Shown here: piece after piece, positions 1 to 56,341 of the stretch
How the letters are laid out: the number at the start of each line of letters is the position of its first letter
Position numbering within the stretch: position 1 is the stretch's first letter
From: Chara braunii
Lineage: Eukaryota; Plantae; Charophyceae
NCBI GenBank assembly: GCA_003427395.1
Contig: BFEA01000018.1
Span: forward strand, 5,015,602 to 5,071,942
DNA: 56,341 nucleotides
Direction of reading: 5' to 3'
Position numbers and translations under genes: made by a program
The notes under the pieces: model-generated
What the model was told of the DNA's origin: nothing
Seen by the model: the letters and a program-made list of their open reading frames with translations, nothing else
The model's database searches: none

Positions 1-88
<88 letters not shown>
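1..88. repeat. (AG)n / (CT)n microsatellite pair
   Basis: Directly visible dinucleotide tracts, head-to-head complementary. Confidence 0.95.
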
Positions 89-91
<3 letters not shown>

Positions 92-531
92 CCCATGCAC
101 TTTTTCCAAATGACATTGAGAAATCAATGAATCCTTCACCATAACGCGGAATTGTTCATTCTCATTTTACAAATTTACACTTCCCAAAGTATGGGGGAGA
201 GTGATGGAAATGTAGAAAGTTAAAAAACAGGGCAGTCTTGGAAAGCAGGGAATGGTGGTGTGTTCAAGGGAGTAGCTAGACCGCCAGGTGTTATGGACTG
301 CAACAGGCGGCCCAATGAAGGGCTGAAGAGGCGGTTCTAGCTAAGGTTTACATCTCTCAGAAGATGCATTGATAGGCCTAGCAGTAATAGTAGGGAAGCT
401 GTCTCTATGGGAGCAGTGGCAAAAGGCTCTTCCCGCCCTAATGGGAAGAGGCGTATTTCTGTGTTGTATTACATATGTTAATATGAGCCTTGGGCACTGG
501 GCCCCTCTAAAAAAACAACAGCAATGGAGAG

Positions 532-1542
532 TTGCCATACGATGTTCTGCTGGAGGGAGAGGAGACCTACGACGGGTGGGATGACGAACTCTACGACCTG
601 ATCTTGCTTCGACAGCAGGATGCGACTGACAGAGCGCGGGCGATTGCCGTTTTTTACGACTGCATTGAGATGCTGCAACTAGTCAAAGACACGTTTGCTG
701 ATCTTCTGGCGCGGAGAGGCGCGGGTGGTTTGCCAGATACAGAGATGCGGACAGAATCGATAGCACCAGCATCAGTGACAACATCACCAACAACACCATT
801 TTCACCGACAATAGCATTAGCGGCACTGGTATCGACCACAACCACATCATCAGTGGTTAACATGGATAAATTGTCAATACCATCTTCAGCAGTGACCGCT
901 CCAATGACGGCACTGATAACGATATCATCATTGAGTGCACCAACAGTATTCATGACGGCTGACAGCTGTGCTGTCAATAACAACACCTATATCAACATCA
1001 TCGCTATCCGGAGGGGTGGCGCCATCAGTTAACTCTGATGTGCTTGCCAACGGGAGTTGTTCGCGCAAGGTCATGCTGTATGGGGGTGGGAAGAGGGGCT
1101 GCCCCCGCACGTGGAGTTTGCGGATTGGCCACGATTGAACGCATCGAAGTCGTGCAGCTGTAAGACCCTTGAGGAGGGGCAAGGGTTTGGCGGAGAGTTT
1201 GAGATGCGCCTCCATGAAAACGAGGATGATGACTTCGCGGATGGCTTCTGCGCCAGCAGCATCACCGTTGCACACGCGGCCAGAAGTGATGACGTTTTCC
1301 ATGACAAAAACAACAACAAGTGTGATACAGCGTGTGATGATCAATTCAGTGACAATAACAAAATTGTGGTCGATATTCGTGGTCACGTGAGTGTGATTTG
1401 CTTGGCTTTCATCTCGCCTCCCTTTAGGTTTTTTGTGGGGAATGATCAGGGGCGAGACGGGTGGGGGACCGTAATGTTTTGTGAACAGGAAGGCCCAACG
1501 GGCAGGGGGGAGGTGGGATGGAGACGTGAAGGGGTGGGATAG
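532..1542 (+). pseudogene. Degenerate repeat-associated hypothetical ORF, possibly a retroelement accessory ORF relic
   Basis: Two consecutive same-frame ORFs (532-1032, 1057-1542) separated by stops; Thr/Ser-rich middle; no recognisable domain. Confidence 0.3.
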
Positions 1543-2834
1543 GGAGGGTAAGTGCTTTCATGGGTTTCACGCTCTTCTCCTGGCGTGGTTTTGCGGATTG
1601 TGGCGATCGGCTGTGGTAGTATAGCCAATATAAACCTTGATTACTGATTTCAGGTGTCTCTTCTTTTGAGCTTTCGGCTTGTTTGCTGAATGTGCGAGGG
1701 GTCGCTGGATAATTTAGGAAGGGATAATCTGGAGATGATGACGGGATTAGCCATAGTAACCATCTAATTTTTGCCTGGCTGGCAGCGTGGCTCTTGCGGT
1801 GTGACTTAGTTGTCACTGTCTGGTGATCTGAACTCTGCGACGTATATCNNNNNNNNNNNNNNNNNNNNNNNNNNNNNNNNNNNNNNNNNNNNNNNNNNNN
1901 NNNNNNNNNNNNNNNNNNNNNNNNNNNNNNNNNNNNNNNNNNNNNNNNNNNNNNNNNNNNNNNNNNNNNNNNNNNNNNNNNNNNNNNNNNNNNNNNNNNN
2001 NNNNNNNNNNNNNNNNNNNNNNNNNNNNNNNNNNNNNNNNNNNNNNNNNNNNNNNNNNNNNNNNNNNNNNNNNNNNNNNNNNNNNNNNNNNNNNNNNNNN
2101 NNNNNNNNNNNNNNNNNNNNNNNNNNNNNNNNNNNNNNNNNNNNNNNNNNNNNNNNNNNNNNNNNNNNNNNNNNNNNNNNNNNNNNNNNNNNNNNNNNNN
2201 NNNNNNNNNNNNNNNNNNNNNNNNNNNNNNNNNNNNNNNNNNNNNNNNNNNNNNNNNNNNNNNNNNNNNNNNNNNNNNNNNNNNNNNNNNNNNNNNNNNN
2301 NNNNNNNNNNNNNNNNNNNNNNNNNNNNNNNNNNNNNNNNNNNNNNNNNNNNNNNNNNNNNNNNNNNNNNNNNNNNNNNNNNNNNNNNNNNNNNNNNNNN
2401 NNNNNNNNNNNNNNNNNNNNNNNNNNNNNNNNNNNNNNNNNNNNNNNNNNNNNNNNNNNNNNNNNNNNNNNNNNNNNNAAAAAAAAAAAAAAAGAACAGG
2501 CACCATAAACCAAAAAAAAAGACGGATTCTCTTCCTGAAAAAGAAAAAAAAAAACACTTCCCAAAGTATGTGCTGCCTGGCTAATGCGCATCCGAATTTT
2601 ATTTTACCTGGTATTACTCTTCTGATTTCTTCATTTTTCTTTATTTTCTGAAGTCGAAGGTCGTTGGAATTTTCCTTCTTTTTTTTTTTTCTTTTTTTTT
2701 TTCTCTCTCTCTCTCTCTTTTTTTAACGCCCGAAGCTAGCATGTGCACCTACCGGTAGCAGCAGGCTCGGCCGGGTTCGGCATACCGGTAGGGCCAAGCT
2801 CGGACTCGATAACTGAGCAAGGTACTCTGGTGGT

Positions 2835-2987
2835 TTAAGCCACCAGTACTTGGCCCAACTATCGGCCATGGAAAAAAAACAAGTAGGCGCTCCCTCCTGT
2901 AGTGGCCCCTGCATTTCCTAAATAATAAAATAATTATAATTGTGTCTTGTTAGCACAACTTTACCGTAGGAAGTACTGGTGGTTTAA
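2835..2987. mobile_element. TTAA-bounded MITE; related copies at 43330-43546 and 54960-55127
   Basis: Ends TTAAGCCACCAGTACTT... and ...AAGTACTGGTGGTTTAA are inverted repeats; the same termini recur elsewhere in the window. Confidence 0.6.
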
Positions 2988-3018
2988 ACCGCCAGTTACT
3001 ACAGTTAGTTCACAGTTC

Positions 3019-3097
3019 GCTGGGCCCGATTCCCAGCACGTGCTGCTCCCCACGAATAGATTGAAGCATGTCTTAGCCAAAAAAAAAAAAAAAAAAA
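3019..3097 (+). mobile_element. Minimal retroposed LINE tail (structured 3' element plus poly(A)) with 12-bp TSD
   Basis: AGTTCACAGTTC at 3007-3018 and 3098-3109 flanks a ~60-nt LINE 3'-tail motif and an A tract. Confidence 0.8.
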
Positions 3098-3223
3098 AGT
3101 TCACAGTTCAAGCCTAAGTTGACAAAGCTACGCCTCCAAGGCTCGCGAGCCTTTTTTTTTTTTTTTTTTTTTTCCTTTTTTTGCAACTCCGCCTTCTCTA
3201 ATTGGTCTGCCACTTTTGCTAAC

Positions 3224-3321
3224 GGGGGCCAGGTCCCACTTACACGAATTAAGCGATATTGACCGTAGATTGCAAAGATCAACAGCCAGAATCTCTTAAT
3301 CAGTGCAAGTGGGACCTTGCC
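3224..3321. mobile_element. Small foldback/MITE
   Basis: GGGCCAGGTCCCACTTACACGAATTAAG ... CTTAATCAGTGCAAGTGGGACCTTGCCC imperfect inverted repeat. Confidence 0.5.
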
Positions 3322-3346
3322 CTGGCGCAGGCCTGAAGGAGAACAG

Positions 3347-3389
<43 letters not shown>

Positions 3390-3679
3390 AGTTCAGAGGC
3401 TCCATCATTGGTGGGGAGCATCACCTGCTGGATAACGGGTCCAGCGTCCCCTTTCACATAGTCAGGATAGTTTGGAGTTTCCAGGAAAGCTGTTTGTCCT
3501 GCCAGCATTGATTACCCTGCACAACCAGGGGATTTACTGAGCAGGCTGAGTGGGGGTTAACTTATCAGGGGCTAAGGAAGGAGGGGGGGCCTCTTCACCT
3601 GGGAACCGGCGCCAGATACGTACTACGATGTTCTAGCTCCTCCCTCCTTCACTAACCCAGTTTTGAAGCACAGTAACAG

Positions 3680-4981
3680 CTAGCCAGGGCTGTCCACTGT
3701 GGTCCATTCATTGAAATGCAGGCGGTAATCTCTTGTGATCTCCCTTCCTGCTGGGTCTTCCTCTGCTGCTGTAGTTGCTGCAGGCTCTGTAGGTTCTCCC
3801 TGCCATTCCACCCTGCCTATCCTTCCTCCCTTGGAATCCCCAAGCCAGTTTGAGTTGAACTTTTGAATTTGTTGTTTGATTTCTCTTGGTTTGTGAAGCA
3901 GGTGGATTCGTGCTTTAACCTCGTTCCACTTGGCCGTGATTACTGTCTGAATCTGTAGCTGGACGCTCTCCGTGAACTCAGGTCCTTCTAATCGGGCCCC
4001 CTCCAGTTCAAAGGTGCATCGTCGGTGCCACAGAGCCCAGAGGATCGCCCGCCGCCCCAGCTTAAGCAAGTTCGCTGTGAACTCGTCCACTTGCTCTGTC
4101 AGGTCCGGCGGCCAAGTTTCACATAGCAGGGCCTTCCAGTCCCATGGCCACTGGATGTTTGTCTCCAGTTGCTCCCACACTCTATCCCACCATCTCCATA
4201 ACCAGAGGGCCCCTGGACACCGAAGAAAGATATGTTCGGTTGTCTCTGGGTGTTTCCCGGGGGGGGAACGCACTCGTGCAAAGCTTGCACCATGGGAGTG
4301 CTCGCCCTCGTTGTTCCAGTGACGTCCTGTCTATGATCCAATTATTCGTTGGGAGGCAGCGATGCTCAATCTGCCACTAGAGCGAGGCCCATCTAGTTGG
4401 CTTTTCTTTTATTGTTTTGAACCATCGGACTGCTTTCAGCTCCTGATTGTTGAGGTTGAGGTGATTTCTCCAACGTTCCCGCACCTGATCGCGGAGTGCA
4501 GCCTTCGGTCTTAAGAGCCTGTATGTAGATTTGACTGTTAAGGCATGTAGGGACTTCTTAAAGTTCTGGCCTTGCTTGCCTTGGGTTGACCACGACCACT
4601 CCCCTGGGTCCAGGGCCAGGTTGTGTATGGGGGTTTCAGGGTGGTAGGTTATCCATTGTTCCTTTTCGTGTAGCACTCGGATTCTGTGTACCTCCCCAGT
4701 TTGACATGTTAGGTCTGTGTTACAAATCTCGCTTTGGATTACATTATTCTGGCCCACTGGAGAGAGCCGCACGGCTACTGTCCCATCCGTGTTACAGCAC
4801 AAGATCCTGCCCACCTGGCCCTGTCGGTCTCTGACTGCCACCCAGTCATGTTTTTGCAGGGAGGGGCCGTTGCGAAGGATTCTCCACCATGCCAGTGGAA
4901 TCATCTCTACTAATTTCTCCAGGGCTTCATAGGGTTGGTGGCAGTACCTCAGTTTCTGGCGGAGCTGGTTGGGCCCAATCC
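3680..4981 (-). pseudogene. LINE ORF2 C-terminal region (zf-RVT-like), broken
   Basis: ETTEHIFLRCP..W motif and ILWALWHRRC typical of the L1 ORF2 C-terminus; ALTVKSTYRLL upstream; stop and frameshift between segments. Confidence 0.85.
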
Positions 4982-5003
4982 NNNNNNNNNNNNNNNNNNN
5001 NNN

Positions 5004-5005
5004 AA

Positions 5006-5049
<44 letters not shown>

Positions 5050-5233
5050 AAAGAAGAAAGAAAGAAAGAAAGGAAGGAAGAAAGAAAAAGAAGAAGAGGA
5101 AGAAGAAGAAGATGATGAAGAAAAAGAAAAAAAAAACGAGATGGGGGGAAGTGGGAGGCCCTTCCCCCTCCTCCCACTTCCCCCGATCTCATTTTTTTTT
5201 TCTTCATCTTCTTCTTCTTCTTCCTCTTATTCT

Positions 5234-5265
<32 letters not shown>

Positions 5266-5432
5266 TTCTTCCTTTTGTTCTTCTTCTTCTTCTTCCTCTT
5301 CTTCCTCTTCGTCTTCTTCTTCTTCTTCTTCTTCTTCTTCTTCTTCTTTTTTCTCCTCTTGTTCTTCTTCTTCATCTTCTTCTTCTTCTATCTTCGTTTG
5401 TAAATTTTCTTTCTACGTTGTGTTTTGTCTAC

Positions 5433-5492
<60 letters not shown>

Positions 5493-5664
5493 GAAAGAGA
5501 GAGAGAGGAGAGGAGAGAGAAAGAGAGTTCACTACTGCGGGCCACGAACGCATAAAACGATGCACATAAGTGCGATTTTAGCCCGCAGTAGCGAACTCCA
5601 TACGTTTTCATTTGCCGGACGGTTCCTTCTTTGTTTATTCCTGACGTCTCTTTTATTCTGTTAT

Positions 5665-5753
<89 letters not shown>

Positions 5754-6003
5754 CTACAATCTTTCTTTCTTGTGTTCGTGTCTCTCTCACTCCCTTATTC
5801 GGACGGATGCGTTTGGAAGAATGGTCTGCTTTCTTTTTGTTAAGGCGTGTTGTCTGTGTGATATCGAGTCATGTATCGGGGAGATGCAGATGTACAGTAC
5901 AAAATAACAATGTATGTTTTCATGCACATATAGGCAATCTTTTGTAGGAGCCCGTTGACAAAAAGTGAGGAAGTAGTGAGACCCTGTCTCTGCGCCTCCC
6001 CCG

Positions 6004-6092
<89 letters not shown>

Positions 6093-6149
6093 GGATTTCA
6101 CGCCTGAATCGGAGCGTGTTTGTGAAGAGATGCGAAAAAGTGGAGTCTG

Positions 6150-6222
<73 letters not shown>
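5004..6222. repeat. Compound microsatellite cluster (AAAG, CTT, AG, CT) inside LINE ORF2, with a ~70-bp hairpin at 5526-5598
   Basis: Tracts directly visible; GAGTTCACTACTGCGGGC ... GCCCGCAGTAGCGAACTC inverted repeat. Confidence 0.9.
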
Positions 6223-6223
<1 letters not shown>

Positions 6224-6749
6224 CTGCTGCTCACTCGTAGCAGCATTGTTGCTCCCCAGGCCGTCAGTGGGTGGCTCCCCAGGCCGTCGCTGCGTGGGTC
6301 GCGGCCGCGCTGTTGCTCCCCAGGCCGTCGGTGTGTTGCCCCCCTCCTCACCGCCCCGCCACCTCCTCCCTGCTGCTGAACCATGCACAAGTTGTGCCGT
6401 CGCTGGATGACGGCTCCAAAATTCAGAGCGCTCCAGCAGTTCAAAAGTGGGGAGTGAACCTTGCCACCTCTTGTGGTTAGGTTCGCCCCCTATTGTTTTA
6501 ATGGGAGCGAAACTCAACATCCTGTTTGAAAGCGGTAACTCGTCCGAACGTGGGCCGTGGTGCAGCCGCCAAGAGGCAAGAGCAGCGTGCGAAAAATTTG
6601 AAAGAAGGTTCCTGCTTTTTTTTTTTTCATGAGGACCTCGACCTTTTTTATTTTTTTTCCAGGCAGGCTGACGGCGGGACTTGACATTTCGTGCGTGCAC
6701 CTTCGACTTTTTTAGGCGGGTGGCCATTTCGTGCAGTGATTGGGGGGGA

Positions 6750-7010
6750 TGGGGGGGGAGGGGGTCCTCATGGGTTGTCCTGGGTCTGTGGGTCGGGTGA
6801 CCCAGGCCTAGCACTCACCCACCTGTCACCCACCCACTTGGGTGACCCAGGCCTAATGTTGACCCACCTGTCACCCACCCAGGCTGCTTGGCCTTGACCC
6901 GCCCTCATCCCACCTAGGTCACCATATCAAGACCCGCACCTGACCCAATGTCCTCGTGGGTGGGGTGGGTGCAGGTGGGTGCGGGTCTGGGTACCCGGTG
7001 CTCATCTCTG
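6750..7010 (-). mobile_element. Possible hAT-like non-autonomous element end interrupting LINE ORF2
   Basis: LINE frame stops at CAGAGATGAGCACCGGGTACCC (minus strand), followed by clustered GGGTGACCC/ACCC repeats; the other end was not located. Confidence 0.35.
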
Positions 7011-8332
7011 GTCTGGGGGGGGTAGGCTCCTCCATGTCTTGAGCAGAGAGGGCCAGAAGGGGTCGTGTTGTAAATCGGCTCGAGCGGCTTTCCTGGGGGA
7101 GTCGCAATGGGGGTCAGGGTGCTGCTCCCTTCTTCGGGGAATGGGCCATTCTCTGTTTTCTAGCCACGTCAGCGGGTCGGTCCCCGTTGGTGCTTGCAGT
7201 GTCAGGCGCGTGATTTGCTCCAGTGCCAACCCTCTCCAAGGGATCTCTGGATTGAAGAGGAGGCGTTTAAGCCATTTCAAGACCAGTGCTCTTGTTTGTA
7301 GCAGGGGATCAATGATACCCAACCCTCCCTGGTTCTTTGGTTGAATAATGGCGTGCCAGGCGACTTTGGGCAAAACGTTTTGTCGTTCGTGATCACCCCG
7401 CCATAAGAAGGCTGCAATTTGGCGTTGCAGCGGGCGCAAGGCGTGCTTGTCTAGAGCCCAAATAGCCGATTTGTACCACATCGACGCTAGGATCACGTTA
7501 TTGATGATTAGGGCTCGACCAAACAATGAAGTGTGCTTGTCCCTCCAGAGGGCCATTTTGGCTAAGGGGGGCGAAGAGATCCAGTCGGTATGAGTCGAGG
7601 GTCTGCCTTCTGCAGTTATAGTGATGCCCAACACCCTGATGGGCGCCTCCTTGGGGAGCCAATTGATGCTAGGCTGGTTTGGGGGCCTCGCTCCTTGGTG
7701 GTGTATACACCACCCTTGAGTTTTATTTCCCCAGTCCACTTTCATGTCTGACAAGGTGCAGAAGCGGTTCATCATGTGTTGCATCTCCTCCATTGCTTCT
7801 TTGGAGGCGTCCACCATCAGCGTTAAATCATCTGCAAACAGGGAGCACACCGGGATTGCCTCCTTGGGTATTGCCGCCACTTGGATCCTTTTGAGGTCTT
7901 TTTGGGACCTCAGATTGGCGGCCAACGCTTCCATGACTATGACAAACAAGTAGGGTGCTATGGGATCGCCTTGTCTTACTGACCTCTGCAGGCGTATAGG
8001 GGGGGCCAGATTGCCATTCACCATGACTCTAGTGGTTGCATTACTATGAAGGATTTCGATCCAGCGTCGGAAGTTTCCCCAAAGTTGAGTTTATGTAGGC
8101 ATTTATCCAGAAAGAACCAGTCCACATGGTCGTATGCTTTCTCAAATTCAATGAAAATAATTATTGCGTTTGTCCTCGATTGCCTTGATAGCTTGATCAC
8201 CTCGTTGACCAGGAGGATGTTATCCTGGATGTTTCTCCCTTGGATAAAGCCAGATTGGTCGGGGTGGATGATATCCCGCATAGCTGATGTCATACGGTTA
8301 GTCAGAGCTTTTGCTAGTAGTTTGTAGACCAC
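7002..8332 (-). pseudogene. LINE ORF2 reverse transcriptase domain (frameshifted)
   Basis: QSGFIQGRNIQDNI, EFEKAYDHVDW, RQGDPIAPYLF and LFADD motifs. Confidence 0.95.
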
Positions 8333-8351
8333 GGTGAGGAGGGTGATGAAC

Positions 8352-10068
8352 CTATAGTTTCTGGTGTTGGTCCGCGCCCCTTTTTTTATATAAGAGCGTC
8401 AACACTCCTTGCCTTACTATCTCGCCTATCTGCCCAGTGTCCCATACCGTATGGTAGAAAGCCATGAGATCCTGTGAGATGCTGGGCCACATAGCTTCCC
8501 AAAATTCCTTGGGGATGCTGTCCAGGCCCGGGGTTTTTTCTTCATCCATTTGCTTGAGTGCCTCCCTGATTTCTTCCTTTGATATGGGTACGTCTAAGGT
8601 CTGTCTTTGTTGGTCGGTGAGGGATTTTGTGAGAGGCTCCAAGAATGCGTCAATCTCCTCTGCACGTTTTCCTTTCTCTTGGTTCGTACATTCTGAAGTG
8701 AACAATTCCTGGTAAAAGTTTATTGTTATTTGAGTGCACTCGGCCGTGGATGAATAGAGGGTTCCGGAGTGACCTTTCGGGTTTACTAAGGCCTCGATTG
8801 TCGATCTCCCTGTTCTGGCTCTGGCCATTGCGAAAAATTTGGCGTCCATTGCGCCCTCGGTGCTGTGCTTTGAGAGTTTGCCTCGGATCCTGGCTCCTTG
8901 CCATCTGTTCTTCATGTAACCCATGAGTTGGCCTTCTAGGAGCTGGATAGTCTCGCTTTGTTGATCAAGGGGTTGCATGTCATTTTCCTGCGATTGCAGG
9001 TGCTGAAGTTGGTGTTGAAGATTTAGCTCTTCCGCGTGGCGGCGGGCTGCGAGAAGTTTCGAGTATTCATTGCACTTGCGGCCTAAAAACGCCAGGCCGT
9101 TGTTGAACCACAATATGTCGTCGTCGATGTGGTCCCTCTGAGTTTGCCAAAATGACCAAACATCCTTGAGATAGGCCGTGAACCGATCGTAGGTTAGGAG
9201 GGATGTATTGAGTTTGTAGAAGCCCCTACCTTGGTCGGGTTTTTTTCTAAAGGAAAAAACTGCCAAACACATGGCGTGGTCCAGGCTGGGGTAAGGGCTT
9301 TTGGGAAAAATCTCAGCTGTGTGCAGGCCCTCTTGAAGGTCCTCAGACGCTAGGATCATATCAATACGATGCAGATGCTGTAGCACTTTTGTGGTGACAT
9401 GTGAAACGGCGAGCCGTCAGGTGGCTGCGTCGAAAGGTATCGAAAAGGTTGAGAGATTGTGAGAGGTCAGAAATCATACCCTCGTCCTGTTCTATGTATA
9501 TCGGGCAGGGGGATGGAGTTTTCCATCTATCGTTCCACCTGTCTGGTGCCGCATTGAAGTACCCCACAATGATTGCAGGGATGCCCACCGGTAGTTTATC
9601 CTTACGGGATTCCAAGAAGGATCGTCGTTCCAGTGGGTCATTAGGTGCGTAGATGTTAAGAATAGTGACCACTTCCAGTTCGAGCATGGCCAGGAGATAT
9701 ACCCATCTGCCTTCGTTTTGGTCCGCTGCCCAGTTCAGCATCTCCACTTTGGAATCTGGAGGGATCCATATGGCTACGCCACAACTACCCGGGCGTGGGG
9801 CATGGGCCCTGAAGGTCAGGTGGGGCCAGATCTCCTTGTGTGTGTGGTTGTGGTCCGGGGTGTCCATTAGATGAGTTTCCTGGAGACATATGACGTCCGG
9901 CCATTTCCTCCCTTCCACTCCTCTCAGTAGGTCTACTATGGCTTGTCTTTTGGGAGCCTTTGCCGAGGCTAGGCCGTTCACATTGAGAGTGCGCAGGTCA
10001 AGGTCCGCTTGGCGTTTGAAAAGGTTCCAGGCCTTGTCCTTACCATAGAGTGCATCTACAACATTCAT
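8352..10068 (-). pseudogene. LINE ORF2 apurinic endonuclease plus linker (frameshifted)
   Basis: TLNVNGL, DVICLQETH, LNIYAPN, VGYFN (GDFN-like), RIDMIL, LDH and KTPGLDSIPKEFW motifs. Confidence 0.93.
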
Positions 10069-10754
10069 CTCTTATTATTCCAATTTTGTATCTGTAGATG
10101 TCTGTGCGTGGTTTTTTTTTTTTTTTTTTTTTTTTTTAGTGGCAACCACTTCACCGAGTTCAAGAAGCTGCCTTTCTGCAGAACACGCATCCTGATTATA
10201 TGTACCAGAAACGCCTCGATCTCGGGTGCTGTCCAAAGGTCGCCGCTTTTTATTTTTAGGATCTGGAGGTCTTGAAGGGCCTCATTATCGAACCATCGTA
10301 GGTTCATGTTGGGTCGGTCGTACTGTAGATAGATGTCCCGAATTCCAAGTCTGTCACGCCCGTGGGAGATTTCCAAAGCCATGGTAGCGCCCTTTGGCAG
10401 GAGACCCTGAGTCAATCGTGAGATATCCTGTTTTCTAGGGGTCAGGTTGTCCGCCCAAGATGTTAGTGAGAGGAAGAGGGCCGATCGTCCCTGAAGTGAT
10501 ACCTCTCCGTGGAGTGCGCCGGGAGGGATTGACATTCCCACCTCCCAGTCCTCATGTATCCGTCTGACTGGGAGGAGTGTGACGCCCTTATTTGAGGACA
10601 TGGAGGGAGGGGCTCTTTCCAGCAAGTGGTGTATTTTTTGTCTTCTACTGGTGAGAGTCNGGGAGGAGTGTGACGCCCTTATTTGAGGACATGGAGGGAG
10701 GGGCTCTTTCCAGCAAGTGGTGTATTTTTTGTCTTCTACTGGTGAGAGTCCACT

Positions 10755-10786
<32 letters not shown>

Positions 10787-12313
10787 CAGGTGCAGGGGGG
10801 AGTGGCAGCTGTACGGGTGAGGTGAGCTCCCAGGCCGGCAGTGCGAGGCACAACCCGCCTCCCTGTTCCATAGCCTGGGGCTGAGCGGATTGTCGTTGGG
10901 TTGGTTTTTGGTCCCCGTCGTCCTGCCTTGTGCCCTCAGTCTCTCCTTCCTGTAGGTTCGTGGGCTTGTCTGGCTGTTCTCGTGCTGCGGAGCAGTCCCG
11001 TTCTCGTGGCTGTGGGCCCTCAATCTCTCCTCGGATCATGTCCTGAGGAGGTGCTTGGTCATCCTGTCGGGATTTCTCGTGAGCGATTGGCTGGTTTGCC
11101 TTGGCGCCGGTGCTTGCAAGGCTCATTTCCTGTTGTTGCTCTTTCGTTTGGCCTGTGGCTGCCGGACCCTTTGCCTGCTGGTGCTCTTTGATGTGGTCTG
11201 CGACTCCCTGAGCAACATTATCGGTATGGCCGTCCGTTCCATCCTTTCTATCCTCGGTTGTTCTGTGATCGTTATTGGTGTGGCCGTTATTGGTGTGGCC
11301 GTTCCCGCCCTCCAGGTTGTGTTTTGCAGTAGGGGGGGGACTAGACCTAGTGAGCACAATACGTAGCAACTTGTGACAGATCTGTGTCCAGGACGATCCT
11401 TTAGGCAGACCTTGATTCAAAGCTATATGGAGGCTTGGGATGGTCTCCAATAGGGGGATCAAATCTCTGTATACGGTATCCCACGCCTCCTCATTTCTGT
11501 TTGGAAATTTCAGGCGGAGGTTTTCCATCAGCCACTCAGCCACATCCTACAGAGCCATCCCACATCCGTTACTTTCCTCATGTGCGTCAGGCTGGGCATC
11601 CGTTGGGACTGTGTCGTTTTCCTGGGCTTCGGCCATCTCCACCTCGGGGGGGGGTGGGGCGCCAGGAATACTTTCTACTTCCATTGGTTCGAGGCCGAAG
11701 GCCTCTTCAAACAAGTCATTTGGATCTCGCACCCCTGCATTTTGCTGCACTGGCCCATTCAGTGTTGATTACACAGTTTGATTTGGTTCCGCTCCTGGTG
11801 GTGGGGGCACGGGTTGGGGATTTTTCCGGTGCTCCTCATTCTTCTGTGTGTCTCCTGATGGGAGGGGCAGTTGGGGGTGTGGTTGGGGGTTTCTCTTTTG
11901 CCCATCAATTTTTTTTTTTTTCTGTGTGCCTTCTGATGTCTTGTTTGTGGGCAGGTACTGTTTGGCGAGGGGGCCCCAAGTCCGTCTCTCAAGGGAGTCA
12001 GGTTGTTTTTTTAAGCCTTGCTTCTCTTCTCCTTGAGGGCCAGGCGGCTTGGGACTCTGCGTTCCGGGTTCTGTGGGCTTCTCGAGTTTACGGTCCTTCT
12101 CCGGGCGAGGCGGAGTCCAATCGTTGGGGGGTTTGGTGGCCCAGCAGGGGTTTCCTCTTCCTTCCCAGGTTCAACCTTTTACTTTTCCTGTAGGGTCGCG
12201 GTCTTCGAGAAACACCCATCCCTCGTGGCCATGGTTCACCATATACCATCTGTTGGGTCTGCGCGGATCTTGGCGGAGCCGACCAGAGGGCAAATCCCTG
12301 TTGTTTGGAACAT
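10065..12313 (-). pseudogene. LINE ORF1, 3' half (a few in-frame stops)
   Basis: One frame runs from the transposon junction (VPNNRDLPSG...) through ORFs 11547-11750 and 10065-11543 and abuts the ORF2 start. Confidence 0.8.
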
Positions 12314-12339
12314 GTTATTTGTTAAAATAGGACATTATA
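12314..12339 (+). repeat. Left TIR GTTATTTGTTAAAATAGGACATTATA
   Basis: 25/26 identical to the reverse complement of 37965-37990. Confidence 0.95.
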
Positions 12340-12729
12340 TTTTAAATTGGTACTCGCACGCTATTAATTTCATGTTAAAATCGCTATATTTTGTACCTGA
12401 ATGGAGCTTAGGAACCCGAAGAATGCAATTGAGAAGCTATAAATTGAATCTAAACTGGAGATTCAAGGCAATCACTTACTGATCATGATGGATTAAGTGT
12501 GGATTCCATTGCACTTCCATCAATTTTGTAACTTAAAAGCCGTTACGGTTACAACATGAATTGTTGAACTCTCCATTTCTTTACACCTTGCTCAATTTTG
12601 AGTCAGCATTGAGTCGGACCTCTTTTAGATGACATTGTGACTTCCCTTAATTTATTGAAACTCAATCGAAGTGGGACATTTACGACAAGCACACGGATGG
12701 TTTAAATACTAATAGTCTCGTATGGATTC

Positions 12730-13000
12730 TGTCGCACTTCGATAATATTTGCTTTAACTCTATTAAATGTATACTAATCACGAAAAAGTTTAACGAATCA
12801 CACGACAAACGAATGACACGACAAACGAGATTACGGTTGAAGTACAGTGACTATGGGTTCCATCGCACTTCGATAATTTATGTACTACATACTTATTAAA
12901 AGACGTGACACTCAGTCTGTTCGGTGTGATTTAAGGATGGATTCCAACACTGTGACACTTCGATAATTTTTGACTCTATCACACTTCGACAATTTATGTG
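12730..13000. repeat. Left subterminal repeats (CACTTCGATAATTT-like, ~4 copies)
   Basis: Motif near 12735, 12865, 12956 and 12982 in the AT-rich left end. Confidence 0.65.
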
Positions 13001-13383
13001 ACTTTAAAGACGAAACTGACATGTCATTGTCATACATTGAAATGCACNNNNNNNNNNNNNNNNNNNNNNNNNNNNNNNNNNNNNNNNNNNNNNNNNNNNN
13101 NNNNNNNNNNNNNNNNNNNNNNNNNNNNNNNNNNNNNNNNNNNNNNNNNNNNNNNNNNNNNNNNNNNNNNNNNNNNNNNNNNNNNNNNNNNNNNNNNNNN
13201 NNNNNNNNNNNNNNNNNNNNNNNNNNNNNNNNNNNNNNNNNNNNNNNNNNNNNNNNNNNNNNNNNNNNNNNNNNNNNNNNNNNNNNNNNNNNAACTGTAC
13301 ATTGAACTACGTCTAAATTAAACGCTACGAGCCGCAACAATGTAAACTTTCTAAAACGCTATCATTTACAAAATTTGAAGTTC

Positions 13384-14295
13384 CTACTGATGTCCCCGCG
13401 TCCCTTTAGAACCAAACCCGTATAAGGCATTCATAGACGACCCGAAAACAAGGGTTTGTGGCTGTCCCTTCGTCGCCACCCCCGAGAACACCGAAATGTA
13501 CTTCATCCTTACAAACCTACAGGCACCAGCCAAAGACTTACCGATGGCGTCACGCACACAACATGTCACTTGCTCTACCTCATGCCACTTATGAACCTCA
13601 TCAATTTGAATGACAATCTCCAAATCGGATTGTCCGTTCTCGTACAGAAGGCGCAAATTCCCCATGTTGCGACCATAGACTCTTAGGTGGTTGCAAGAAA
13701 CTATCACTACAGCGTCTACCAAAGTCCGCTTTCGGTTTGAACATACCACACACAACACTCTGCAGAAGTCGGAACTGGCTACAGACAACCGTATGCAACA
13801 ATATGACACATCTTTTGGCTGTAACCCGGCACCACGCAACGGATATACTTCCAAAAACGGATTGTAGGATGCACAATCCAACAACTCTTGTTTCAAGTTT
13901 GCAGACCACACCCGAGGTGACCTCGTTACGTTGTCCAGACGAAGGTAAAATCTGTTATTCTCTTCCTGCCTGAGCGCGGCGCGCAGGGACGGAAGTTGCC
14001 TGACACCAATGACATAATGAGGTACTTTGATCAGACTTCCCCACTCCATCGCGGAAGCAAATTTGTAGTCCTTATGCCATGGACATTTCCTTGCCAAGAT
14101 GGCTCTATCCCATTCTGCCTCGGACCACGCATCGATAGGCTTGTCAAAGAAGGGGACGACGGTTATCGACGGGTCGTTTTCGGTATCGCCTCCCGAACCA
14201 TGGAATCCGCATGCACAAGGGTGAATGGGACATGCATAATCATGTTGATGGTTCATGACTCCTGTCGCACTCCCTACACAAGACATGAAATGCAA
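13384..14295 (-). CDS. Transposon cargo orphan protein A (303 aa; paralog of 26959-27906)
   Basis: Intact ORF colinear with its paralog (YPLRG, VSYCC.RL, SDF.RVLCV, LVDAVV, FVRMKY.SVFS, GSS.NAL.GFGS). True start uncertain, possibly spliced. Confidence 0.8.
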   Translation of the reverse strand: MHFMSCVGSATGVMNHQHDYACPIHPCACGFHGSGGDTENDPSITVVPFFDKPIDAWSEAEWDRAILARKCPWHKDYKFASAMEWGSLIKVPHYVIGVRQLPSLRAALRQEENNRFYLRLDNVTRSPRVWSANLKQELLDCASYNPFLEVYPLRGAGLQPKDVSYCCIRLSVASSDFCRVLCVVCSNRKRTLVDAVVIVSCNHLRVYGRNMGNLRLLYENGQSDLEIVIQIDEVHKWHEVEQVTCCVRDAIGKSLAGACRFVRMKYISVFSGVATKGQPQTLVFGSSMNALYGFGSKGTRGHQ

Positions 14296-14763
14296 AGAAA
14301 ATGAAAATGAAATATCAAGATAGTAGAAAAATCGCCTTCATGATGAACTTGACTTAAAAAATTGTTGAACCATCACCAACCATCTTAAAAAATTAAACCG
14401 TAGACCGTGGACAAAATTCGCTACGCAAAATTATTGCAACAATAATATGCTCCATTCTGAATTCTCGTCCCTTCAAACAATTATTTTACAAAAATCTCAC
14501 TCCCCCACTCTATCGGGCGGACGTGCACTAATCGCTCTTGTCCCCTCCATCTACACTCCCTTCACCAGATGGACCNNNNNNNNNNNNNNNNNNNNNNNNN
14601 NNNNNNNNNNNNNNNNNNNNNNNNNNNNNNNNNNNNNNNNNNNNNNNNNNNNNNNNNNNNNNNNNNNNNNNNNNNNNNNNNNNNNNNNNNNNNNNNNNNN
14701 NNNNNNNNNNNNNNNNNNNNNNNNNNNNNNTCTCACTCCCCCACTCTATCCGACGGACGTGCA

Positions 14764-17106
14764 CTAATCGCTCTTGTCCCCTCCATCTACACTCCCTTCA
14801 CCAGATGGACCTTCACCAGATGGACTCAGATCGAGAAGTGCAGCTTTAACATTCAGTCGAACACTGGAAGGAATGACAAGTCCAGTTGTGAATGGTCTTG
14901 TACCACGGACCGGTCTCTCCCAACCAAAAGTGATCGAGTCAGCATCCTGCCATTGTGTCTGGTCAGTCATTTTCCATCGTTTTTCCCATGCTTTCTCATA
15001 CAGTTGTTCGAGTGACTTTGCTCTCCCAGTCGGCACCCAATATTCCACTAGCACTTGATTATAATTTTGCGAATTACAATCAACAACCACCCGAGAAAGA
15101 GCCTTGCCCACCCAGATTGGCACACCGTTGGACAGATCATCGTCGGAGGGGCGACGGATAAGAAAAGTGCCCACGTCGACATGCACGAGGGGGTCGAAAC
15201 TAGTCTTCGGGCGATTTTTTCTTCGTCCAACAAACAACGGTTCCCTATCATCGTCGATGTTGACACTGTGAGGAGAAGGTTGTTGATCGATTTTGAGCAG
15301 CCGTGGTCGTGGCCAAAAACTGCTCAGGGGTTGTGAGGACAACCCGTTGGCGATGATCTCATCGCCATGTTTGATAACCTCCTCCCAATAACACAAAGTT
15401 GTTTCTCTCCTACTCACCTCATGGTCATTGTAAGTGCACCACGTCGACCGCCTACTCTCCAACAACTCACGGAATCGAACAACACCATTTTTGCCATTCA
15501 AATAGTCATTTCGAGGAAGGGGTTGCACATGAGGCGGGTCAAACGGCCACGAAGGACCAGCATAGCTTTCATCGGGGTTTTGATTGAACCAAAAAATCGG
15601 ACCTTCCTCGGGCAACCATTCTTCGTCATCGCAAACCTCCTTGTACAACATCCCCGGACTATCTCCAACCATCAAAAATTTAAGCAAGTGCGATTTTGAA
15701 ATACCGGTAATGTCTGACGCAACGCACGGGTCCACTATACTAATCCAATCTTCCATCGTATCGAGGAAAATACATTTGGGAGACTTTTTGTGGGATTGCT
15801 TTATGAGCTCGAAGAACTCGTCCATAGTATAAGCGTCTACGTCTTTCAATTTCTTCGAGAAAACGCTGAAAGTAGCGTCAACGTATGTATGGGTGTGTCC
15901 CACGAGCATGAAACCTATTTCTACCTCTTCAAAAACTTCGAACTTAACCAACAGTGCAGCCAGGGCACATATGTATTTGTTCTTGTTTTCCTGCCAACAA
16001 TTATCTGCTTGAATGCGCAAAAATCGTGGCAGTGGCGTCCCGCTCCCTTGAATTTCGAGAAGGGTTTTCATAACACAAGTAGCGACCATGTTGGAATCGT
16101 GTTTGAAATACGGAAACCACGTGTACACATATATACTAGGGTCTCTGCCGTGTGCAATGACGCCTGTCAGATTAGTCTTCATCATCATCTCGTGCCTAAG
16201 TGCTTTCGAGTAGTTCGCTTGACCAATATGGGGGATAGTTGTTTTCTTCTGATCCATGCCGTCAATGATGAGACACAAACGCTCGTTCGGACGAACCATG
16301 GAATCAGTTTTGGTTTGACTGTAGTCCAATCTGTGTTCAACTTGCCTCCTTTGGTGTGCTTTCATATCCTCTCGAGCACGTTCTCGATCTCGAGGAAGAG
16401 CAGCATATTGTATACGTTCCTTCAGTTCATGACAGACGGCGCACTTCGTGAACGTGTTAGATTGCGCGAGGAAAACGTGGAAAAAGTGTTTCCGCCACAA
16501 CTTATAAAAGTTGGACTCGGACACGACATCGAGGCCAGCGGCCAGAAAGTCGGATTTGATGGACTCATAAATTGATCTCTTCGTCAAAGCAGCCAGGAGT
16601 CGAAGCTTCGGTCTGGAAACCCCACCTTGGTTAGCCACCTCATTCGGCATGCTATCCGCATGACACTTGATGAACGTTCTCATGCTGGCAAGCATGGCGA
16701 CCGTTTTATTGGTTGGCCTATATTTTTCCGTCAGGCAATGCTCGAAACGCACGTAGCCATTGTCGAAACGCTTTTTGTAGCTGTAAAATGTATTACGCGA
16801 GACACCGAGTACATTGTAGTACGCCCTAATGCACATTGAACGTTCCAACTCCACAGGGCGGACACGTTTCTGTCCACTTTCATTTACTGTGAAATCCTTA
16901 ATACTTTTCATCCACCACTCAGCTCGCTCTCCCTGACTCTTACTGTACAGTCCTTGTCTAACCTTTCGCACTTCCTCAGGCGACACGTCGTAACAACATC
17001 GAGCCTTGCAACATGCCATGCCGCGCACCATGAGCAGTCTTTTTCCGGACAACATGTTTCTCGCTCTTTTATACTGTTCTTTCCTCCTAGCGTTCCTATT
17101 ATCCAT
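14764..17106 (-). CDS. DDD/E transposase, 780 aa, Sola1-like by motif (superfamily tentative)
   Basis: Intact ORF. N-terminal CC..RCC and C.RAY..VLGVS HTH-like segment, CxxC, and catalytic-type motifs IIDGMDQ, QADNC.QENKN and GHTH..VDATF. Confidence 0.88.
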   Translation of the reverse strand: MDNRNARRKEQYKRARNMLSGKRLLMVRGMACCKARCCYDVSPEEVRKVRQGLYSKSQGERAEWWMKSIKDFTVNESGQKRVRPVELERSMCIRAYYNVLGVSRNTFYSYKKRFDNGYVRFEHCLTEKYRPTNKTVAMLASMRTFIKCHADSMPNEVANQGGVSRPKLRLLAALTKRSIYESIKSDFLAAGLDVVSESNFYKLWRKHFFHVFLAQSNTFTKCAVCHELKERIQYAALPRDRERAREDMKAHQRRQVEHRLDYSQTKTDSMVRPNERLCLIIDGMDQKKTTIPHIGQANYSKALRHEMMMKTNLTGVIAHGRDPSIYVYTWFPYFKHDSNMVATCVMKTLLEIQGSGTPLPRFLRIQADNCWQENKNKYICALAALLVKFEVFEEVEIGFMLVGHTHTYVDATFSVFSKKLKDVDAYTMDEFFELIKQSHKKSPKCIFLDTMEDWISIVDPCVASDITGISKSHLLKFLMVGDSPGMLYKEVCDDEEWLPEEGPIFWFNQNPDESYAGPSWPFDPPHVQPLPRNDYLNGKNGVVRFRELLESRRSTWCTYNDHEVSRRETTLCYWEEVIKHGDEIIANGLSSQPLSSFWPRPRLLKIDQQPSPHSVNIDDDREPLFVGRRKNRPKTSFDPLVHVDVGTFLIRRPSDDDLSNGVPIWVGKALSRVVVDCNSQNYNQVLVEYWVPTGRAKSLEQLYEKAWEKRWKMTDQTQWQDADSITFGWERPVRGTRPFTTGLVIPSSVRLNVKAALLDLSPSGEGPSGEGSVDGGDKSD

Positions 17107-17859
17107 GCTATACCTTCGTCTTTCGCCTGGCAGAGGTGCGAATAAAATCTGCAGTATCTCTCTGCATCACCCCTGCCAGACAATTCCGACCCAGACTGAC
17201 TCTGACTTGGAAGCGCATCATCACTTCGCATATGCGTTGGACTCGCCCGTGTTGTGGAAAGCTCCTCCGAAGAATAGTCAGTGGCAACCAAGTTCATAGT
17301 ACTGGAGCTAGCGCGAAGCAAAGGTCCACTGGAATAAGACCGTTGTCCAGACGAGTAATCAGTGGCCACCAACCGCTCACTCTCGTCATCAGACGATGCG
17401 TAAGAAACACCCATTGGCACGCAATTGTTGTGCGCCGAAGTTGTGGGGTGCACCTCGCCAGGAATGTGGAACTCTATCCGGGAGGTAGACGGTTCTTCGG
17501 CCGCGGACGTTGTTGCCAATTCTGTAGGCAGTTGGATGCAACCTCCAAAGCTCTCACGAAAAGCGAGATTTCGTTTTCTGNGNAAATCCGCAGCTGACTG
17601 TTGGAACGGCGAACTGTCCGAAGAGGTCGTCGGGGCCAACTCCAGGTGTTGTAGCTGGCAATGCAAGTCGACCGCTTGTTCAGTTTCCATAGCCCGGTTC
17701 ATGCGGTCGTTCGCCGAGCCTTCTTCGGCGCCGTCATGCAACCGTCGGTGCAGCGGATGCGATTCCCGTCAGCGCAATGGATTATTCTCTCTTGTGCGGG
17801 TCGAACGGGTCTTTCGAATTCGTGTCCACACCCTGCAAAACAGTGGAGCGAACTGTAAG

Positions 17860-19505
17860 CACGGTCAGATTTATGCGTTGAGGGCACAGAGCTCGCCGGG
17901 ATCCGAATTTGGCGGGTGCAGGAGTAGCAAGGAACCTGTTTTTGCATGGCTTGTGTCAGTGGAAGGTAGCACCAGTGGGTGCACACAAGGAACGCTATGT
18001 TTGGGCGAACACAAGGAAGGATCTGTTGTCGGTGAACGATAGCGCATAGAACAAAGGGTAGTGGTGGATGCACTACTACACAATTCGACGCGGCGCGACC
18101 CCAAACTGACCCCCATAAACTCGATTCTCACCATCGTCTACGCGAGCTCGTGCAATTTTCCATTCACAGGTACTAGCGCAAGAGCTTATCGAACGCGGAC
18201 ATCCCCACTGCGTAGATAAGAAAAATGTAGAAAAGGATGAAAGATCCCCCCTTCAACCCTTCCAAATATTGATTCGGCCAGTTGAGAAGGCGACCCCCGA
18301 TTCTGCAACAAGACTCCGCACACCGCGACGGTCAAAAACCTTGGGGGGCAACAAAGATCGTGGGCGCGAAAAATTGCTCGCCTTCATAAATCCCCTCGAA
18401 GGGGTTAATGTGGGTTGCTGACGGTGACAACGGCCGTGTCCCTTATTTTCAGCAACCCCCATGAACCCCTTGAAGGGCATTTCAGAGGGCGAGCAATTTC
18501 TCGCACCCACAGTCCTGTCGCAATCAACTCACACTCGAAGCTCCAGGCGCCACGCAAAGGACGGATAGATTTGCGTCGATCCTCGAAGTCCGCCAGGATC
18601 CGAACTTGGTGGATTCGCCTGCATTTGTAACGGGTGGATGGCGTTTGCACAGAAGCAGGTGTTGCTCGGGCGCACCGCATTTTGGGGCGCCGATGAACGA
18701 AGATCCACGGCACACCAGAAATGGACCCGGCCAGCGACACCGTCGTCAACCCCAATAAACCCCTTTCAGGGCAACTTACAAGGCGAGCAATTTTGCGCAA
18801 TACCAGGCCGCCGACATTGAAGACGGACGGAGAAGTCCAAGCCGTTGAAAACAACGGTCAGATTCATGCGGCGCCTCGAAGTCCTCCGGGATCCGAATTT
18901 GGCCGGTGCTGGAGTAGCAAGGAACCTGTTTTTGCGCGACCGATGTCAGTGGAACGGAGCGCCAGCGGGTACACACAAGGAGCGCTATGCTTGGCCTCAC
19001 AGAAGGAAGGCTTTGCCACTCTCGAGTTGTCGTTGAACGTCAGCACGCGCAGAGCAAAGGGCAGCGGTGGATGCACCACCACAAAATCGGGCGCAGTGCG
19101 ACCCCAAACTGACCCCTAGTGCAAGAGTTCATCGAGATCGGACATCCCAACCGCGCAGACAAGAAAAATGTAGAAACCGATGAAAGACCCCCCTGCAACC
19201 CTTCCAAACCCCGATTCGGCTAGTCGACAAGGTGATCTCCGATTCGCGCGCCGGTAACATCGACGTGCGAAAGCGCGAACCGGAAACCACGTAGAAACAC
19301 GAGCATGTGTGCGACAAGAATCCGTGCACCGGGACGGTCAAAACCCTCTGGGGGCAACAAAGATCGACGGCACACAGACAAGGGACACGACCACTATCAC
19401 CGTCGGCAACCCCCACAAACCCCTTGAAGGGCATCTCAGAAGGTGAGCAATTTTTCGCACCCACAGTCCTCGTGCAGTCAACTCACACTTGAAGCTCCAG
19501 GCCTC
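17860..19505. repeat. ~1-kb-period diverged direct duplication upstream of the transposase
   Basis: 17861-18545 aligns with 18854-19500, e.g. ACGGTCAGATT.ATGCG, GGAGTAGCAAGGAACCTGTTTTTGC, GACCCCAAACTGACCCC. Confidence 0.85.
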
Positions 19506-21523
19506 ATGCGAGCACTTTTGCGTGCCCGGAGGCCTCTGGTAATCAGAACGCACTCGGCAGTCGTGTCCGTCGAAAACGGCGGTTAAATTTACGGGGGACC
19601 TCAAAGTCCGCCGGGATCCGAACTTGGCGCTTGCTGGACTGGCCAGGAACCGGTTTGCGCGGGGGACGACGGATATTTGGATGACCGGTGTGGAATTGCA
19701 CAGAAGGAACGCTAGGCTTGGCTGCATGTTCAGGGAGGCCCTGCTGCTGCTCACAAGTGTTTGTTCCAACAGAGCACNCAGAACAGAAATGGTCGTCGCA
19801 GGTGCACCACGTCGGAAATTGGCGCAGCGCGGCCCCCTATAGACCTCCATGGACCCCGATTCTCCTTATCGACAAAGTGAGCACTTGCGGCAATCCAGTC
19901 GCAAATGTTGCCATCCTTGATGACAATGACTGCAAGCACAAAAAATAAAAAAAACACGGCTGGTGGACCCCCGATTAGTATCGCAGACAAGGCGAGCTCG
20001 CAGTCGGGCAATGGCAGGTTCCACAGCCAGGTTCATGGGACCACGTACGGGTGCCAACCACGAAGTCCGCCCGGATCCGAACTTCAGATCGGTTGCCGCG
20101 TTCGACCGGGAGCATTAAACACTTTGTTTTTGCTGGGGTCCCGTTGGTAGGACTTTTTTTTTTTGCGGCAACGCCAACGAAAGAACAGTCATGCAACCAG
20201 GACTCTGAAAAGATCCATGCAAACCGTAAGCGTNNNNNNNNNNNNNNNNNNNNNNNNNNNNNNNNNNNNNNNNAACCAGGACTCTGAAAAGATCCATGCA
20301 AACCGTAAGCGTCTTATTTCAGCGACGCGGTCGAAACAACAATAATCATCCGAGCAGCCCGCGACTTCGCATGCTTCAGATTGCAAGTTCGCCGGGATCC
20401 GAACTTCGTCGCACGCTGAAAACTGGCATGGCGTTATGAACTATCGACCCCACGCCCGAAAGATGGGAACTGTGTCCCGCAAAACGTAGTCATCAGGGCA
20501 ACCTGGGATGGCATTGTGACTGCGAACGCGAAGTCAACAACCACAAAAAAAATGAGAACTTCGAATCCCGGCGAACTACAGCAATCATGCGCTATTTTCG
20601 CACCTGCGCGTGCTCTCCCTGCGGCCGCACAATGGCAACAGATTGCTGCTTTCGCGAGAGCACTGCGCATGATTGTTGTAGTTCGCCGGGATTCGAACTT
20701 CCCATCTCGCCAGGCAACCACATGCCACGCGCCGTTTTTCGTTTAACTGTTGTTGGTTTCGAGCTTGCGGTGACAATGGCGACCCCCCTTGCCCCGATGA
20801 CTGAGACGTTTCCCGGAGGCGGCCGGATTGTTCGTTACTGAACGAGGCCATGTTTTCGTGTCGAGGTTGTCATCACGAAACATGCGGCGCTCACGCCGAA
20901 GAAACGCCATCGTCATTGCAGCGAGCGGCGCAAACGTTCTCCATCGCACGCACGCAACGTGTGCATTCTTCGTTCTGGAGCCCGCGGATGTTGCACGCAC
21001 AGTCCTAGCATTTGTCGTGCGGAATGCGATATCGCATCCCTCACCGCCAGCGCCAGGAGCGCGCGCTCAACATCCATGGCCTCTATGGTGGATCATGTGC
21101 ACGTTGTGTGCGCGGGATGGAGACGACAGCAACTCTCCCGGGATTGACGCCATAGTCTCTTCGGGGAGGGAGGCTCAAGTGCTGCGGCGAGAACACGAAC
21201 ACGGAACGACGACCCCCTCCTGTTTATGAATACCTTACCTCTCACTACACGCCACGTGGACGGCAGACATCCTTCCCACCAAGGCCACCGCGCGACGCTT
21301 AGTACCAACAGCGGTCGCACGCAGCCCATCCGTCTCCTTTGTGATAACCAACCTCTAATCTCTTTGTTGAGAACATCAAACGAGCGACGGAAGTGTTTCG
21401 AAGGGGTTTCGTGTTCCGCTGGGAATAGGCGATTTCGCGTTTGCCTCGACCGCGCGGGAGTGGTTTGCAATGTCCAGCTTGTGATCAACGACAGTTTTTC
21501 TTCAATGCCAAGCCAAACAAGAG

Positions 21524-22477
21524 TTGTGGGGGCGGTCGAGTGGAACGAATGAGAGAGAAGCAGAACGGGACACACAAACCGTGTGCCCCGATGTCCACGT
21601 CATCCGATCCCGCCGTCCCAACCACTTGCGACACGTGGCACGACATGATGATAATGATGACGACGGTGATGAACACGATGATGGTGACGATTACGGTGGT
21701 GATGTTGATCAGGGCGACGATGTCGCTGCCGATGATGACGATGTTGATGACGATGATGATGTCGATGATGATGTTCGTGATGATGATGATTGTGATGACG
21801 ACGATGATGATGATGACGATGATGACGACGATGATGACGATGTTGATGATGGCGATGACAACGAAGAGGACGATGGTCGTGATTTTGATCACGGCGACGA
21901 TGTCGCTGATGATGATGATGTTGTTGATGACGTTGATGATGTTGATGATGATGTCGATGATGATGACGATGTTGATGACGTTGACGAGGTTGATGATGAT
22001 GATGATGTTGATGAAGATGATGATGATCACGATGACAATGATGGTGATGATGATGATGATGATGAAGATGATGACACTGATGGTGGCGGCGACGATGATG
22101 GTGATGATGGGGGCAATGATGATGGTGATGACGACAAGCAAGAATCACGGGGCCGCTCGCGAGGAAAGAACGAGCGGGAATCAGAAGGGGACACATAAAC
22201 CATGTGGCCCAATGTCACCGACATCCTTTCCCTCCGTCCCCACAACTTGGAACAGGTGGCGCGACGCGGCCGCTCCCATGGGCCGGCAAACATGCCTGAC
22301 ACGAGGGCAGGCAGAACAACACTTTACCTTGAAGAGGGCACAACGCACACGATGGCGCTGCTCTTTGACGGCTCACAGTTCTTCGAGCAGGCGCACTTCT
22401 TCGACGACGGCGAAGCGCACACGATGGGGCAACTGTTCGACAAGGGCTCAGCGCAAACGGCGGTGGCCACTTGCTGA
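21524..22477 (+). pseudogene. Highly acidic poly-Asp ORF with an internal duplication and one in-frame TAA
   Basis: ~500 bp of mixed GAT/GAC triplets in phase, flanked by ~100-bp direct repeats encoding similar peptides in the same frame. Confidence 0.45.
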
Positions 22478-23747
22478 CGCAGGACGCGGAGACGAGATGT
22501 CGAAGCGGAGACAACCGAACCACAGACGACAGTTGTCGACGAGAGGAAACCCCTGCGCCCACGCCTGCCGCCGCCTGGCGCAACAGCGGAGTAGAAAAGG
22601 CGATGGAGGATATCGCTGACGGGATGTCGAGCGCGAATGCGCTCGTCAGGCTTGAGATGCGAAAGGGCTGCCCCAGACCCGAGGCAGCTGAGCGTCAGAC
22701 TGTCGTCGCACCCCATGGAAAGACNNNNNNNNNNNNNNNNNNNNNNNNNNNNNNNNNNNNNNNNNNNNNNNNNNNNNNNNNNNNNNNNNNNNNNNNNNNN
22801 NNNNNNNNNNNNNNNNNNNNNNNNNNNNNNNNNNNNNNNNNNNNNNNNNNNNNNNNNNNNNNNNNNNNNNNNNNNNNNNNNNNNNNNNNNNNNNNNNNNN
22901 NNNNNNNNNNNNNNNNNNNNNNNNNNNNNNNNNNNNNNNNNNNNNNNNNNNNNNNNNNNNNNNNCCCGCGGTTCTCCCCCCTCACCCCTGGAAAGTACAA
23001 ACTGCCCCCCGCCGACACCTGAGACCCCCTCCACCGGGGCCCGCAAACCCGAAGACACGAACACGAGGGGCCCGGAACAAGGGCCCGTTTTCCAATGACG
23101 TCTGGGAAGGGCCAGCCCGTAGGGACGTTTTTGTCACATTTCGACGCACCAGGCCCCCCTCGCGACAATTTCGACGTGCAGCCACCGTTCGATGCGCGGA
23201 TCGAACAGCCGCGAGTCGGCGCGTGGACCCTGCACGGAAATCCGAAACGGAAGGCCCGAGGGGGCCTCCTGTCCCGCGCGCCTACAAATACGAGCGGCGC
23301 CCTAGGCATTGACGATGCGTTTTGTGTTTTTTGCTGAGGAGATGCTGCCCGACGGAAGCCACGCACCTCATTGTCGTCAACAGCTGGCGCGCCATAGCTG
23401 GCACAACCATTCTTCACCGCGCACGTTTCGTGGCACCGACGCACCCCACATGCCCTCGCATGTCCCTCCGCCCACCAAGTCGCTGTCCACGTCATATTCG
23501 ACGTCGCTTCCGATCTCCTTTCTCAGAAGGCACGACCGCCACCCCACACAGCACCCCAGCAAACGCGAAGTGCACGCCCAAAGGTGGACAGAGTGTCGTC
23601 ACGACAAATGTCGGGGTTCGCGCTCATCTTCACACGGTGAGTGCGCACGCAGTCGGGATGTATGTTTGCATGTGCGCGCGTGCGGGGGAGGTTTTTTGTG
23701 ACGATATGCTCGCGCAGATCGAAAGATTTCGTGGTTGCATGTGTGCG

Positions 23748-23748
23748 G

Positions 23749-23779
<31 letters not shown>

Positions 23780-23950
23780 TGTGCGATTGTGTGTTTGTGC
23801 ATGCTTCATTGTGTGTGTGTGTGTGTTCGAGTGCGTGTTCCTTTGTGTTTGTGTTTGTATTGAAGTGTGTGCCACACGCGCGAGGCAGGATCGTGCGCGT
23901 GTCTGTACCTGAGGGGCGTGTGTGTGCGGGCGCCGTGTGTCGGCGCGCGC

Positions 23951-24012
<62 letters not shown>
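23748..24012. repeat. (GT)n microsatellite region
   Basis: Directly visible. Confidence 0.95.
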
Positions 24013-24014
<2 letters not shown>

Positions 24015-25195
24015 CTGTTTGTGCATATGTGTTCGCATGCATGTGTGTTCGCGCGCGTTTTCCACGGGGAGATGCGCGCGAACATGCGCGGTCAGGGATG
24101 AACGTCATGGTAACGAAACACAACGTCATCGTGAGCACTTGCCATACCAGATTGGTTGTGTGCTGTCCCAATGTCATGTCCACCGATCTGCCCTATGGAT
24201 GATCAATCGAAACACGCGGTGGCAATGTCGACATAGCGAACGCATCCATCGACCAATCGCGAAACACGATGAGATCACTCGCGATCGGATGATTGGTCGT
24301 GTCTGCCGTGTCGACGTTACCACCGCGTGTGTGTTGTTCTTTCTGTCGTGTGTGTTCAGATCACTCGTGATCTGATGGTCGATCAGATCGATGACAATAT
24401 GTACACCACACACGTGATGAACCGACCCATCACGAAATGCAAGCCGACCACTTGCGATCGGGTGATAGATGCTGTTTGCTTCCCCAACAATAGCGCCGCT
24501 GATCTGCCCGACGGATGATTAACCAATGCATGAGGCGACAACGCATCCAACCGACCAATCGCGAAACGACAGAAGATTACTTGAGATCGGATGATTGATC
24601 GTGTGTGCTGCACCGAACATCAACCCGTCGGCGAGCGACCTATTTATTTACCCACCTGACAGTCCTCGACCGAACCGTCGATCGGTCAGGAAATCTGCCA
24701 TGATCAACTGATTGGTCGACAACTCGGTTGGCGATTGCTCTGTTGGTTGATCAACCACCACACCAACCGCCAACCGAGCAGTCGATCAACCAATCGACTG
24801 TTCTGTGCTAATTGATCGTGGAGAACGATCGTGGAGAATCCTCAAGGCAAATGATCATGTGCACGATCGAAACCGGCGAACGAAACGCACAACCGATCGG
24901 AAAAACGTCGATCCCGATCTTCGAACGAATAAAAAGCACTTCGTCACAATCTTGTTGCACATCGAACCTCGTATAACATCGAACCATGCTGCCCATGGAA
25001 CCTGGCTCCACATCAAACCTCGGCGGGCGTCGAACCTCGTCGGACGTCGAACTTTGGAGGACGTAGGGTCGTCGACACTTGACGGTCACTGAACGGCGAA
25101 CGTTGAGCACCCACCATCCCACGTGTCGTCGACACTGTTCTCGTTATCGGAACATGGCCGTTCCAACCGAACTGATCGCGCAATCAAACACCGGA

Positions 25196-25720
25196 AGAAG
25201 TTGGGATCTCGGCGAGCTTGTGCAGTTGTTCGAACACGCTTCTCAACCCCGGTGCGCAACCACAGCCAGGGACGTGGAAAATTAGAAGTCCGCCGGGATC
25301 CGAACTTCAAGAAATTGCTGGACGGCGAGTTTGGCAGACACGTGTGCATCTCCCATGCAATTTCGCCAAGTTCGGATCCCGGCGAACTTCATGCAGCTGT
25401 TCGAACACGCTTCGCAACCCCGGTCCCCAACCACAGCCTGGGACGTGCAAAAATTGGAAGTCCGTCGGGATCCGAACTTGAAGAAATTGTTGGACGACGA
25501 GTGTATGTCTCCTACACAATTTCGCCAAGTCCGGATCCCGACGAACTTCATGCAGCTGCTCGAACACGCTTCGCAACCCCGGTCCGCAACCACAGCCTAG
25601 GACGTGGAAAAATATGAAGTCCGCCGGGATCCGAACTTCAAGAAATTGCAGGACGGCGAGTTTGGTAGACAGGTGTGTATCTCCCACGTAATTTCGCCAA
25701 GTTCGGATCCCGGCCAACAA
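25196..25720. repeat. Tandem array of ~3 units of 160-170 bp, each with two oppositely oriented 22-bp palindromic motifs
   Basis: CGAACACGCTTC..AACCCCGGT..CAACCACAGCC..GGACGTG repeated at ~25231, ~25402 and ~25561. Confidence 0.9.
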
Positions 25721-26958
25721 ACCTCGCTCGCACTATTCCTTGCACACTCGCCGAGTCCGGACCTCGGCGAACCTCGGATCCGTAATAATGCGAAGTCCGC
25801 CGGGATCCGGACTTCTACTGCACGGTTCCTCGCACAGACATCAAGTTCGCACCCCGACGACTTCGCTTGTCTCAATATGCGGGTTCATAACGCGGGTTTC
25901 TAGCTCCCGAGGTTTGGCATAACTTTGTATTTGAAAAAATGTGTAGCCCGCCGGTTGATTCTCTCCCACGCGGTCTCGAGAAGTTCGGATCCCGGCGAAC
26001 ACCCTCCCGTGGATCCGGACCTCGCGTGGCAAGTTCGGACCCCGACGAACTTCGCGTTGCGCATGGTGTGGGTACTGATTGTGTCCTTTCTCGCGAACAG
26101 GTGTGTGCCACAACTTTTGTTTCGCAAAAATGCAAAGTCCGCCGGGGTCCGTACTTCTCGTGCAAAGGTTCCTCGTCCCATCGTCGGGTTCGCGTGCTGG
26201 GCCGTGGATCCGAACCAGCTGTCTTCTTTTCGCAATGCATGTGGCAGGAGATGTTCCTTTCGCAAGTTCGGATCCCGGCGAATTTGCCAAGTTCGGATCC
26301 CAACGAATTTGAGTTGTCTTCCGTTCGCAATGCATGTGGCAGGAGATGTTCCTGCTGGGCCGTGGATCAGAACCTGCCGTGCACAGTTCCTCAGACAATC
26401 GTAAATTTCGGATCACGGCGGACTACGGATTCTATAAAATGCAAAGTCCGCTGAGATCCGGACTTCCCGTGCACGGTTCGTCGGAAAACCGTCGACTTCG
26501 GACCCCGGCGTGCTTCACCTTTCGGGTGGTGCGGGTTCTGACTGCGGACTTCCTGGCGACCGGTGGATTGCCACAACTTTTTATTCGTACGAAATTGAAA
26601 TCCGCCTGGATCCGAACTTCTTGGCAGTTTTGGACGTCGGGTTTGGGAGACAAATTCGTCTTTCCCTCGCAGTCTCGCCAAGTTCGGATCCAGGCGAACA
26701 TGTCGCAGGGCGTGTTTGCGGCTGGCCCGCGGGCGGGTAGACGTCAACACCGACGAAGCTGGCCACCCAAAATCTGATCTTGGGGCATACACTGCGTCTA
26801 ATGCCATGGGTCGCTCATCGTGAGACATGACGCGTTTACGAGTGTCTCCATGCCCGTGTGTGTCGTCGGGCATGTGCGCGTGGTGTGCAGGTTGCGTGAT
26901 GGAGGGGACCTTCTCGACACCACGCATCTTCGAGTCGATCTTATCGAGACCATAGGCC

Positions 26959-27906
26959 ATGAGTGCCGAGACGCGCATTCGCTTGGCAGAACCTTTTCGT
27001 CCTTGTGCGAAATCCGTGCGGCATTTCAACGGTGTGACAACGATCCACGGAGCGACCGCAGAGGACTTCGACGAGGACCCATGGATGACCGTCGTCCCGT
27101 GCATGGACGCGCATGTTGACAACTGGGGCGAGGGCAATTGGGACAATATGGAGACTCACTGCCCTTGGGCAAGCCAGTACAAGTTCGCGAATATGTCGGA
27201 GTTCGGGGACCTCATCCCACTGCCTGACGCCGTCCTCGGACATAAGTTCCTGAACCATATGCGGAAAGCACTAAGCTGCATTAGCCGCTATTTCAGTCGC
27301 CTCGAGTGCCACAACGTCAGGTCATCGCCACAAACTTGGGGTGGCTCACGGAAACAAGAGTTGGTGGACTGCGCTCGTCGCTGCTCGTTCCTGGACCAGT
27401 ACCCGCTCCGTGGCCCCGGAATTTCTCCACGAGCTGTGTCGTACTGCTGTGTGCGGTTGACTGTGTCCGGATCTGATTTCGCCAGAGTTCTGTGTGTCGC
27501 TGCTTCAAACAAGAGCAGGAAACTCGTCGACGCAGTTGTGCTCGTGTCGCGCAACGAGGTTGTGATTGAAGGGTCCAAATTCGTGCCGATGCGTGGGCCT
27601 GAACGTGTGGATGGGTGGCCAGATTTGGTGATAGCAGGTCAGGTTCGAAACTATTCGTTGTTTCGTGAGGTTGAGGAGAAAGTGGCTGACATACAGGACT
27701 GCATAGGAAACTCCTTAGTAGGACCGGGGGTGTTTGTTAGGATGAAATACATGTCCGTTTTTTCGGATAGTGCATCGGTCAATGAACCGCAGACCCGCGT
27801 ATACGGATCGTCACTGAATGCTTTGTTTGGCTTCGGTTCACGACGTCGTCCCGGGGGATCCCCAAATGTCGCCACATCCGAACCGGTCTTTAGTCCTTCT
27901 GTTTGA
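26959..27906 (+). CDS. Transposon cargo orphan protein B (315 aa; paralog of 13384-14295)
   Basis: Intact ATG-initiated ORF with colinear similarity to protein A over ~260 aa. Confidence 0.82.
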   Translation: MSAETRIRLAEPFRPCAKSVRHFNGVTTIHGATAEDFDEDPWMTVVPCMDAHVDNWGEGNWDNMETHCPWASQYKFANMSEFGDLIPLPDAVLGHKFLNHMRKALSCISRYFSRLECHNVRSSPQTWGGSRKQELVDCARRCSFLDQYPLRGPGISPRAVSYCCVRLTVSGSDFARVLCVAASNKSRKLVDAVVLVSRNEVVIEGSKFVPMRGPERVDGWPDLVIAGQVRNYSLFREVEEKVADIQDCIGNSLVGPGVFVRMKYMSVFSDSASVNEPQTRVYGSSLNALFGFGSRRRPGGSPNVATSEPVFSPSV

Positions 27907-29225
27907 GGGAAAAGAACGACGAGGGACGAGATGCGGTTGTGTTGCCTAACATGTGAGATTTGTAGGACTGCAGAGAAGTGTGAGACTCCGCGGTTGCTGG
28001 TACACGCTGCACCGCGCGCTTGTCGTGCAAATCCCTGGTCGTCGTTCGGTTCAGTGACATGACAAAAGTCATGTTGGACGTCCGTCTCTGACGCCGTCTC
28101 CTGCCATTTCGTGCCCCGACGAAGTTCGGATCTCGGCAAACTTCGCATTCTGGCCTCTCCGTTAATTTGTCTCTGATGTCATTGGCGTCGGGCGGGCCGC
28201 GGGAAAGACCCCTCACCGCGGAAGGATCTGCCCGTAACCTGTTTTCGCCCGTCCACCATCAACGTGTGCCAAATTGTCAGTCACTGTCGTAGCGAGATGC
28301 CAAAAGCACTCTTAGAGATCCCCGTCGCAAGGTCGCGCGAGCTTCGCGTTTCCTGAAACCCGTTGGAGATCCTGGTTGGCGGGCCCTCTTGTTGGAAATC
28401 CTGTTGGCACCGTGCTAGGACACCGTGCTAGGACCCCAACTTTCTGTCTGTCTCTCTCGCAGCCTCCTGAAGTTCGGATCCCGGCGAACTTCCTGTGACG
28501 CCTGTGTATTGAACGGGCGCTGGGCTTGATGATCCCCCGTGGATTGCGGCACGAGTCAAACCGTGATCCACAACTGCTCCTCCAGGGACTCATACAATGT
28601 TGTCACGGCTGCTCGTTCGAACTTGGCTTCATCCAATGCCAAGTTGCGCATATCAGAAGAAGTTCGGATTTCGGCGAACTTGTCCTTCTCAAGCGGCCTT
28701 TTGTGTTAGTGCGGCCTTTCCGGGTCGTGGTTCAGTCCAATCTGTGTTTGCCTGACGCCGTCTCTGCCTATTGCATTTTCCTGAAGTTCGGATCCCGGCG
28801 AACTTCACGTTTCGGTGGGTGCGTTGGTTTGGCTTCGGACAGGCACTTTTAGTACGGATCTCGGCGAACTTCGCGTCATGAACTGTCCGGGTTAATATTG
28901 CTAAACAAAGGACACTGCCCCGTCCAACGTGGGCTTTGTGCGTCACCACCCGTCCATTCCCGATCCGGTGGCCATCCGTGTTCCGGAAAAAACCGACGTG
29001 GTTGTCGCCCGACTGCATGAAGCGTATGCCCTTGTAAAGAATGATCTCGTTGCAGGTAAGAGGTCATTGCTGGTCTTCGCGTTAGAAGTTCGCGGGATCC
29101 GAACTTCGAGGTCCTCGGATAGCGTCATGTGACCGACGTGTTGAGGGCAAGGTGTGCCTCCTCTGTTTTTGGCATGCGTTGTGCTTTGACTGCGATTTGA
29201 TCGCTGGTGTTTTATTTGTTTTCCG

Positions 29226-32200
29226 TTGTCGTCCGCAGACAATATGTCTTCGTCCAGGGGCGAAGGGGAGCCTGCAGCGACCTCCGGGATGGGATCTGGG
29301 AAAAATTCTACAAAACGGCCGTCTACGACCTCGAGGACGTGGTCCGACCACGCTAGGTCGAAATGGTTCGTCGACTGGTGCTGTGCTGATGCTACGAACC
29401 CAGTCCAACAGCCGTGTGGTTCTGTGATCTTCGTCGAAGCCAACAAGCGCCGCAGGGTTCTGGGGGCTGTCTTGCGGTGGGAGAATGCGAAAGGCAGTCG
29501 TCGACGGTTTTACATGAAAAATGTGTACGGTTCGAAGGGGAACGCCGTAGCCGGTGCCAAGGGGGCAGTTCTCGACATGTGTCTGTTCGAGGGGTTCGGA
29601 GCGGGTGCTGCAAACACCCCGTTCTACAACGACCTCCGGCAGCAGGGCGGGTTTGTTTTGGGTCGACAGTTCTTCGACCTGTTGGAGGACAAGGGCATTG
29701 CCCTCGATGTCCCTTGTGAAGTCGGTCCCGACCTGGAACTGTCAATGCCTTTGCAGCCGTGCGGCGGTTGTGAGTCGAGCGGGGCAGCGGGGGAGGGGGG
29801 GGATCTGGGTTCCGGGGAGGCTACACATGTGCAGCGGGAGGATGCCAGAGGTCAGTTTGACGACAAAGAAGATGAGGCGATACCGCGTCCGCCGTTTTCG
29901 CCGTCGAGGGAAAGAGACAGGTCCGTGCTGTCCATACCTGGGGTCCGGCAACAGACCGCAGCGGATCCCGGAGAAGAGGGAGTCCTGTGTGGGTCTGACT
30001 TGGAGCCCGCCGAGGGCCATGGCGCGGAAGGCGAGGCCGTGGGCGGGGAGGAAGTGCGGGGCACTCCCCAAAAAAGGAAGGGACAATGTCAAGAAGAGTT
30101 GGTGGGATCTTCGAAGAAACAGAAGACCAAGACCCCGAGGACTGTGGGAGAGAAACGGAAGGGGAGGGGGGTGGAAGAGGGCCACCCGGATAGCAAACCT
30201 CCAGCTTCGAAACATAAACAGCCTGAGTCGGGACCTTCTTCACCGCGGCCTGCCATCGACGTGGACGCCGGGTACGTCATGGAGTACAAAGACGGCGTCA
30301 GGACAAGGTGGGAGTTTGAGATCAGCCCGGCTCAGATCGTTGACATGAGGGAGTGGGAGGATCTTTACAACCAGCGGTCGCTAGATCCTGTCCTCGTGGA
30401 AACGATAAGGGAAGCAATGCGGTCTGCGTTCGAAAATAAAGAACAGACGTACGAGTTGCCGGTCTTCAAGCTCGCACCACTGGGGCTTCAAAAACCAACT
30501 CCTGGGACCAAGGCACAACGTCTGAAGCCAGAGGAGTGGAAGGATGAGCTGGTGGGAGAATACTTCTACTACGCGGTGTGCGGGCAGCACAACGCGGCTG
30601 CAGCTAGGTCGCTGCTCGGCAGCGAGGTGGCCAAGAAGTACAATTTCGAGCGGTGGCCGGCACGGATGGTGTACTTTTCCGACGATGACTTCGAAGGGTA
30701 TTTTCTNNNNNNNNNNNNNNNNNNNNNNNNNNNNNNNNNNNNNNNNNNNNNNNNNNNNNNNNNNNNNNNNNNNNNNNNNNNNNNNNNNNNNNNNNNNNNN
30801 NNNNNNNNNNNNNNNNNNNNNNNNNNNNNNNNNNNNNNNNNNNNNNNNNNNNNNNNNNNNNNNNNNNNNNNTTCTATGAAAGACATTCGATGGCAGTGGA
30901 AGCATGACGGCTGCCCGAGAGCTGTGATGGGGAACCCTAGCGGAAAACAAGATCAGGTCCGGGCTTGGCGTAAGTTTTGTACAATGGCGCTCTGTAAGGC
31001 GCCTCAAAACAGCTTGTGGCTTCTCGCGGATCAAAAGGAAGAGGAGGCCATTAAGAAGCAAAATGCTGCCCTGCGTTCTAACTTACCTCTGGCGATGGCC
31101 GGGGAAAATGTCTGAAAACTGGCCGTGGAATTTTTCGAAAAATGGGAGACGGGCAGATTGCTGAGCCACAATGGGGCGAAGTGGACCGTCAAAAAGAAGA
31201 AGGTCAAAAACGTAATGCCTGGGGTCGCCTACATCCACAACGACAAATTGGGCAGAACGGAGGTGGTGTACAACGTCCCCGTGGACCCGCCGAATAAAAA
31301 GGGCAAAAAGGAGAAAGAGGAGGGCGATTGGTTCGTGCAAGTGCCAGACCCGGATGCGCATTGTTGAAAAGCAATGGAATCACTCACGGACAATGAGAAG
31401 TGTCGCGTTCTGAAAAAGGTTCTTGCTTGCGAGGTCGTTTGGGTCCAAGCCGGCTCCCCGTCGTTGGGGAAGTTGGAAAAGCTCAGCGTGCAGGACATGG
31501 TTCAGCTGGTGAAGTGTGACCGCGTGCTGGTCCGGTTGTGGAATTACTACCAATTCAAGCACGAGAAGAGGCCGGACGCGGACTGGATCCAAAGGTACCC
31601 TTTCCTGAAATCGAGGTCTGCCGTGTTCAAGAAGTTTGAAGGTCAGGGATTGGATGACGAGTTATGGGATAACAGCAGGAAACACGTTTCCGACTCGGCG
31701 TTGTTCAAGGACTGCCCGCCATACAAGGGTTGCAACTAGGACAACTCGATTGAGGTGACAAAGAAGTTGGCGGGCCACAAGAAGTTGTCCGTCGACTGAA
31801 GAAACAAGGTTCTCTCCGTGTTGAATGGAAGCAGACTGAAGAGCCGGGAAGTAGCACTTGCCGAAGGCATCGTTCACATTAAATGGAAAGACGCGGGGAA
31901 CGTGACATCCATCGCGCCGTTCGCCAACGACCCTTTAGAGGCGGACATCAGGGGCGCAGAGCTGAAGGAGGCAGTGACTGCCACAAAGAGCCACACGTTT
32001 GTCCTCGATCTGTGCGAGCCGGTTGACCTCAAACTGTGGAAGCCCCAAGCGTGGGAGACTTTGAATTCCTATCTTCAGACGTGGTGTCCCTCGCATTGGA
32101 CTCTCGTTGTTTTCGTGCCGCGGCAGCACAACCTGTCGTTTCTCGCCAGCATGCATCATCTTTCTTTCGTCAAGCTGTTGGAAGGGAAGTGGGTGCGGAG

Positions 32201-34460
32201 AGTGCAGCAAAAAAAAAGCTTCCCCGTTGGGAACAATTTGTACACGGAGGAAGACCGCATGTACATCCTCTTCAAGGGTGACGATCTGCGCGTCAACACG
32301 TCCGTGGTCTACGAGGGAAACCTGCCCACGGGTGCCGCTGCTGCGGTGCGATTGCCTCAGAGGGTCACCCAAACGGATGTGTCCGAGATTCCTTTAATGC
32401 CTTGCGACTGGTCGCTGGTGGCGCCTGAACGACAGGGCAACGTCTACGGGGATATGGATCGCAATCCGACCCAATTCGTCGGTCTTCTTGATTTTCTTGG
32501 CAAGAAGGGAGAGGGTGTCGTGTTCCTTGGGAAACCGCACGCGCGAAGCGTCTGGGAGCTTCTGAAGGCCGGTCGGCTTGTTGTCGCAATGGAAGGGAAC
32601 TCCGACCTCTTGCAATTCACAATGCAGGTGGTGAAAAGCGAGGTCAATTCGAGTGGGCACAATTATGAGTTCATGGTCGTGAGGCCAACACGGGATAAGG
32701 TGTGAAGCAAGAAGACGGATATGTGGTTCAAGTTGAGCGAGAGGAAGAGGAACAAGATATACGATTTCTTGTTCCTTCAAACGCGTCCGAGGAGGGACAC
32801 TGACGCCGAGTACATCCGCCGGAAGGACCACATGTTGGCACCCCTCGACAACTACCACTTCGCCTCCCGCATGAACGCGAAGACGTTTATCGAAAGGCTG
32901 CGGTCGCTGTACTTCGTGGAGTCCGAGGAGCAGTTGAAGTTAGCCAGTTACGCTTCCCTGATCTCCACTGACGACGAGGAAGCCATAGGTGTGGAGTTTG
33001 TCGCCAACGCGAAGGAGGAGGAAAGCGACACGGAGAGCATCAACCTGTAGTACGACCCGCCTCCGGCGGACCACGGCCGAGGGTCCTCGTCGGCCGGTCC
33101 ATCACCAAGCGCTGCAGCCCTCGTGTCACCATTGGCCAAACCGGCGTCGGGCACCACCCCGATGAAGTTGCTGGAGAGACTTAGAGCTCTGGCCGCCCCC
33201 CCACCCGCTTTGCGTCCCGGGTCCGTTGTCCCGCCTGATCATCCATCTTGGAAGGATGACAACATCCACTTCCTACTTGAACCGCAACGTCATTCACCTG
33301 AGCAGGACTGGGGCCATGACATGGTTTGGCATCCGGGAATCATCCAGCCAGCGATACGAAATGGCGAGTGGGTCATGGGCGTGGCAATCCCGGGCGCGGG
33401 ATGGGTGTCATTCCCACGCGAGTCGAAGTCCAACTTCCTGCACCTCGCGAGGATTTCTGTCCTCCAGAAAGTGAAGGTCGAAAATGACACTTTAGCACCC
33501 AGCGACCTGCCCCTCATTTTCACTGCCGGTCGACTGTTTGACGAGCTTCAGGACAAGTGCTGGTTGGAATTGACGGAGGACTACTACGAGCTCGACACGA
33601 GTCCGTCGAAGGGCGTGGTGGACTGGAAAGCGCCCCCTCCCAGTGGGCCGGACGGTGGTTCCGGGGGGGGGTCACCTGGAAGCAGAGGGGATGGGGGTCG
33701 CGACGCAGGGGGTGGCAAAGGAATCCCGCCTATGGGGGAGAGAGGGTCTCACGGCCGCAACACAACACCGGGAGGCAGCGCCGGGGTAGCGGGTTTCGCC
33801 GTCGACCGGACTCCGTCAACAGGCACCCGGCCCGAGCACACGACACACTCCGCCGACCCCCAGACTTCGTCCGTGGGCTCAGCGAGGGACACGTTGGCAG
33901 CCTTGGTTGCTCTGGGCAGTCGCTCGGCCAGAAAGCCGAAGTCCGCCAGGATCCGAACTACGTTGGGTGAGGAGCCGCCAGAGCGGTCCGGAATGCGAAG
34001 CTGCTTTGGGTCGGGGGATCCAAGCACGAATCGAGAAATTCGCAGCATTGCGGCGCGGGACTGAGACGTCGGAACGGTGTCGCCTGAGCGGGAGCGACGG
34101 CCGCAAGGATTGCAGCGGGAGGCTGCAAGTGCAAGGTCCGGCGACACGGAGACCACGAAGTCCGCCGAGATCCAAACTTCTTCGGGCGGGGTTTGTCGGC
34201 CAGGGATTGTCGTGCCGTTGAGAGGGGCAGCGTGCACGGGGACGGAAGGGCGGTCCTCGCGATTCGACACGGGTACCGCGGAAGGGGACGAGTTTCGTGG
34301 GAGGGAAGTAGGGGAGGAAATGGAGGAACAGAAGGGAGCGCAAGAAGGGGAGGAAGAAGGGGAAAAAGAGGTGGAAGGGGAGGAAGCGGGAGAAACTGAG
34401 TTAATTGATTTGTTTGAAGGAAGGGAGGGTGCCTGGAGAAGACGAAGTGGAACACAGTGA
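29226..34460 (+). pseudogene. Large cargo gene: ParB/Srx-like domain plus degenerate beta-class amino-methyltransferase-like domain
   Basis: ORFs starting at 29226, 31125, 31374, 31818, 32721, 33123 and 34077 share one frame, separated only by 7 point stops (N gap at 30707-30871). ParB-like ISPAQI..NQRSLD..VETIREAM..YAVCGQHNAAAAR; MTase-like motif order at ~31990-32630. Confidence 0.75.
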
Positions 34461-35250
34461 GGACGATGCCGGATCTGGAGAGTCGTCTGACGAGTTCGGA
34501 CAACTGTACGAAGAGCATCACGAGGATGATGTCGACGACGATGCCACGACAATAGAGATGGAGACACAAGTGGTCAACAACCTTTCCGCAGAGCCTGAAG
34601 GCCATTGACGTCTGCTGTCGACTTGCAGCACCGGTTCGACGAGGCTTCCGTCGATATCAGCCCGTCTGAAAAAAGTCGACGTATAAGCATCGACGAAGTT
34701 ATCGACGGTATCCTCGGCGACCACAACATGTCTGCCCGTCTGTCCGCAACTGCCAACGTCCCATCTTCCGTGGCAGCTGCCCTCGCTTCGTCGCCGCCGA
34801 AGTCTCTGGTGCTGCAGGCCACCCTTGCCGCCGAAGTCTCTGGTGCTGCAGGCCACCCTTGCCGCCGAAGGGGAAGGCGAGTGCGATGGAGGACAACATG
34901 TGACGTCCCCAAAAAAATCGAGGTTCGGCGGTCAGGCTCTTGACGTGCTCGCTTTGCCTGCGCCAAATTCACCATCGAAGAAGCGGAGAGAGAAACAGAC
35001 TGGTAAGCCGTGAAGAACGCCTGCGCATCCGGATGTCGCCAGATTACAGTCCGCACTATACAAACGACGACTTTCCACACTGTCTGTGCATACGGGAAGT
35101 TCCGGATGCCGGCATGCTACAGCCAGCAGCCCTTCCTACTCCAACTCGTCGGCCTATCTGTGACTCGGTCGGGTTGCTAGTCGAGGGCGGCGAAAACTTC
35201 GTCCAAAACCTTACACTCCATCCAAGGAAGGATTTGCCCCGGCTGAGGAA

Positions 35251-35930
35251 GTGGCCAAGGTGCTAAGAAAGTGACCAAGTACATGGACTGACAGTTTTCC
35301 CTTCTCGGGAATACTGTCGATTTTAGTCCGCCGGGATCTGAACTTCCTTTGTCGATGCGTGATGTGGTCAGTCTCAGTGGGGCTGGTGTGTTGAAAAGTC
35401 CGCCGCAGTCCAAACTTCGGGGATTGCTGGCCTCCGGCTTCTGTGAGTTGTGGTGGTTTTCCTTTGCGAAGTGCGGGGGTTGATAAGCTCGAATGTTGCA
35501 GTCGTTTTGTTTTCCAGTCGCACAACCGCACATGGGTGCACATGACCACGCGAGATCAGGGTCCTGTGGTTGGAGAGGTCCTACTTCACTGTAGGCCAAG
35601 GTGCTAAGAAAGTGGCCAAGCACATGGACTGACAGTTTTCCCTTCTCGGGAATAGTGCCGGATCTTAGTCCGCTGGGATCCGAACTTCCTTTGTCGATGC
35701 GTGATGTGGTCAGTCTCAGTGGGGCTGGTGTGTTCAAAAGTCCTCCGCAGTCCGAACTTCGCGGATTGCTGGCCTCCAGCTTCTGTGAGGTTTGGTGGTT
35801 TTCCTTTGCGAAGTAAGCGGGGTGATAAGCTCGGATGTTGCAGTCATTTTGTTTTCCAGTCGCACAACCGCACCTAGGTGCACATGACCACGCGAGATCA
35901 GGGTCCTTGGGTCGGAGAGGTCCTGCTTGA
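35251..35930. repeat. ~340-bp tandem duplication, two palindromic motifs per unit
   Basis: GGCCAAGGTGCTAAGAAAGTG.CCAAG.ACATGGACTGACAG at ~35253 and ~35594. Confidence 0.9.
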
Positions 35931-36284
35931 CTGTTGCGTCTGTACGAATGTATGGTTCTCATTTTTCGTTTTGTCTTTCTTCTGTTGCACATGGTTGGTG
36001 TCGTCTCGAACACGGAGGTCCTCCAAATATCCAGAGCACATATTGCAGAAAGTCCCCGGGTTGAGTAAAAAACACAAGGATATGTTAAAGGCATCAGGGG
36101 TTGATGTCGAGATCGGGAAGAAGGAGTACACCGTTGCCATTGAGGAATGTCTTTCCCTTCTTGCCCCAGAGAAAGGGACATATCCACGATCTGTGAGTAG
36201 GGGTCAGGCCATGTATGAGAAGTACTTAGCAACGCGTCATGCACCGGGGGACTATGTCTAGAACTCCGTTTCTCACTACCCCAC

Positions 36285-37067
36285 GTGTCCTTTGCTCGAT
36301 GTTGTGCAGTGCGGGCAACAAGTGCAGCACGCGGGAAAAGTTTCGCTTTGACGATTACGCCTATGAGCTTGCGGGTTTTGGATGACATTGTACGAGGCTC
36401 GGTGCCGTCTAACACTATTCTCTCTATACTGGACGATGGTCAATTTCGGATTGTAGCAAAAGATCTCCTCACCCTCTTGCATGTCAACGACAGGGTGAAT
36501 GATGAGGTGGTCAATTTCTATATGGCGTTTTTGGGGTCGACCGCATGTGGGTCACGTGACTTCTCTTCAGACCTTCAAGTCTTCAGCTTTAATTTGTTCT
36601 TCTTCAGTAAACTGTGACTTCAAGGACACGGTGGGGTGCAGAGGTGGGCTACAAACGTAGATTTGTTTCGTTACGATATTATCTTCGTTCCTGTCCACAA
36701 AGATGATGATCACTGGATCCTCGTTTTCGTCAACATGAGAGATGATGTTCTCGAAACTTTTGATTCTTTTCCTCGCATTGTAGCTGATTCTAGTTTTTAC
36801 CTTAGTGTTTTCGGGTTGATTGTGCAGTATTTGGAACGTCTAACATCACGTAGGCGGTCGGGTAGGAATTGGAAGTTCATGGTGGGAAATGTTGTGGTGG
36901 ATGGAGTTCCGAGACAAGTGGATGGAACAAGCTATGGTGTGTTCATGCTGATGTATGCGACGTTGTTGCAACATGGAGATCGACCGCCTTTTCGGTTCTC
37001 TTGTAAAAATATTCCGCTTCTTAGACGACAATTAGCATCATGTGTCTTAGAACATCGTTGTCTTTGA
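36285..37067 (+). pseudogene. Ulp1/SENP-like C48 cysteine protease, inactivated
   Basis: NDEVVNFYM, FN.FFFSKL, DLF.YDIIFVPVH, HWIL, TFDS and PRQ.DG.SYGVF motifs; in-frame TGA at 36615; the catalytic Cys position reads Tyr. Confidence 0.9.
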
Positions 37068-37649
37068 TGGATTTGATTGACTTCGAAACTTTTTTTTAAG
37101 GTGTTTCATTCATTGATCGTTAAATTTCGTAAATTGAGACATTATTTAATTGCCCTTCTGCCAGAGGCATTGCTTTCTTTTATCGTTCCGAGTTCGCATT
37201 ATCTACGGTAAGCTCAATGCATGTCCTGCGTCATGTATGGGCTTTGTAATCTATGTCACGTAATGTTTCATGTTCTGAATTCTGTTCAAGTTGAAGTATT
37301 GTGTTCCATGTTTCGAATTCTGTTCAACTGGAAGTGTAAACATGATTGTGAAATTGGTTGGTGGATGAATGAGAAATCTCATCTTATGTGAAATTGGTTA
37401 GTGGATGCCCAAACCTTCTTTGCATGACCATTTAAAATGCGGATATTCATCGTGATGGAGCACAATTTAATCTAATTCAATCTAATTACATTGCTAATTT
37501 TGTTTACAAAAGTTCAACAACTATGGATGTCAGCAAACTTTTGCGTTTGGGGCGACTGAACGGGCATGCCCATGTACAAACACTGCAGTCAAAAATGAAT
37601 TCGTAAGAAAGAGGACAGTGTCACAATATAGTTACTGTATCTTTCATCA

Positions 37650-37885
37650 CATTTATGAAATTGAAGTTTGACAAGTTAGAATCACGACACACTTTCGCAC
37701 AGGGTTCCCTTTGGTGTGCCAATCGTTGTTCGTTTATGAAGTTTGACTAGTACGGATCCCAACACACTTCCCCACAGGATCACCAACATGTTTTTGAAGT
37801 TCAACAAGTAAGGATCCCAACACACTTCCACATTTGGGATTTCATTTATGAAGTTTCACAAGCATGGATCTCAGCACGCTTCTAC
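37650..37885. repeat. Right subterminal repeats (TGAAGTTT.AC.AG..GGATCCCAACACACTT-like, ~4 copies)
   Basis: Units near 37662, 37737, 37795 and 37849. Confidence 0.7.
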
Positions 37886-37964
37886 ATGTGGTTAACCCCT
37901 GGATGGGCATGCGTACGTTGCTTAGGCTGCAACCAAAAATTAATTCGTTAGAAAGAGGACACAG

Positions 37965-37990
37965 TATAATGTCCTATTTTAACGAATAAC
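37965..37990 (-). repeat. Right TIR
   Basis: TATAATGTCCTATTTTAACGAATAAC, reverse complement of the left TIR with one mismatch. Confidence 0.95.
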
Positions 37991-39449
37991 GTATTTTGGG
38001 TGGTGCGGGCAGACAGACTCCGTGTTGAGATGACTGTATGCCCTGCATTTAAAGCACCACGGACGAAATTTACGTGAAGTGTGGATCTGAAAGACTCGCC
38101 CTCCCATTCGATAGGGGACGATGTCATCAATGGAGAAAGGCTGGTCTTTGGGCAAGTCTAGAGCCAGCATCAGATAGTCGTCGCGCTTCGCCACGAAGGA
38201 GGGAAGTGGGTCGATGAAGTCGACAATGTTACACTGTTGACCAAAGTCGTAGACGAAGGCCGCCTGGATTTCCACCGGGATATGTCTCAATTCAACCCAG
38301 AAGTGGTCCCTCATCAATTGCTCCCGCTTCTCCTCCGGACTCACCTTTTTGGGTTGCCAGGGATATATTCTCACTTCCGAGCGTTCCCATTTGATCGACC
38401 TCCTTCCTTCCATCTTCTTTTTGTCTTGGGGGAAGAGGCTGAGGACGGTGAACACGGTTGAGGAGAGCGGTTGAATCAGGAAGAATTCCTGAACCGCCTC
38501 AGGGTTGCCTTTCATCTCCTCTAGCCTTTTGTGTATCCATCTGAGTTTGTCGTTCACAAATCTGTGTGCTATATCGCCGAGAAAGAGCTAATTGCTGGCA
38601 TGCCGGCGATAGGTGATGTCCCTGTCATCGATTTTGTCAGGGGGGTATGTTTTCATCATTGTCTTTCTCCCCCCTTGATCCACCACTTGGTTTTGGGAAG
38701 GGAAGGAAGAGGGTCAAGAAGTATGCCCTCGCCGACGAAAGGTTACGGAGGGGAACTTTCAGCGTCTCGTCTTTGCCCTGTTGTAAGTCTGGGGCGGTGC
38801 GCTGGATATCAAGAAACTTTTCTTGAATGGTTGTTCTGACGCGTTGGGCCCATGTGGGCTTAGTGCCCTCGTCTTTGCCAGGGTGGTCGACACCGGTAAT
38901 TAGCTTTCGCTGCCTTTTTTCCTGGGTCAGTTCCTCTTCCGTTAACATCTCTTCATCTGCTACCTCCTTGTCATCTTCCTCCTCTTCCTCATCTTCGCTT
39001 CCACTGTCGTCCTCCATTTTCTCTTCCATGTCCCCCCCTCCACCCCCCCCTGTCAGTGCCGTATTGCTTTTCTCGTGAGGAGCCCCTCCGCCCCCCCTTG
39101 TCAGTGTCGTATGGCTCTTCTCGTGAGTAGCCCCCCCCTGAATGAGGGAGGAATGGGTCAGCGGAATGACCTGTTCAATCGGAGACGGATTCGGCTCTGA
39201 CTGGGTGGTCAACGGAACCACTTGCCCTTTAAAGGCTTCAGATGGGTTCGGCCATCGGTTCGGATCTAGGGGGTGCAAGTCCAAGCGCNCGNCCGNCCTG
39301 GGGAGAGTTCCTCCAGGCTTCGGCCTGCCGTACGGAGACACTGCCAGCCGTCTGGTGGGGTCGTGTCTCCCTGCCCCCCTGTAGAAGATAAGGGGGTGTA
39401 ACGCTCTCCGGCCCTTAAGGTCTTGGTCAACCGAGCGTTCCATAGTCAT
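37991..39449 (-). pseudogene. LINE ORF1, 5' half (DUF4283-like region plus zinc knuckle), frameshifted
   Basis: FWVELRHIP motif and CFKCRAYSH..C knuckle typical of plant L1 ORF1; ends at the right TIR. Confidence 0.82.
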
Positions 39450-39499
39450 CAGGCGTCCGAATTCCGGCGATATTGTGTGGTGGATTCCTCGAAGTTGTA

Positions 39500-39690
39500 T
39501 GTGTTTGATTGATTCCCCGTAGTGTGTTGTGTGTTAACTCTTTATTGATCGTTTGATGTGTGATTCAAGTGCGATTAATTGCTCTGATTGATATATTGGG
39601 CACCCCGTGGGGTGTTGTGTGGTTACTCTTTTATTGATCGTTTGGTGTGTGATACAAGTGCGATCAGTTACTCTGCTTGATATACTGGGC
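39500..39690. repeat. Short direct duplication in the presumed LINE 5'UTR
   Basis: ACTCTTTTATTGATCGTTTG.TGTGTGAT.CAAGTGCGAT occurs twice. Confidence 0.7.
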
Positions 39691-40799
39691 TCATTCTCTC
39701 TTTTTTTGGATGGATATTCGAGGGTGATTGTTTCTGGCTTGGAGATATGCAAGGGAGGAGGATGAGAGGGGAGCGGAGGGGGGGGTTGAGCGGTCGAGAG
39801 CGATGTACTGTCGATTTGCCGGCTGGTGCTTGCTGTTTCCGCAATACGCGTCCGTTCTTCTGAAGCTGCCAGCGTTTCTGTCACCGTATGCTCCCAGTAA
39901 GTCGTTCTCCCGACCTCGTGACCCCGGTGAGATGCCCTAGTTTTCCTTGACCCGCTCGGAGGGTATCTCGTAGCTTCGCCCTATCCACGCAGTGCCTACC
40001 GCATGGCTGTTTCTCCTCGATCCGCTGTCTCCTTGTTCAGCAATCGGCCGCCTCCCGCGACTATTGCAAGGTTCGCCCCGGTCTCCTGCCTCCTGTCCCG
40101 ACCGTTCTCCAAGCCGGTTGGCGATACCGCCCGCTTCTTGCTTACGAACTCCTTCCGTGATCCGCACGCTGTGTTTGTCGCACACTTCGGTCTCACCATA
40201 GGCATACTCCACTGCGTCTCCGTCTAGAACAGCACTAAGAGCCACGTGTCAGCAACGTGGCGACTGCGGAGCTCCACGTGGGACCCCCGTACAGGGGGGT
40301 CGGGTCGCAGTCCACGTCAACCCATGACGCGGTGTGACCCAGCGCCGAGGTACGTCCGCGCGTGCGCTAACCGCGTAATATAACACCCGCAACTTTTTTT
40401 TTTTTTTTTTTTTTTACCCGACGTACCCGCAACTTTGGCTAAGGTGAACCCGGTCCGGTGGTTGAAGCTTGCTGTATCAATTTACAGGCTGCACCATAAT
40501 GCATGCTGGACGTAGGAGCTGCGATGTTCGCTGTCAGTTTTGATTCTTCCCTATGAAAGTGGATCAGCGGAGAGGAAAGAGAGCGAGTAGGGGAAAGAGA
40601 GTGGCAAAACAAGAGTGGAAACACTCAACACCAGTCTGAAGGCATATTAGTACTCACACGGGGACCTTTTTTACTTATTCTTGGATGTAATTGCGGCCAG
40701 ATTCATGCAGGTCTGGCCGTAAAAGTGGTCAGATGCATTAAACGTAGTGCTAGTGTGAGCATGCCCTGTCAGTGACTGGAGGGAGTCATAGGACTGTAA

Positions 40800-40921
40800 G
40801 GGCATCGCCACACCACTCTCGAAATGTGCAAAATGAGAATGAACTTCCGGCTAGAACATGACCAGATGCGCGCGCCACATTTTTGTCTTTTTCACATTTC
40901 GAGAGTGGTGTGGCGAGGCCC
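40800..40921. mobile_element. PIF/Harbinger (Tourist-like) MITE
   Basis: ~29-bp TIR GGGC.TCGCCACACCACTCTCGAAATGTG; TAA on both sides. Confidence 0.8.
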
Positions 40922-41341
40922 TAAGGCATCATCATGGTGTTTGCACGCTTCTCAGCCAAATGGATTTATATTTGGATGATCTGATTCTATTCACGTTGTG
41001 CAATGCCTGCCGCCTGTATCCAGTGGCCCTCGACAGGTGGAGAGGCTATATCCTTAAAGACTTTGTTTTGTTCGTTTATTCCGCACAAAATCTAATTTTA
41101 AGTCTTGTGCTCCACTTGCGGGGTCTTGGAGGAATAAATTAAATTCCTTTTCTCAAATCAAGACCGCCACGACTCTCGAAAGAATTCGTGAGGCTCCACC
41201 TACGGGCCCTTTTGGAGAGTCTCACGGCAACAGCGCCTTGCAGCATGGCCAAATAGTGCTCTCCATTTCCACGGAAGCCAGAATTGTGGCCTGATGCATT
41301 TGAACTGTTTTTTTCAGGAATTCTTGGAAAACGATAGACTA

Positions 41342-41763
41342 AGAGGTGGACCCCACTGCCTGGCGGAAGCTTTCCGCCTGGAAAGCTTCCGCCAAACCCA
41401 AATCGTAGGCCCCGGGGGTGGGAAAGAGAAAAGCAGACCCCACTGCAGCACAAATTTTCGGCAGTTCCATTGGTGCCGGTTACCGGATAGGGAAAACTTT
41501 CCCTATATGGAAACTTCACGTCCGCTTGTCTCGTTTCTCACCCAATCCCTGGCTCTCCTTTCCACATGGGATGGCCAAAGCGAGGGAGGTGCCCCCCCCC
41601 TACTCCCTCAGAATGGCGGAACCGCACGGAACGGGCAAAACAAAACTGAGTGAAAACGTCTGCCACGTCATATCTGAGCGTTTTCCAAACCTTTGTCGCA
41701 AAGCAGTGGGGTTTCACAAATCGTCTTCCAAAACTTTGCCGCAAAGCAGTGGGGTCCACCTCT
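41342..41763. mobile_element. MITE, probably with TA target duplication
   Basis: Perfect TIR AGAGGTGGACCCCACTGC; internal second CCCCACTGC/GCAGTGGGG pair. Confidence 0.75.
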
Positions 41764-42059
41764 TAGTACCGTTGCACCGTCTCGCATTCAGAACCCCAGA
41801 ATCAGCGCCCGATTGTGGCGAAAAAAAAAGAGGAGAACTTGGGCTTTCAGTGAATGTTGATGAAAGGGAGAAAGACTTAGTGTGAAAACGCCAGTCTGGG
41901 TGGAGCCGGGCTCAGCTGGCAATTCCTCGAGGAAAGTCCTCGAAGAACTGCAGCAGTGCAGTGTCACTCACATCAATGATACCCACACAACACTCCTCCA
42001 GGTCCAGGTCCTCCCCTTATGGTCGGGAGGTCCTGAGACAGCAGCTGCATTGATTGCTT

Positions 42060-42930
42060 CCTCTTCAGAAGGATGTACCCCTGCAGCTCTGCCCCTGGCA
42101 GTGCCCTGTCGCTTTAAATTTCTGCTTTTTTTTTTTCAATGCAAACTTCGAGGCAGGGGGTGCCACTTCAGGAGCAGATGATAAGAGCATCCTCCTAAAG
42201 GCCTGTGCCACATCTGGCCCCCCGTTGAGCCGTGATTTTTGTCGATCATTGCTTGCCATGGCATCTCCTCTTCACCAGGGGTTCCAGATTGCCCTCGCCA
42301 CCAGGGGTCTCATCCTTCGGCATGCCATTGGCCTGCCTGGTTACCTTTCCAGTTGCATCAGGGGGGCGGAGCCAGACTGAGTGAGGAATGCAAAAAAAAA
42401 AAAAAGAGGAATGCAACTTCAACTTGGCATGTAGGCATGTAGAGAACCTCAGAGGGCTTATAAGTTATATCCACTAACTTAGTTACACTAACCCCTGCCA
42501 CGGGGTCACCACCTCGTTCCAAAGTAGGCCTGCATTTACCCTTGGAATTGCCTCAGGGGCCCGGAGCCAGTGACTCAGTGAGGAATGCAAGTTTGCATGC
42601 CCGAAAGGCATTGGCCCCAAGGCCAGTCAAGCAATTTCAGATCCAATATGTTTCAGCTTGGCAGGCGAGCTATCCTGTGGACACTGTGGTGGAAAAGGTG
42701 TATACTGGCCAATGGCATATTAGACAAGGTGCGGGTGGAAGGACGGGAAACAACTGAGCAAATAAAATCACACATACAAACAGATTCTGAATTGCAATCA
42801 AGGTGGCAGGATGTAGTAGAGAAACTGACGTTAGTACTGAGTGACACCTTAGAAATCCAAATGAAAATCGACACCTTCAGCAGAGAATGTTGGGGAGTGA
42901 ACAAGGAGGATGGATGGCTTCAATTTCCAC

Positions 42931-42961
<31 letters not shown>

Positions 42962-42990
42962 CAAAAAAAAAAAAAAGACAAAAAAAAGAT
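42060..42990 (+). pseudogene. LINE ORF2 C-terminal relic
   Basis: QLGRRAILWTLWWKRC resembles KLGRRAILWALWHRRC of the main LINE; ends in an A tract. Confidence 0.75.
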
Positions 42991-43088
42991 GGCTTTGGTA
43001 AAATGGGAACTTCAAGGCAACAGTAGAGGGAAAGGGCAGGGAAGAGACAAGGGGAATGAGGGGACACTACATAGGGACGGACTATGGG

Positions 43089-43199
43089 CTACCTTCTTCC
43101 CCCGAATACAACATACGGTCATTATAGCTGTATTTGAGGCGTCTTTCAGTCTAAATACAGCTGTAATGACCGTACGTTGTATTCGGGGGAAGAAGGTAG
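43089..43199. mobile_element. Foldback MITE (near-perfect ~47-bp arms)
   Basis: CTACCTTCTTCCCCCGAATACAAC.TACGGTCATTA.AGCTGTATTT and its reverse complement. Confidence 0.8.
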
Positions 43200-43329
43200 T
43201 GTTTAACAGTTGGGCAGACTTAGACCCGACAATACCCCTGCTCCCTGCACAAGATTTCCCAGGCCCCTTCCCCCCAAACGCCCTGGCAATAGTTGAGGAT
43301 GCATGGTATGGTATGGTATGGTCATTAAT

Positions 43330-43546
43330 TTAACCGCCACTACTTGGCCCAGCTATTGATGTCGAGCCGGGATACCCCCTGCGCGCCAAGTTTTGCCGAG
43401 CCGTCGGGGCCGCACCGTTTCGTTTTGATTTTGGCTGGTGCTTCCAGCCATAATGATTGCGGTTCGGTGCCCCGAAGCCCACAGCTACCGGCGCGTTAAC
43501 GGGAATCGCCTGTGGCCGATAGCTGGGCCAAGTACTGGTCGTTTAA
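43330..43546. mobile_element. TTAA-bounded MITE
   Basis: TIR TTAA.CG.CA.TACTTGGCCCAGCTAT at both ends. Confidence 0.75.
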
Positions 43547-43559
43547 GAAGGATTGAGCC

Positions 43560-44075
43560 TAGGTTACAGTCAGATCTGGAAGGTGCTGTGGCTTCAGGAC
43601 AGTAAGACAACCACCAAGTTGAACCCTCTGGTGCCTCCCAGAGAGAGGTTGTTGTTGACGAGAGAAAGGATGTCCAGACGTTGTAGAAGAAGAACTACAG
43701 AAACTACAGAAACCACAAAGCCGACCAGCAGAGGAAAGGTGGAACAGACAAGAGACGGGTGCAGCAGGAGTGAAAAAGGCAGGAAGAGAAAGGGGAAACG
43801 GGTGTGCATTAGTAGATATCTGGCGCCTGATACCAGGTGAAGAGGTTTTCCCCTCCTCTGAACCCCAGAGCAATCAATGATGACAGACGGTACCCCTGAG
43901 CAGTTAATCCTCTGAATATCTGTTTTGATGTAAGATGGGACGCTGGACCCGATTTCCAGCAGGTGCGGCTCCCCACCAATAGATCGGAGCAACCAGGAAA
44001 CTTGCTAGGGGGGGATGCTCGTATCACCTCTTCAAGCAGATTTCCGGTTAAACAAAAAAAAAACAAAAAAAAAAA
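43560..44075 (+). mobile_element. 5'-truncated LINE 3' end with structured tail and poly(A)
   Basis: TATCTGGCGCC..CCAGGTGAAGAGG and the tail motif match the main LINE 3'UTR; A tract at ~44050-44075. Confidence 0.75.
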
Positions 44076-46030
44076 GGGGCTTCCCCCACGCTCTTCCCAT
44101 AGCCACAGGACTTCCCTTCCGTGGACCATCTGTCATTCTGAAGCCTCCATCTGCATGGGCACCTCCCATTTAGTGCTGCTGGGGCTTCCCCCCACTTTCT
44201 TGTTGCCATTGGGCACCCTTCCCCGGGTCGTCTGTAGCTCCGGGGTACGCAAGTGGATTGGGCACCTCCAATTCCGTAACGGTGAGGGAGGATGGGGAGG
44301 GGGGGGGTGCAGGGGGATGGGGGATGGGGGAACCTGGGGGAGTGGGGAGGGTCCGCAAGGGGGGGGGTGAGGGTACATCGAGGGCTCAGTCAGGGTGTAA
44401 GGAGGGGTAGCCTGGGAGGTGTCTAAGCAGGGGTTGGATTGGAGTGCGAGAGAGGGGCTGGGGTGCTCTCCACCGATGGCAGCGGGTGAAGAGGGGGACA
44501 GCCCGGACAGGGCGCCTGGGGGGCGGGGCTGGTCGTCTATTCCAAACTACCGTACCACAAAATTAGTCAGGAGGTAGGGAACCTGGAACCTCAAAAAATT
44601 AGTCCGTAGCTCACAGGTCTCCTTCTCCATGAAGATTCTGTAGACCTCCAGAGCTTCCACTGGATGTTCAGTTCCCAGCTCTGAGAATAGCTTACGCGGG
44701 TCCTGCCACAGTTGGTGATAGGTGACCCAGTGTCCCACTGTCCCTGCCTGTTCTCCGCGGGCACCGTGGGGAATTTGGGCCATTGCCTCAGCTGTTGTAG
44801 TCCGAACGAGTGTATACTAAGGGAGAACAGGAGTTTAAGGATCCATTCGGTCTTCAGCGCCTTGATTAGAATCTCTGGTTAATAAAACGGGTACTACTAG
44901 GAAAAAAAAAAGAAAAACAGGTAGAGATGACCGATTGACCGTCTGTCATTTCCGCATAATATTAAAATCTTTTGCTGTAACAGTTTTGCAATCCCGAGCT
45001 TCACACGTAAAGCACTTTACGTCCATGGAAAGAAAATCCGGTTAGTTGGTACACCCATGATTCTGAATCGTTGAAACACAGACGTCGGGCCAGGTCCCCC
45101 TTGCACAGATTAAGACGCCCGAACCAAACCTTGTCCACCTACAATATATATCAAAGGCCAATCTCTCTTAAATCTGTGCAAGTAGCCGTTGACGATGAAG
45201 TTCAACAGATAATGAGTGGAACGAAATAATTCCGAGTATCTCTTTTTTTTTCCCTTTCTTTCTTCTTCCCCCCACCACCCCCCTCCCCCCAAATGTCTCA
45301 AGGCCGTTCCCCATCTTTTTTCCTTCCTTTAAAAAAACAGGAACCTGGGGCCGAATAGGGGGATGGTTCACTATCGAATGTCACAATTTTAAGGCCACAA
45401 ACGCCTGGCTTCAGAACCGAAGTACGGGACTTCTTTTTTACCCTCTGTTTGTGATTCAAGAACCCAGAGCTCTTTTTTTTTTTTTTTTTTTAACCAAAGC
45501 TAAAGTAAATGAACTATAATTGTCTTAGCAAAGGGTTGCAGAGATCGCTCGCTTCCATCTGAAAGTCTTAGAGTAACATCATGAAGGTCATGCCTGCCAC
45601 GGTGCCGCCTATTGTCGGAAATCATTAAAGAAATATCCGGTGGTCCAACACGCCAGTCTAGACTCGAGCGTTTACCAGTGCACCTGAGTGTCCCTAGACT
45701 CCCTACAGCAAGCTGGTGATAATAAAAAATAAAAAAAATAATCAACATCAGTTTATAATGTCTCGGCTGTACGAGTGGCTAGGCTGTCAGAGTGGCCCAT
45801 ATATATACATAATATGACGAGTCGGTGAAACTCGGACGAAACAGTTCGGCACAGCCCCTGCCTCGTTTGTTGTCCTCTTCTCCCTCCCTCTCTGCCTACG
45901 GATTACCGGGCTGCTCTGTTTGACGACATATATCTATATATCTATATATAGATATAGATATGTAGATATGTAGATATAGATATATAGATATAGATATATA
46001 GATATAGATATATAGATATATAGAGAGAGA

Positions 46031-47102
46031 GGTTCGTCCAGATTATCGATTCAATCGGTTTGTTTGTGTGGCTCTGGGGTAAAATTGGATTTGCAAAATG
46101 CGCAGTTAATATGCAGCAGCATTGTTCGGGACTAACCCCTGATTTTGATGCCTTTTTGTCAGTTTTTGATTCTGTGTAGGACATGCTTACGGTTAATATG
46201 CCGCGATTGGTGGACAGGCGGCAGTGTGATCTGTGACCGGGATATTCGCAGTGCTCTTGGGCTTTTATATATTCATGAATATATCCTCTGTATCTATCTA
46301 TCTATCTATCTGTATATATGGGTAAGGAATATCCCTTTTTAAAGGGGGCCAGCCTGCCAGGAGCATCATCCGGCTTAGCTTTGTATATTCCAGTGGCCAG
46401 GAATCGGGTTTGGCGTCCCCTCACAAAACGTCCGCGGTCCTATCGATGGACAAGGCATAACTGACCAAGCCCAAAAATCGGACCACGGGGACTCATGTTT
46501 ATCTGGCACCCATTAAGGGTGAAGAGGCACTATGCTGGTTCACCTTCTTCTGTTGTTCGAGGTTATCAGATCAATAGTGCATTGATCAGTAGACATTAGA
46601 TCAATAGTGCAGTTACTGTATTGTTGACTCATTTTCTGTTCTCAGCAGGTTCCTACTGGTTACCTCCGGGTAGACTGTGAGGACCCCGGCCCCAATCATC
46701 ATATTGATAATATCAGCCTTGGGCACTGGGCCCCTTTTTCAAAAAAAAAAAAAAAAACCGAAAACCCAAGAACTACCCAACAGCCTAGCTCAGTGGGTAC
46801 ACCCATGCATGAACTGTTGAAATACAGACCAGGTGCTGTGTTCGAATCCAGATGATGGAACTTACTTGAGTAAAACCAACTACTAATGAATTGCTTGGGG
46901 CCGGTCAGCTCAATGATAATATCTCAAGGCCGTCACCCTTTTCTCAATAAAAAAAAAAAAAAAAAGAGAAAAAACCCAAGAACATTCAACACTGTGAGAC
47001 TGTGTGAGTATCAGGGTCACAGATCACACTCAGTCTGCAGACTGTCTAGTACCAATGACAGCGTACTAGTATTATTATACTATTAACCATAGTTGGGCTT
47101 TC

Positions 47103-47133
<31 letters not shown>

Positions 47134-47328
47134 TAGTAAGGCTTACTAGCCTGTACCNCACAAAATCAAAGANNAACCAATCAGGTTAATAGGCCCAAAA
47201 AAAAAAAAAAAAAAAAAAAAAGAGGTTAGGCCCAAACAATGCTACTGCATAACTGTGCAGTTTGCAAAACGAATTACACCCACAGAGCCACACAAACAAA
47301 CCGGATGAAAGGATAATCTGGACGACCC
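46031..47328. mobile_element. Non-autonomous element with long (>100 bp) imperfect TIRs and nested short insertions
   Basis: 46031-46140 is an imperfect reverse complement of 47221-47328. Confidence 0.65.
46774..46970 (+). mobile_element. tRNA-derived SINE
   Basis: A box TAGCTCAGTGG (46786), B box GTTCGAATCC (46840), poly(A), and 13-bp TSD AAAACCCAAGAAC (46761-46773 and 46971-46983). Confidence 0.85.
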
Positions 47329-47774
47329 TTGAAGGCGCCGAAACGTCCAACTCTCTCACGAGTCACGAGTCACGAGCGAAGCTGCCACCCTTCCACCCAA
47401 ATGGCAAGCTCCCACCGATTGTCGGGCCCTATAGCCCAACCCACCACCCGTCACGGTGATTAAAAGTCCCTCACTCAGCCATCCGACTGCTACCACTCCC
47501 GACAAGCTTAGGACGTTCACCGCCCTCCATGGTGATGCCTTCACACTGTTCACAGAGTGGAGCTCCCCCCTCCTTCCCTTCTCAACACACAGTAGAGCTT
47601 CCCTGCCACCTCCATGGCTAATGGCGTGACCCCATCATACCCCAACCCACCACCCCCAATTCAGGATCATAGAACTTAACCCACTTCCGTCGGCCACGAT
47701 GACTTCACACACAATGAGCCGCACACCTCTTTCTCAAGTTCTCAACCCTCCTCCAAGTCCTTAGCAAATAGTCC

Positions 47775-48900
47775 ATGGGCCCATGGGGAAGATGGTCGTA
47801 TGACTCAAATCAACCTACCATCCCCTGTTCTAATGCCGAACCGTTATCTACGAGGTCAACGGAAACTAATCAGTTACTCTGCAAAGGTAAGAGGATAATA
47901 TTATGGGTCGTGTACGAGCCTGCCACTCCCATGATCAGCCAATTGCCCTTTGACCCACGGGAATGGGAGTGGGACATGGGCGGGGAAAGAAAACTGCAAA
48001 TATTATGGCAGTACACACTGTCAGTCAAAAATGGCTACAGACAGGGTAGAAAAGAAACACAGATCTTCGACCCAATCAAAGCGAGATGGGCCAGAGATTC
48101 TCCACTGGAAACAGAGGAGCTGCATATTAAGCTCAACTGGGGAACATATTCATGTATCCGACCAACTAACCTCATTATTTAATTAAGCCCTCCAATGGCA
48201 AATCGTCCACCGATGCTTGCCAACTCCGCACAGTGACTCCGAGTGGTTCACATCAAGACCAAACCTTGAAGAGACGCGGGCTCCTCTCCCCCCTTTGCAC
48301 CTTCTGTGGGAATTTGGGAAAAGTTCCCCCTCCAAACGCTGGGCCACAGTGGACCATTGCCTTTTGGACTGCGACTGCCCCATCATGGGAGCCCAACTGT
48401 GGGCCCGGGATGGTGGGACGCAGCATGGCACTACCTTACAGGCAGTGCCACTCGACTGCCATGGGACCTCAAGACCATCCTCCTGGGAGAAATGCCCCCA
48501 CAATCTGCCACATGGTCTCCCTTCATGACTAATCTGTTCAAAATCACTCGGTTGCCAATGCTGATGGCGGCATGGAGGATGACATGTGCCCATCAACTTA
48601 AACAATACACATTTCAAATTGGATATACGGAGGAAAGAGCCGCGGTCGTCGAAGCGATCACAACAAACACGCAATGCCATCATGATGCTGCATGGAAGGA
48701 GCTTAAACAAATGCTGGCAAAAGAACCTGAAGAAAAAACAAAACGTAGTGACCTTGCAGCAAACTTCCGGACAGTATGGGTGCACAATCATGCCGAGAGT
48801 CTGTGAGAGACTCTGCGAACTGGACCAACACAAGGTACACAACCACCTAAGGTGGAAACCATGGCTATCCACAGAAAACCAATGGCAGCGAGTCCAGTGA
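47775..48900 (+). pseudogene. LINE ORF2 C-terminal relic (zf-RVT-like)
   Basis: LPFDPREWEW and TLSVKNGYR match LALDPGEWSW and ALTVKSTYR of the main LINE; CTFC and HCLLDC fragments present. Confidence 0.75.
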
Positions 48901-51557
48901 CTGCCACGTGCAATTTCACATTTTCCCCTTCCAACCGACCAATTTCATTCTACTCTAGGAAGATCCCATGCAGCCCTCCCTGCCCCCCCATCTCACCCTT
49001 CTCATCCGCCTCCCACCACCCCCTCTTACTTCTTCCCACGCCCTCAAGCTGTGTCCCGACCAAGCATTGACTCCCTCCCGAAGAAACTGACAACCTCAGC
49101 TAGGGATCAGGAGGAACAGCAGCAGTGATAGGTCACGTGGCGTGGAGTGCGCAGTCCGAACACAATATCGTGAAGGAGAGACTGGGACATCCGAAGGCCA
49201 AAAGGCTCGTCACGGTGCCAAGACATAGTACCTGTGTGGGCACTAACACTGGTGACACTGGGTTCCTGAGGCCTCTCCATAATGAACACTGAGCAGCTGA
49301 TTGACAACATAACGTGGAGTCTTGGAGATGGGGGTGGCAGATGGAACCACGTCAGGGTTTGAGGATCTGTGGGTATAAAGACACAACTGATGCACAAGGG
49401 AGATGGAGATAGGGCCAACGCAGGTAGAAACAGGACAACAACACAGCGCAATCAGCAATGACTACCTACAATACAGATTGAGCCACGAAAAAAAAAAAAA
49501 AAAAAAAAAAAAGATTGAGCCACAAAAGAGAGGGCGGATGAAACCGGATGTCTGTAGGGTGGGATTTAAGGGTACTGAATCAGATATGAAAGGAAGGACA
49601 ACATAACTTCATATAGAGGTGACAGGCTGACCATGCTCCTCTGCAACAGAGTTGGCGCATACGGTGTCACAAGAGAGTCGGAGCATAGGGTGTCACACAA
49701 GAGTTAATATTCCGAAGGCTTGTAGAGTAGGGTTTAGGGTTTAAGGCAGCTGATAAAAAATAACAGTCGACACAACTTACCCCGGGACTTAATAACAGGA
49801 TCATGACAGATTGTGGGGCTATACTAGGGGTCGGTGTACCAGATCCCTCACAATGGAGGTGGGCGGGGTAGGTAGGGCAGGACCATTTCTGGTCAATACA
49901 AACCACAAGTCATAAGGACATGTTATATCCAGCGCATCTGAACTGCTAGTAGAGCTATGAAAAGGCGGACATAATGTAATAAAATGGGACGCTGGGCCCG
50001 GTTCCCAGCAGGTGCAGCTCCCCACCAGTAGATGGAGCCTTCACACACAGGGCTCTGCTTAGCGAGGATGCTCTTAGTAGTACCAACTCGCTAAGCAGCT
50101 CACCCAAGCCTCAAGTTTCCTCTATAAAAACAAAGAAACAAACAAAAAAAATCATCCAAAGCAAACACAGCAACCAAGCCAAAACGCTAGTATCACTGGC
50201 AAGCGGCCTCAATTTCCTCAAAAGATACTGTACAACGCACCAGTGAGACAAGAAGCAAAGATACCGTACAACCGTACTATAACGTGCCAGTCCGAGTTGA
50301 AAAAAAAAAAAAAAACCGTGCCAGTAAGACAAGGAACAACATCTAAAAAATTTTCTATGCGGAGAATGCGCGTCTAAAACGACACAGCAATTGTCTTCAA
50401 CCCAGCAGGCCGAGGCTTGAAACCAACAGGCCGAGGCTTGATCACTCAGAACTTGCTGCCATTGCCGAGATGAACATCGCCGCTGGCAGCTCGCTGGATT
50501 CCATCAACAAGTTGTAATCGACGTCGCTGTCAAGCGTAGGATAAGCTTGAAGTGTGTGACAGTCTCCCACTACGACGATCGCAGTGCCAGCAGCAAACTT
50601 GAAGTGTGTGACAGTTTCCCACTACGACGATCGCTCCAGAGTCCAGAGTCCAGAGTCCAGCCGTCACAGGCTGCTCCTGAAAAAGCACAGGGAACAGGAA
50701 AACCCCGGGGCCCGGGCCCGGTCCTACGAAAGTTCCATATCAAAGTCAACGGGACAACGCCCCTGATTAGTTCCACAAGTTTTGTGACACCATCCGGCGA
50801 CCACCCCCCTACTGCCCATACGTTGTAACCTCATCCCTCGTGGTTACAGATATTCCTGACAAGAGTCAGTTGCAAAACTTGGAATTAGCCAAAAAAAAGC
50901 AATGGCCATAATTGGCCACGCAACACTCAGAACTGTCTCAGCGTGCCCCTCCTACTAGTAGACTAGACTAGCAGTAATGCCCGTGCGCTCCACCCCTGCG
51001 TCCACCCCCCAGGCTGCGCCACCGTAGCCAGTCCAAAGCTGTGTTCTGGCATATATGATAATATGAGGTCAACTAATGAATCAGATGCCATCATTGCCAT
51101 GATTGGCCGTCAACTTCGTCATCGCGATCCTCCCACGGAACGATGCATTAGCGCCGCACACCAAATGCACTTTTGTCGCAGCAGCCAGAATTTCGAAATT
51201 CGATATGACCCTGGCAGTGAGGCAAAAGCTGTTCTGTTTACTTTTCTGCATAACATAGTTTTTGAATTTAGTTTTGAATTTTTTTTTACCTTTTTTTCAC
51301 AGGGACTTTCCATGACCCTTGCCCAGCTGGGCTGCCCGGGCTCGTAGCCCAGACAAGTGGAAGTATAGGAGGCCCAAGCTTTTCGGGCTTCAGGGGCTTG
51401 AAGCCGAAGTTGGTGGCAACTTTGCAAGCTATGAAACCGTGTGCTGATTGCGCACAGCGGCACAGGCTCTGCGCTCAAAAATTGAGCTCCACTCAATTCC
51501 GCTGAAAGGAGGGGGGGGGTAGGGGGCCAGCAGACCCGGGCAGGGGGCCAGGAAATG

Positions 51558-51592
<35 letters not shown>

Positions 51593-52096
51593 CACAACTC
51601 CCAACCCCCCTGAACCCCCGAACTGCCGACCTAACCCCTCAAACCCCAACCCCCCNNNNNNNNNNNNNCCCCCCCCCCCCCCCCCCGTCCCCCCGGTGTC
51701 TCCCCGACATGTGCACGCTCAATTTCCTGCGCCCACCTCAAAATCATTTGAGCATGATTGAGCGCACGCACGTGGGGTTTGAGCACACAATCGTGCTCAT
51801 CCTGCTCAAACGATTACACAGGCGAGCTTCGCCCTTCACTAACCATTTTGTGTTTTTCCAATTTAAATGGCATACACGGGTACTGCGCTGAATAGAAAGT
51901 GGGATAAATCCCTAAGATCCTGGAAGGCTGGAAGCCAGTGGAAGGGACAAATAACTCATAGCATAGAAGGGAGCTGCACTGACCAGAGAGTGGGATAACC
52001 CCCTGAGATCCTTGGAGGGACAACTAATTCCAACCCTAGGATGATCAATTTGTTTGAAGTTGTTTCGCATACTTGATATCTGCGCAATATACTATC

Positions 52097-52900
52097 TTTT
52101 TTTTTTTTTTTTTTTTTCTTTTTTTTTGCAAACACCCCCTCCACAGGCCTCCAGTGCTACCTGTGCTGGTAAGGGCAGTCACCGCTAGCACCGCCGGGGA
52201 GGCTCCATCTATTGGTGGGGAGCAACACACCTGCTGCTGGAAAGCGGGTGCAGCGTCCCATATACAGAATGAAAATACTAGAGGATACACCTGCCAGCCT
52301 GCCAGCATTGATTTAATTTAGTCTGGGGTCCAGAGGATTGACTGAGCAGGGCAGATAGAAGGGGGGCAGATAAAAGGGGCCGGAACATGAGGACAATAAG
52401 GGAGCGGATGAGAGAATGAAGTGAAGAGTCTGAAGACAGGTTTCAGAGGGTAAAGCAAGATTTCCGGGAAATTGGCAGGAATCATGGCCGGTGTCGCCCA
52501 AATGACATAGCCTAGCCCTTGTAATCCACCTGCTGCGGTCCTGCTCACTCCGCTCCATACCATTGCATGTCCACCATAGCAAGCTGGTGGGGAGGAAAGG
52601 GAGCGGGAAAATCCGAGGGCGGCCGTAGCGGGATCCCTTGACTCACTGCTGTCCAATCTTTGAAGCAGAATCTGATCTGATAATCCTTCTTGATCGTCTC
52701 CCTGTTGCCCTCCGGAATGCCTTCGTTGCCATCCTGGGCACGACCGCCCTCCCACTTGATGAAGGCGATTCGGCCCCCGTCCTCGCCGCCCAGCCAGTCC
52801 CCTGAGAATTGTTTTGTTGGATTGTTTGTTTTATATCTTTCTGAGTTTGAAACAGATCCAGCCGATTTTCGGCTTTTGGGTAATCTACTAATCTGAAAAG
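52097..52900 (-). mobile_element. LINE 3' end relic (ORF2 terminus, 3'UTR, structured tail, poly(A))
   Basis: ETIKKDYQIRFCFKDWT resembles EITRDYRLHFNEWT; tail motif at 52202-52259; T tract at 52097-52127. Confidence 0.75.
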
Positions 52901-53058
52901 AAGGGAACACAACCAAGTTCCAAAGAGTTGCACAGAGCCCAAACCAACACGTCCAACACAACTGCCACACCCAAACACCAAAAAAAAAAGAAAAAAGAAA
53001 AAAAAAACTAAAGAAAAGGACTGCAGACCTCGTCACCTCAAGGCTCAAGGACATCTTC

Positions 53059-53330
53059 TTTTTTTTTTTTTTTTTTTGTCTTTTTTTTTTGGGAAAGCAT
53101 GATAAGCATCTGTGGCAGCCTGCTATTGGAGAATTTGGAGGTGATACGAGCATCCTCCAATAGCAAGCCCCAGTTTAAAGATGGCTCCAATCTATTGGTC
53201 GGGAGCATCACCTGCTGGAAACCGGGTCCAGCGTCCCACTAAGCCCACTGACAAGATCAGAGAACGTACACCTGGCAGAACAGCATTGATTCAATTTTGA
53301 ATTTTGATTGCCCTCTCATGAGGAGATTGA
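53059..53330 (-). mobile_element. Short LINE 3'-tail relic
   Basis: Tail motif at 53184-53237, CAGCATTGATT shared with other copies, T tract at ~53059-53090. Confidence 0.65.
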
Positions 53331-54959
53331 CTGTCTGCCTAATCAGCACCCAGGTCACAAGCATGTATTAAGGTCTAGCCATGTAGAGGGTGACAAAAAC
53401 TGTCTTCCAATCTAACCTTAATCCTTCACAGTCCTAGTTGTGCATGGCAAACCCTAGCCCCCCTCCCTTCACAAGACTGCTGCCCAGCTTGGTGATTTAC
53501 ATTTTCCACAAGCTTAGGTCGTCTGCCTACCCTGGCCTTATCCTGAGCTGTTCACCCGGCGAAGAACATTCACACATCCATGCACACTGGACGTGGATCT
53601 CGAAGTCAAAACTGCCTAAGTGCCTCCAGATGTCAGACTCAAGAGGTTCAAACACAGGTGGGTCAAGGCCCTCAAGGGGACACGAGGGCTTCTGTTGTTC
53701 AATTCCAAAACAGAAGGCCTGAGAAGGGATCCAGGGGATTTTCATAACTTGGTATCTACATCTCCCCAGGTATCAAAACTCCCCAGGACCATGAATGATC
53801 TAAGTTCATCTAACCCATCCTCAACTTGAACACCACCACGTCAGAGTGTGATCCCCCCCCCCGAATCCTCAACATCACCATGATGATCACTGTCAAATTG
53901 TCAAATTGAATGCCTGTCGTCACTACTCTCCTTGCTGCCATCGCCAGAAGATGCCACGCCATCACCCCGAGAACCTAAGCTGACTTCAGACTCGTCTTCT
54001 CAAGCATAAAAAATGCACTGCACCTCCTCCTCTCGGGTGCAATCCTTGAATCCCCTTCAACTCCTCTCACCATTATTAACCCCATAATCTTCCGCTCCTC
54101 TTCGTCTACGTATGTACAGTTCCGGCCCTTCGGGGATCTGAACACCAACCCACCCAGATCTATACATACATAGACTAGCATGAGGATGCGGTAGATGAGA
54201 AGGATGAGTACATAGATAATTGAGAGAAGAATATACCTTACTTCAAAAAAAAAATAAAAAAAATAAAAATAAAAAAATTCGCTCTATCGGAGTCTATCCA
54301 CCCCCTCTCCATCTCTAATCTGAACGTCCTCCCGTCACTCCCGAGTCCCGACCTATAACAGGGATGGTTGTCTATCAAACTGAAACTGTGCTTTTACTTC
54401 CAAGTTCAAACTTCAAACCAATTTCATAGTTTTCCTGTCCTTACTAACAATTTACCAATAGCCTACAATAGGTTTCCCCCAACTTTCCCAGCCATTTTGC
54501 AGAAACGCGCAACGCGCTGACGCGCTGTGCATGCTGGCGTGTTGGATTGAGTCGAGCACTGACAAGCAGGAAGCACGTACTGGCAGGTGGTGCCGTGATG
54601 ATGGTTTCGCCCATAATCCATCCCGCGATGATCCCGGCAAATCGGGCAGGATGCACTGGGTGGCATGACATGCAACTCGTTTTGCCTGGATGGACGGGCA
54701 CAAAGCAGCACCTGGCACTGGCTGGCAGTACTTAACCCGCCAACACGGAAGCGTGGCATGCCTGGATGTTGCCACAAGACAGTGAAGACACTGAAGACAG
54801 CACCTACTAGGTAGTAGGTTCTAGGTACTTCTCCCTGGTTCTTACCCCCGGACGCGGAACCATGCACGCCACGTCTCTGACAAAATGGCTGGGAAACGTA
54901 CTGGCAGGCCGTGGCAGCTTAAGCATTCCAGAGGCGGTTGGTCAATACAACCCCCCTTC

Positions 54960-55127
54960 TTAAACTACCAGTACCTTTCCCAGCTATTTTTCAGAGGCGC
55001 ACTGGGTGACCCACTGGCCCAAAACGGAAGGGCAGCCCCTGATAAATCGAGCCGGCGGCCAGTCTTGATTTTCGGGCCGGCCCGCAGTGCCCGCGGCCAA
55101 CATATGTGAAAGTTACTAGCGGTTTAA
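54960..55127. mobile_element. TTAA-bounded MITE, diverged copy
   Basis: TTAAACTACCAGTACCTTTCCCAGCTAT ... AAGTTACTAGCGGTTTAA. Confidence 0.55.
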
Positions 55128-55348
55128 ATTCATGGAGTACTCACTGAACTTGACTGAAGCTCATTTTACCAAAAGCGTGGCAGTGTATATTTCCACGTTC
55201 TAGCGGAAGATTCATTCCACTTTGTTCATGGAAGTAGCGTGAGGCCGGCCGTAGGGTTGACTTACCTGTTGGCCGGTGTGTTGCTCATCCTATCTGTGGG
55301 GTTGACTTACCTGTTGGCCGGTGTGTTGCTCATCCTATCGATGGAAAA

Positions 55349-55381
<33 letters not shown>

Positions 55382-56341
55382 GCACACACACACACGACCC
55401 CCAGCCCACAGGGGCCCACACCCTCACACCAGAAACACCTGCCCTGGGCCCTGACACGTTCGGGGGCCTGCGCGAACATGTCAAACGCGTTTAGTCGCGT
55501 TCAATGAACGCGCATTCACCGCGTTCAAAACATGACCGCGAAACGCGTGTTCATTGAACGCGCCGCAAGGCCCGCAACACAGTGCCTGAGCAACGGATGG
55601 GGGACCACTGGACCCTGTTTCGAGCAAAGGCTGAGTGGGCCAGTATTTACCCCCAGTATTTAACCGGGTTGATTTCTTTTCATTTTTTGGAAAGCTAGGC
55701 TATATTCCTCTCTCAATTTCACCTCTTAGGCTCTTACTACCTACCTACCTACCTACCACTACTCTTCGCCTAATAGTATACAGGAGACCCCTGCTACCTC
55801 TCACAATCCAGGGGATGCATGTTGCCACCCACCCCAATCCTAATGGGCAATTATGGGCCTAATCAGCAGATTCAGCACACAATTCAGCAGTGGTCAGGGA
55901 GTAGGCTCAGTAGGGTAACTAGGGTGTGGTCCGCAGTAAAGTGCGGTCGCCAGCTAATGCAAAGACCAGGCATTTTGACCGTAGCTGCGCCTCGCCGCCT
56001 CGGCGCCTCCCATTTACACTCCCCAATAACAGCAGTGACTCTGGCCAGTCATCACACACGTCACACACCACACACCGCCACACACACACACACACACACA
56101 TACACACGTGATGACCATGAACCCTACCATTACCTTCAGGCTTCAGGTGGAGCGAGCCAACTATCTCTGTTGTCACCGAGCTTGCCCAGGCGGTCGATGG
56201 AGATTGAACTCATAACCTGCTGAGTCCTGAATGCCGCTTGGCACTTGCGGACATTTTGCTGTGACAGGACCGGTGCAGCAAGCCCACTATCTGTCGGATG
56301 ACACCAAGCATGCCCAGGCACGAGGTGGTCAGTGGAGATCA

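Follow-up and report, generated by a model that had tools for sequence, protein, structure and literature searches.

We found that the window, a stretch of 56,341 nucleotides of Chara braunii DNA, contains a giant Sola1-type transposon, a cut-and-paste element in a decayed copy that spans positions 12309-37995, is inserted in LINE sequence and belongs to a family of 26-29 kb elements in Chara. The element carries a conserved cargo and, in its non-coding DNA, many copies of a palindrome that differs between related families. The reading that we prefer, drawn by analogy and given slightly less than an even chance, is that the ParB-like product of its long gene binds the element's own palindromes as ParB binds parS and, together with a Ulp1 protease, keeps the element's promoters active.

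The initial annotation had placed 26-bp terminal inverted repeats (TIRs) at the two ends of the element. These do match at 25 of 26 positions, and the ends themselves lie 5 bp further out. The resulting 31-bp TIRs match at 28 of 31 positions, every mismatch being C/T, and are flanked by a 4-bp target site duplication (TSD) that the initial annotation had overlooked; it is TTGG here and CTTT in L007, a C. braunii sister copy of full length (29.4 kb). For the L004 copy, the empty site was seen. Once the ends had been shifted outward, a TSD of 2 bp or a palindromic TSD of 4 bp was dropped, as were CAC-type termini. Subterminal repeats are present at both ends, as had been noticed, and those on the right have short words in common with the internal palindrome. 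The terminal features are as follows.

12305-12308, no strand: left TSD copy, TTGG (a 4-bp TSD is found in L007 too)
12309-12339, plus strand: left TIR, 31 bp
12498-12998, plus strand: left subterminal repeats, five copies of about 31 nt
37500-37882, plus strand: right subterminal repeats, five copies of about 42 nt
37965-37995, minus strand: right TIR, 31 bp
37996-37999, no strand: right TSD copy, TTGG

Because L007 keeps an identical gene order over its full length, we conclude that the cargo moves together with the TIRs. Independent nested insertions as the origin of the cargo are ruled out, since in L007 the complete order lies between TIRs with a TSD of that copy's own. Cargo, gene order and motifs were found together between TIRs in independent copies, and the annotated picture of one giant multi-gene, non-MULE DNA transposon was borne out, along with its divergent layout, in which the transposase and orphan A lie on the minus strand and the rest on the plus strand. 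Gap 13048-13292 corresponds to 286 bp in L007, and gap 30707-30871 to 57 bp, in frame, in three sister copies. Gaps 14576-14730 and 20234-20273 are contig overlaps in which 81 and 39 bp were duplicated in writing, with no sequence lost, and gap 22725-22964 is unread in L007 as well, with collinear flanks on both sides. A search of viral and metagenome contigs found no relatives; three metagenome TIR matches came without other similarity and were taken as chance. The genes and domains are listed here.

13384-14295, minus strand: orphan A, of roughly 300 aa and with an uncertain start; compared with sister copies, dN/dS is 0.44-0.50
14764-17106, minus strand: Sola1-type DDD transposase (DUF7869), 780-aa open frame; dN/dS 0.38
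17107-17741, minus strand: region that probably extends the transposase upstream, in frame in L007 and out of frame here
21645-22134, no strand: degenerate GAT repeat, annotated initially as an acidic ORF
26959-27906, plus strand: orphan B, 315 aa; dN/dS 0.33 against L007
29244-34940, plus strand: long gene, a single reading frame with 11 stops; dN/dS 0.20-0.37 in most segments
30252-30960, plus strand: predicted ParB/Srx-like domain with boxes YNxRS, GQH and SxxDN, limits approximate, spanning the 57-bp gap
31818-32702, plus strand: predicted beta-class N6A/N4C methyltransferase fold, motifs IV and I degenerate
35993-37067, plus strand: Ulp1/SENP (Peptidase_C48) exons, broken here

The transposase matched DUF7869 (E 1e-55), a domain mentioned in no paper within the literature searched, and its core motifs align with those of Sola1-1_AP and closely with those of Sola1-1_Ec32, sequences printed in papers that we compared by eye and unscored. 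Judged from its sequence, it is a DDD transposase of the RNase H-like kind and shows the Sola1 core pattern. It had been called intact, and its 780-aa frame is indeed open. A 7-bp deletion near 17158 relative to L007, however, severs the in-frame upstream extension, and Tyr replaces the conserved Asp beside the third catalytic Asp. An intron could lie within the upstream region at 17107-17741. A second transposase search did not recover the transposase of L008, a related element. CMC/EnSpm elements have CAC-type termini, TSDs of 2-3 bp and a Transposase_21-type domain; the termini here begin AAYAC, the TSD is 4 bp and there was no Transposase_21-type Pfam match, and that class was rejected. 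A Pfam domain search of the element's ORFs found no MULE transposase. TIRs with a 4-bp TSD, as in Sola1, were found in two full copies. The AWWT target preference has been called a Sola1 hallmark (PMC3845634), and only one of six target sites has it; because the curated Sola1-1_Ec32 is likewise without an AWWT listing (PMC12477816), we treat AWWT as a family preference and class the element as Sola1-type pending a tree with Repbase Sola1 transposases; the tree built here comprised unlabelled DUF7869 proteins.

About 40 element-specific palindromes had been reported, and we recovered 34 sites at up to three mismatches and 38-40 with looser matching. All 34 lie within the element, against 0.00 expected from shuffles, and they occur in both orientations and in 19 unrelated flanking contexts. 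Outside ORFs lie 32 of the 34, clustered upstream of gene starts as listed below. Motif A includes a GGATCC site.

17889-20700, no strand: cluster 1, 8 sites upstream of the transposase, partly in diverged 340-540 bp repeats
25198-26701, no strand: cluster 2, 17 sites upstream of orphan B, containing a 159-bp tandem duplication
28122-28871, no strand: cluster 3, 5 sites upstream of the long gene
33939-34179, plus strand: palindrome pair within the low-complexity tail of the long gene
35253-35934, plus strand: 342-bp tandem duplication with palindromes, upstream of the Ulp1 exons

Identity at the palindromes was 88% against L007 (81% for other non-coding DNA) and 85% against L011 (71%), in a test that is partly biased because sites were picked near consensus. 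The motif is unchanged where the long proteins are 56-93% identical. In L008, whose long protein is 42% identical, a different 14-bp palindrome occurs at about 40 sites in similar positions, and in L012 (23% identical) a 128-bp tandem array contains a 22-bp palindrome. In L009, the DNA seen includes the long gene but only a one-strand direct-repeat array, which speaks against the preferred reading. Related families have different amplified motifs, a feature shared with VANDAL elements, in a comparison that covers three motif classes with kin sharing labels. Because related families carry different palindromes, the data suggest that each family recognises and regulates its own copies only.

The palindromes might instead be transposase sites, serving end pairing of a very long element or activation of its own promoters, with the long gene otherwise employed; TnpA in Spm offers a parallel. 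Motif-related words extend into the subterminal repeats of the window element, which counts against the preferred reading and fits transposase binding, and full motifs occur near the end of L008. Transposases can also act as sequence-specific activators, according to one report (10.64898/2026.08.24.746577). Most palindromes, however, lie 5-15 kb from either end, and the TIRs of the window family and L008 match at 27 of 31 bases although their motifs differ. We regard this explanation as unlikely.

The two orphan genes are paralogous, as proposed, with 45% identity. Homologues of orphan A were found in Chara only, and orphan B is 79-82% identical to an orphan of family B. Orphan searches of Pfam, PHROGs, PDB and phage genome sequences gave nothing significant, and a GNAT-like fold was not accepted (best match E 0.08, probability 0.16, model pLDDT 62). 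The acidic ORF was withdrawn as a gene: the sequence is a degenerate GAT repeat in which no Met is in frame, and the L007 version is shorter with three stops. That the orphans bind the motifs, or that tandem duplication produced the motifs passively, seems very improbable to us. Orphan B does sit among motif clusters and is an orphan without a known fold, and tandem duplications hold some of the palindromes. Against this, L008 and L012 have motif arrays and no orphan in the DNA seen, the fetched DNA of family B lacks motif A despite its closely similar orphan, and the 19 unrelated contexts have sharp motif edges, which argues against passive duplication.

The view that the copy in the window is intact was not supported: its long gene has 11 in-frame stops, its Ulp1 exons are broken, and the copy is a pseudogene. 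Along the long gene we distinguished a low-complexity N-terminus, a ParB-like domain, helical domains, a methyltransferase fold, a further helical domain, a small beta domain and a low-complexity tail; the ParB-like and methyltransferase-like parts of the earlier description thus hold as predicted folds. The long protein gave no significant sequence match in Pfam, PHROGs, PDB or phage genomes, with pieces of the gene searched separately and outside a joined spliced or read-through model, and sequence profiles returned no significant match to ParB. The ParB N-terminal fold is indicated by the order of elements in the model and by many ParB/Spo0J/DndB-like structural matches (E 4e-4 to 2e-2), obtained with the whole multi-domain model. 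A PWWP-like identity of the small beta domain was suggested by its sequence and found no support.

ParB binds parS via a helix-turn-helix and spreads as a CTP clamp (PMC7333895). The Chara protein shares with bacterial ParB-parS systems a ParB/Srx-like N-terminal domain followed by a helical region, with a repeated palindrome as its candidate target (PMC7333895), and with the ParB-methyltransferase proteins of phage ParB-terminase loci it shares the succession of ParB and a beta-class methyltransferase (PMC4738411). It differs from both in its setting in a eukaryotic transposon, in the lack of ParA or terminase, in a protein three to four times longer, in degenerate methyltransferase motifs and in the CTPase box, where GERRxRA is absent and GQHxxxA stands instead, with the Gln invariant in 40 rows. 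GQH in place of the ParB arginine box speaks against our preferred reading.

The methyltransferase part is predicted to be a permuted Rossmann fold, with Foldseek matches (E 2e-5) to M.BceJIV, M1.HpyAVI and CcrM for a model of the homologue P0061 (pLDDT 79). The long protein could also be a working, if unusual, N4C or N6A methyltransferase whose marks on the palindromes identify the element as self, an idea put forward for the Ectocarpus element (PMC12477816). The predicted beta-class fold would suit this, the SAM-side segment is among the best-conserved parts (median pair identity 0.37), strand 4 ends in Asp in all rows shown, and the GGATCC site of motif A also speaks for it. Motif IV, however, is DL(C/F/A)xP and not (D/N/S)PP(Y/F/W), and motif I is FLGKAHA and not FxGxG, both family-wide. 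The fold is probably non-catalytic, and we consider active marking quite unlikely.

A Ulp1 domain is present, as annotated (PF02902, E 3e-15). Its first exon begins at a splice acceptor that is kept in three sister copies, and the exons are probably spliced onto the long gene as the C-terminus of its protein. In the window copy there is a stop near 36615, Tyr stands for the catalytic Cys of the His-Asp-Cys triad and the splice acceptor is damaged; the Cys is retained at six other loci. Third positions are T-rich, and with dN/dS values of 1.1 and 2.9, neither below 1, that test does not demonstrate selection on Ulp1.

CG and CHG transitions occurred at 1.4-2.8 times the CHH rate in the copies, and the sister family was alike. 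The substitution pattern around motif blocks gave no local protection from methylation-type decay, which counts against the preferred reading, and a CpG-protection test gave no family-specific signal. CpG observed/expected was 1.0-1.1 in the element versus 0.52-0.62 in several flanks; because it reaches 0.8-0.97 in some flanks and the sister family is CpG-rich too, we weigh this lightly as support. Decay without protection would fit a ParB-like protein that binds the palindromes for the mechanics of transposition, compacting or looping the 25-30 kb element or holding the excised DNA. ParB clamps form bridges in DNA and condense it around parS (PMC7333895), and the gene occurs in giant elements, here and in others (PMC12477816). 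The palindromes, however, are unevenly spaced and clustered upstream of gene starts, and a SUMO protease suggests chromatin proteins as targets. We give this explanation little credence.

In the anti-silencing reading that we prefer, a dimer of the long protein would bind the 14-24 bp palindrome of its own family, which has been amplified upstream of each gene, and would then load or spread along the element, possibly with use of a nucleotide. The Ulp1 domain, as its probable spliced C-terminus, would strip SUMO from silencing or chromatin proteins, and element promoters would stay active in cis as well as on sister copies. If protein and palindrome diverge jointly, each family would therefore serve itself alone. 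Purifying selection on the transposase, the orphans and the long gene speaks for this model, as does the change of motif with growing distance between long proteins. A more far-reaching version, which we put forward as a tentative and rather doubtful proposal, is that a eukaryotic transposon clade turned a phage-type ParB-methyltransferase into a family-specific clamp that loads and spreads in a parS-like way, carrying a SUMO protease along the element to undo host silencing, with protein and palindrome co-diversified into several orthogonal pairs.

The initial annotation had also proposed an undescribed kind of giant transposon. This was given up, because Sola1-1_Ec32 of Ectocarpus, a 21.5-kb Sola1 element, already has a divergent ParB and N4C/N6A methyltransferase gene and comes with the idea of self-modification (PMC12477816). 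That element has 282-bp TIRs, and relative to it as reported, the Chara element adds Ulp1 exons, two orphan paralogs, degenerate methyltransferase motifs and amplified family-specific palindromes. The Ectocarpus protein was absent from the matches of our profile-free search. In the literature searched, no paper brought Chara, transposon, ParB and methyltransferase together, and Ulp1, orphans and family-specific palindromes were not found on such elements. Algae and fungi also have giant EnSpm/Plavaka and KDZ elements, large DNA transposons with chromatin-related accessory genes (cited in PMC12477816), which differ in transposase superfamily, termini and TSD. VANDAL MULEs with VANC/Kaonashi share the multi-gene layout and Ulp1 cargo (PMC5735166, PMC13317346), as well as a short motif amplified in non-coding or tandemly duplicated DNA that differs between related families. 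They have a MULE transposase, whereas the Chara element is Sola1-type with TIRs, and their motifs are asymmetric words of 8-9 bp, in contrast to the 14-24 bp palindromes of Chara. No ORF or homologue matched DUF1985 or DUF287 (VANC). VANC provides a precedent for protein/motif co-evolution (PMC5735166), and a VANC-Ulp1 fusion is known (PMC13317346).

Transposon ParB-methyltransferase proteins are known in brown, red and green algae, similar ones being said to be present in red and green algal transposons, and action on their own element has been suggested, with no target site proposed in the text examined (PMC12477816). The Chara clade offers at least three candidate protein/palindrome pairs, and the idea of own-element action therefore becomes directly testable. 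If the model is true, parts of bacterial or phage origin would have given rise independently to VANC-like family-specific self-regulation in an alga closely related to land plants, and the clade would be a source of orthogonal DNA-binding pairs.

Comparison of six ends set the limits of the giant element and lengthened its TIRs: the 26-bp repeats of the initial annotation were present, but five further conserved bases bring their true length to 31 bp. The element carries a 4-bp TSD (TTGG; CTTT at L007, its full-length sister copy in C. braunii), and its insertion target was a minus-strand LINE with frames for an ORF1-like protein with a zinc knuckle, an endonuclease and a reverse transcriptase. 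When the element and one TSD were removed in silico, the ORF1-like frame continued through the site, and loci L003 and L005 show the empty site of the copy in L004. The window element is a real cut-and-paste insertion, present here as a decayed copy. The host LINE is itself decayed and split by the element (7005-12308 and 37996-39449, minus strand).

Features of the element and its insertion site
12309-12339, left TIR, 31 bp
37965-37995, right TIR, 31 bp
9364-10068, minus strand, LINE endonuclease
7005-8024, minus strand, LINE reverse transcriptase
~29244-34940, long gene (ParB-like and MTase-like), a single frame with 11 stops in the window copy

Gap sizes were judged against sister copies. 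The gap in the long gene corresponds to 57 bp, with the frame kept, in three of them; two others reflect overlapping contigs, in which 81 and 39 bp appear in duplicate; the gap at 13048 corresponds to 286 bp in L007, and that at 22725 is also unread there. By these alignments, the element is not broken by any of the gaps. Outside the element, a weak CrtO match under the Pfam cut-off (52548-53153, E 4e-4) is probably spurious.

The transposase had been described as intact. Its 780-aa frame is indeed open, but an upstream extension that is in frame in L007 is cut off by a 7-bp deletion. The protein matches DUF7869 (E 1e-55), shares 35-44% identity with other transposases from Chara and 42% with a metagenome protein, and has a dN/dS of 0.38. 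A conserved beta-rich C-terminal domain (~14850-15200, minus strand), common to moss/liverwort-like homologues, may resemble chromatin-reader folds. In a by-eye comparison the core pattern agreed with Sola1-1_AP (PMC3985635) and more closely with Sola1-1_Ec32, which has a 4-bp TSD and the moss element Sola1-1_PPa as its top Repbase match. The AWWT target preference of animal Sola1 was seen at one of six sites, and we call the element Sola1-type. The metagenome contig L010 (JGI, 6377 bp) encodes a transposase of 1067 aa that shares 42% identity with that of the window; no cargo genes are in view on this contig.

As the initial annotation had proposed, the cargo belongs between the TIRs: in a sample of 10 loci it did not lie mostly elsewhere. 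All named close cargo homologues are from C. braunii, whose scaffolds carry copies 88-95% identical in DNA across the coding parts. Among the proteins retrieved none was identical, and the window is read as Chara DNA, probably of C. braunii or a closely related species, and not as human. L007 is a full copy of 29.4 kb in the order TIR, orphan A, transposase, motif arrays, orphan B, long gene, Ulp1, TIR; partial copies supply the right arm (L006 and L011) and the left arm (L004). More distant relatives retain parts of this plan. L008 has the long gene, Ulp1 and a nearly identical TIR; in L012 a Sola1-type transposase and a long gene are divergently arranged, with Ulp1 downstream of the latter; and L009 combines the long gene and Ulp1 with a related TIR of the type that also ends family B, a sister family (L002-L005) in which the transposase (44% identical to the window's, in L003) is followed by three orphan paralogs. 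Since the middle orphan of family B is 79-82% identical to orphan B, cargo exchange between the two families is suggested. The end of family B elements (~7400-14200) comprises a tandem row of three or four orphan paralogs plus a related TIR. Nesting was seen at L004 3816, where a window-family copy lies inside a family B element, and at L009 22478, where the end of the L009 element lies inside an L012-type transposase gene. L001 (9233-15754) and L012 (8-23670) have Ulp1 genes ~90% identical and transposases ~70% identical in DNA, with the transposase oriented differently relative to Ulp1, which we read as module swap or nesting.

The giant Sola1-type element retains its ParB-MTase-like gene (dN/dS 0.20-0.45 across most of its length) and its orphans (0.29-0.66) under selection; it also keeps Ulp1, where the dN/dS values (1.1 and 2.9) do not show selection, a result that we attribute to decay and to third positions rich in T. 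The catalytic Cys of Ulp1 is retained in six other loci. L006, L007 and L011 share the splice acceptor at which the Ulp1 region begins, and several Chara gene models join Ulp1 to the long gene, so that a fusion of the two is likely; the pieces were searched separately and the joined model was left out. The orphans gave neither a family nor a fold match. The acidic ORF (21645-22134) is not supported as a gene, being a degenerate GAT repeat without an in-frame Met and with stops in L007.

At 50% identity the long protein forms no fewer than 96 clusters, and 10 of 10 sampled clusters are from C. braunii. Its fold was taken from a model of the homologue P0061 (pLDDT 79), which matches beta-class N6A/N4C methyltransferases (E 2e-5) and, in a viral library, ParB, Spo0J and DndB-like proteins, and which aligns at length with ~500-aa phage proteins, probable ParB-MTase fusions. 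Of the ParB features, the boxes are conserved and the arginine patch is absent. Degeneracy of MTase motifs IV and I throughout the family makes conventional catalysis by this domain improbable. With the methyltransferase fold on one side and these degenerate motifs on the other, we consider it quite unlikely that the long protein is an active self-marking methylase. Near its end lies a small beta-rich conserved domain with several invariant Trp (33240-33620), for which a search gave no match.

A family-specific palindrome, with 8-bp arms and an asymmetric 8-bp spacer, is amplified near the element's gene starts. The specificity of the ~40 palindromes first noted was borne out, with none in 30 kb of flank, and their count at up to 3 mismatches is 34, against 0 expected. 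The sites occupy 19 unrelated contexts in either orientation; two fall within the low-complexity tail of the long gene, and the other 32 are outside ORFs, in clusters that precede the transposase, orphan B, the long gene and Ulp1. Palindromes are more conserved than other non-coding DNA against both L007 (88% vs 81%, p 3e-7) and L011 (85% vs 71%, p 1e-4), comparisons partly biased by site selection. Such sites might serve the transposase, which we regard as unlikely; that they bind the orphans or are passive repeats seems very improbable.

The new result is a motif switch between relatives. Where the long protein is 56-93% identical, the window palindrome is kept. L008 (42%) has ~40 copies of a different, perfect 14-bp palindrome in comparable positions, L012 (23%) has ~22 tandem units of 128 bp with a 22-bp palindrome in each, and for L009 (36%), whose gene has a gap immediately upstream, only an array of direct repeats on one strand is seen. 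Subterminal repeats in the window (37500-37882) and in L008 (19547-20772) contain words related to their own family's internal palindrome. Upstream of the L001 transposase, a short motif that looks like one half of the window palindrome occurs 8 times. TG microsatellites (23740-24032) are followed by a block (24150-24950) with six CCAATC and six CGATCG words in 800 bp, possibly promoter sequence; the L012 tandem unit, too, is rich in CCAATC.

CpG observed/expected is ~1.0-1.1 in the element, 0.52-0.62 in several flanks and 0.8-0.97 in others, with family B the same as the window family. In both families, the rate of CG and CHG transitions between copies is 1.4-2.8 times that of CHH, and the motif blocks were not spared them in this comparison. 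By this pattern the compared copies appear to have been methylated and to be decaying; it speaks neither for nor against protection of active masters.

Taken jointly, we tentatively favour, at somewhat below even chances, a reading in which the ParB-like protein, like ParB at parS (PMC7333895), would bind the palindrome as a dimer, would then spread, and with Ulp1 would keep the element expressed. That the protein acts mechanically in the transposition of long DNA is doubtful, slightly more so than self-marking methylation. The layout had been likened to VANDAL elements: motif amplification and switching (PMC5735166) and the carriage of Ulp1 (PMC13317346) are indeed alike, but the element is not a VANDAL/VANC member. 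Of known systems, the 21.5-kb Ectocarpus element Sola1-1_Ec32 (PMC12477816) comes closest; opposite its transposase lies a gene for a 1104-aa ParB and N4C/N6A methyltransferase protein. The core architecture is thus already described there, and the suggestion of an undescribed kind of giant transposon is not supported; the Chara family may also already be entered in Repbase or Dfam. The same paper cites similar proteins in green and red algae and proposes that they bind the element encoding them and modify it. The value of the present families lies in their candidate pairs of protein and palindrome, with which that published guess becomes testable.

Follow-up and report, generated by a model that had tools for sequence, protein, structure and literature searches.

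The window analysed here is a 56,341-nucleotide stretch of contig BFEA01000018.1 from the charophyte alga Chara braunii, and it contains a DNA transposon of 25,687 bp (12309-37995) that carries a domain predicted to have a methyltransferase (MTase) fold. The element is bounded by terminal inverted repeats (TIRs) of 31 bp at 12309-12339 (+ strand) and 37965-37995 (- strand), which match at 28 of 31 positions, and by a TTGG target-site duplication (TSD) at 12305-12308 and 37996-37999 (both +). In a shuffle control, the TIRs gave 25 matches out of 26, whereas none of 60 shuffles exceeded 20. The element sits in the ORF1 of a LINE, which the TTGG duplication leaves in frame, and only 12309/37995 shows a 4-bp duplication among the 12 boundaries tested. 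An alternative with ends at 12314/37990 and a mutated duplication of 2 bp was set aside; ends at 12308/37996, with a 2-bp duplication, also keep the frame but introduce an extra TIR mismatch and conflict with read ends at 12309. Reads from other copies, small in number, include five whose loose ends before 12309 are mixed, as well as three in which right-end interior sequence stands behind the left TIR. The element is a multicopy, cut-and-paste DNA transposon whose copies share these ends at other sites. At 85% likeness, positions 28400-37300 attracted 244 reads in X3, 34 in X4 and 10 in X2, together with 10 contigs in X1; X2 and X4 have almost no reads on the element region. Since the X3 reads lie on both strands and also cover non-coding and terminal DNA, they do not show a transcript.

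Several other genes reside within the element. An open ORF of 800 codons (14764-17166, -) contains DUF7869 (E 1.4e-55), a domain of unknown function, with acidic motifs near residues 302, 388 and 430. A sequence search of the PDB with this ORF returned no match; we infer that it encodes a DDD/E transposase, and its motifs and the 4-bp TSD are reminiscent of Sola-like DDD transposons. Two further ORFs, X1 (13384-14337, -) and X2 (26956-27906, +), are paralogs with 45% identity. A Ulp1/Peptidase_C48 SUMO-protease domain (PF02902; 36219-37067, +) scored above the cut-off (HMM E 2.5e-16). In the window copy it has a stop at 36615 and a Tyr at the position of the catalytic Cys (36933-36935), which is present in all four paralogs that match the local pattern. 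Finally, a 21-bp quasi-palindromic motif with a GGATCC core is dispersed in both orientations over 17890-35687, in 34 copies with at most four mismatches; its 18-bp core occurs 35 times inside the element versus 0 times in the 30.7 kb outside.

The MTase-fold domain is part of a large, apparently intronless cargo gene (29190-34853, +; 3′ end approximate), laid out as a low-complexity N-terminus, a ParB-like domain, a linker of ~300 residues, the MTase fold and a helical C-terminal region. A first-pass annotation of the window had described the MTase-like and ParB-like domains as in frame with one another. They do share a reading frame, but in the window copy four stops (31113, 31365, 31737 and 31797) and a 165-N assembly gap (30707-30871) lie between them, and two more stops (32703 and 33048) follow the MTase-like part. 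Paralogs have Trp, Asp or Gln at the six stop positions. The proposed fusion is real in relatives, and the metagenome protein P0100 encodes both domains in one fully open ORF of 1419 aa. The window copy is a pseudogene of a gene whose two parts form a single ORF in its relatives. Gene model CBR_g19814 bypasses the stops and the gap with introns that are probably annotation artefacts, because paralogs align straight through them; reads over the cargo region, at low depth, list no splice joints. Both the pseudogene state of this copy and its status as cargo of a bounded 25.7-kb transposon had been missed in the first-pass annotation.

The DGQHR/ParB-like domain (30366-30706, +) has a QR pair at 30366-30386 and GQHN at 30579-30593, and it runs into the assembly gap. 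The DGQHR/ParB-Srx signature comprises a QR pair and a downstream FxxxN-like motif (PMC4619093). Among 55 matching proteins, QR was found in 30, HR in 9 and, by a loose pattern, the downstream Asn in 34. The invariant DGQHR pentapeptide is absent, xGQH being followed by N, T, S or K and never by Arg (0/55), a degeneration that runs parallel to that of the MTase motif. By language-model features, DUF3723 clusters are the nearest neighbours of the ParB-like part of P0100 (0.97; 198/256 shared), a likeness that serves as a lead only, since Pfam gave no DUF3723 match at E 0.05.

The MTase-fold domain itself spans 31860-32678 (+), or residues 21-293 of the stop-to-stop ORF 31800-32705. The six stretches in which a degenerate beta-class N4C/N6A MTase had originally been recognized (31995-32021, 32082-32117, 32166-32198, 32250-32279, 32460-32531 and 32562-32600) all share this one stop-free frame, and structure prediction bears the recognition out. 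With a 46-sequence alignment as input, AlphaFold2 modelled the domain at a mean pLDDT of 80.6 and a pTM of 0.81; a single-sequence fold (pLDDT 41.8) was discarded. The top Foldseek matches of the model are beta-class amino-methyltransferases, led by M.BceJIV (E 4.8e-9) and followed by M1.HpyAVI, CcrM and M.RsrI. When the model was compared with 48,161 chains by VIA-align, all of the top 20 rows (Z from 16.7 down to 9.7) were MTases, either beta-class/type III Mod or of the MT-A70 family; the first unrelated fold, in row 21, reached a Z of only 5.8. The matches include CcrM (Z 16.7, with 218 residues aligned at an rmsd of 3.5), M.BceJIV (16.3), M.RsrI (15.4), M.PvuII (15.3) and rotifer N4CMT (15.1), as well as MT-A70-family chains, inactive partners among them (9.7-13.1). 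The permuted order suggested earlier, with the catalytic motif ahead of the SAM-binding motif, is likewise upheld by collinear Foldseek alignments of ~250-280 columns and by two profile alignments, both of which place motifs X-I-II at the C-terminus.

The fold is invisible to standard profile collections. Pfam and NCBIfam profiles, PF01555 included, gave no match at E 1; the sole PHROGs match was to one family of unknown function (E 0.055); and neither the ORF nor alignment A1 retrieved an MTase in sequence searches of the PDB. A profile-profile test against MTases was weak but positive (P 0.006), its score of 26.6 exceeding both that of the reversed alignment (15.0) and the highest of 60 block shuffles (22.8); an earlier run against only 11 untrimmed MTases (P 0.03) was too weak by itself. 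A homodimer-plus-SAM prediction for the domain, run without an alignment, scored 0.45, 0.01 and 0.01 and carries no weight in either direction. From the model, the domain is predicted to have the beta-class N6A/N4C DNA methyltransferase fold (class I Rossmann, beta type), with a modelled resemblance to beta-class MTases that exceeds chance.

Approximately 150 related proteins were found, and every named one is from Chara, except for the one metagenome protein. Three repeat proteins (P0131, P0133 and P0139; of PPR, HEAT/LRV and low-complexity types) were removed before counting. The genomic context examined is that of the copy in the window, so that placement of the distant subfamilies in the same kind of element is presumptive; among 156 related gene models, 12 match Ulp1, 14 match ORF X and none matches the transposase. 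Locus searches, which reach close relatives only, found none in metagenomes with P0100 and P0001, and no sequence relative in viral contigs or prokaryote genomes.

The motif-IV-position strand and loop is assigned by an inferred register to 31995-32021 (+), where the Asp is kept and both prolines and the aromatic residue are absent. The original placement of this motif at TFVLDLCEP is supported by one profile alignment, which sets DPPY on LDLCEP, and by the model, in which a strand ends at Asp70 (the structural comparisons were reported as ranges and not residue by residue); the second profile alignment places it ~25 residues earlier. In this register, position 1 is Asp/Asn in 90 of 93 rows (Asp alone in 87), Pro occurs at positions 2 and 3 in 0/93 and an aromatic residue at position 4 in 1/93, counts that, like those that follow, overstate independence because near-identical recent copies and decayed gene models make up many of the rows. 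When [DNS]PP[YFW] was sought in 184 aligned rows from 151 proteins, it was absent from all of them. The target base is described as being positioned, in both N4CMT and CcrM, by the carbonyl of the first Pro together with the Tyr of motif IV (PMC10406627). On the SAM-binding side (motifs X, I and II; 32460-32600, +), the window copy still has one Gly of motif I and the acidic residue of motif II. That Gly is retained in 106/119 rows and the acid, at the SAM ribose position, in 110/115, as are an Arg/Lys (99/119) and a His/Gln (117/119) at further catalytic/SAM-side positions. The second motif I Gly is found in 4/120 rows, and the full FxGxG is confined to a subfamily of four (P0107, P0135, P0136 and P0146) that also lacks Pro-Pro at motif IV; it is absent from the window copy. 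The first-pass annotation was thus right that the residues are non-canonical and overstated their degeneracy, and the paralog alignment that it proposed in order to look for DPPY and FxGxG recovers only the latter. Conservation extends well beyond close copies. In 24 non-redundant domains, down to ~20% identity, W131 is present in 24 and D70, R133, D152, Y216 and G244 in 23 each, and core residues persist among subfamilies that are 20-40% identical, of which at least seven are well supported.

Because (D/S)PP(Y/F) is missing family-wide, the MTase-fold domain is likely to be catalytically dead, as judged from sequence, and because W131, D70, R133, D152, Y216 and G244 are kept to ~20% identity, the fold appears to be under selection. 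We lean, with slightly better than even confidence, towards a family-wide pseudo-methyltransferase that is a candidate DNA-binding accessory of the transposon. An ancestral element would have captured a prokaryote- or virus-type ParB/DGQHR-plus-methyltransferase module, and key residues would then have been lost from both active sites with the folds still under selection. The intact protein may bind the element’s own 21-bp motif through recognition loops of the MTase fold, possibly still holding SAM, and could thereby bring its other domains to the element, perhaps together with the Ulp1 deSUMOylase. The outcome would be that transposition is aided or host silencing resisted. The tie between the domain and the motif is one of co-location, and binding could instead be the task of the transposase or of ORFs X1/X2. 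A precedent is provided by the inactive N6A-MTase domains of DIRS1 retrotransposons, as outlined in PMC4738411.

It is also conceivable, if on the whole unlikely, that intact members have a remodelled catalytic loop and still work as amino-methyltransferases, depositing 4mC/6mA along the element (at the GGATCC-containing motif, for instance) in order to mark it or block 5mC silencing. The kept Asp/Asn, Gly, acid, Arg/Lys and His/Gln could amount to a working active site, and four proteins have a full FxGxG. Permuted clades of eukaryotes whose strand-4 motifs are unusual have been described by Iyer et al. (PMC4738411), and in Marchantia 4mC is described on CGs except in 5mC-covered TEs (bioRxiv 2021.02.12.428880). 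Such activity is hard to reconcile with motif IV, where no subfamily has Pro-Pro and an aromatic is nearly absent, with the rarity of the second motif I Gly, and with the missing Arg of the fused ParB-like motif. Slightly less likely is a complete transposon-encoded toolkit, in which a new-loop beta-class MTase writing 4mC/6mA on the GGATCC-containing array, a Starship-like ParB clamp and a deSUMOylase would shield giant (~26 kb) charophyte DNA elements from host 5mC silencing.

There is a small chance that the domain is an inactive scaffold in the manner of METTL14 or the DIRS1 MTase, binding RNA or proteins (such as the transposase, an active methyltransferase of the host or the transcript of the element) and not a DNA sequence. 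The structural matches to MT-A70-family chains, including inactive partners, would fit this, as would the RNA or RNAPII contacts proposed for inactive TE-borne MTases in PMC4738411. However, the best structural matches (Z 15-17) are enzymes that act on DNA, the fusion partner is a DNA-associated domain of DGQHR/ParB-like type, and copies of a private motif are densely arrayed along the element. A functionless relic, passively amplified with the transposon, is very improbable: the window copy and many gene models are broken, and the reads show no transcript in X3 and are almost lacking in X2 and X4, but core residues persist across the subfamilies, the alignment gives a confident fold and P0100 is fully open.

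In predicted fold and permuted order, the domain resembles CcrM (6PBD), M.BceJIV (8URK), M.RsrI (1EG2), M.PvuII (1BOO) and M.MboIIA (1G60), with Z of 15.3-16.7 over 213-231 residues. It shares with beta-class MTases W-x-R/K, an acidic residue at the motif VIII position, a single Gly of motif I and the acid of motif II; unlike them (8-16% identity), it lacks (D/S)PP(Y/F), nearly always FxGxG and any PF01555 match, and it sits within a eukaryotic transposon protein of >1400 aa. N4CMT of bdelloid rotifers (PMC8885841, PMC10406627) and MpDN4MT1 of Marchantia (bioRxiv 2021.02.12.428880) are described as further beta-class folds in eukaryotes, with a presumed source in prokaryotes or viruses. Both are active enzymes with SPPY, encoded by host genes of low copy number, whereas the Chara domain is high-copy transposon cargo without it, and a shared acquisition is unsupported, since no sequence similarity between them was detected. 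The DIRS1 MTase is likewise presented in PMC4738411 as transposon-borne and kept though likely inactive, but as a group-2, PCIF1-derived domain of a retrotransposon polyprotein, as opposed to a permuted group-1 fold with a ParB-like fusion in a TIR/TSD DNA transposon. The same source describes phage and prophage ParB-methyltransferase loci and fusions in which the ParB-like part is also N-terminal to an amino-MTase fold, and a phage protein labelled ParB/Sulfiredoxin (BFVD A0A6J5MMM5, E 4.2e-6) is among the viral fold matches; the Chara protein differs in its long linker and in the degeneration of both motifs. The DUF3723 proteins of fungal Starships (bioRxiv 2021.12.13.472469), like the ParB-like part, are conserved cargo of giant eukaryotic elements. 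Starships use tyrosine recombinases, whereas the Chara element has TIRs, a 4-bp TSD and a DUF7869 ORF.

The anti-silencing MULEs of Arabidopsis include VANDAL elements, with their VANC proteins, and the Ulp1-carrying Kaonashi elements. The logic of a cargo protein, a private short-motif array and Ulp1 may be seen as recalling these elements, although VANC proteins are not known to have an MTase fold.

Bacterial-type beta-class amino-methyltransferases in eukaryotes have been reported mainly as domesticated host genes. In Chara, such a predicted fold has been amplified in ~150 annotated gene models, in an algal lineage adjoining the land plants, and as cargo of a cleanly bounded transposon. With its TIRs, TSD and DUF7869 ORF, the element also offers a worked example for assigning DUF7869. 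Should the pseudo-enzyme reader prove correct, it would add a new type to the accessory proteins of transposons, and the private 21-bp motif is its obvious candidate target. Should any subfamily be active, the transposon would instead encode a 4mC/6mA writer whose active site is non-canonical, and such enzymes might reach plant genomes by this path.

The methyltransferase-fold domain (31860..32678, +) lies in a 301-aa ORF running from stop to stop (31800-32705, +); 96% of the ORF's length aligns at 100% identity to CBR_g19814, a Chara braunii gene model. All six stretches quoted in the first-pass annotation occur in it (31995-32600), and the ORF was unmatched in family libraries (Pfam, NCBIfam, PHROGs) and a PDB sequence search. 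An AlphaFold2 model built on a 46-sequence alignment (pLDDT 80.6, pTM 0.81) was matched by Foldseek in the PDB to M.BceJIV first (E 4.8e-9), then to M1.HpyAVI, CcrM, and M.RsrI. With VIA-align, run against 48,161 chains, CcrM scored Z 16.7 (rmsd 3.5, 218 aligned), followed by M.BceJIV (16.3), M.RsrI (15.4), M.PvuII and M.MboIIA (15.3 each), and N4CMT (15.1); the next ranks held type III Mod and MT-A70-family chains to Z 9.7, after which the next value was 5.8. The top viral fold matches were N4/N6 methylases of phages and pandoravirus. The beta-class fold claimed earlier is thus borne out by the predicted model, including against M.PvuII, M.RsrI, and M.MboIIA, the three enzymes proposed for comparison, and as a prediction it is strong. 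Comparing profiles with 15 beta-class methyltransferases gave a weak signal (P 0.006), with a score of 26.6 versus 15.0 for the reversed alignment and at most 22.8 in all 60 block shuffles, and it reproduced the original placement of motifs X, I, and II. The motif IV register first proposed was recovered in one profile run but not in the 15-enzyme run; model strand 66-70 terminates at Asp70, which favours that register.

Whether paralogs keep DPPY or FxGxG had been posed as a check. When 156 fetched proteins were aligned to the domain profile, 151 yielded 184 rows. In the inferred register, the catalytic motif IV begins with Asp or Asn in 90/93 rows, has Pro in 0/93 at each of its two proline positions, and has an aromatic residue at the aromatic position in just one of 93. 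For motif I, the first Gly is present in 106/119 rows and the second in 4/120, the latter confined to one subfamily (P0107, P0135, P0136, P0146). The motif II acid is kept in 110/115 rows, the motif VII Trp in 96/96, and the motif VIII acid in 100/103, and core residues are retained in 23-24 of 24 non-redundant domains. According to work on N4CMT and CcrM (PMC10406627), the target amine is bonded by the first residue of motif IV and the carbonyl of its first Pro, the Tyr is modelled as stacking on the base to be methylated, and ribose is bound by the Asp of motif II. Given these roles, the base-activating loop is gone in the whole family; judging by the alignments, the SAM side is retained in part, and methyltransferase activity has likely been lost.

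Three homolog searches returned 6, 77, and 63 proteins (overlapping sets), every one named Chara braunii. Searching 1.84 billion representatives without filtering gave 102 matches at E 0.001, of which 30 previously unnamed ones were looked up: 29 were from Chara braunii and one was P0100, a JGI/IMG metagenome protein from a 7.7-kb contig. Three matches of that search were discarded as unrelated repeat proteins. Family identity ranges from 90% down to about 20%, and a tree of the 24 non-redundant domains resolves the family into seven or more well-supported subfamilies, among which P0100 forms a long branch. The ESM Atlas places three clusters at 0.94-0.95 to the ORF, none of which comes with recorded taxa or a common Pfam family. 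A cluster in which 39% of members carry PF01555, and whose most frequent phylum is Myxococcota, lies at 0.86 and is a lead only. Kin outside Chara may therefore exist, out of reach of the homolog searches. The region C-terminal to the fold (32795-33626), which has no family match, is conserved in 98 of the 156 related proteins.

The domain forms part of a cargo gene (29190..34853, +, with an approximate 3' end) that also encodes a ParB/DGQHR-like domain (30366-30706, +; residues 85-345 of P0100), recognized by motif pattern and Atlas likeness. Its signature comprises a QR pair, GQH followed by N, T, S, or K (Arg in 0/55 matching proteins), and a downstream Asn, echoing the three motifs of the ParB/Srx-fold DGQHR domain (PMC4619093). 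The nearest Atlas clusters to this part of P0100 are fungal DUF3723 (0.97), a conserved Starship gene (bioRxiv 2021.12.13.472469), hinting that ParB-like cargo is common to unrelated giant transposons. P0100 and a second relative, P0017, each align to the window in one frame (30258 to 33065 and 30282 to 34853, respectively), so the native cargo gene is a long fusion, apparently without introns, and the present copy is a pseudogene. The stops in the methyltransferase-fold frame fall at 31113, 31365, 31737, 31797, 32703, and 33048, where 17 paralogs have mostly Trp at four sites and Asp or Gln at two; all five reads over 31799 carry G. The two domains had been described as in frame, which holds here only in the sense of a shared reading frame, with stops and a 165-N gap within the ParB-like domain intervening; in relatives they belong to a single ORF.

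The cargo gene sits in a DNA transposon of 25,687 bp (12309-37995) with 31-bp TIRs and TTGG on either side. Window self-comparison revealed the inverted pair 12314-12339/37965-37990, matching at 25/26 positions where 60 shuffles reached 20 at most, and both sites show a GC step; among 12 symmetric boundary pairs, only 12309-37995 showed a 4-bp duplication. Read data agree independently: in five reads derived from other copies the match breaks off before 12309 and the flanks are mixed (agreement 0.65), and three pass from the TIR to interior sequence of the right end. The element splits a minus-strand LINE in ORF1 (7002-12308 and 37996-39980; zinc knuckle, endonuclease, RT), with a zinc-knuckle-like stretch directly to its right and RT and endonuclease matches farther left, and the TTGG duplication preserves the ORF1 frame. 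Contigs from three sequencing runs (X1, X5, X6; depth 24-40) match 12338-12757, just inward of the left TIR, and then diverge into unrelated sequence; they may represent a host transcript that took in an element end. A separate family of dispersed 60-100-bp repeats, in both orientations, occurs outside the element (2835-3625 and 43513-53238).

Within the element, an open 800-codon ORF (14764-17166, -) matches DUF7869 (E 1.4e-55) and presumably resembles Sola transposases. As the sole transposase candidate in a TIR- and TSD-bounded element, it would encode the transposase, which suggests this assignment for DUF7869. It is wholly open despite the broken cargo gene. At its 3' end, the N gap 14576-14730 lies between near-identical 81-bp repeats (14495-14575 and 14731-14811), which probably reflect an assembly overlap. 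Two open paralogous ORFs of ~316 aa, 45% identical and without family match, lie one per arm (13384-14337, -; 26956-27906, +). A Ulp1 domain (E 2.5e-16) has Tyr at the catalytic Cys position in this copy and Cys in 4/4 pattern-matching paralogs; it is joined to the cargo protein in some gene models, and the reading frame changes between the two here. Finally, a 21-bp motif occurs 35 times within the element versus 0 in 30.7 kb outside. Its core, GGATCC, is also the site recognized by M.BamHI, a 4mC-forming enzyme, which may be coincidence. Tandem arrays and internal duplications of 170-340 bp (21619-22214, 23719-24077, 25198-25718, 35253-35934) are also present, several holding the motif.

We lean, with considerable reserve, toward an element that captured a ParB-plus-methyltransferase module of prokaryotic or viral type, both of whose catalytic signatures were then lost, and that would have kept it as a putative DNA-binding accessory aimed at its own 21-bp motif array, aiding transposition or resisting silencing. 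The kept Asp, Gly, and acid, the subfamily with FxGxG, a link to the 21-bp motif by co-location, and a genomic context from one copy count against the accessory. Beside those residues, and with the motif IV loop gone, an active non-canonical writer, an enzyme of a new type, is unlikely yet deserves real weight. An RNA or protein scaffold is improbable. A relic would fit the broken state of this copy but not the core conserved across the family, and is the least credible reading.

A full-text literature search, covering few subscription papers and neither the Chara genome paper nor Repbase, returned no title or abstract on this family or element and no paper naming DUF7869; the element or its proteins might already appear in the Chara genome paper, Repbase, or the supplements of Iyer et al. 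or the Marchantia work. Iyer et al. (PMC4738411) describe three permuted eukaryotic clades, none as transposon-borne in charophytes. Background was drawn from that paper, bioRxiv 2021.02.12.428880, PMC8885841, PMC10406627, bioRxiv 2021.12.13.472469, PMC4619093, PMC5751038, PMC4455052, and PMC12344493. The transposon-borne, likely inactive amino-methyltransferase is a known kind, here represented by a predicted beta-class member carried in a giant DNA transposon.

What the first reader, a model, noticed from the sequence alone, without database searches (positions are those of the whole stretch)
30300..30706. ParB/Srx-like domain in a eukaryotic transposon cargo protein
Seen: ISPAQIVD..NQRSLDPVLVETIREAM..LPVFKLAP..YYAVCGQHNAAAARSL..WPARMVY. 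Known: the ParB/Srx N-terminal fold reads roughly I...I..(N/Q)PR..D..V..L..SI..PI.V..Y.IIDG.HR..AA..L..VP, and bacterial ParB loads on palindromic parS sites in a CTP-dependent way. The G.HR arginine is Asn here, so nucleotide hydrolysis may be altered or lost. Inference: a prokaryote-type domain recruited by a plant-lineage transposon.
Basis: partly seen in the sequence, partly recalled or inferred. Interest (0 to 1): 0.8.

Follow-up and report, generated by a model that had tools for sequence, protein, structure and literature searches.

The report
Arginine-less ParB domain in algal transposon
This is a dead copy of a real bacterial/phage-type ParB domain inside the extra gene of a 25.7-kb jumping gene of the stonewort Chara; the design was already reported in brown and red algae, and this version lacks the arginine that tested relatives need to bind nucleotides, so it probably serves as a scaffold rather than a CTP switch.

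Summary
Family-profile scans miss it. The domain lies in a broken accessory gene (ParB, beta-class methyltransferase-like fold, downstream Ulp1) of a complete 25,687-bp Sola1-type transposon of Chara braunii with 31-bp TIRs, a 4-bp TSD and 34+ internal palindromes. The missing arginine is not decay: 0 of 55 homologs have it, an uninterrupted copy keeps GQHN, and dN/dS is about 0.2-0.3. Nor is it unique to this transposon: many phage ParB-like proteins read GQHT or GNHT. All 11 published binders in a fold-wide screen keep that Arg, so canonical CTP clamping is unlikely; a scaffold role on element-specific palindromes is my best reading (untested). ParB-methylase cargo in Sola1 is published for Ectocarpus, and this scan found the family repeatedly on other DNA. 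Side lead found in no held paper: the N-terminus of Starship DUF3723 also looks ParB/Srx-like and keeps the Arg; close kinship with the Chara domain was not shown.

The parts
12309..37995 (.). Complete Sola1-type DNA transposon copy, 25,687 bp, inserted in ORF1 of a LINE
   Evidence: Colinear full copy L001; ends and TSD read; removing the element and one TSD restores the LINE ORF1 frame
12305..12308 (.). Left 4-bp target site duplication TTGG
   Evidence: L001 has CTTT on both sides
37996..37999 (.). Right 4-bp target site duplication TTGG
12309..12339 (+). Left terminal inverted repeat, about 31 bp, starting AAC
37965..37995 (-). Right terminal inverted repeat, about 31 bp
   Evidence: same end in L001, L002, L025
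14764..17106 (-). Sola1-type transposase, 780 aa, open frame (Pfam DUF7869)
   Evidence: E 1.3e-55; three Asp motifs match those of Ectocarpus Sola1-1 transposase by eye
29244..35013 (+). Accessory gene, pseudogenised: N-terminal domain, low-complexity linker, ParB-like domain, helical linker, methyltransferase-like fold, acidic tail; premature stops at 31113, 31365, 31737, 31797, 32703, 33048, 34062 and frameshifts after about 34400
   Evidence: start and end inferred from sister copies
30309..30706 (+). ParB/Srx-fold domain (the finding); its last helix lies in the N gap 30707-30871
30369..30377 (+). NQR motif, probable counterpart of the ParB Q-x-R segment
   Evidence: N 53/55, R 46/55; equivalence inferred from motif order
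30582..30593 (+). GQHN, Box II (GxxR) position without Arg and without the catalytic Glu
   Evidence: G 53, Q 54, H 51, then N 30 / T 22 / R 0 of 55
31872..32680 (+). Beta-class amino-methyltransferase fold; motif IV reads D-L-C-E-P instead of DPPY, motif I reads F-L-G-K-x-H instead of FxGxG
   Evidence: model; Foldseek E 2e-6 to CcrM; Z 15.8 to M.BceJIV; column counts
36399..37067 (+). Ulp1/C48 SUMO-protease-like gene, one stop, Tyr at the usual catalytic Cys in this copy
   Evidence: Pfam PF02902 E 2.6e-16 on the part after the stop; translation
13384..14295 (-). Orphan ~300-aa gene, paralog of 26959-27906
   Evidence: about 44% identical to its paralog; no Pfam family
26959..27906 (+). Orphan 315-aa gene upstream of the ParB gene
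17889..20700 (.). Palindrome array A (8 sites) upstream of the transposase
   Evidence: 34 matches in the window, 0 expected, all inside the element
25198..28871 (.). Palindrome array B (22 sites) around the orphan gene, upstream of the ParB gene
33939..35687 (.). Palindrome array C (4 sites) in and after the tail of the ParB gene

Best explanation
The stretch is a genuine ParB/Srx-fold domain of an Arg-less (GQH[N/T]) type, the second folded module of a ~1,400-1,900-aa accessory protein that a family of giant Sola1 transposons has carried under purifying selection through its radiation in Chara. This copy is dead. Shown: fold, motif pattern, selection, fixed linkage to the transposase, subfamily-specific palindromes. 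Inferred mechanism: the protein acts on its own element. A dimer reads the element's internal palindromes through the methyltransferase-shaped domain and/or the helical linker (not through the ParB domain); the ParB domain supplies dimerisation or oligomerisation without a canonical CTP cycle, so several dimers coat or bridge the arrays next to the promoters, and together with the linked SUMO protease keep the element expressible or help assemble it for transposition.
For: Fold. Arg absent in 55/55 while G, Q, H, the upstream N-x-R and the downstream (D/E)N are kept at 25-90% overall identity. Uninterrupted 1,419-aa copy with GQHN followed by Ulp1. dN/dS 0.20-0.27 for the domain in the two informative pairs, like the methylase fold (0.21-0.29) and transposase (0.30-0.36). 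Same layout in subfamilies whose transposase and ParB identities fall together: 90/87, about 75/67, 52/42, 37/31%. Palindromes differ between subfamilies and lie inside, not at the termini. Arg-to-Ala abolishes binding in ParB and in 11 diverse binders, all of which keep the Arg (PMC8367383; PMC12704722). The methylase fold lacks PPY and FxGxG.
Against: No binding or biochemical data. The pocket residues N27, R29, H100, N145 are kept almost invariantly, which suggests a ligand rather than a bare scaffold. The linker between ParB and methylase folds was not folded, so an HTH is neither shown nor excluded. Palindromes were not clearly better conserved than their flanks between close copies. The palindromes could be bound by the transposase or the orphan proteins instead. 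Residue equivalence rests on motif order and aligned ranges, not on a residue-level superposition.
Confidence: 0.5

Rival explanations
1. The domain still binds a nucleotide or other phosphate ligand using R29, H100 and N145, and works as a ligand-gated dimer or sliding clamp that loads at the palindromes and spreads over the 25-kb element.
For: Near-invariant pocket residues; closest structural matches are clamp-type ParB/PadC/Noc/KorB, aligned through the Box III helix, above Srx and SerK; Arg-less GQHT/GNHT phage families are abundant, so the variant is viable.
Against: Box II Arg is required for binding in every tested case; catalytic Glu is Gln; no HTH or C-terminal dimerisation domain shown; nucleosomes would hinder sliding (own knowledge).
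Confidence: 0.22
2. The protein is an active self-marking DNA methyltransferase (N4C/N6A) with unusual catalytic motifs, as proposed for Ectocarpus Sola1; the ParB domain regulates or spreads the mark.
For: Strong beta-class fold; motif IV Asp kept in 17/19 and the motif I Gly in 22/24; palindrome cores contain GATC or GANTC, typical amino-methylase targets; phage GNHT-type ParB domains occur fused to N6_N4 methylases; PMC12477816.
Against: PPY and FxGxG are missing throughout the Chara family, also in the uninterrupted copy; GATC/GANTC cores arise easily in palindromes.
Confidence: 0.13
3. It is a DndB-like autoregulator: it binds the arrays beside the transposase and accessory promoters and represses them, limiting copy number, rather than shielding the element from host silencing.
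For: Best named Atlas structural neighbour is DndB (TM 0.57); GQH resembles DGQHR; arrays A and B lie in the region between the divergent genes.
Against: DndB keeps the Arg and binds ATP/GTP; no sequence similarity to DndB profiles; a linked SUMO protease fits anti-silencing better (inference).
Confidence: 0.13
4. Chance resemblance, contamination, or a passively carried dead fragment.
For: Every family-profile scan is negative and no single Foldseek hit reaches E 0.001.
Against: All top structural hits in four libraries are one superfamily; 94 homologs, 17 of 20 checked from Mb-scale Chara scaffolds; TSD-flanked insertion; dN/dS well below 1.
Confidence: 0.02

Closest known systems
Ectocarpus Sola1-1_Ec32 accessory gene (PMC12477816)
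   Same: Giant Sola1 element (21.5 kb), AAC termini, 4-bp TSD, accessory gene on the strand opposite to the transposase, ParB-like plus N4C/N6A methylase domain; same transposase motifs.
   Different: Chara protein is longer, its methylase motifs are degenerate, and the element adds Ulp1, two orphan paralogs and palindrome arrays.
Bostrychia Plavaka accessory gene PAG3 (bioRxiv 10.1101/2025.02.11.637652)
   Same: ParB-like domain in a giant eukaryotic DNA transposon, next to arrays of inverted repeats, proposed to bind its own element.
   Different: EnSpm/Plavaka host element; ParB fused to a 2OG oxygenase, with the methylase in a separate gene.
Canonical ParB CTPases (M. xanthus, C. crescentus, B. 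subtilis ParB; Noc; KorB; PadC)
   Same: Fold over 94-100 residues, Z 8-9, rmsd 2.2-3.2 A, order of the three motifs.
   Different: GQHN for GERR, two insertions of about 10 and 30 residues, no HTH, C-terminal dimer domain or ParA partner shown.
Phage orphan ParB-like proteins with DGQHT (DUF6551 and unnamed) or AGNHT (ParB_N, some fused to N6_N4 methylase)
   Same: Arg-less Box II and an (N/Q)R-x-L-D...V helix; HHalign 93.8%, pairwise E 1.7e-7.
   Different: That comparison is biased because the phage set was picked by the motif; with it masked only the first helix matches (P 0.0025). No donor identified.
DndB / DGQHR family
   Same: GQH; Atlas TM 0.57.
   Different: DndB keeps Asp before and Arg after GQH; no profile hit.
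Starship DUF3723 (PF12520) N-terminal domain
   Same: Nearest named clusters by language-model features (0.95); itself ParB-like; also a conserved accessory gene of giant eukaryotic transposons.
   Different: Keeps G-x-H-R (Arg 74/74); profile comparisons with the Chara domain and linker are not significant.
VANDAL/VANC anti-silencing systems
   Same: Transposon-encoded accessory protein with element-specific internal repeat motifs (as summarised); Ulp1-type cargo is also known there (own knowledge).
   Different: Mutator host and unrelated protein; analogy only.

Membership tests
ParB/Srx superfamily | ParB/Srx N-terminal fold | tested here: met
ParB/Srx superfamily | Detectable by Pfam ParB_N or other curated profile | tested here: not met
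   0 of 55 members hit
Canonical ParB CTPase clamp | Box II GxxR arginine | tested here: not met
   Asn/Thr, Arg 0 of 55
Canonical ParB CTPase clamp | Catalytic Glu of GERR | tested here: not met
   Gln 54 of 55; role of E102
Canonical ParB CTPase clamp | Box III EN..R helix | tested here: met
   (D/E) 44, N 51, K/R two residues later 49 of 55; in this copy hidden by the N gap; exact register inferred
Canonical ParB CTPase clamp | HTH DNA-binding and C-terminal dimerisation domains | tested here: inconclusive
   No Pfam/NCBIfam hit downstream; the linker was not folded
Canonical ParB CTPase clamp | ParA partner gene | tested here: not met
   None among the ORFs scanned in the element
Canonical ParB CTPase clamp | CTP binding, hydrolysis and loading at palindromes | not testable with these tools
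   needs biochemistry
DndB/DGQHR family | DGQHR motif | tested here: not met
   [ACSN]GQH[NT]
Sulfiredoxin | Conserved catalytic Cys before His-Arg | tested here: not met
   that position is Gln; the preceding Cys of this copy is variable (14 of 55)
Sola1 DNA transposon | Transposase with Sola1-type three-Asp motifs | tested here: met
   motifs match Ectocarpus Sola1-1 transposase by eye; no tree or Repbase search
Sola1 DNA transposon | TIRs and 4-bp TSD | tested here: met
   TTGG in the window, CTTT in L001; AAC termini as in Sola1-1_Ec32
ParB-methylase transposon accessory proteins (Ectocarpus type) | ParB-like domain fused to an amino-methyltransferase fold, opposite the transposase | tested here: met
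ParB-methylase transposon accessory proteins (Ectocarpus type) | Canonical catalytic motifs (D/N/S)PP(Y/F/W) and FxGxG | tested here: not met
DUF3723 (Starship accessory) | Profile similarity to PF12520 or to a DUF3723 alignment | tested here: not met
   only language-model feature similarity

The most novel reading that the evidence does not exclude
ParB/Srx domains are a recurring self-recognition and assembly module of giant eukaryotic transposons of unrelated superfamilies (Sola1 in Chara and Ectocarpus, Plavaka/Zisupton in red algae, and, unreported so far in the papers searched, Starship DUF3723 in fungi), some as real NTP-gated clamps (Arg kept, DUF3723) and some, as here, using a different ligand or none; they would help such very large elements hold, protect or excise their own DNA.
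Probability: 0.25. Interest if true: 0.8.

Novelty: new variant of a known kind. Interest (0 to 1): 0.45.

Why it matters
It extends a barely described class of transposon accessory proteins (ParB plus DNA-modifying fold) to the streptophyte lineage, with a variant in which both borrowed enzyme folds have lost their standard catalytic motifs yet stay under selection, and with matching subfamily-specific palindromes that make a clean cognate versus non-cognate binding test possible. An uninterrupted natural copy exists for such work. It also points to a large untested class of Arg-less ParB domains in phages, and gives a concrete fold and a mutable arginine for the unexplained Starship gene DUF3723.

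Tried and rejected
Pfam, NCBIfam, PHROGs and PDB sequence/profile searches of the domain: nothing. Word search with the short domain: blank because of the length filter; with the alignment only Chara fragments. tblastn of the intact domain against phages: only E 7. Idea that the Chara domain and DUF3723 are one family: not supported by HHalign or HMMER. Palindrome conservation against flanks in close copies: inconclusive and biased by motif picking. RNA: 197 reads in one of three poly(A) runs, only one at 99% identity or more, both orientations, so no evidence that this copy is expressed; weak transcription of sister copies or DNA carry-over. Contamination rejected. Three papers recalled by id were not held, so the original Sola and ParB/Srx superfamily definitions were not read. 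Short degenerate motifs recalled from memory were used only as DNA scan patterns; hits were then verified with Pfam.

Full report
Observation. It belongs to a long frame that starts near 29244, is cut by a 165-N gap at 30707 and runs on with premature stops at 31113, 31365, 31737, 31797, 32703 and 33048, another at 34062 and frameshifts after about 34400. This copy is therefore dead. Sister copies show that the gap hides about 58 bp.

Family. Pfam, NCBIfam, PHROGs and PDB sequence searches are blank. The exhaustive protein search gave 94 relatives; 17 of 20 looked up are Chara braunii gene models on long scaffolds and three come from JGI metagenome contigs. One of these, P0041, is an uninterrupted 1,419-aa frame followed by a Ulp1 gene; its organism is not recorded.

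Fold. An AlphaFold2 model built from 55 aligned domains (first row an 88% identical sister that spans the gap) has pLDDT 85.7. Foldseek ranks 1-42 in the PDB are all ParB/Srx members, though none reaches E 0.001. The independent wide search gives PadC Z 8.3, KorB 7.4, pNOB8 ParB 7.0, SerK 6.8, SbnI, Srx, SspE, Osa, Spo0J and BrxU as ranks 1-12, with unrelated rows at Z 2.2 or less. The second look gives M. xanthus ParB Z 9.1, rmsd 2.2 A over 94 residues. Viral and Atlas libraries agree.

Motifs. Across 55 homologs: N 53, R 46 in the upstream N-x-R; G 53, Q 54, H 51, then Asn 30, Thr 22, Arg 0; (D/E) 44 and N 51 in the last helix. Asn and Thr sort by clade. The uninterrupted copy reads GQHN. 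In C. crescentus ParB, R60A, R103A, R104A, N136A and R139A lose CTP binding and E102A loses hydrolysis (PMC8367383). In a fold-wide screen all 11 nucleotide binders keep the Box II Arg and lose binding when it is mutated (PMC12704722). By motif order the Chara domain keeps counterparts of R60 and N136, has His for R103, Gln for E102 and Asn/Thr for R104; this equivalence is inferred, not superposed. So canonical binding and hydrolysis are both unlikely, but the pocket is conserved. The Arg-less state is not special to the transposon: DNA pattern scans of viral contigs returned over 120 GQHT and 45 GNHT matches, most in ParB-like frames, named by Pfam as DUF6551 or ParB_N, some fused to N6_N4 methylases. 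The Chara profile matches the GQHT set at 93.8%, but only the first helix matches once the selecting motif is masked (P 0.0025), so no donor is claimed.

Context. The gene lies in a 25,687-bp element (12309-37995) with 31-bp TIRs and a TTGG duplication, inserted in ORF1 of a LINE whose frame is restored when the element is removed. L001 is a colinear full copy with its own 4-bp duplication. The transposase (DUF7869) has the same three Asp motifs, AAC termini and 4-bp duplication as Ectocarpus Sola1-1. Downstream of the ParB domain is a beta-class amino-methyltransferase fold (Foldseek E 2e-6; Z 15.8) that keeps the motif IV Asp but lacks PPY and FxGxG, and further on a Ulp1 gene. Four other subfamilies keep the accessory gene followed by Ulp1, three of them also with the divergent transposase in the fetched flank, and transposase and ParB identity fall together. 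dN/dS of the ParB domain is 0.27 against L001 and 0.20 against L025, close to the methylase fold and the transposase; the closest pair gives 0.54 on few changes and deeper pairs are saturated. The window holds 34 copies of a 22-bp imperfect palindrome, none expected by chance, all inside the element and none at its ends; L025 shares the motif, while L022, L023 and L024 each have a different one.

How it most likely works. Shown: fold, motif pattern, selection, linkage, lineage-specific sites. Inferred: a dimeric accessory protein recognises its own element's palindromes through the methylase-shaped domain or the helical linker, and the ParB domain joins subunits without a canonical CTP cycle, coating or bridging the arrays beside the promoters and, with the SUMO protease, favouring expression or transposition (0.5). 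Rivals: a clamp gated by a nucleotide or other ligand held by the remaining residues (0.22), an active self-methylase with odd motifs (0.13), a DndB-like self-repressor (0.13), artefact (0.02). RNA data do not show this copy expressed; one run has sparse diverged reads along the gene, including reads entering the gap that encode the EN motif.

Comparison. A ParB plus methylase accessory gene in a giant Sola1 element is published for Ectocarpus (PMC12477816), and a ParB protein beside inverted-repeat arrays for red algal Plavaka elements. Earlier notes of this scan describe the same Chara family several times on other DNA; I checked their main claims here except the liverwort and fern relatives. 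The finding is a new variant of a known kind.

Side lead. Language-model features put the domain next to the N-terminal part of fungal DUF3723, a conserved Starship accessory gene. I fetched DUF3723 proteins: their N-terminal domain has G-x-H-R with Arg in 74 of 74 and a downstream E-x-Y-x-N helix; weak phage tblastn hits include genes annotated ParB-like (E 0.03); its Atlas model neighbours ParB_N clusters at TM about 0.5. No held paper names both terms. Profile comparisons with the Chara domain are not significant, so this is a probable shared fold, not shown kinship.

Verdict. Real, correctly recognised, under past selection, dead in this copy, design already published, mechanism untested. 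Interest 0.45.

Noticed in passing
L020:4579-5133, L004:1219-1890, L008:755-1588; P0100-P0219: The N-terminal ~170 aa of Starship-type DUF3723 proteins look like a ParB/Srx domain with an invariant G-x-H-R arginine (74/74) and an E-x-Y-x-N helix; Pfam's model starts inside this domain. No held paper links DUF3723 to ParB.
   Followed up: partly
L028-L192 (IMG/VR contigs): Large phage families of ParB-like proteins with Arg-less Box II (IDGQHT, VAGNHT); some are fused to N6_N4 methylases, one (L192) to a methylase plus a 2OG-hydroxylase-like domain. None of the published nucleotide binders is of this type.
   Followed up: partly
L026:1-6445 and L193 (JGI sample 3300064063): A metagenome holds an uninterrupted 1,419-aa ParB-methylase-like gene followed by Ulp1, about 40% identical in the ParB domain; a second contig of the sample has a related gene split by one stop. 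Organism unknown.
   Followed up: partly
window 17889-35687; L022, L023, L024: Subfamily palindromes differ but their cores contain GATC (window, L022) or GANTC (L023, L024), typical targets of amino-methylases; may be chance.
   Followed up: partly
window 12309-37995 versus flanks: CpG observed/expected is about 1.0-1.2 across the element against about 0.6 in the left LINE part and the rest of the window (0.82 in the right LINE part); could reflect youth or long-term escape from methylation; no age-matched control.
   Followed up: partly
window 13384-14295 (-) and 26959-27906 (+): Two orphan paralogs, about 44% identical, both kept in L001; no Pfam family.
   Followed up: no
window 29346-29750: A conserved small N-terminal domain precedes the ParB domain in many subfamilies; no Pfam family; not folded.
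   Followed up: no
window 7002-12304 and 38000-39449 (-): A LINE (ORF1 with zinc knuckle, endonuclease PF03372, reverse transcriptase) split by the transposon insertion.
   Followed up: partly
window 14495-14811 and 20195-20312: Sequence is duplicated on both sides of N gaps, and the gap at 30707 is oversized: assembly artefacts that inflate element length slightly.
   Followed up: no
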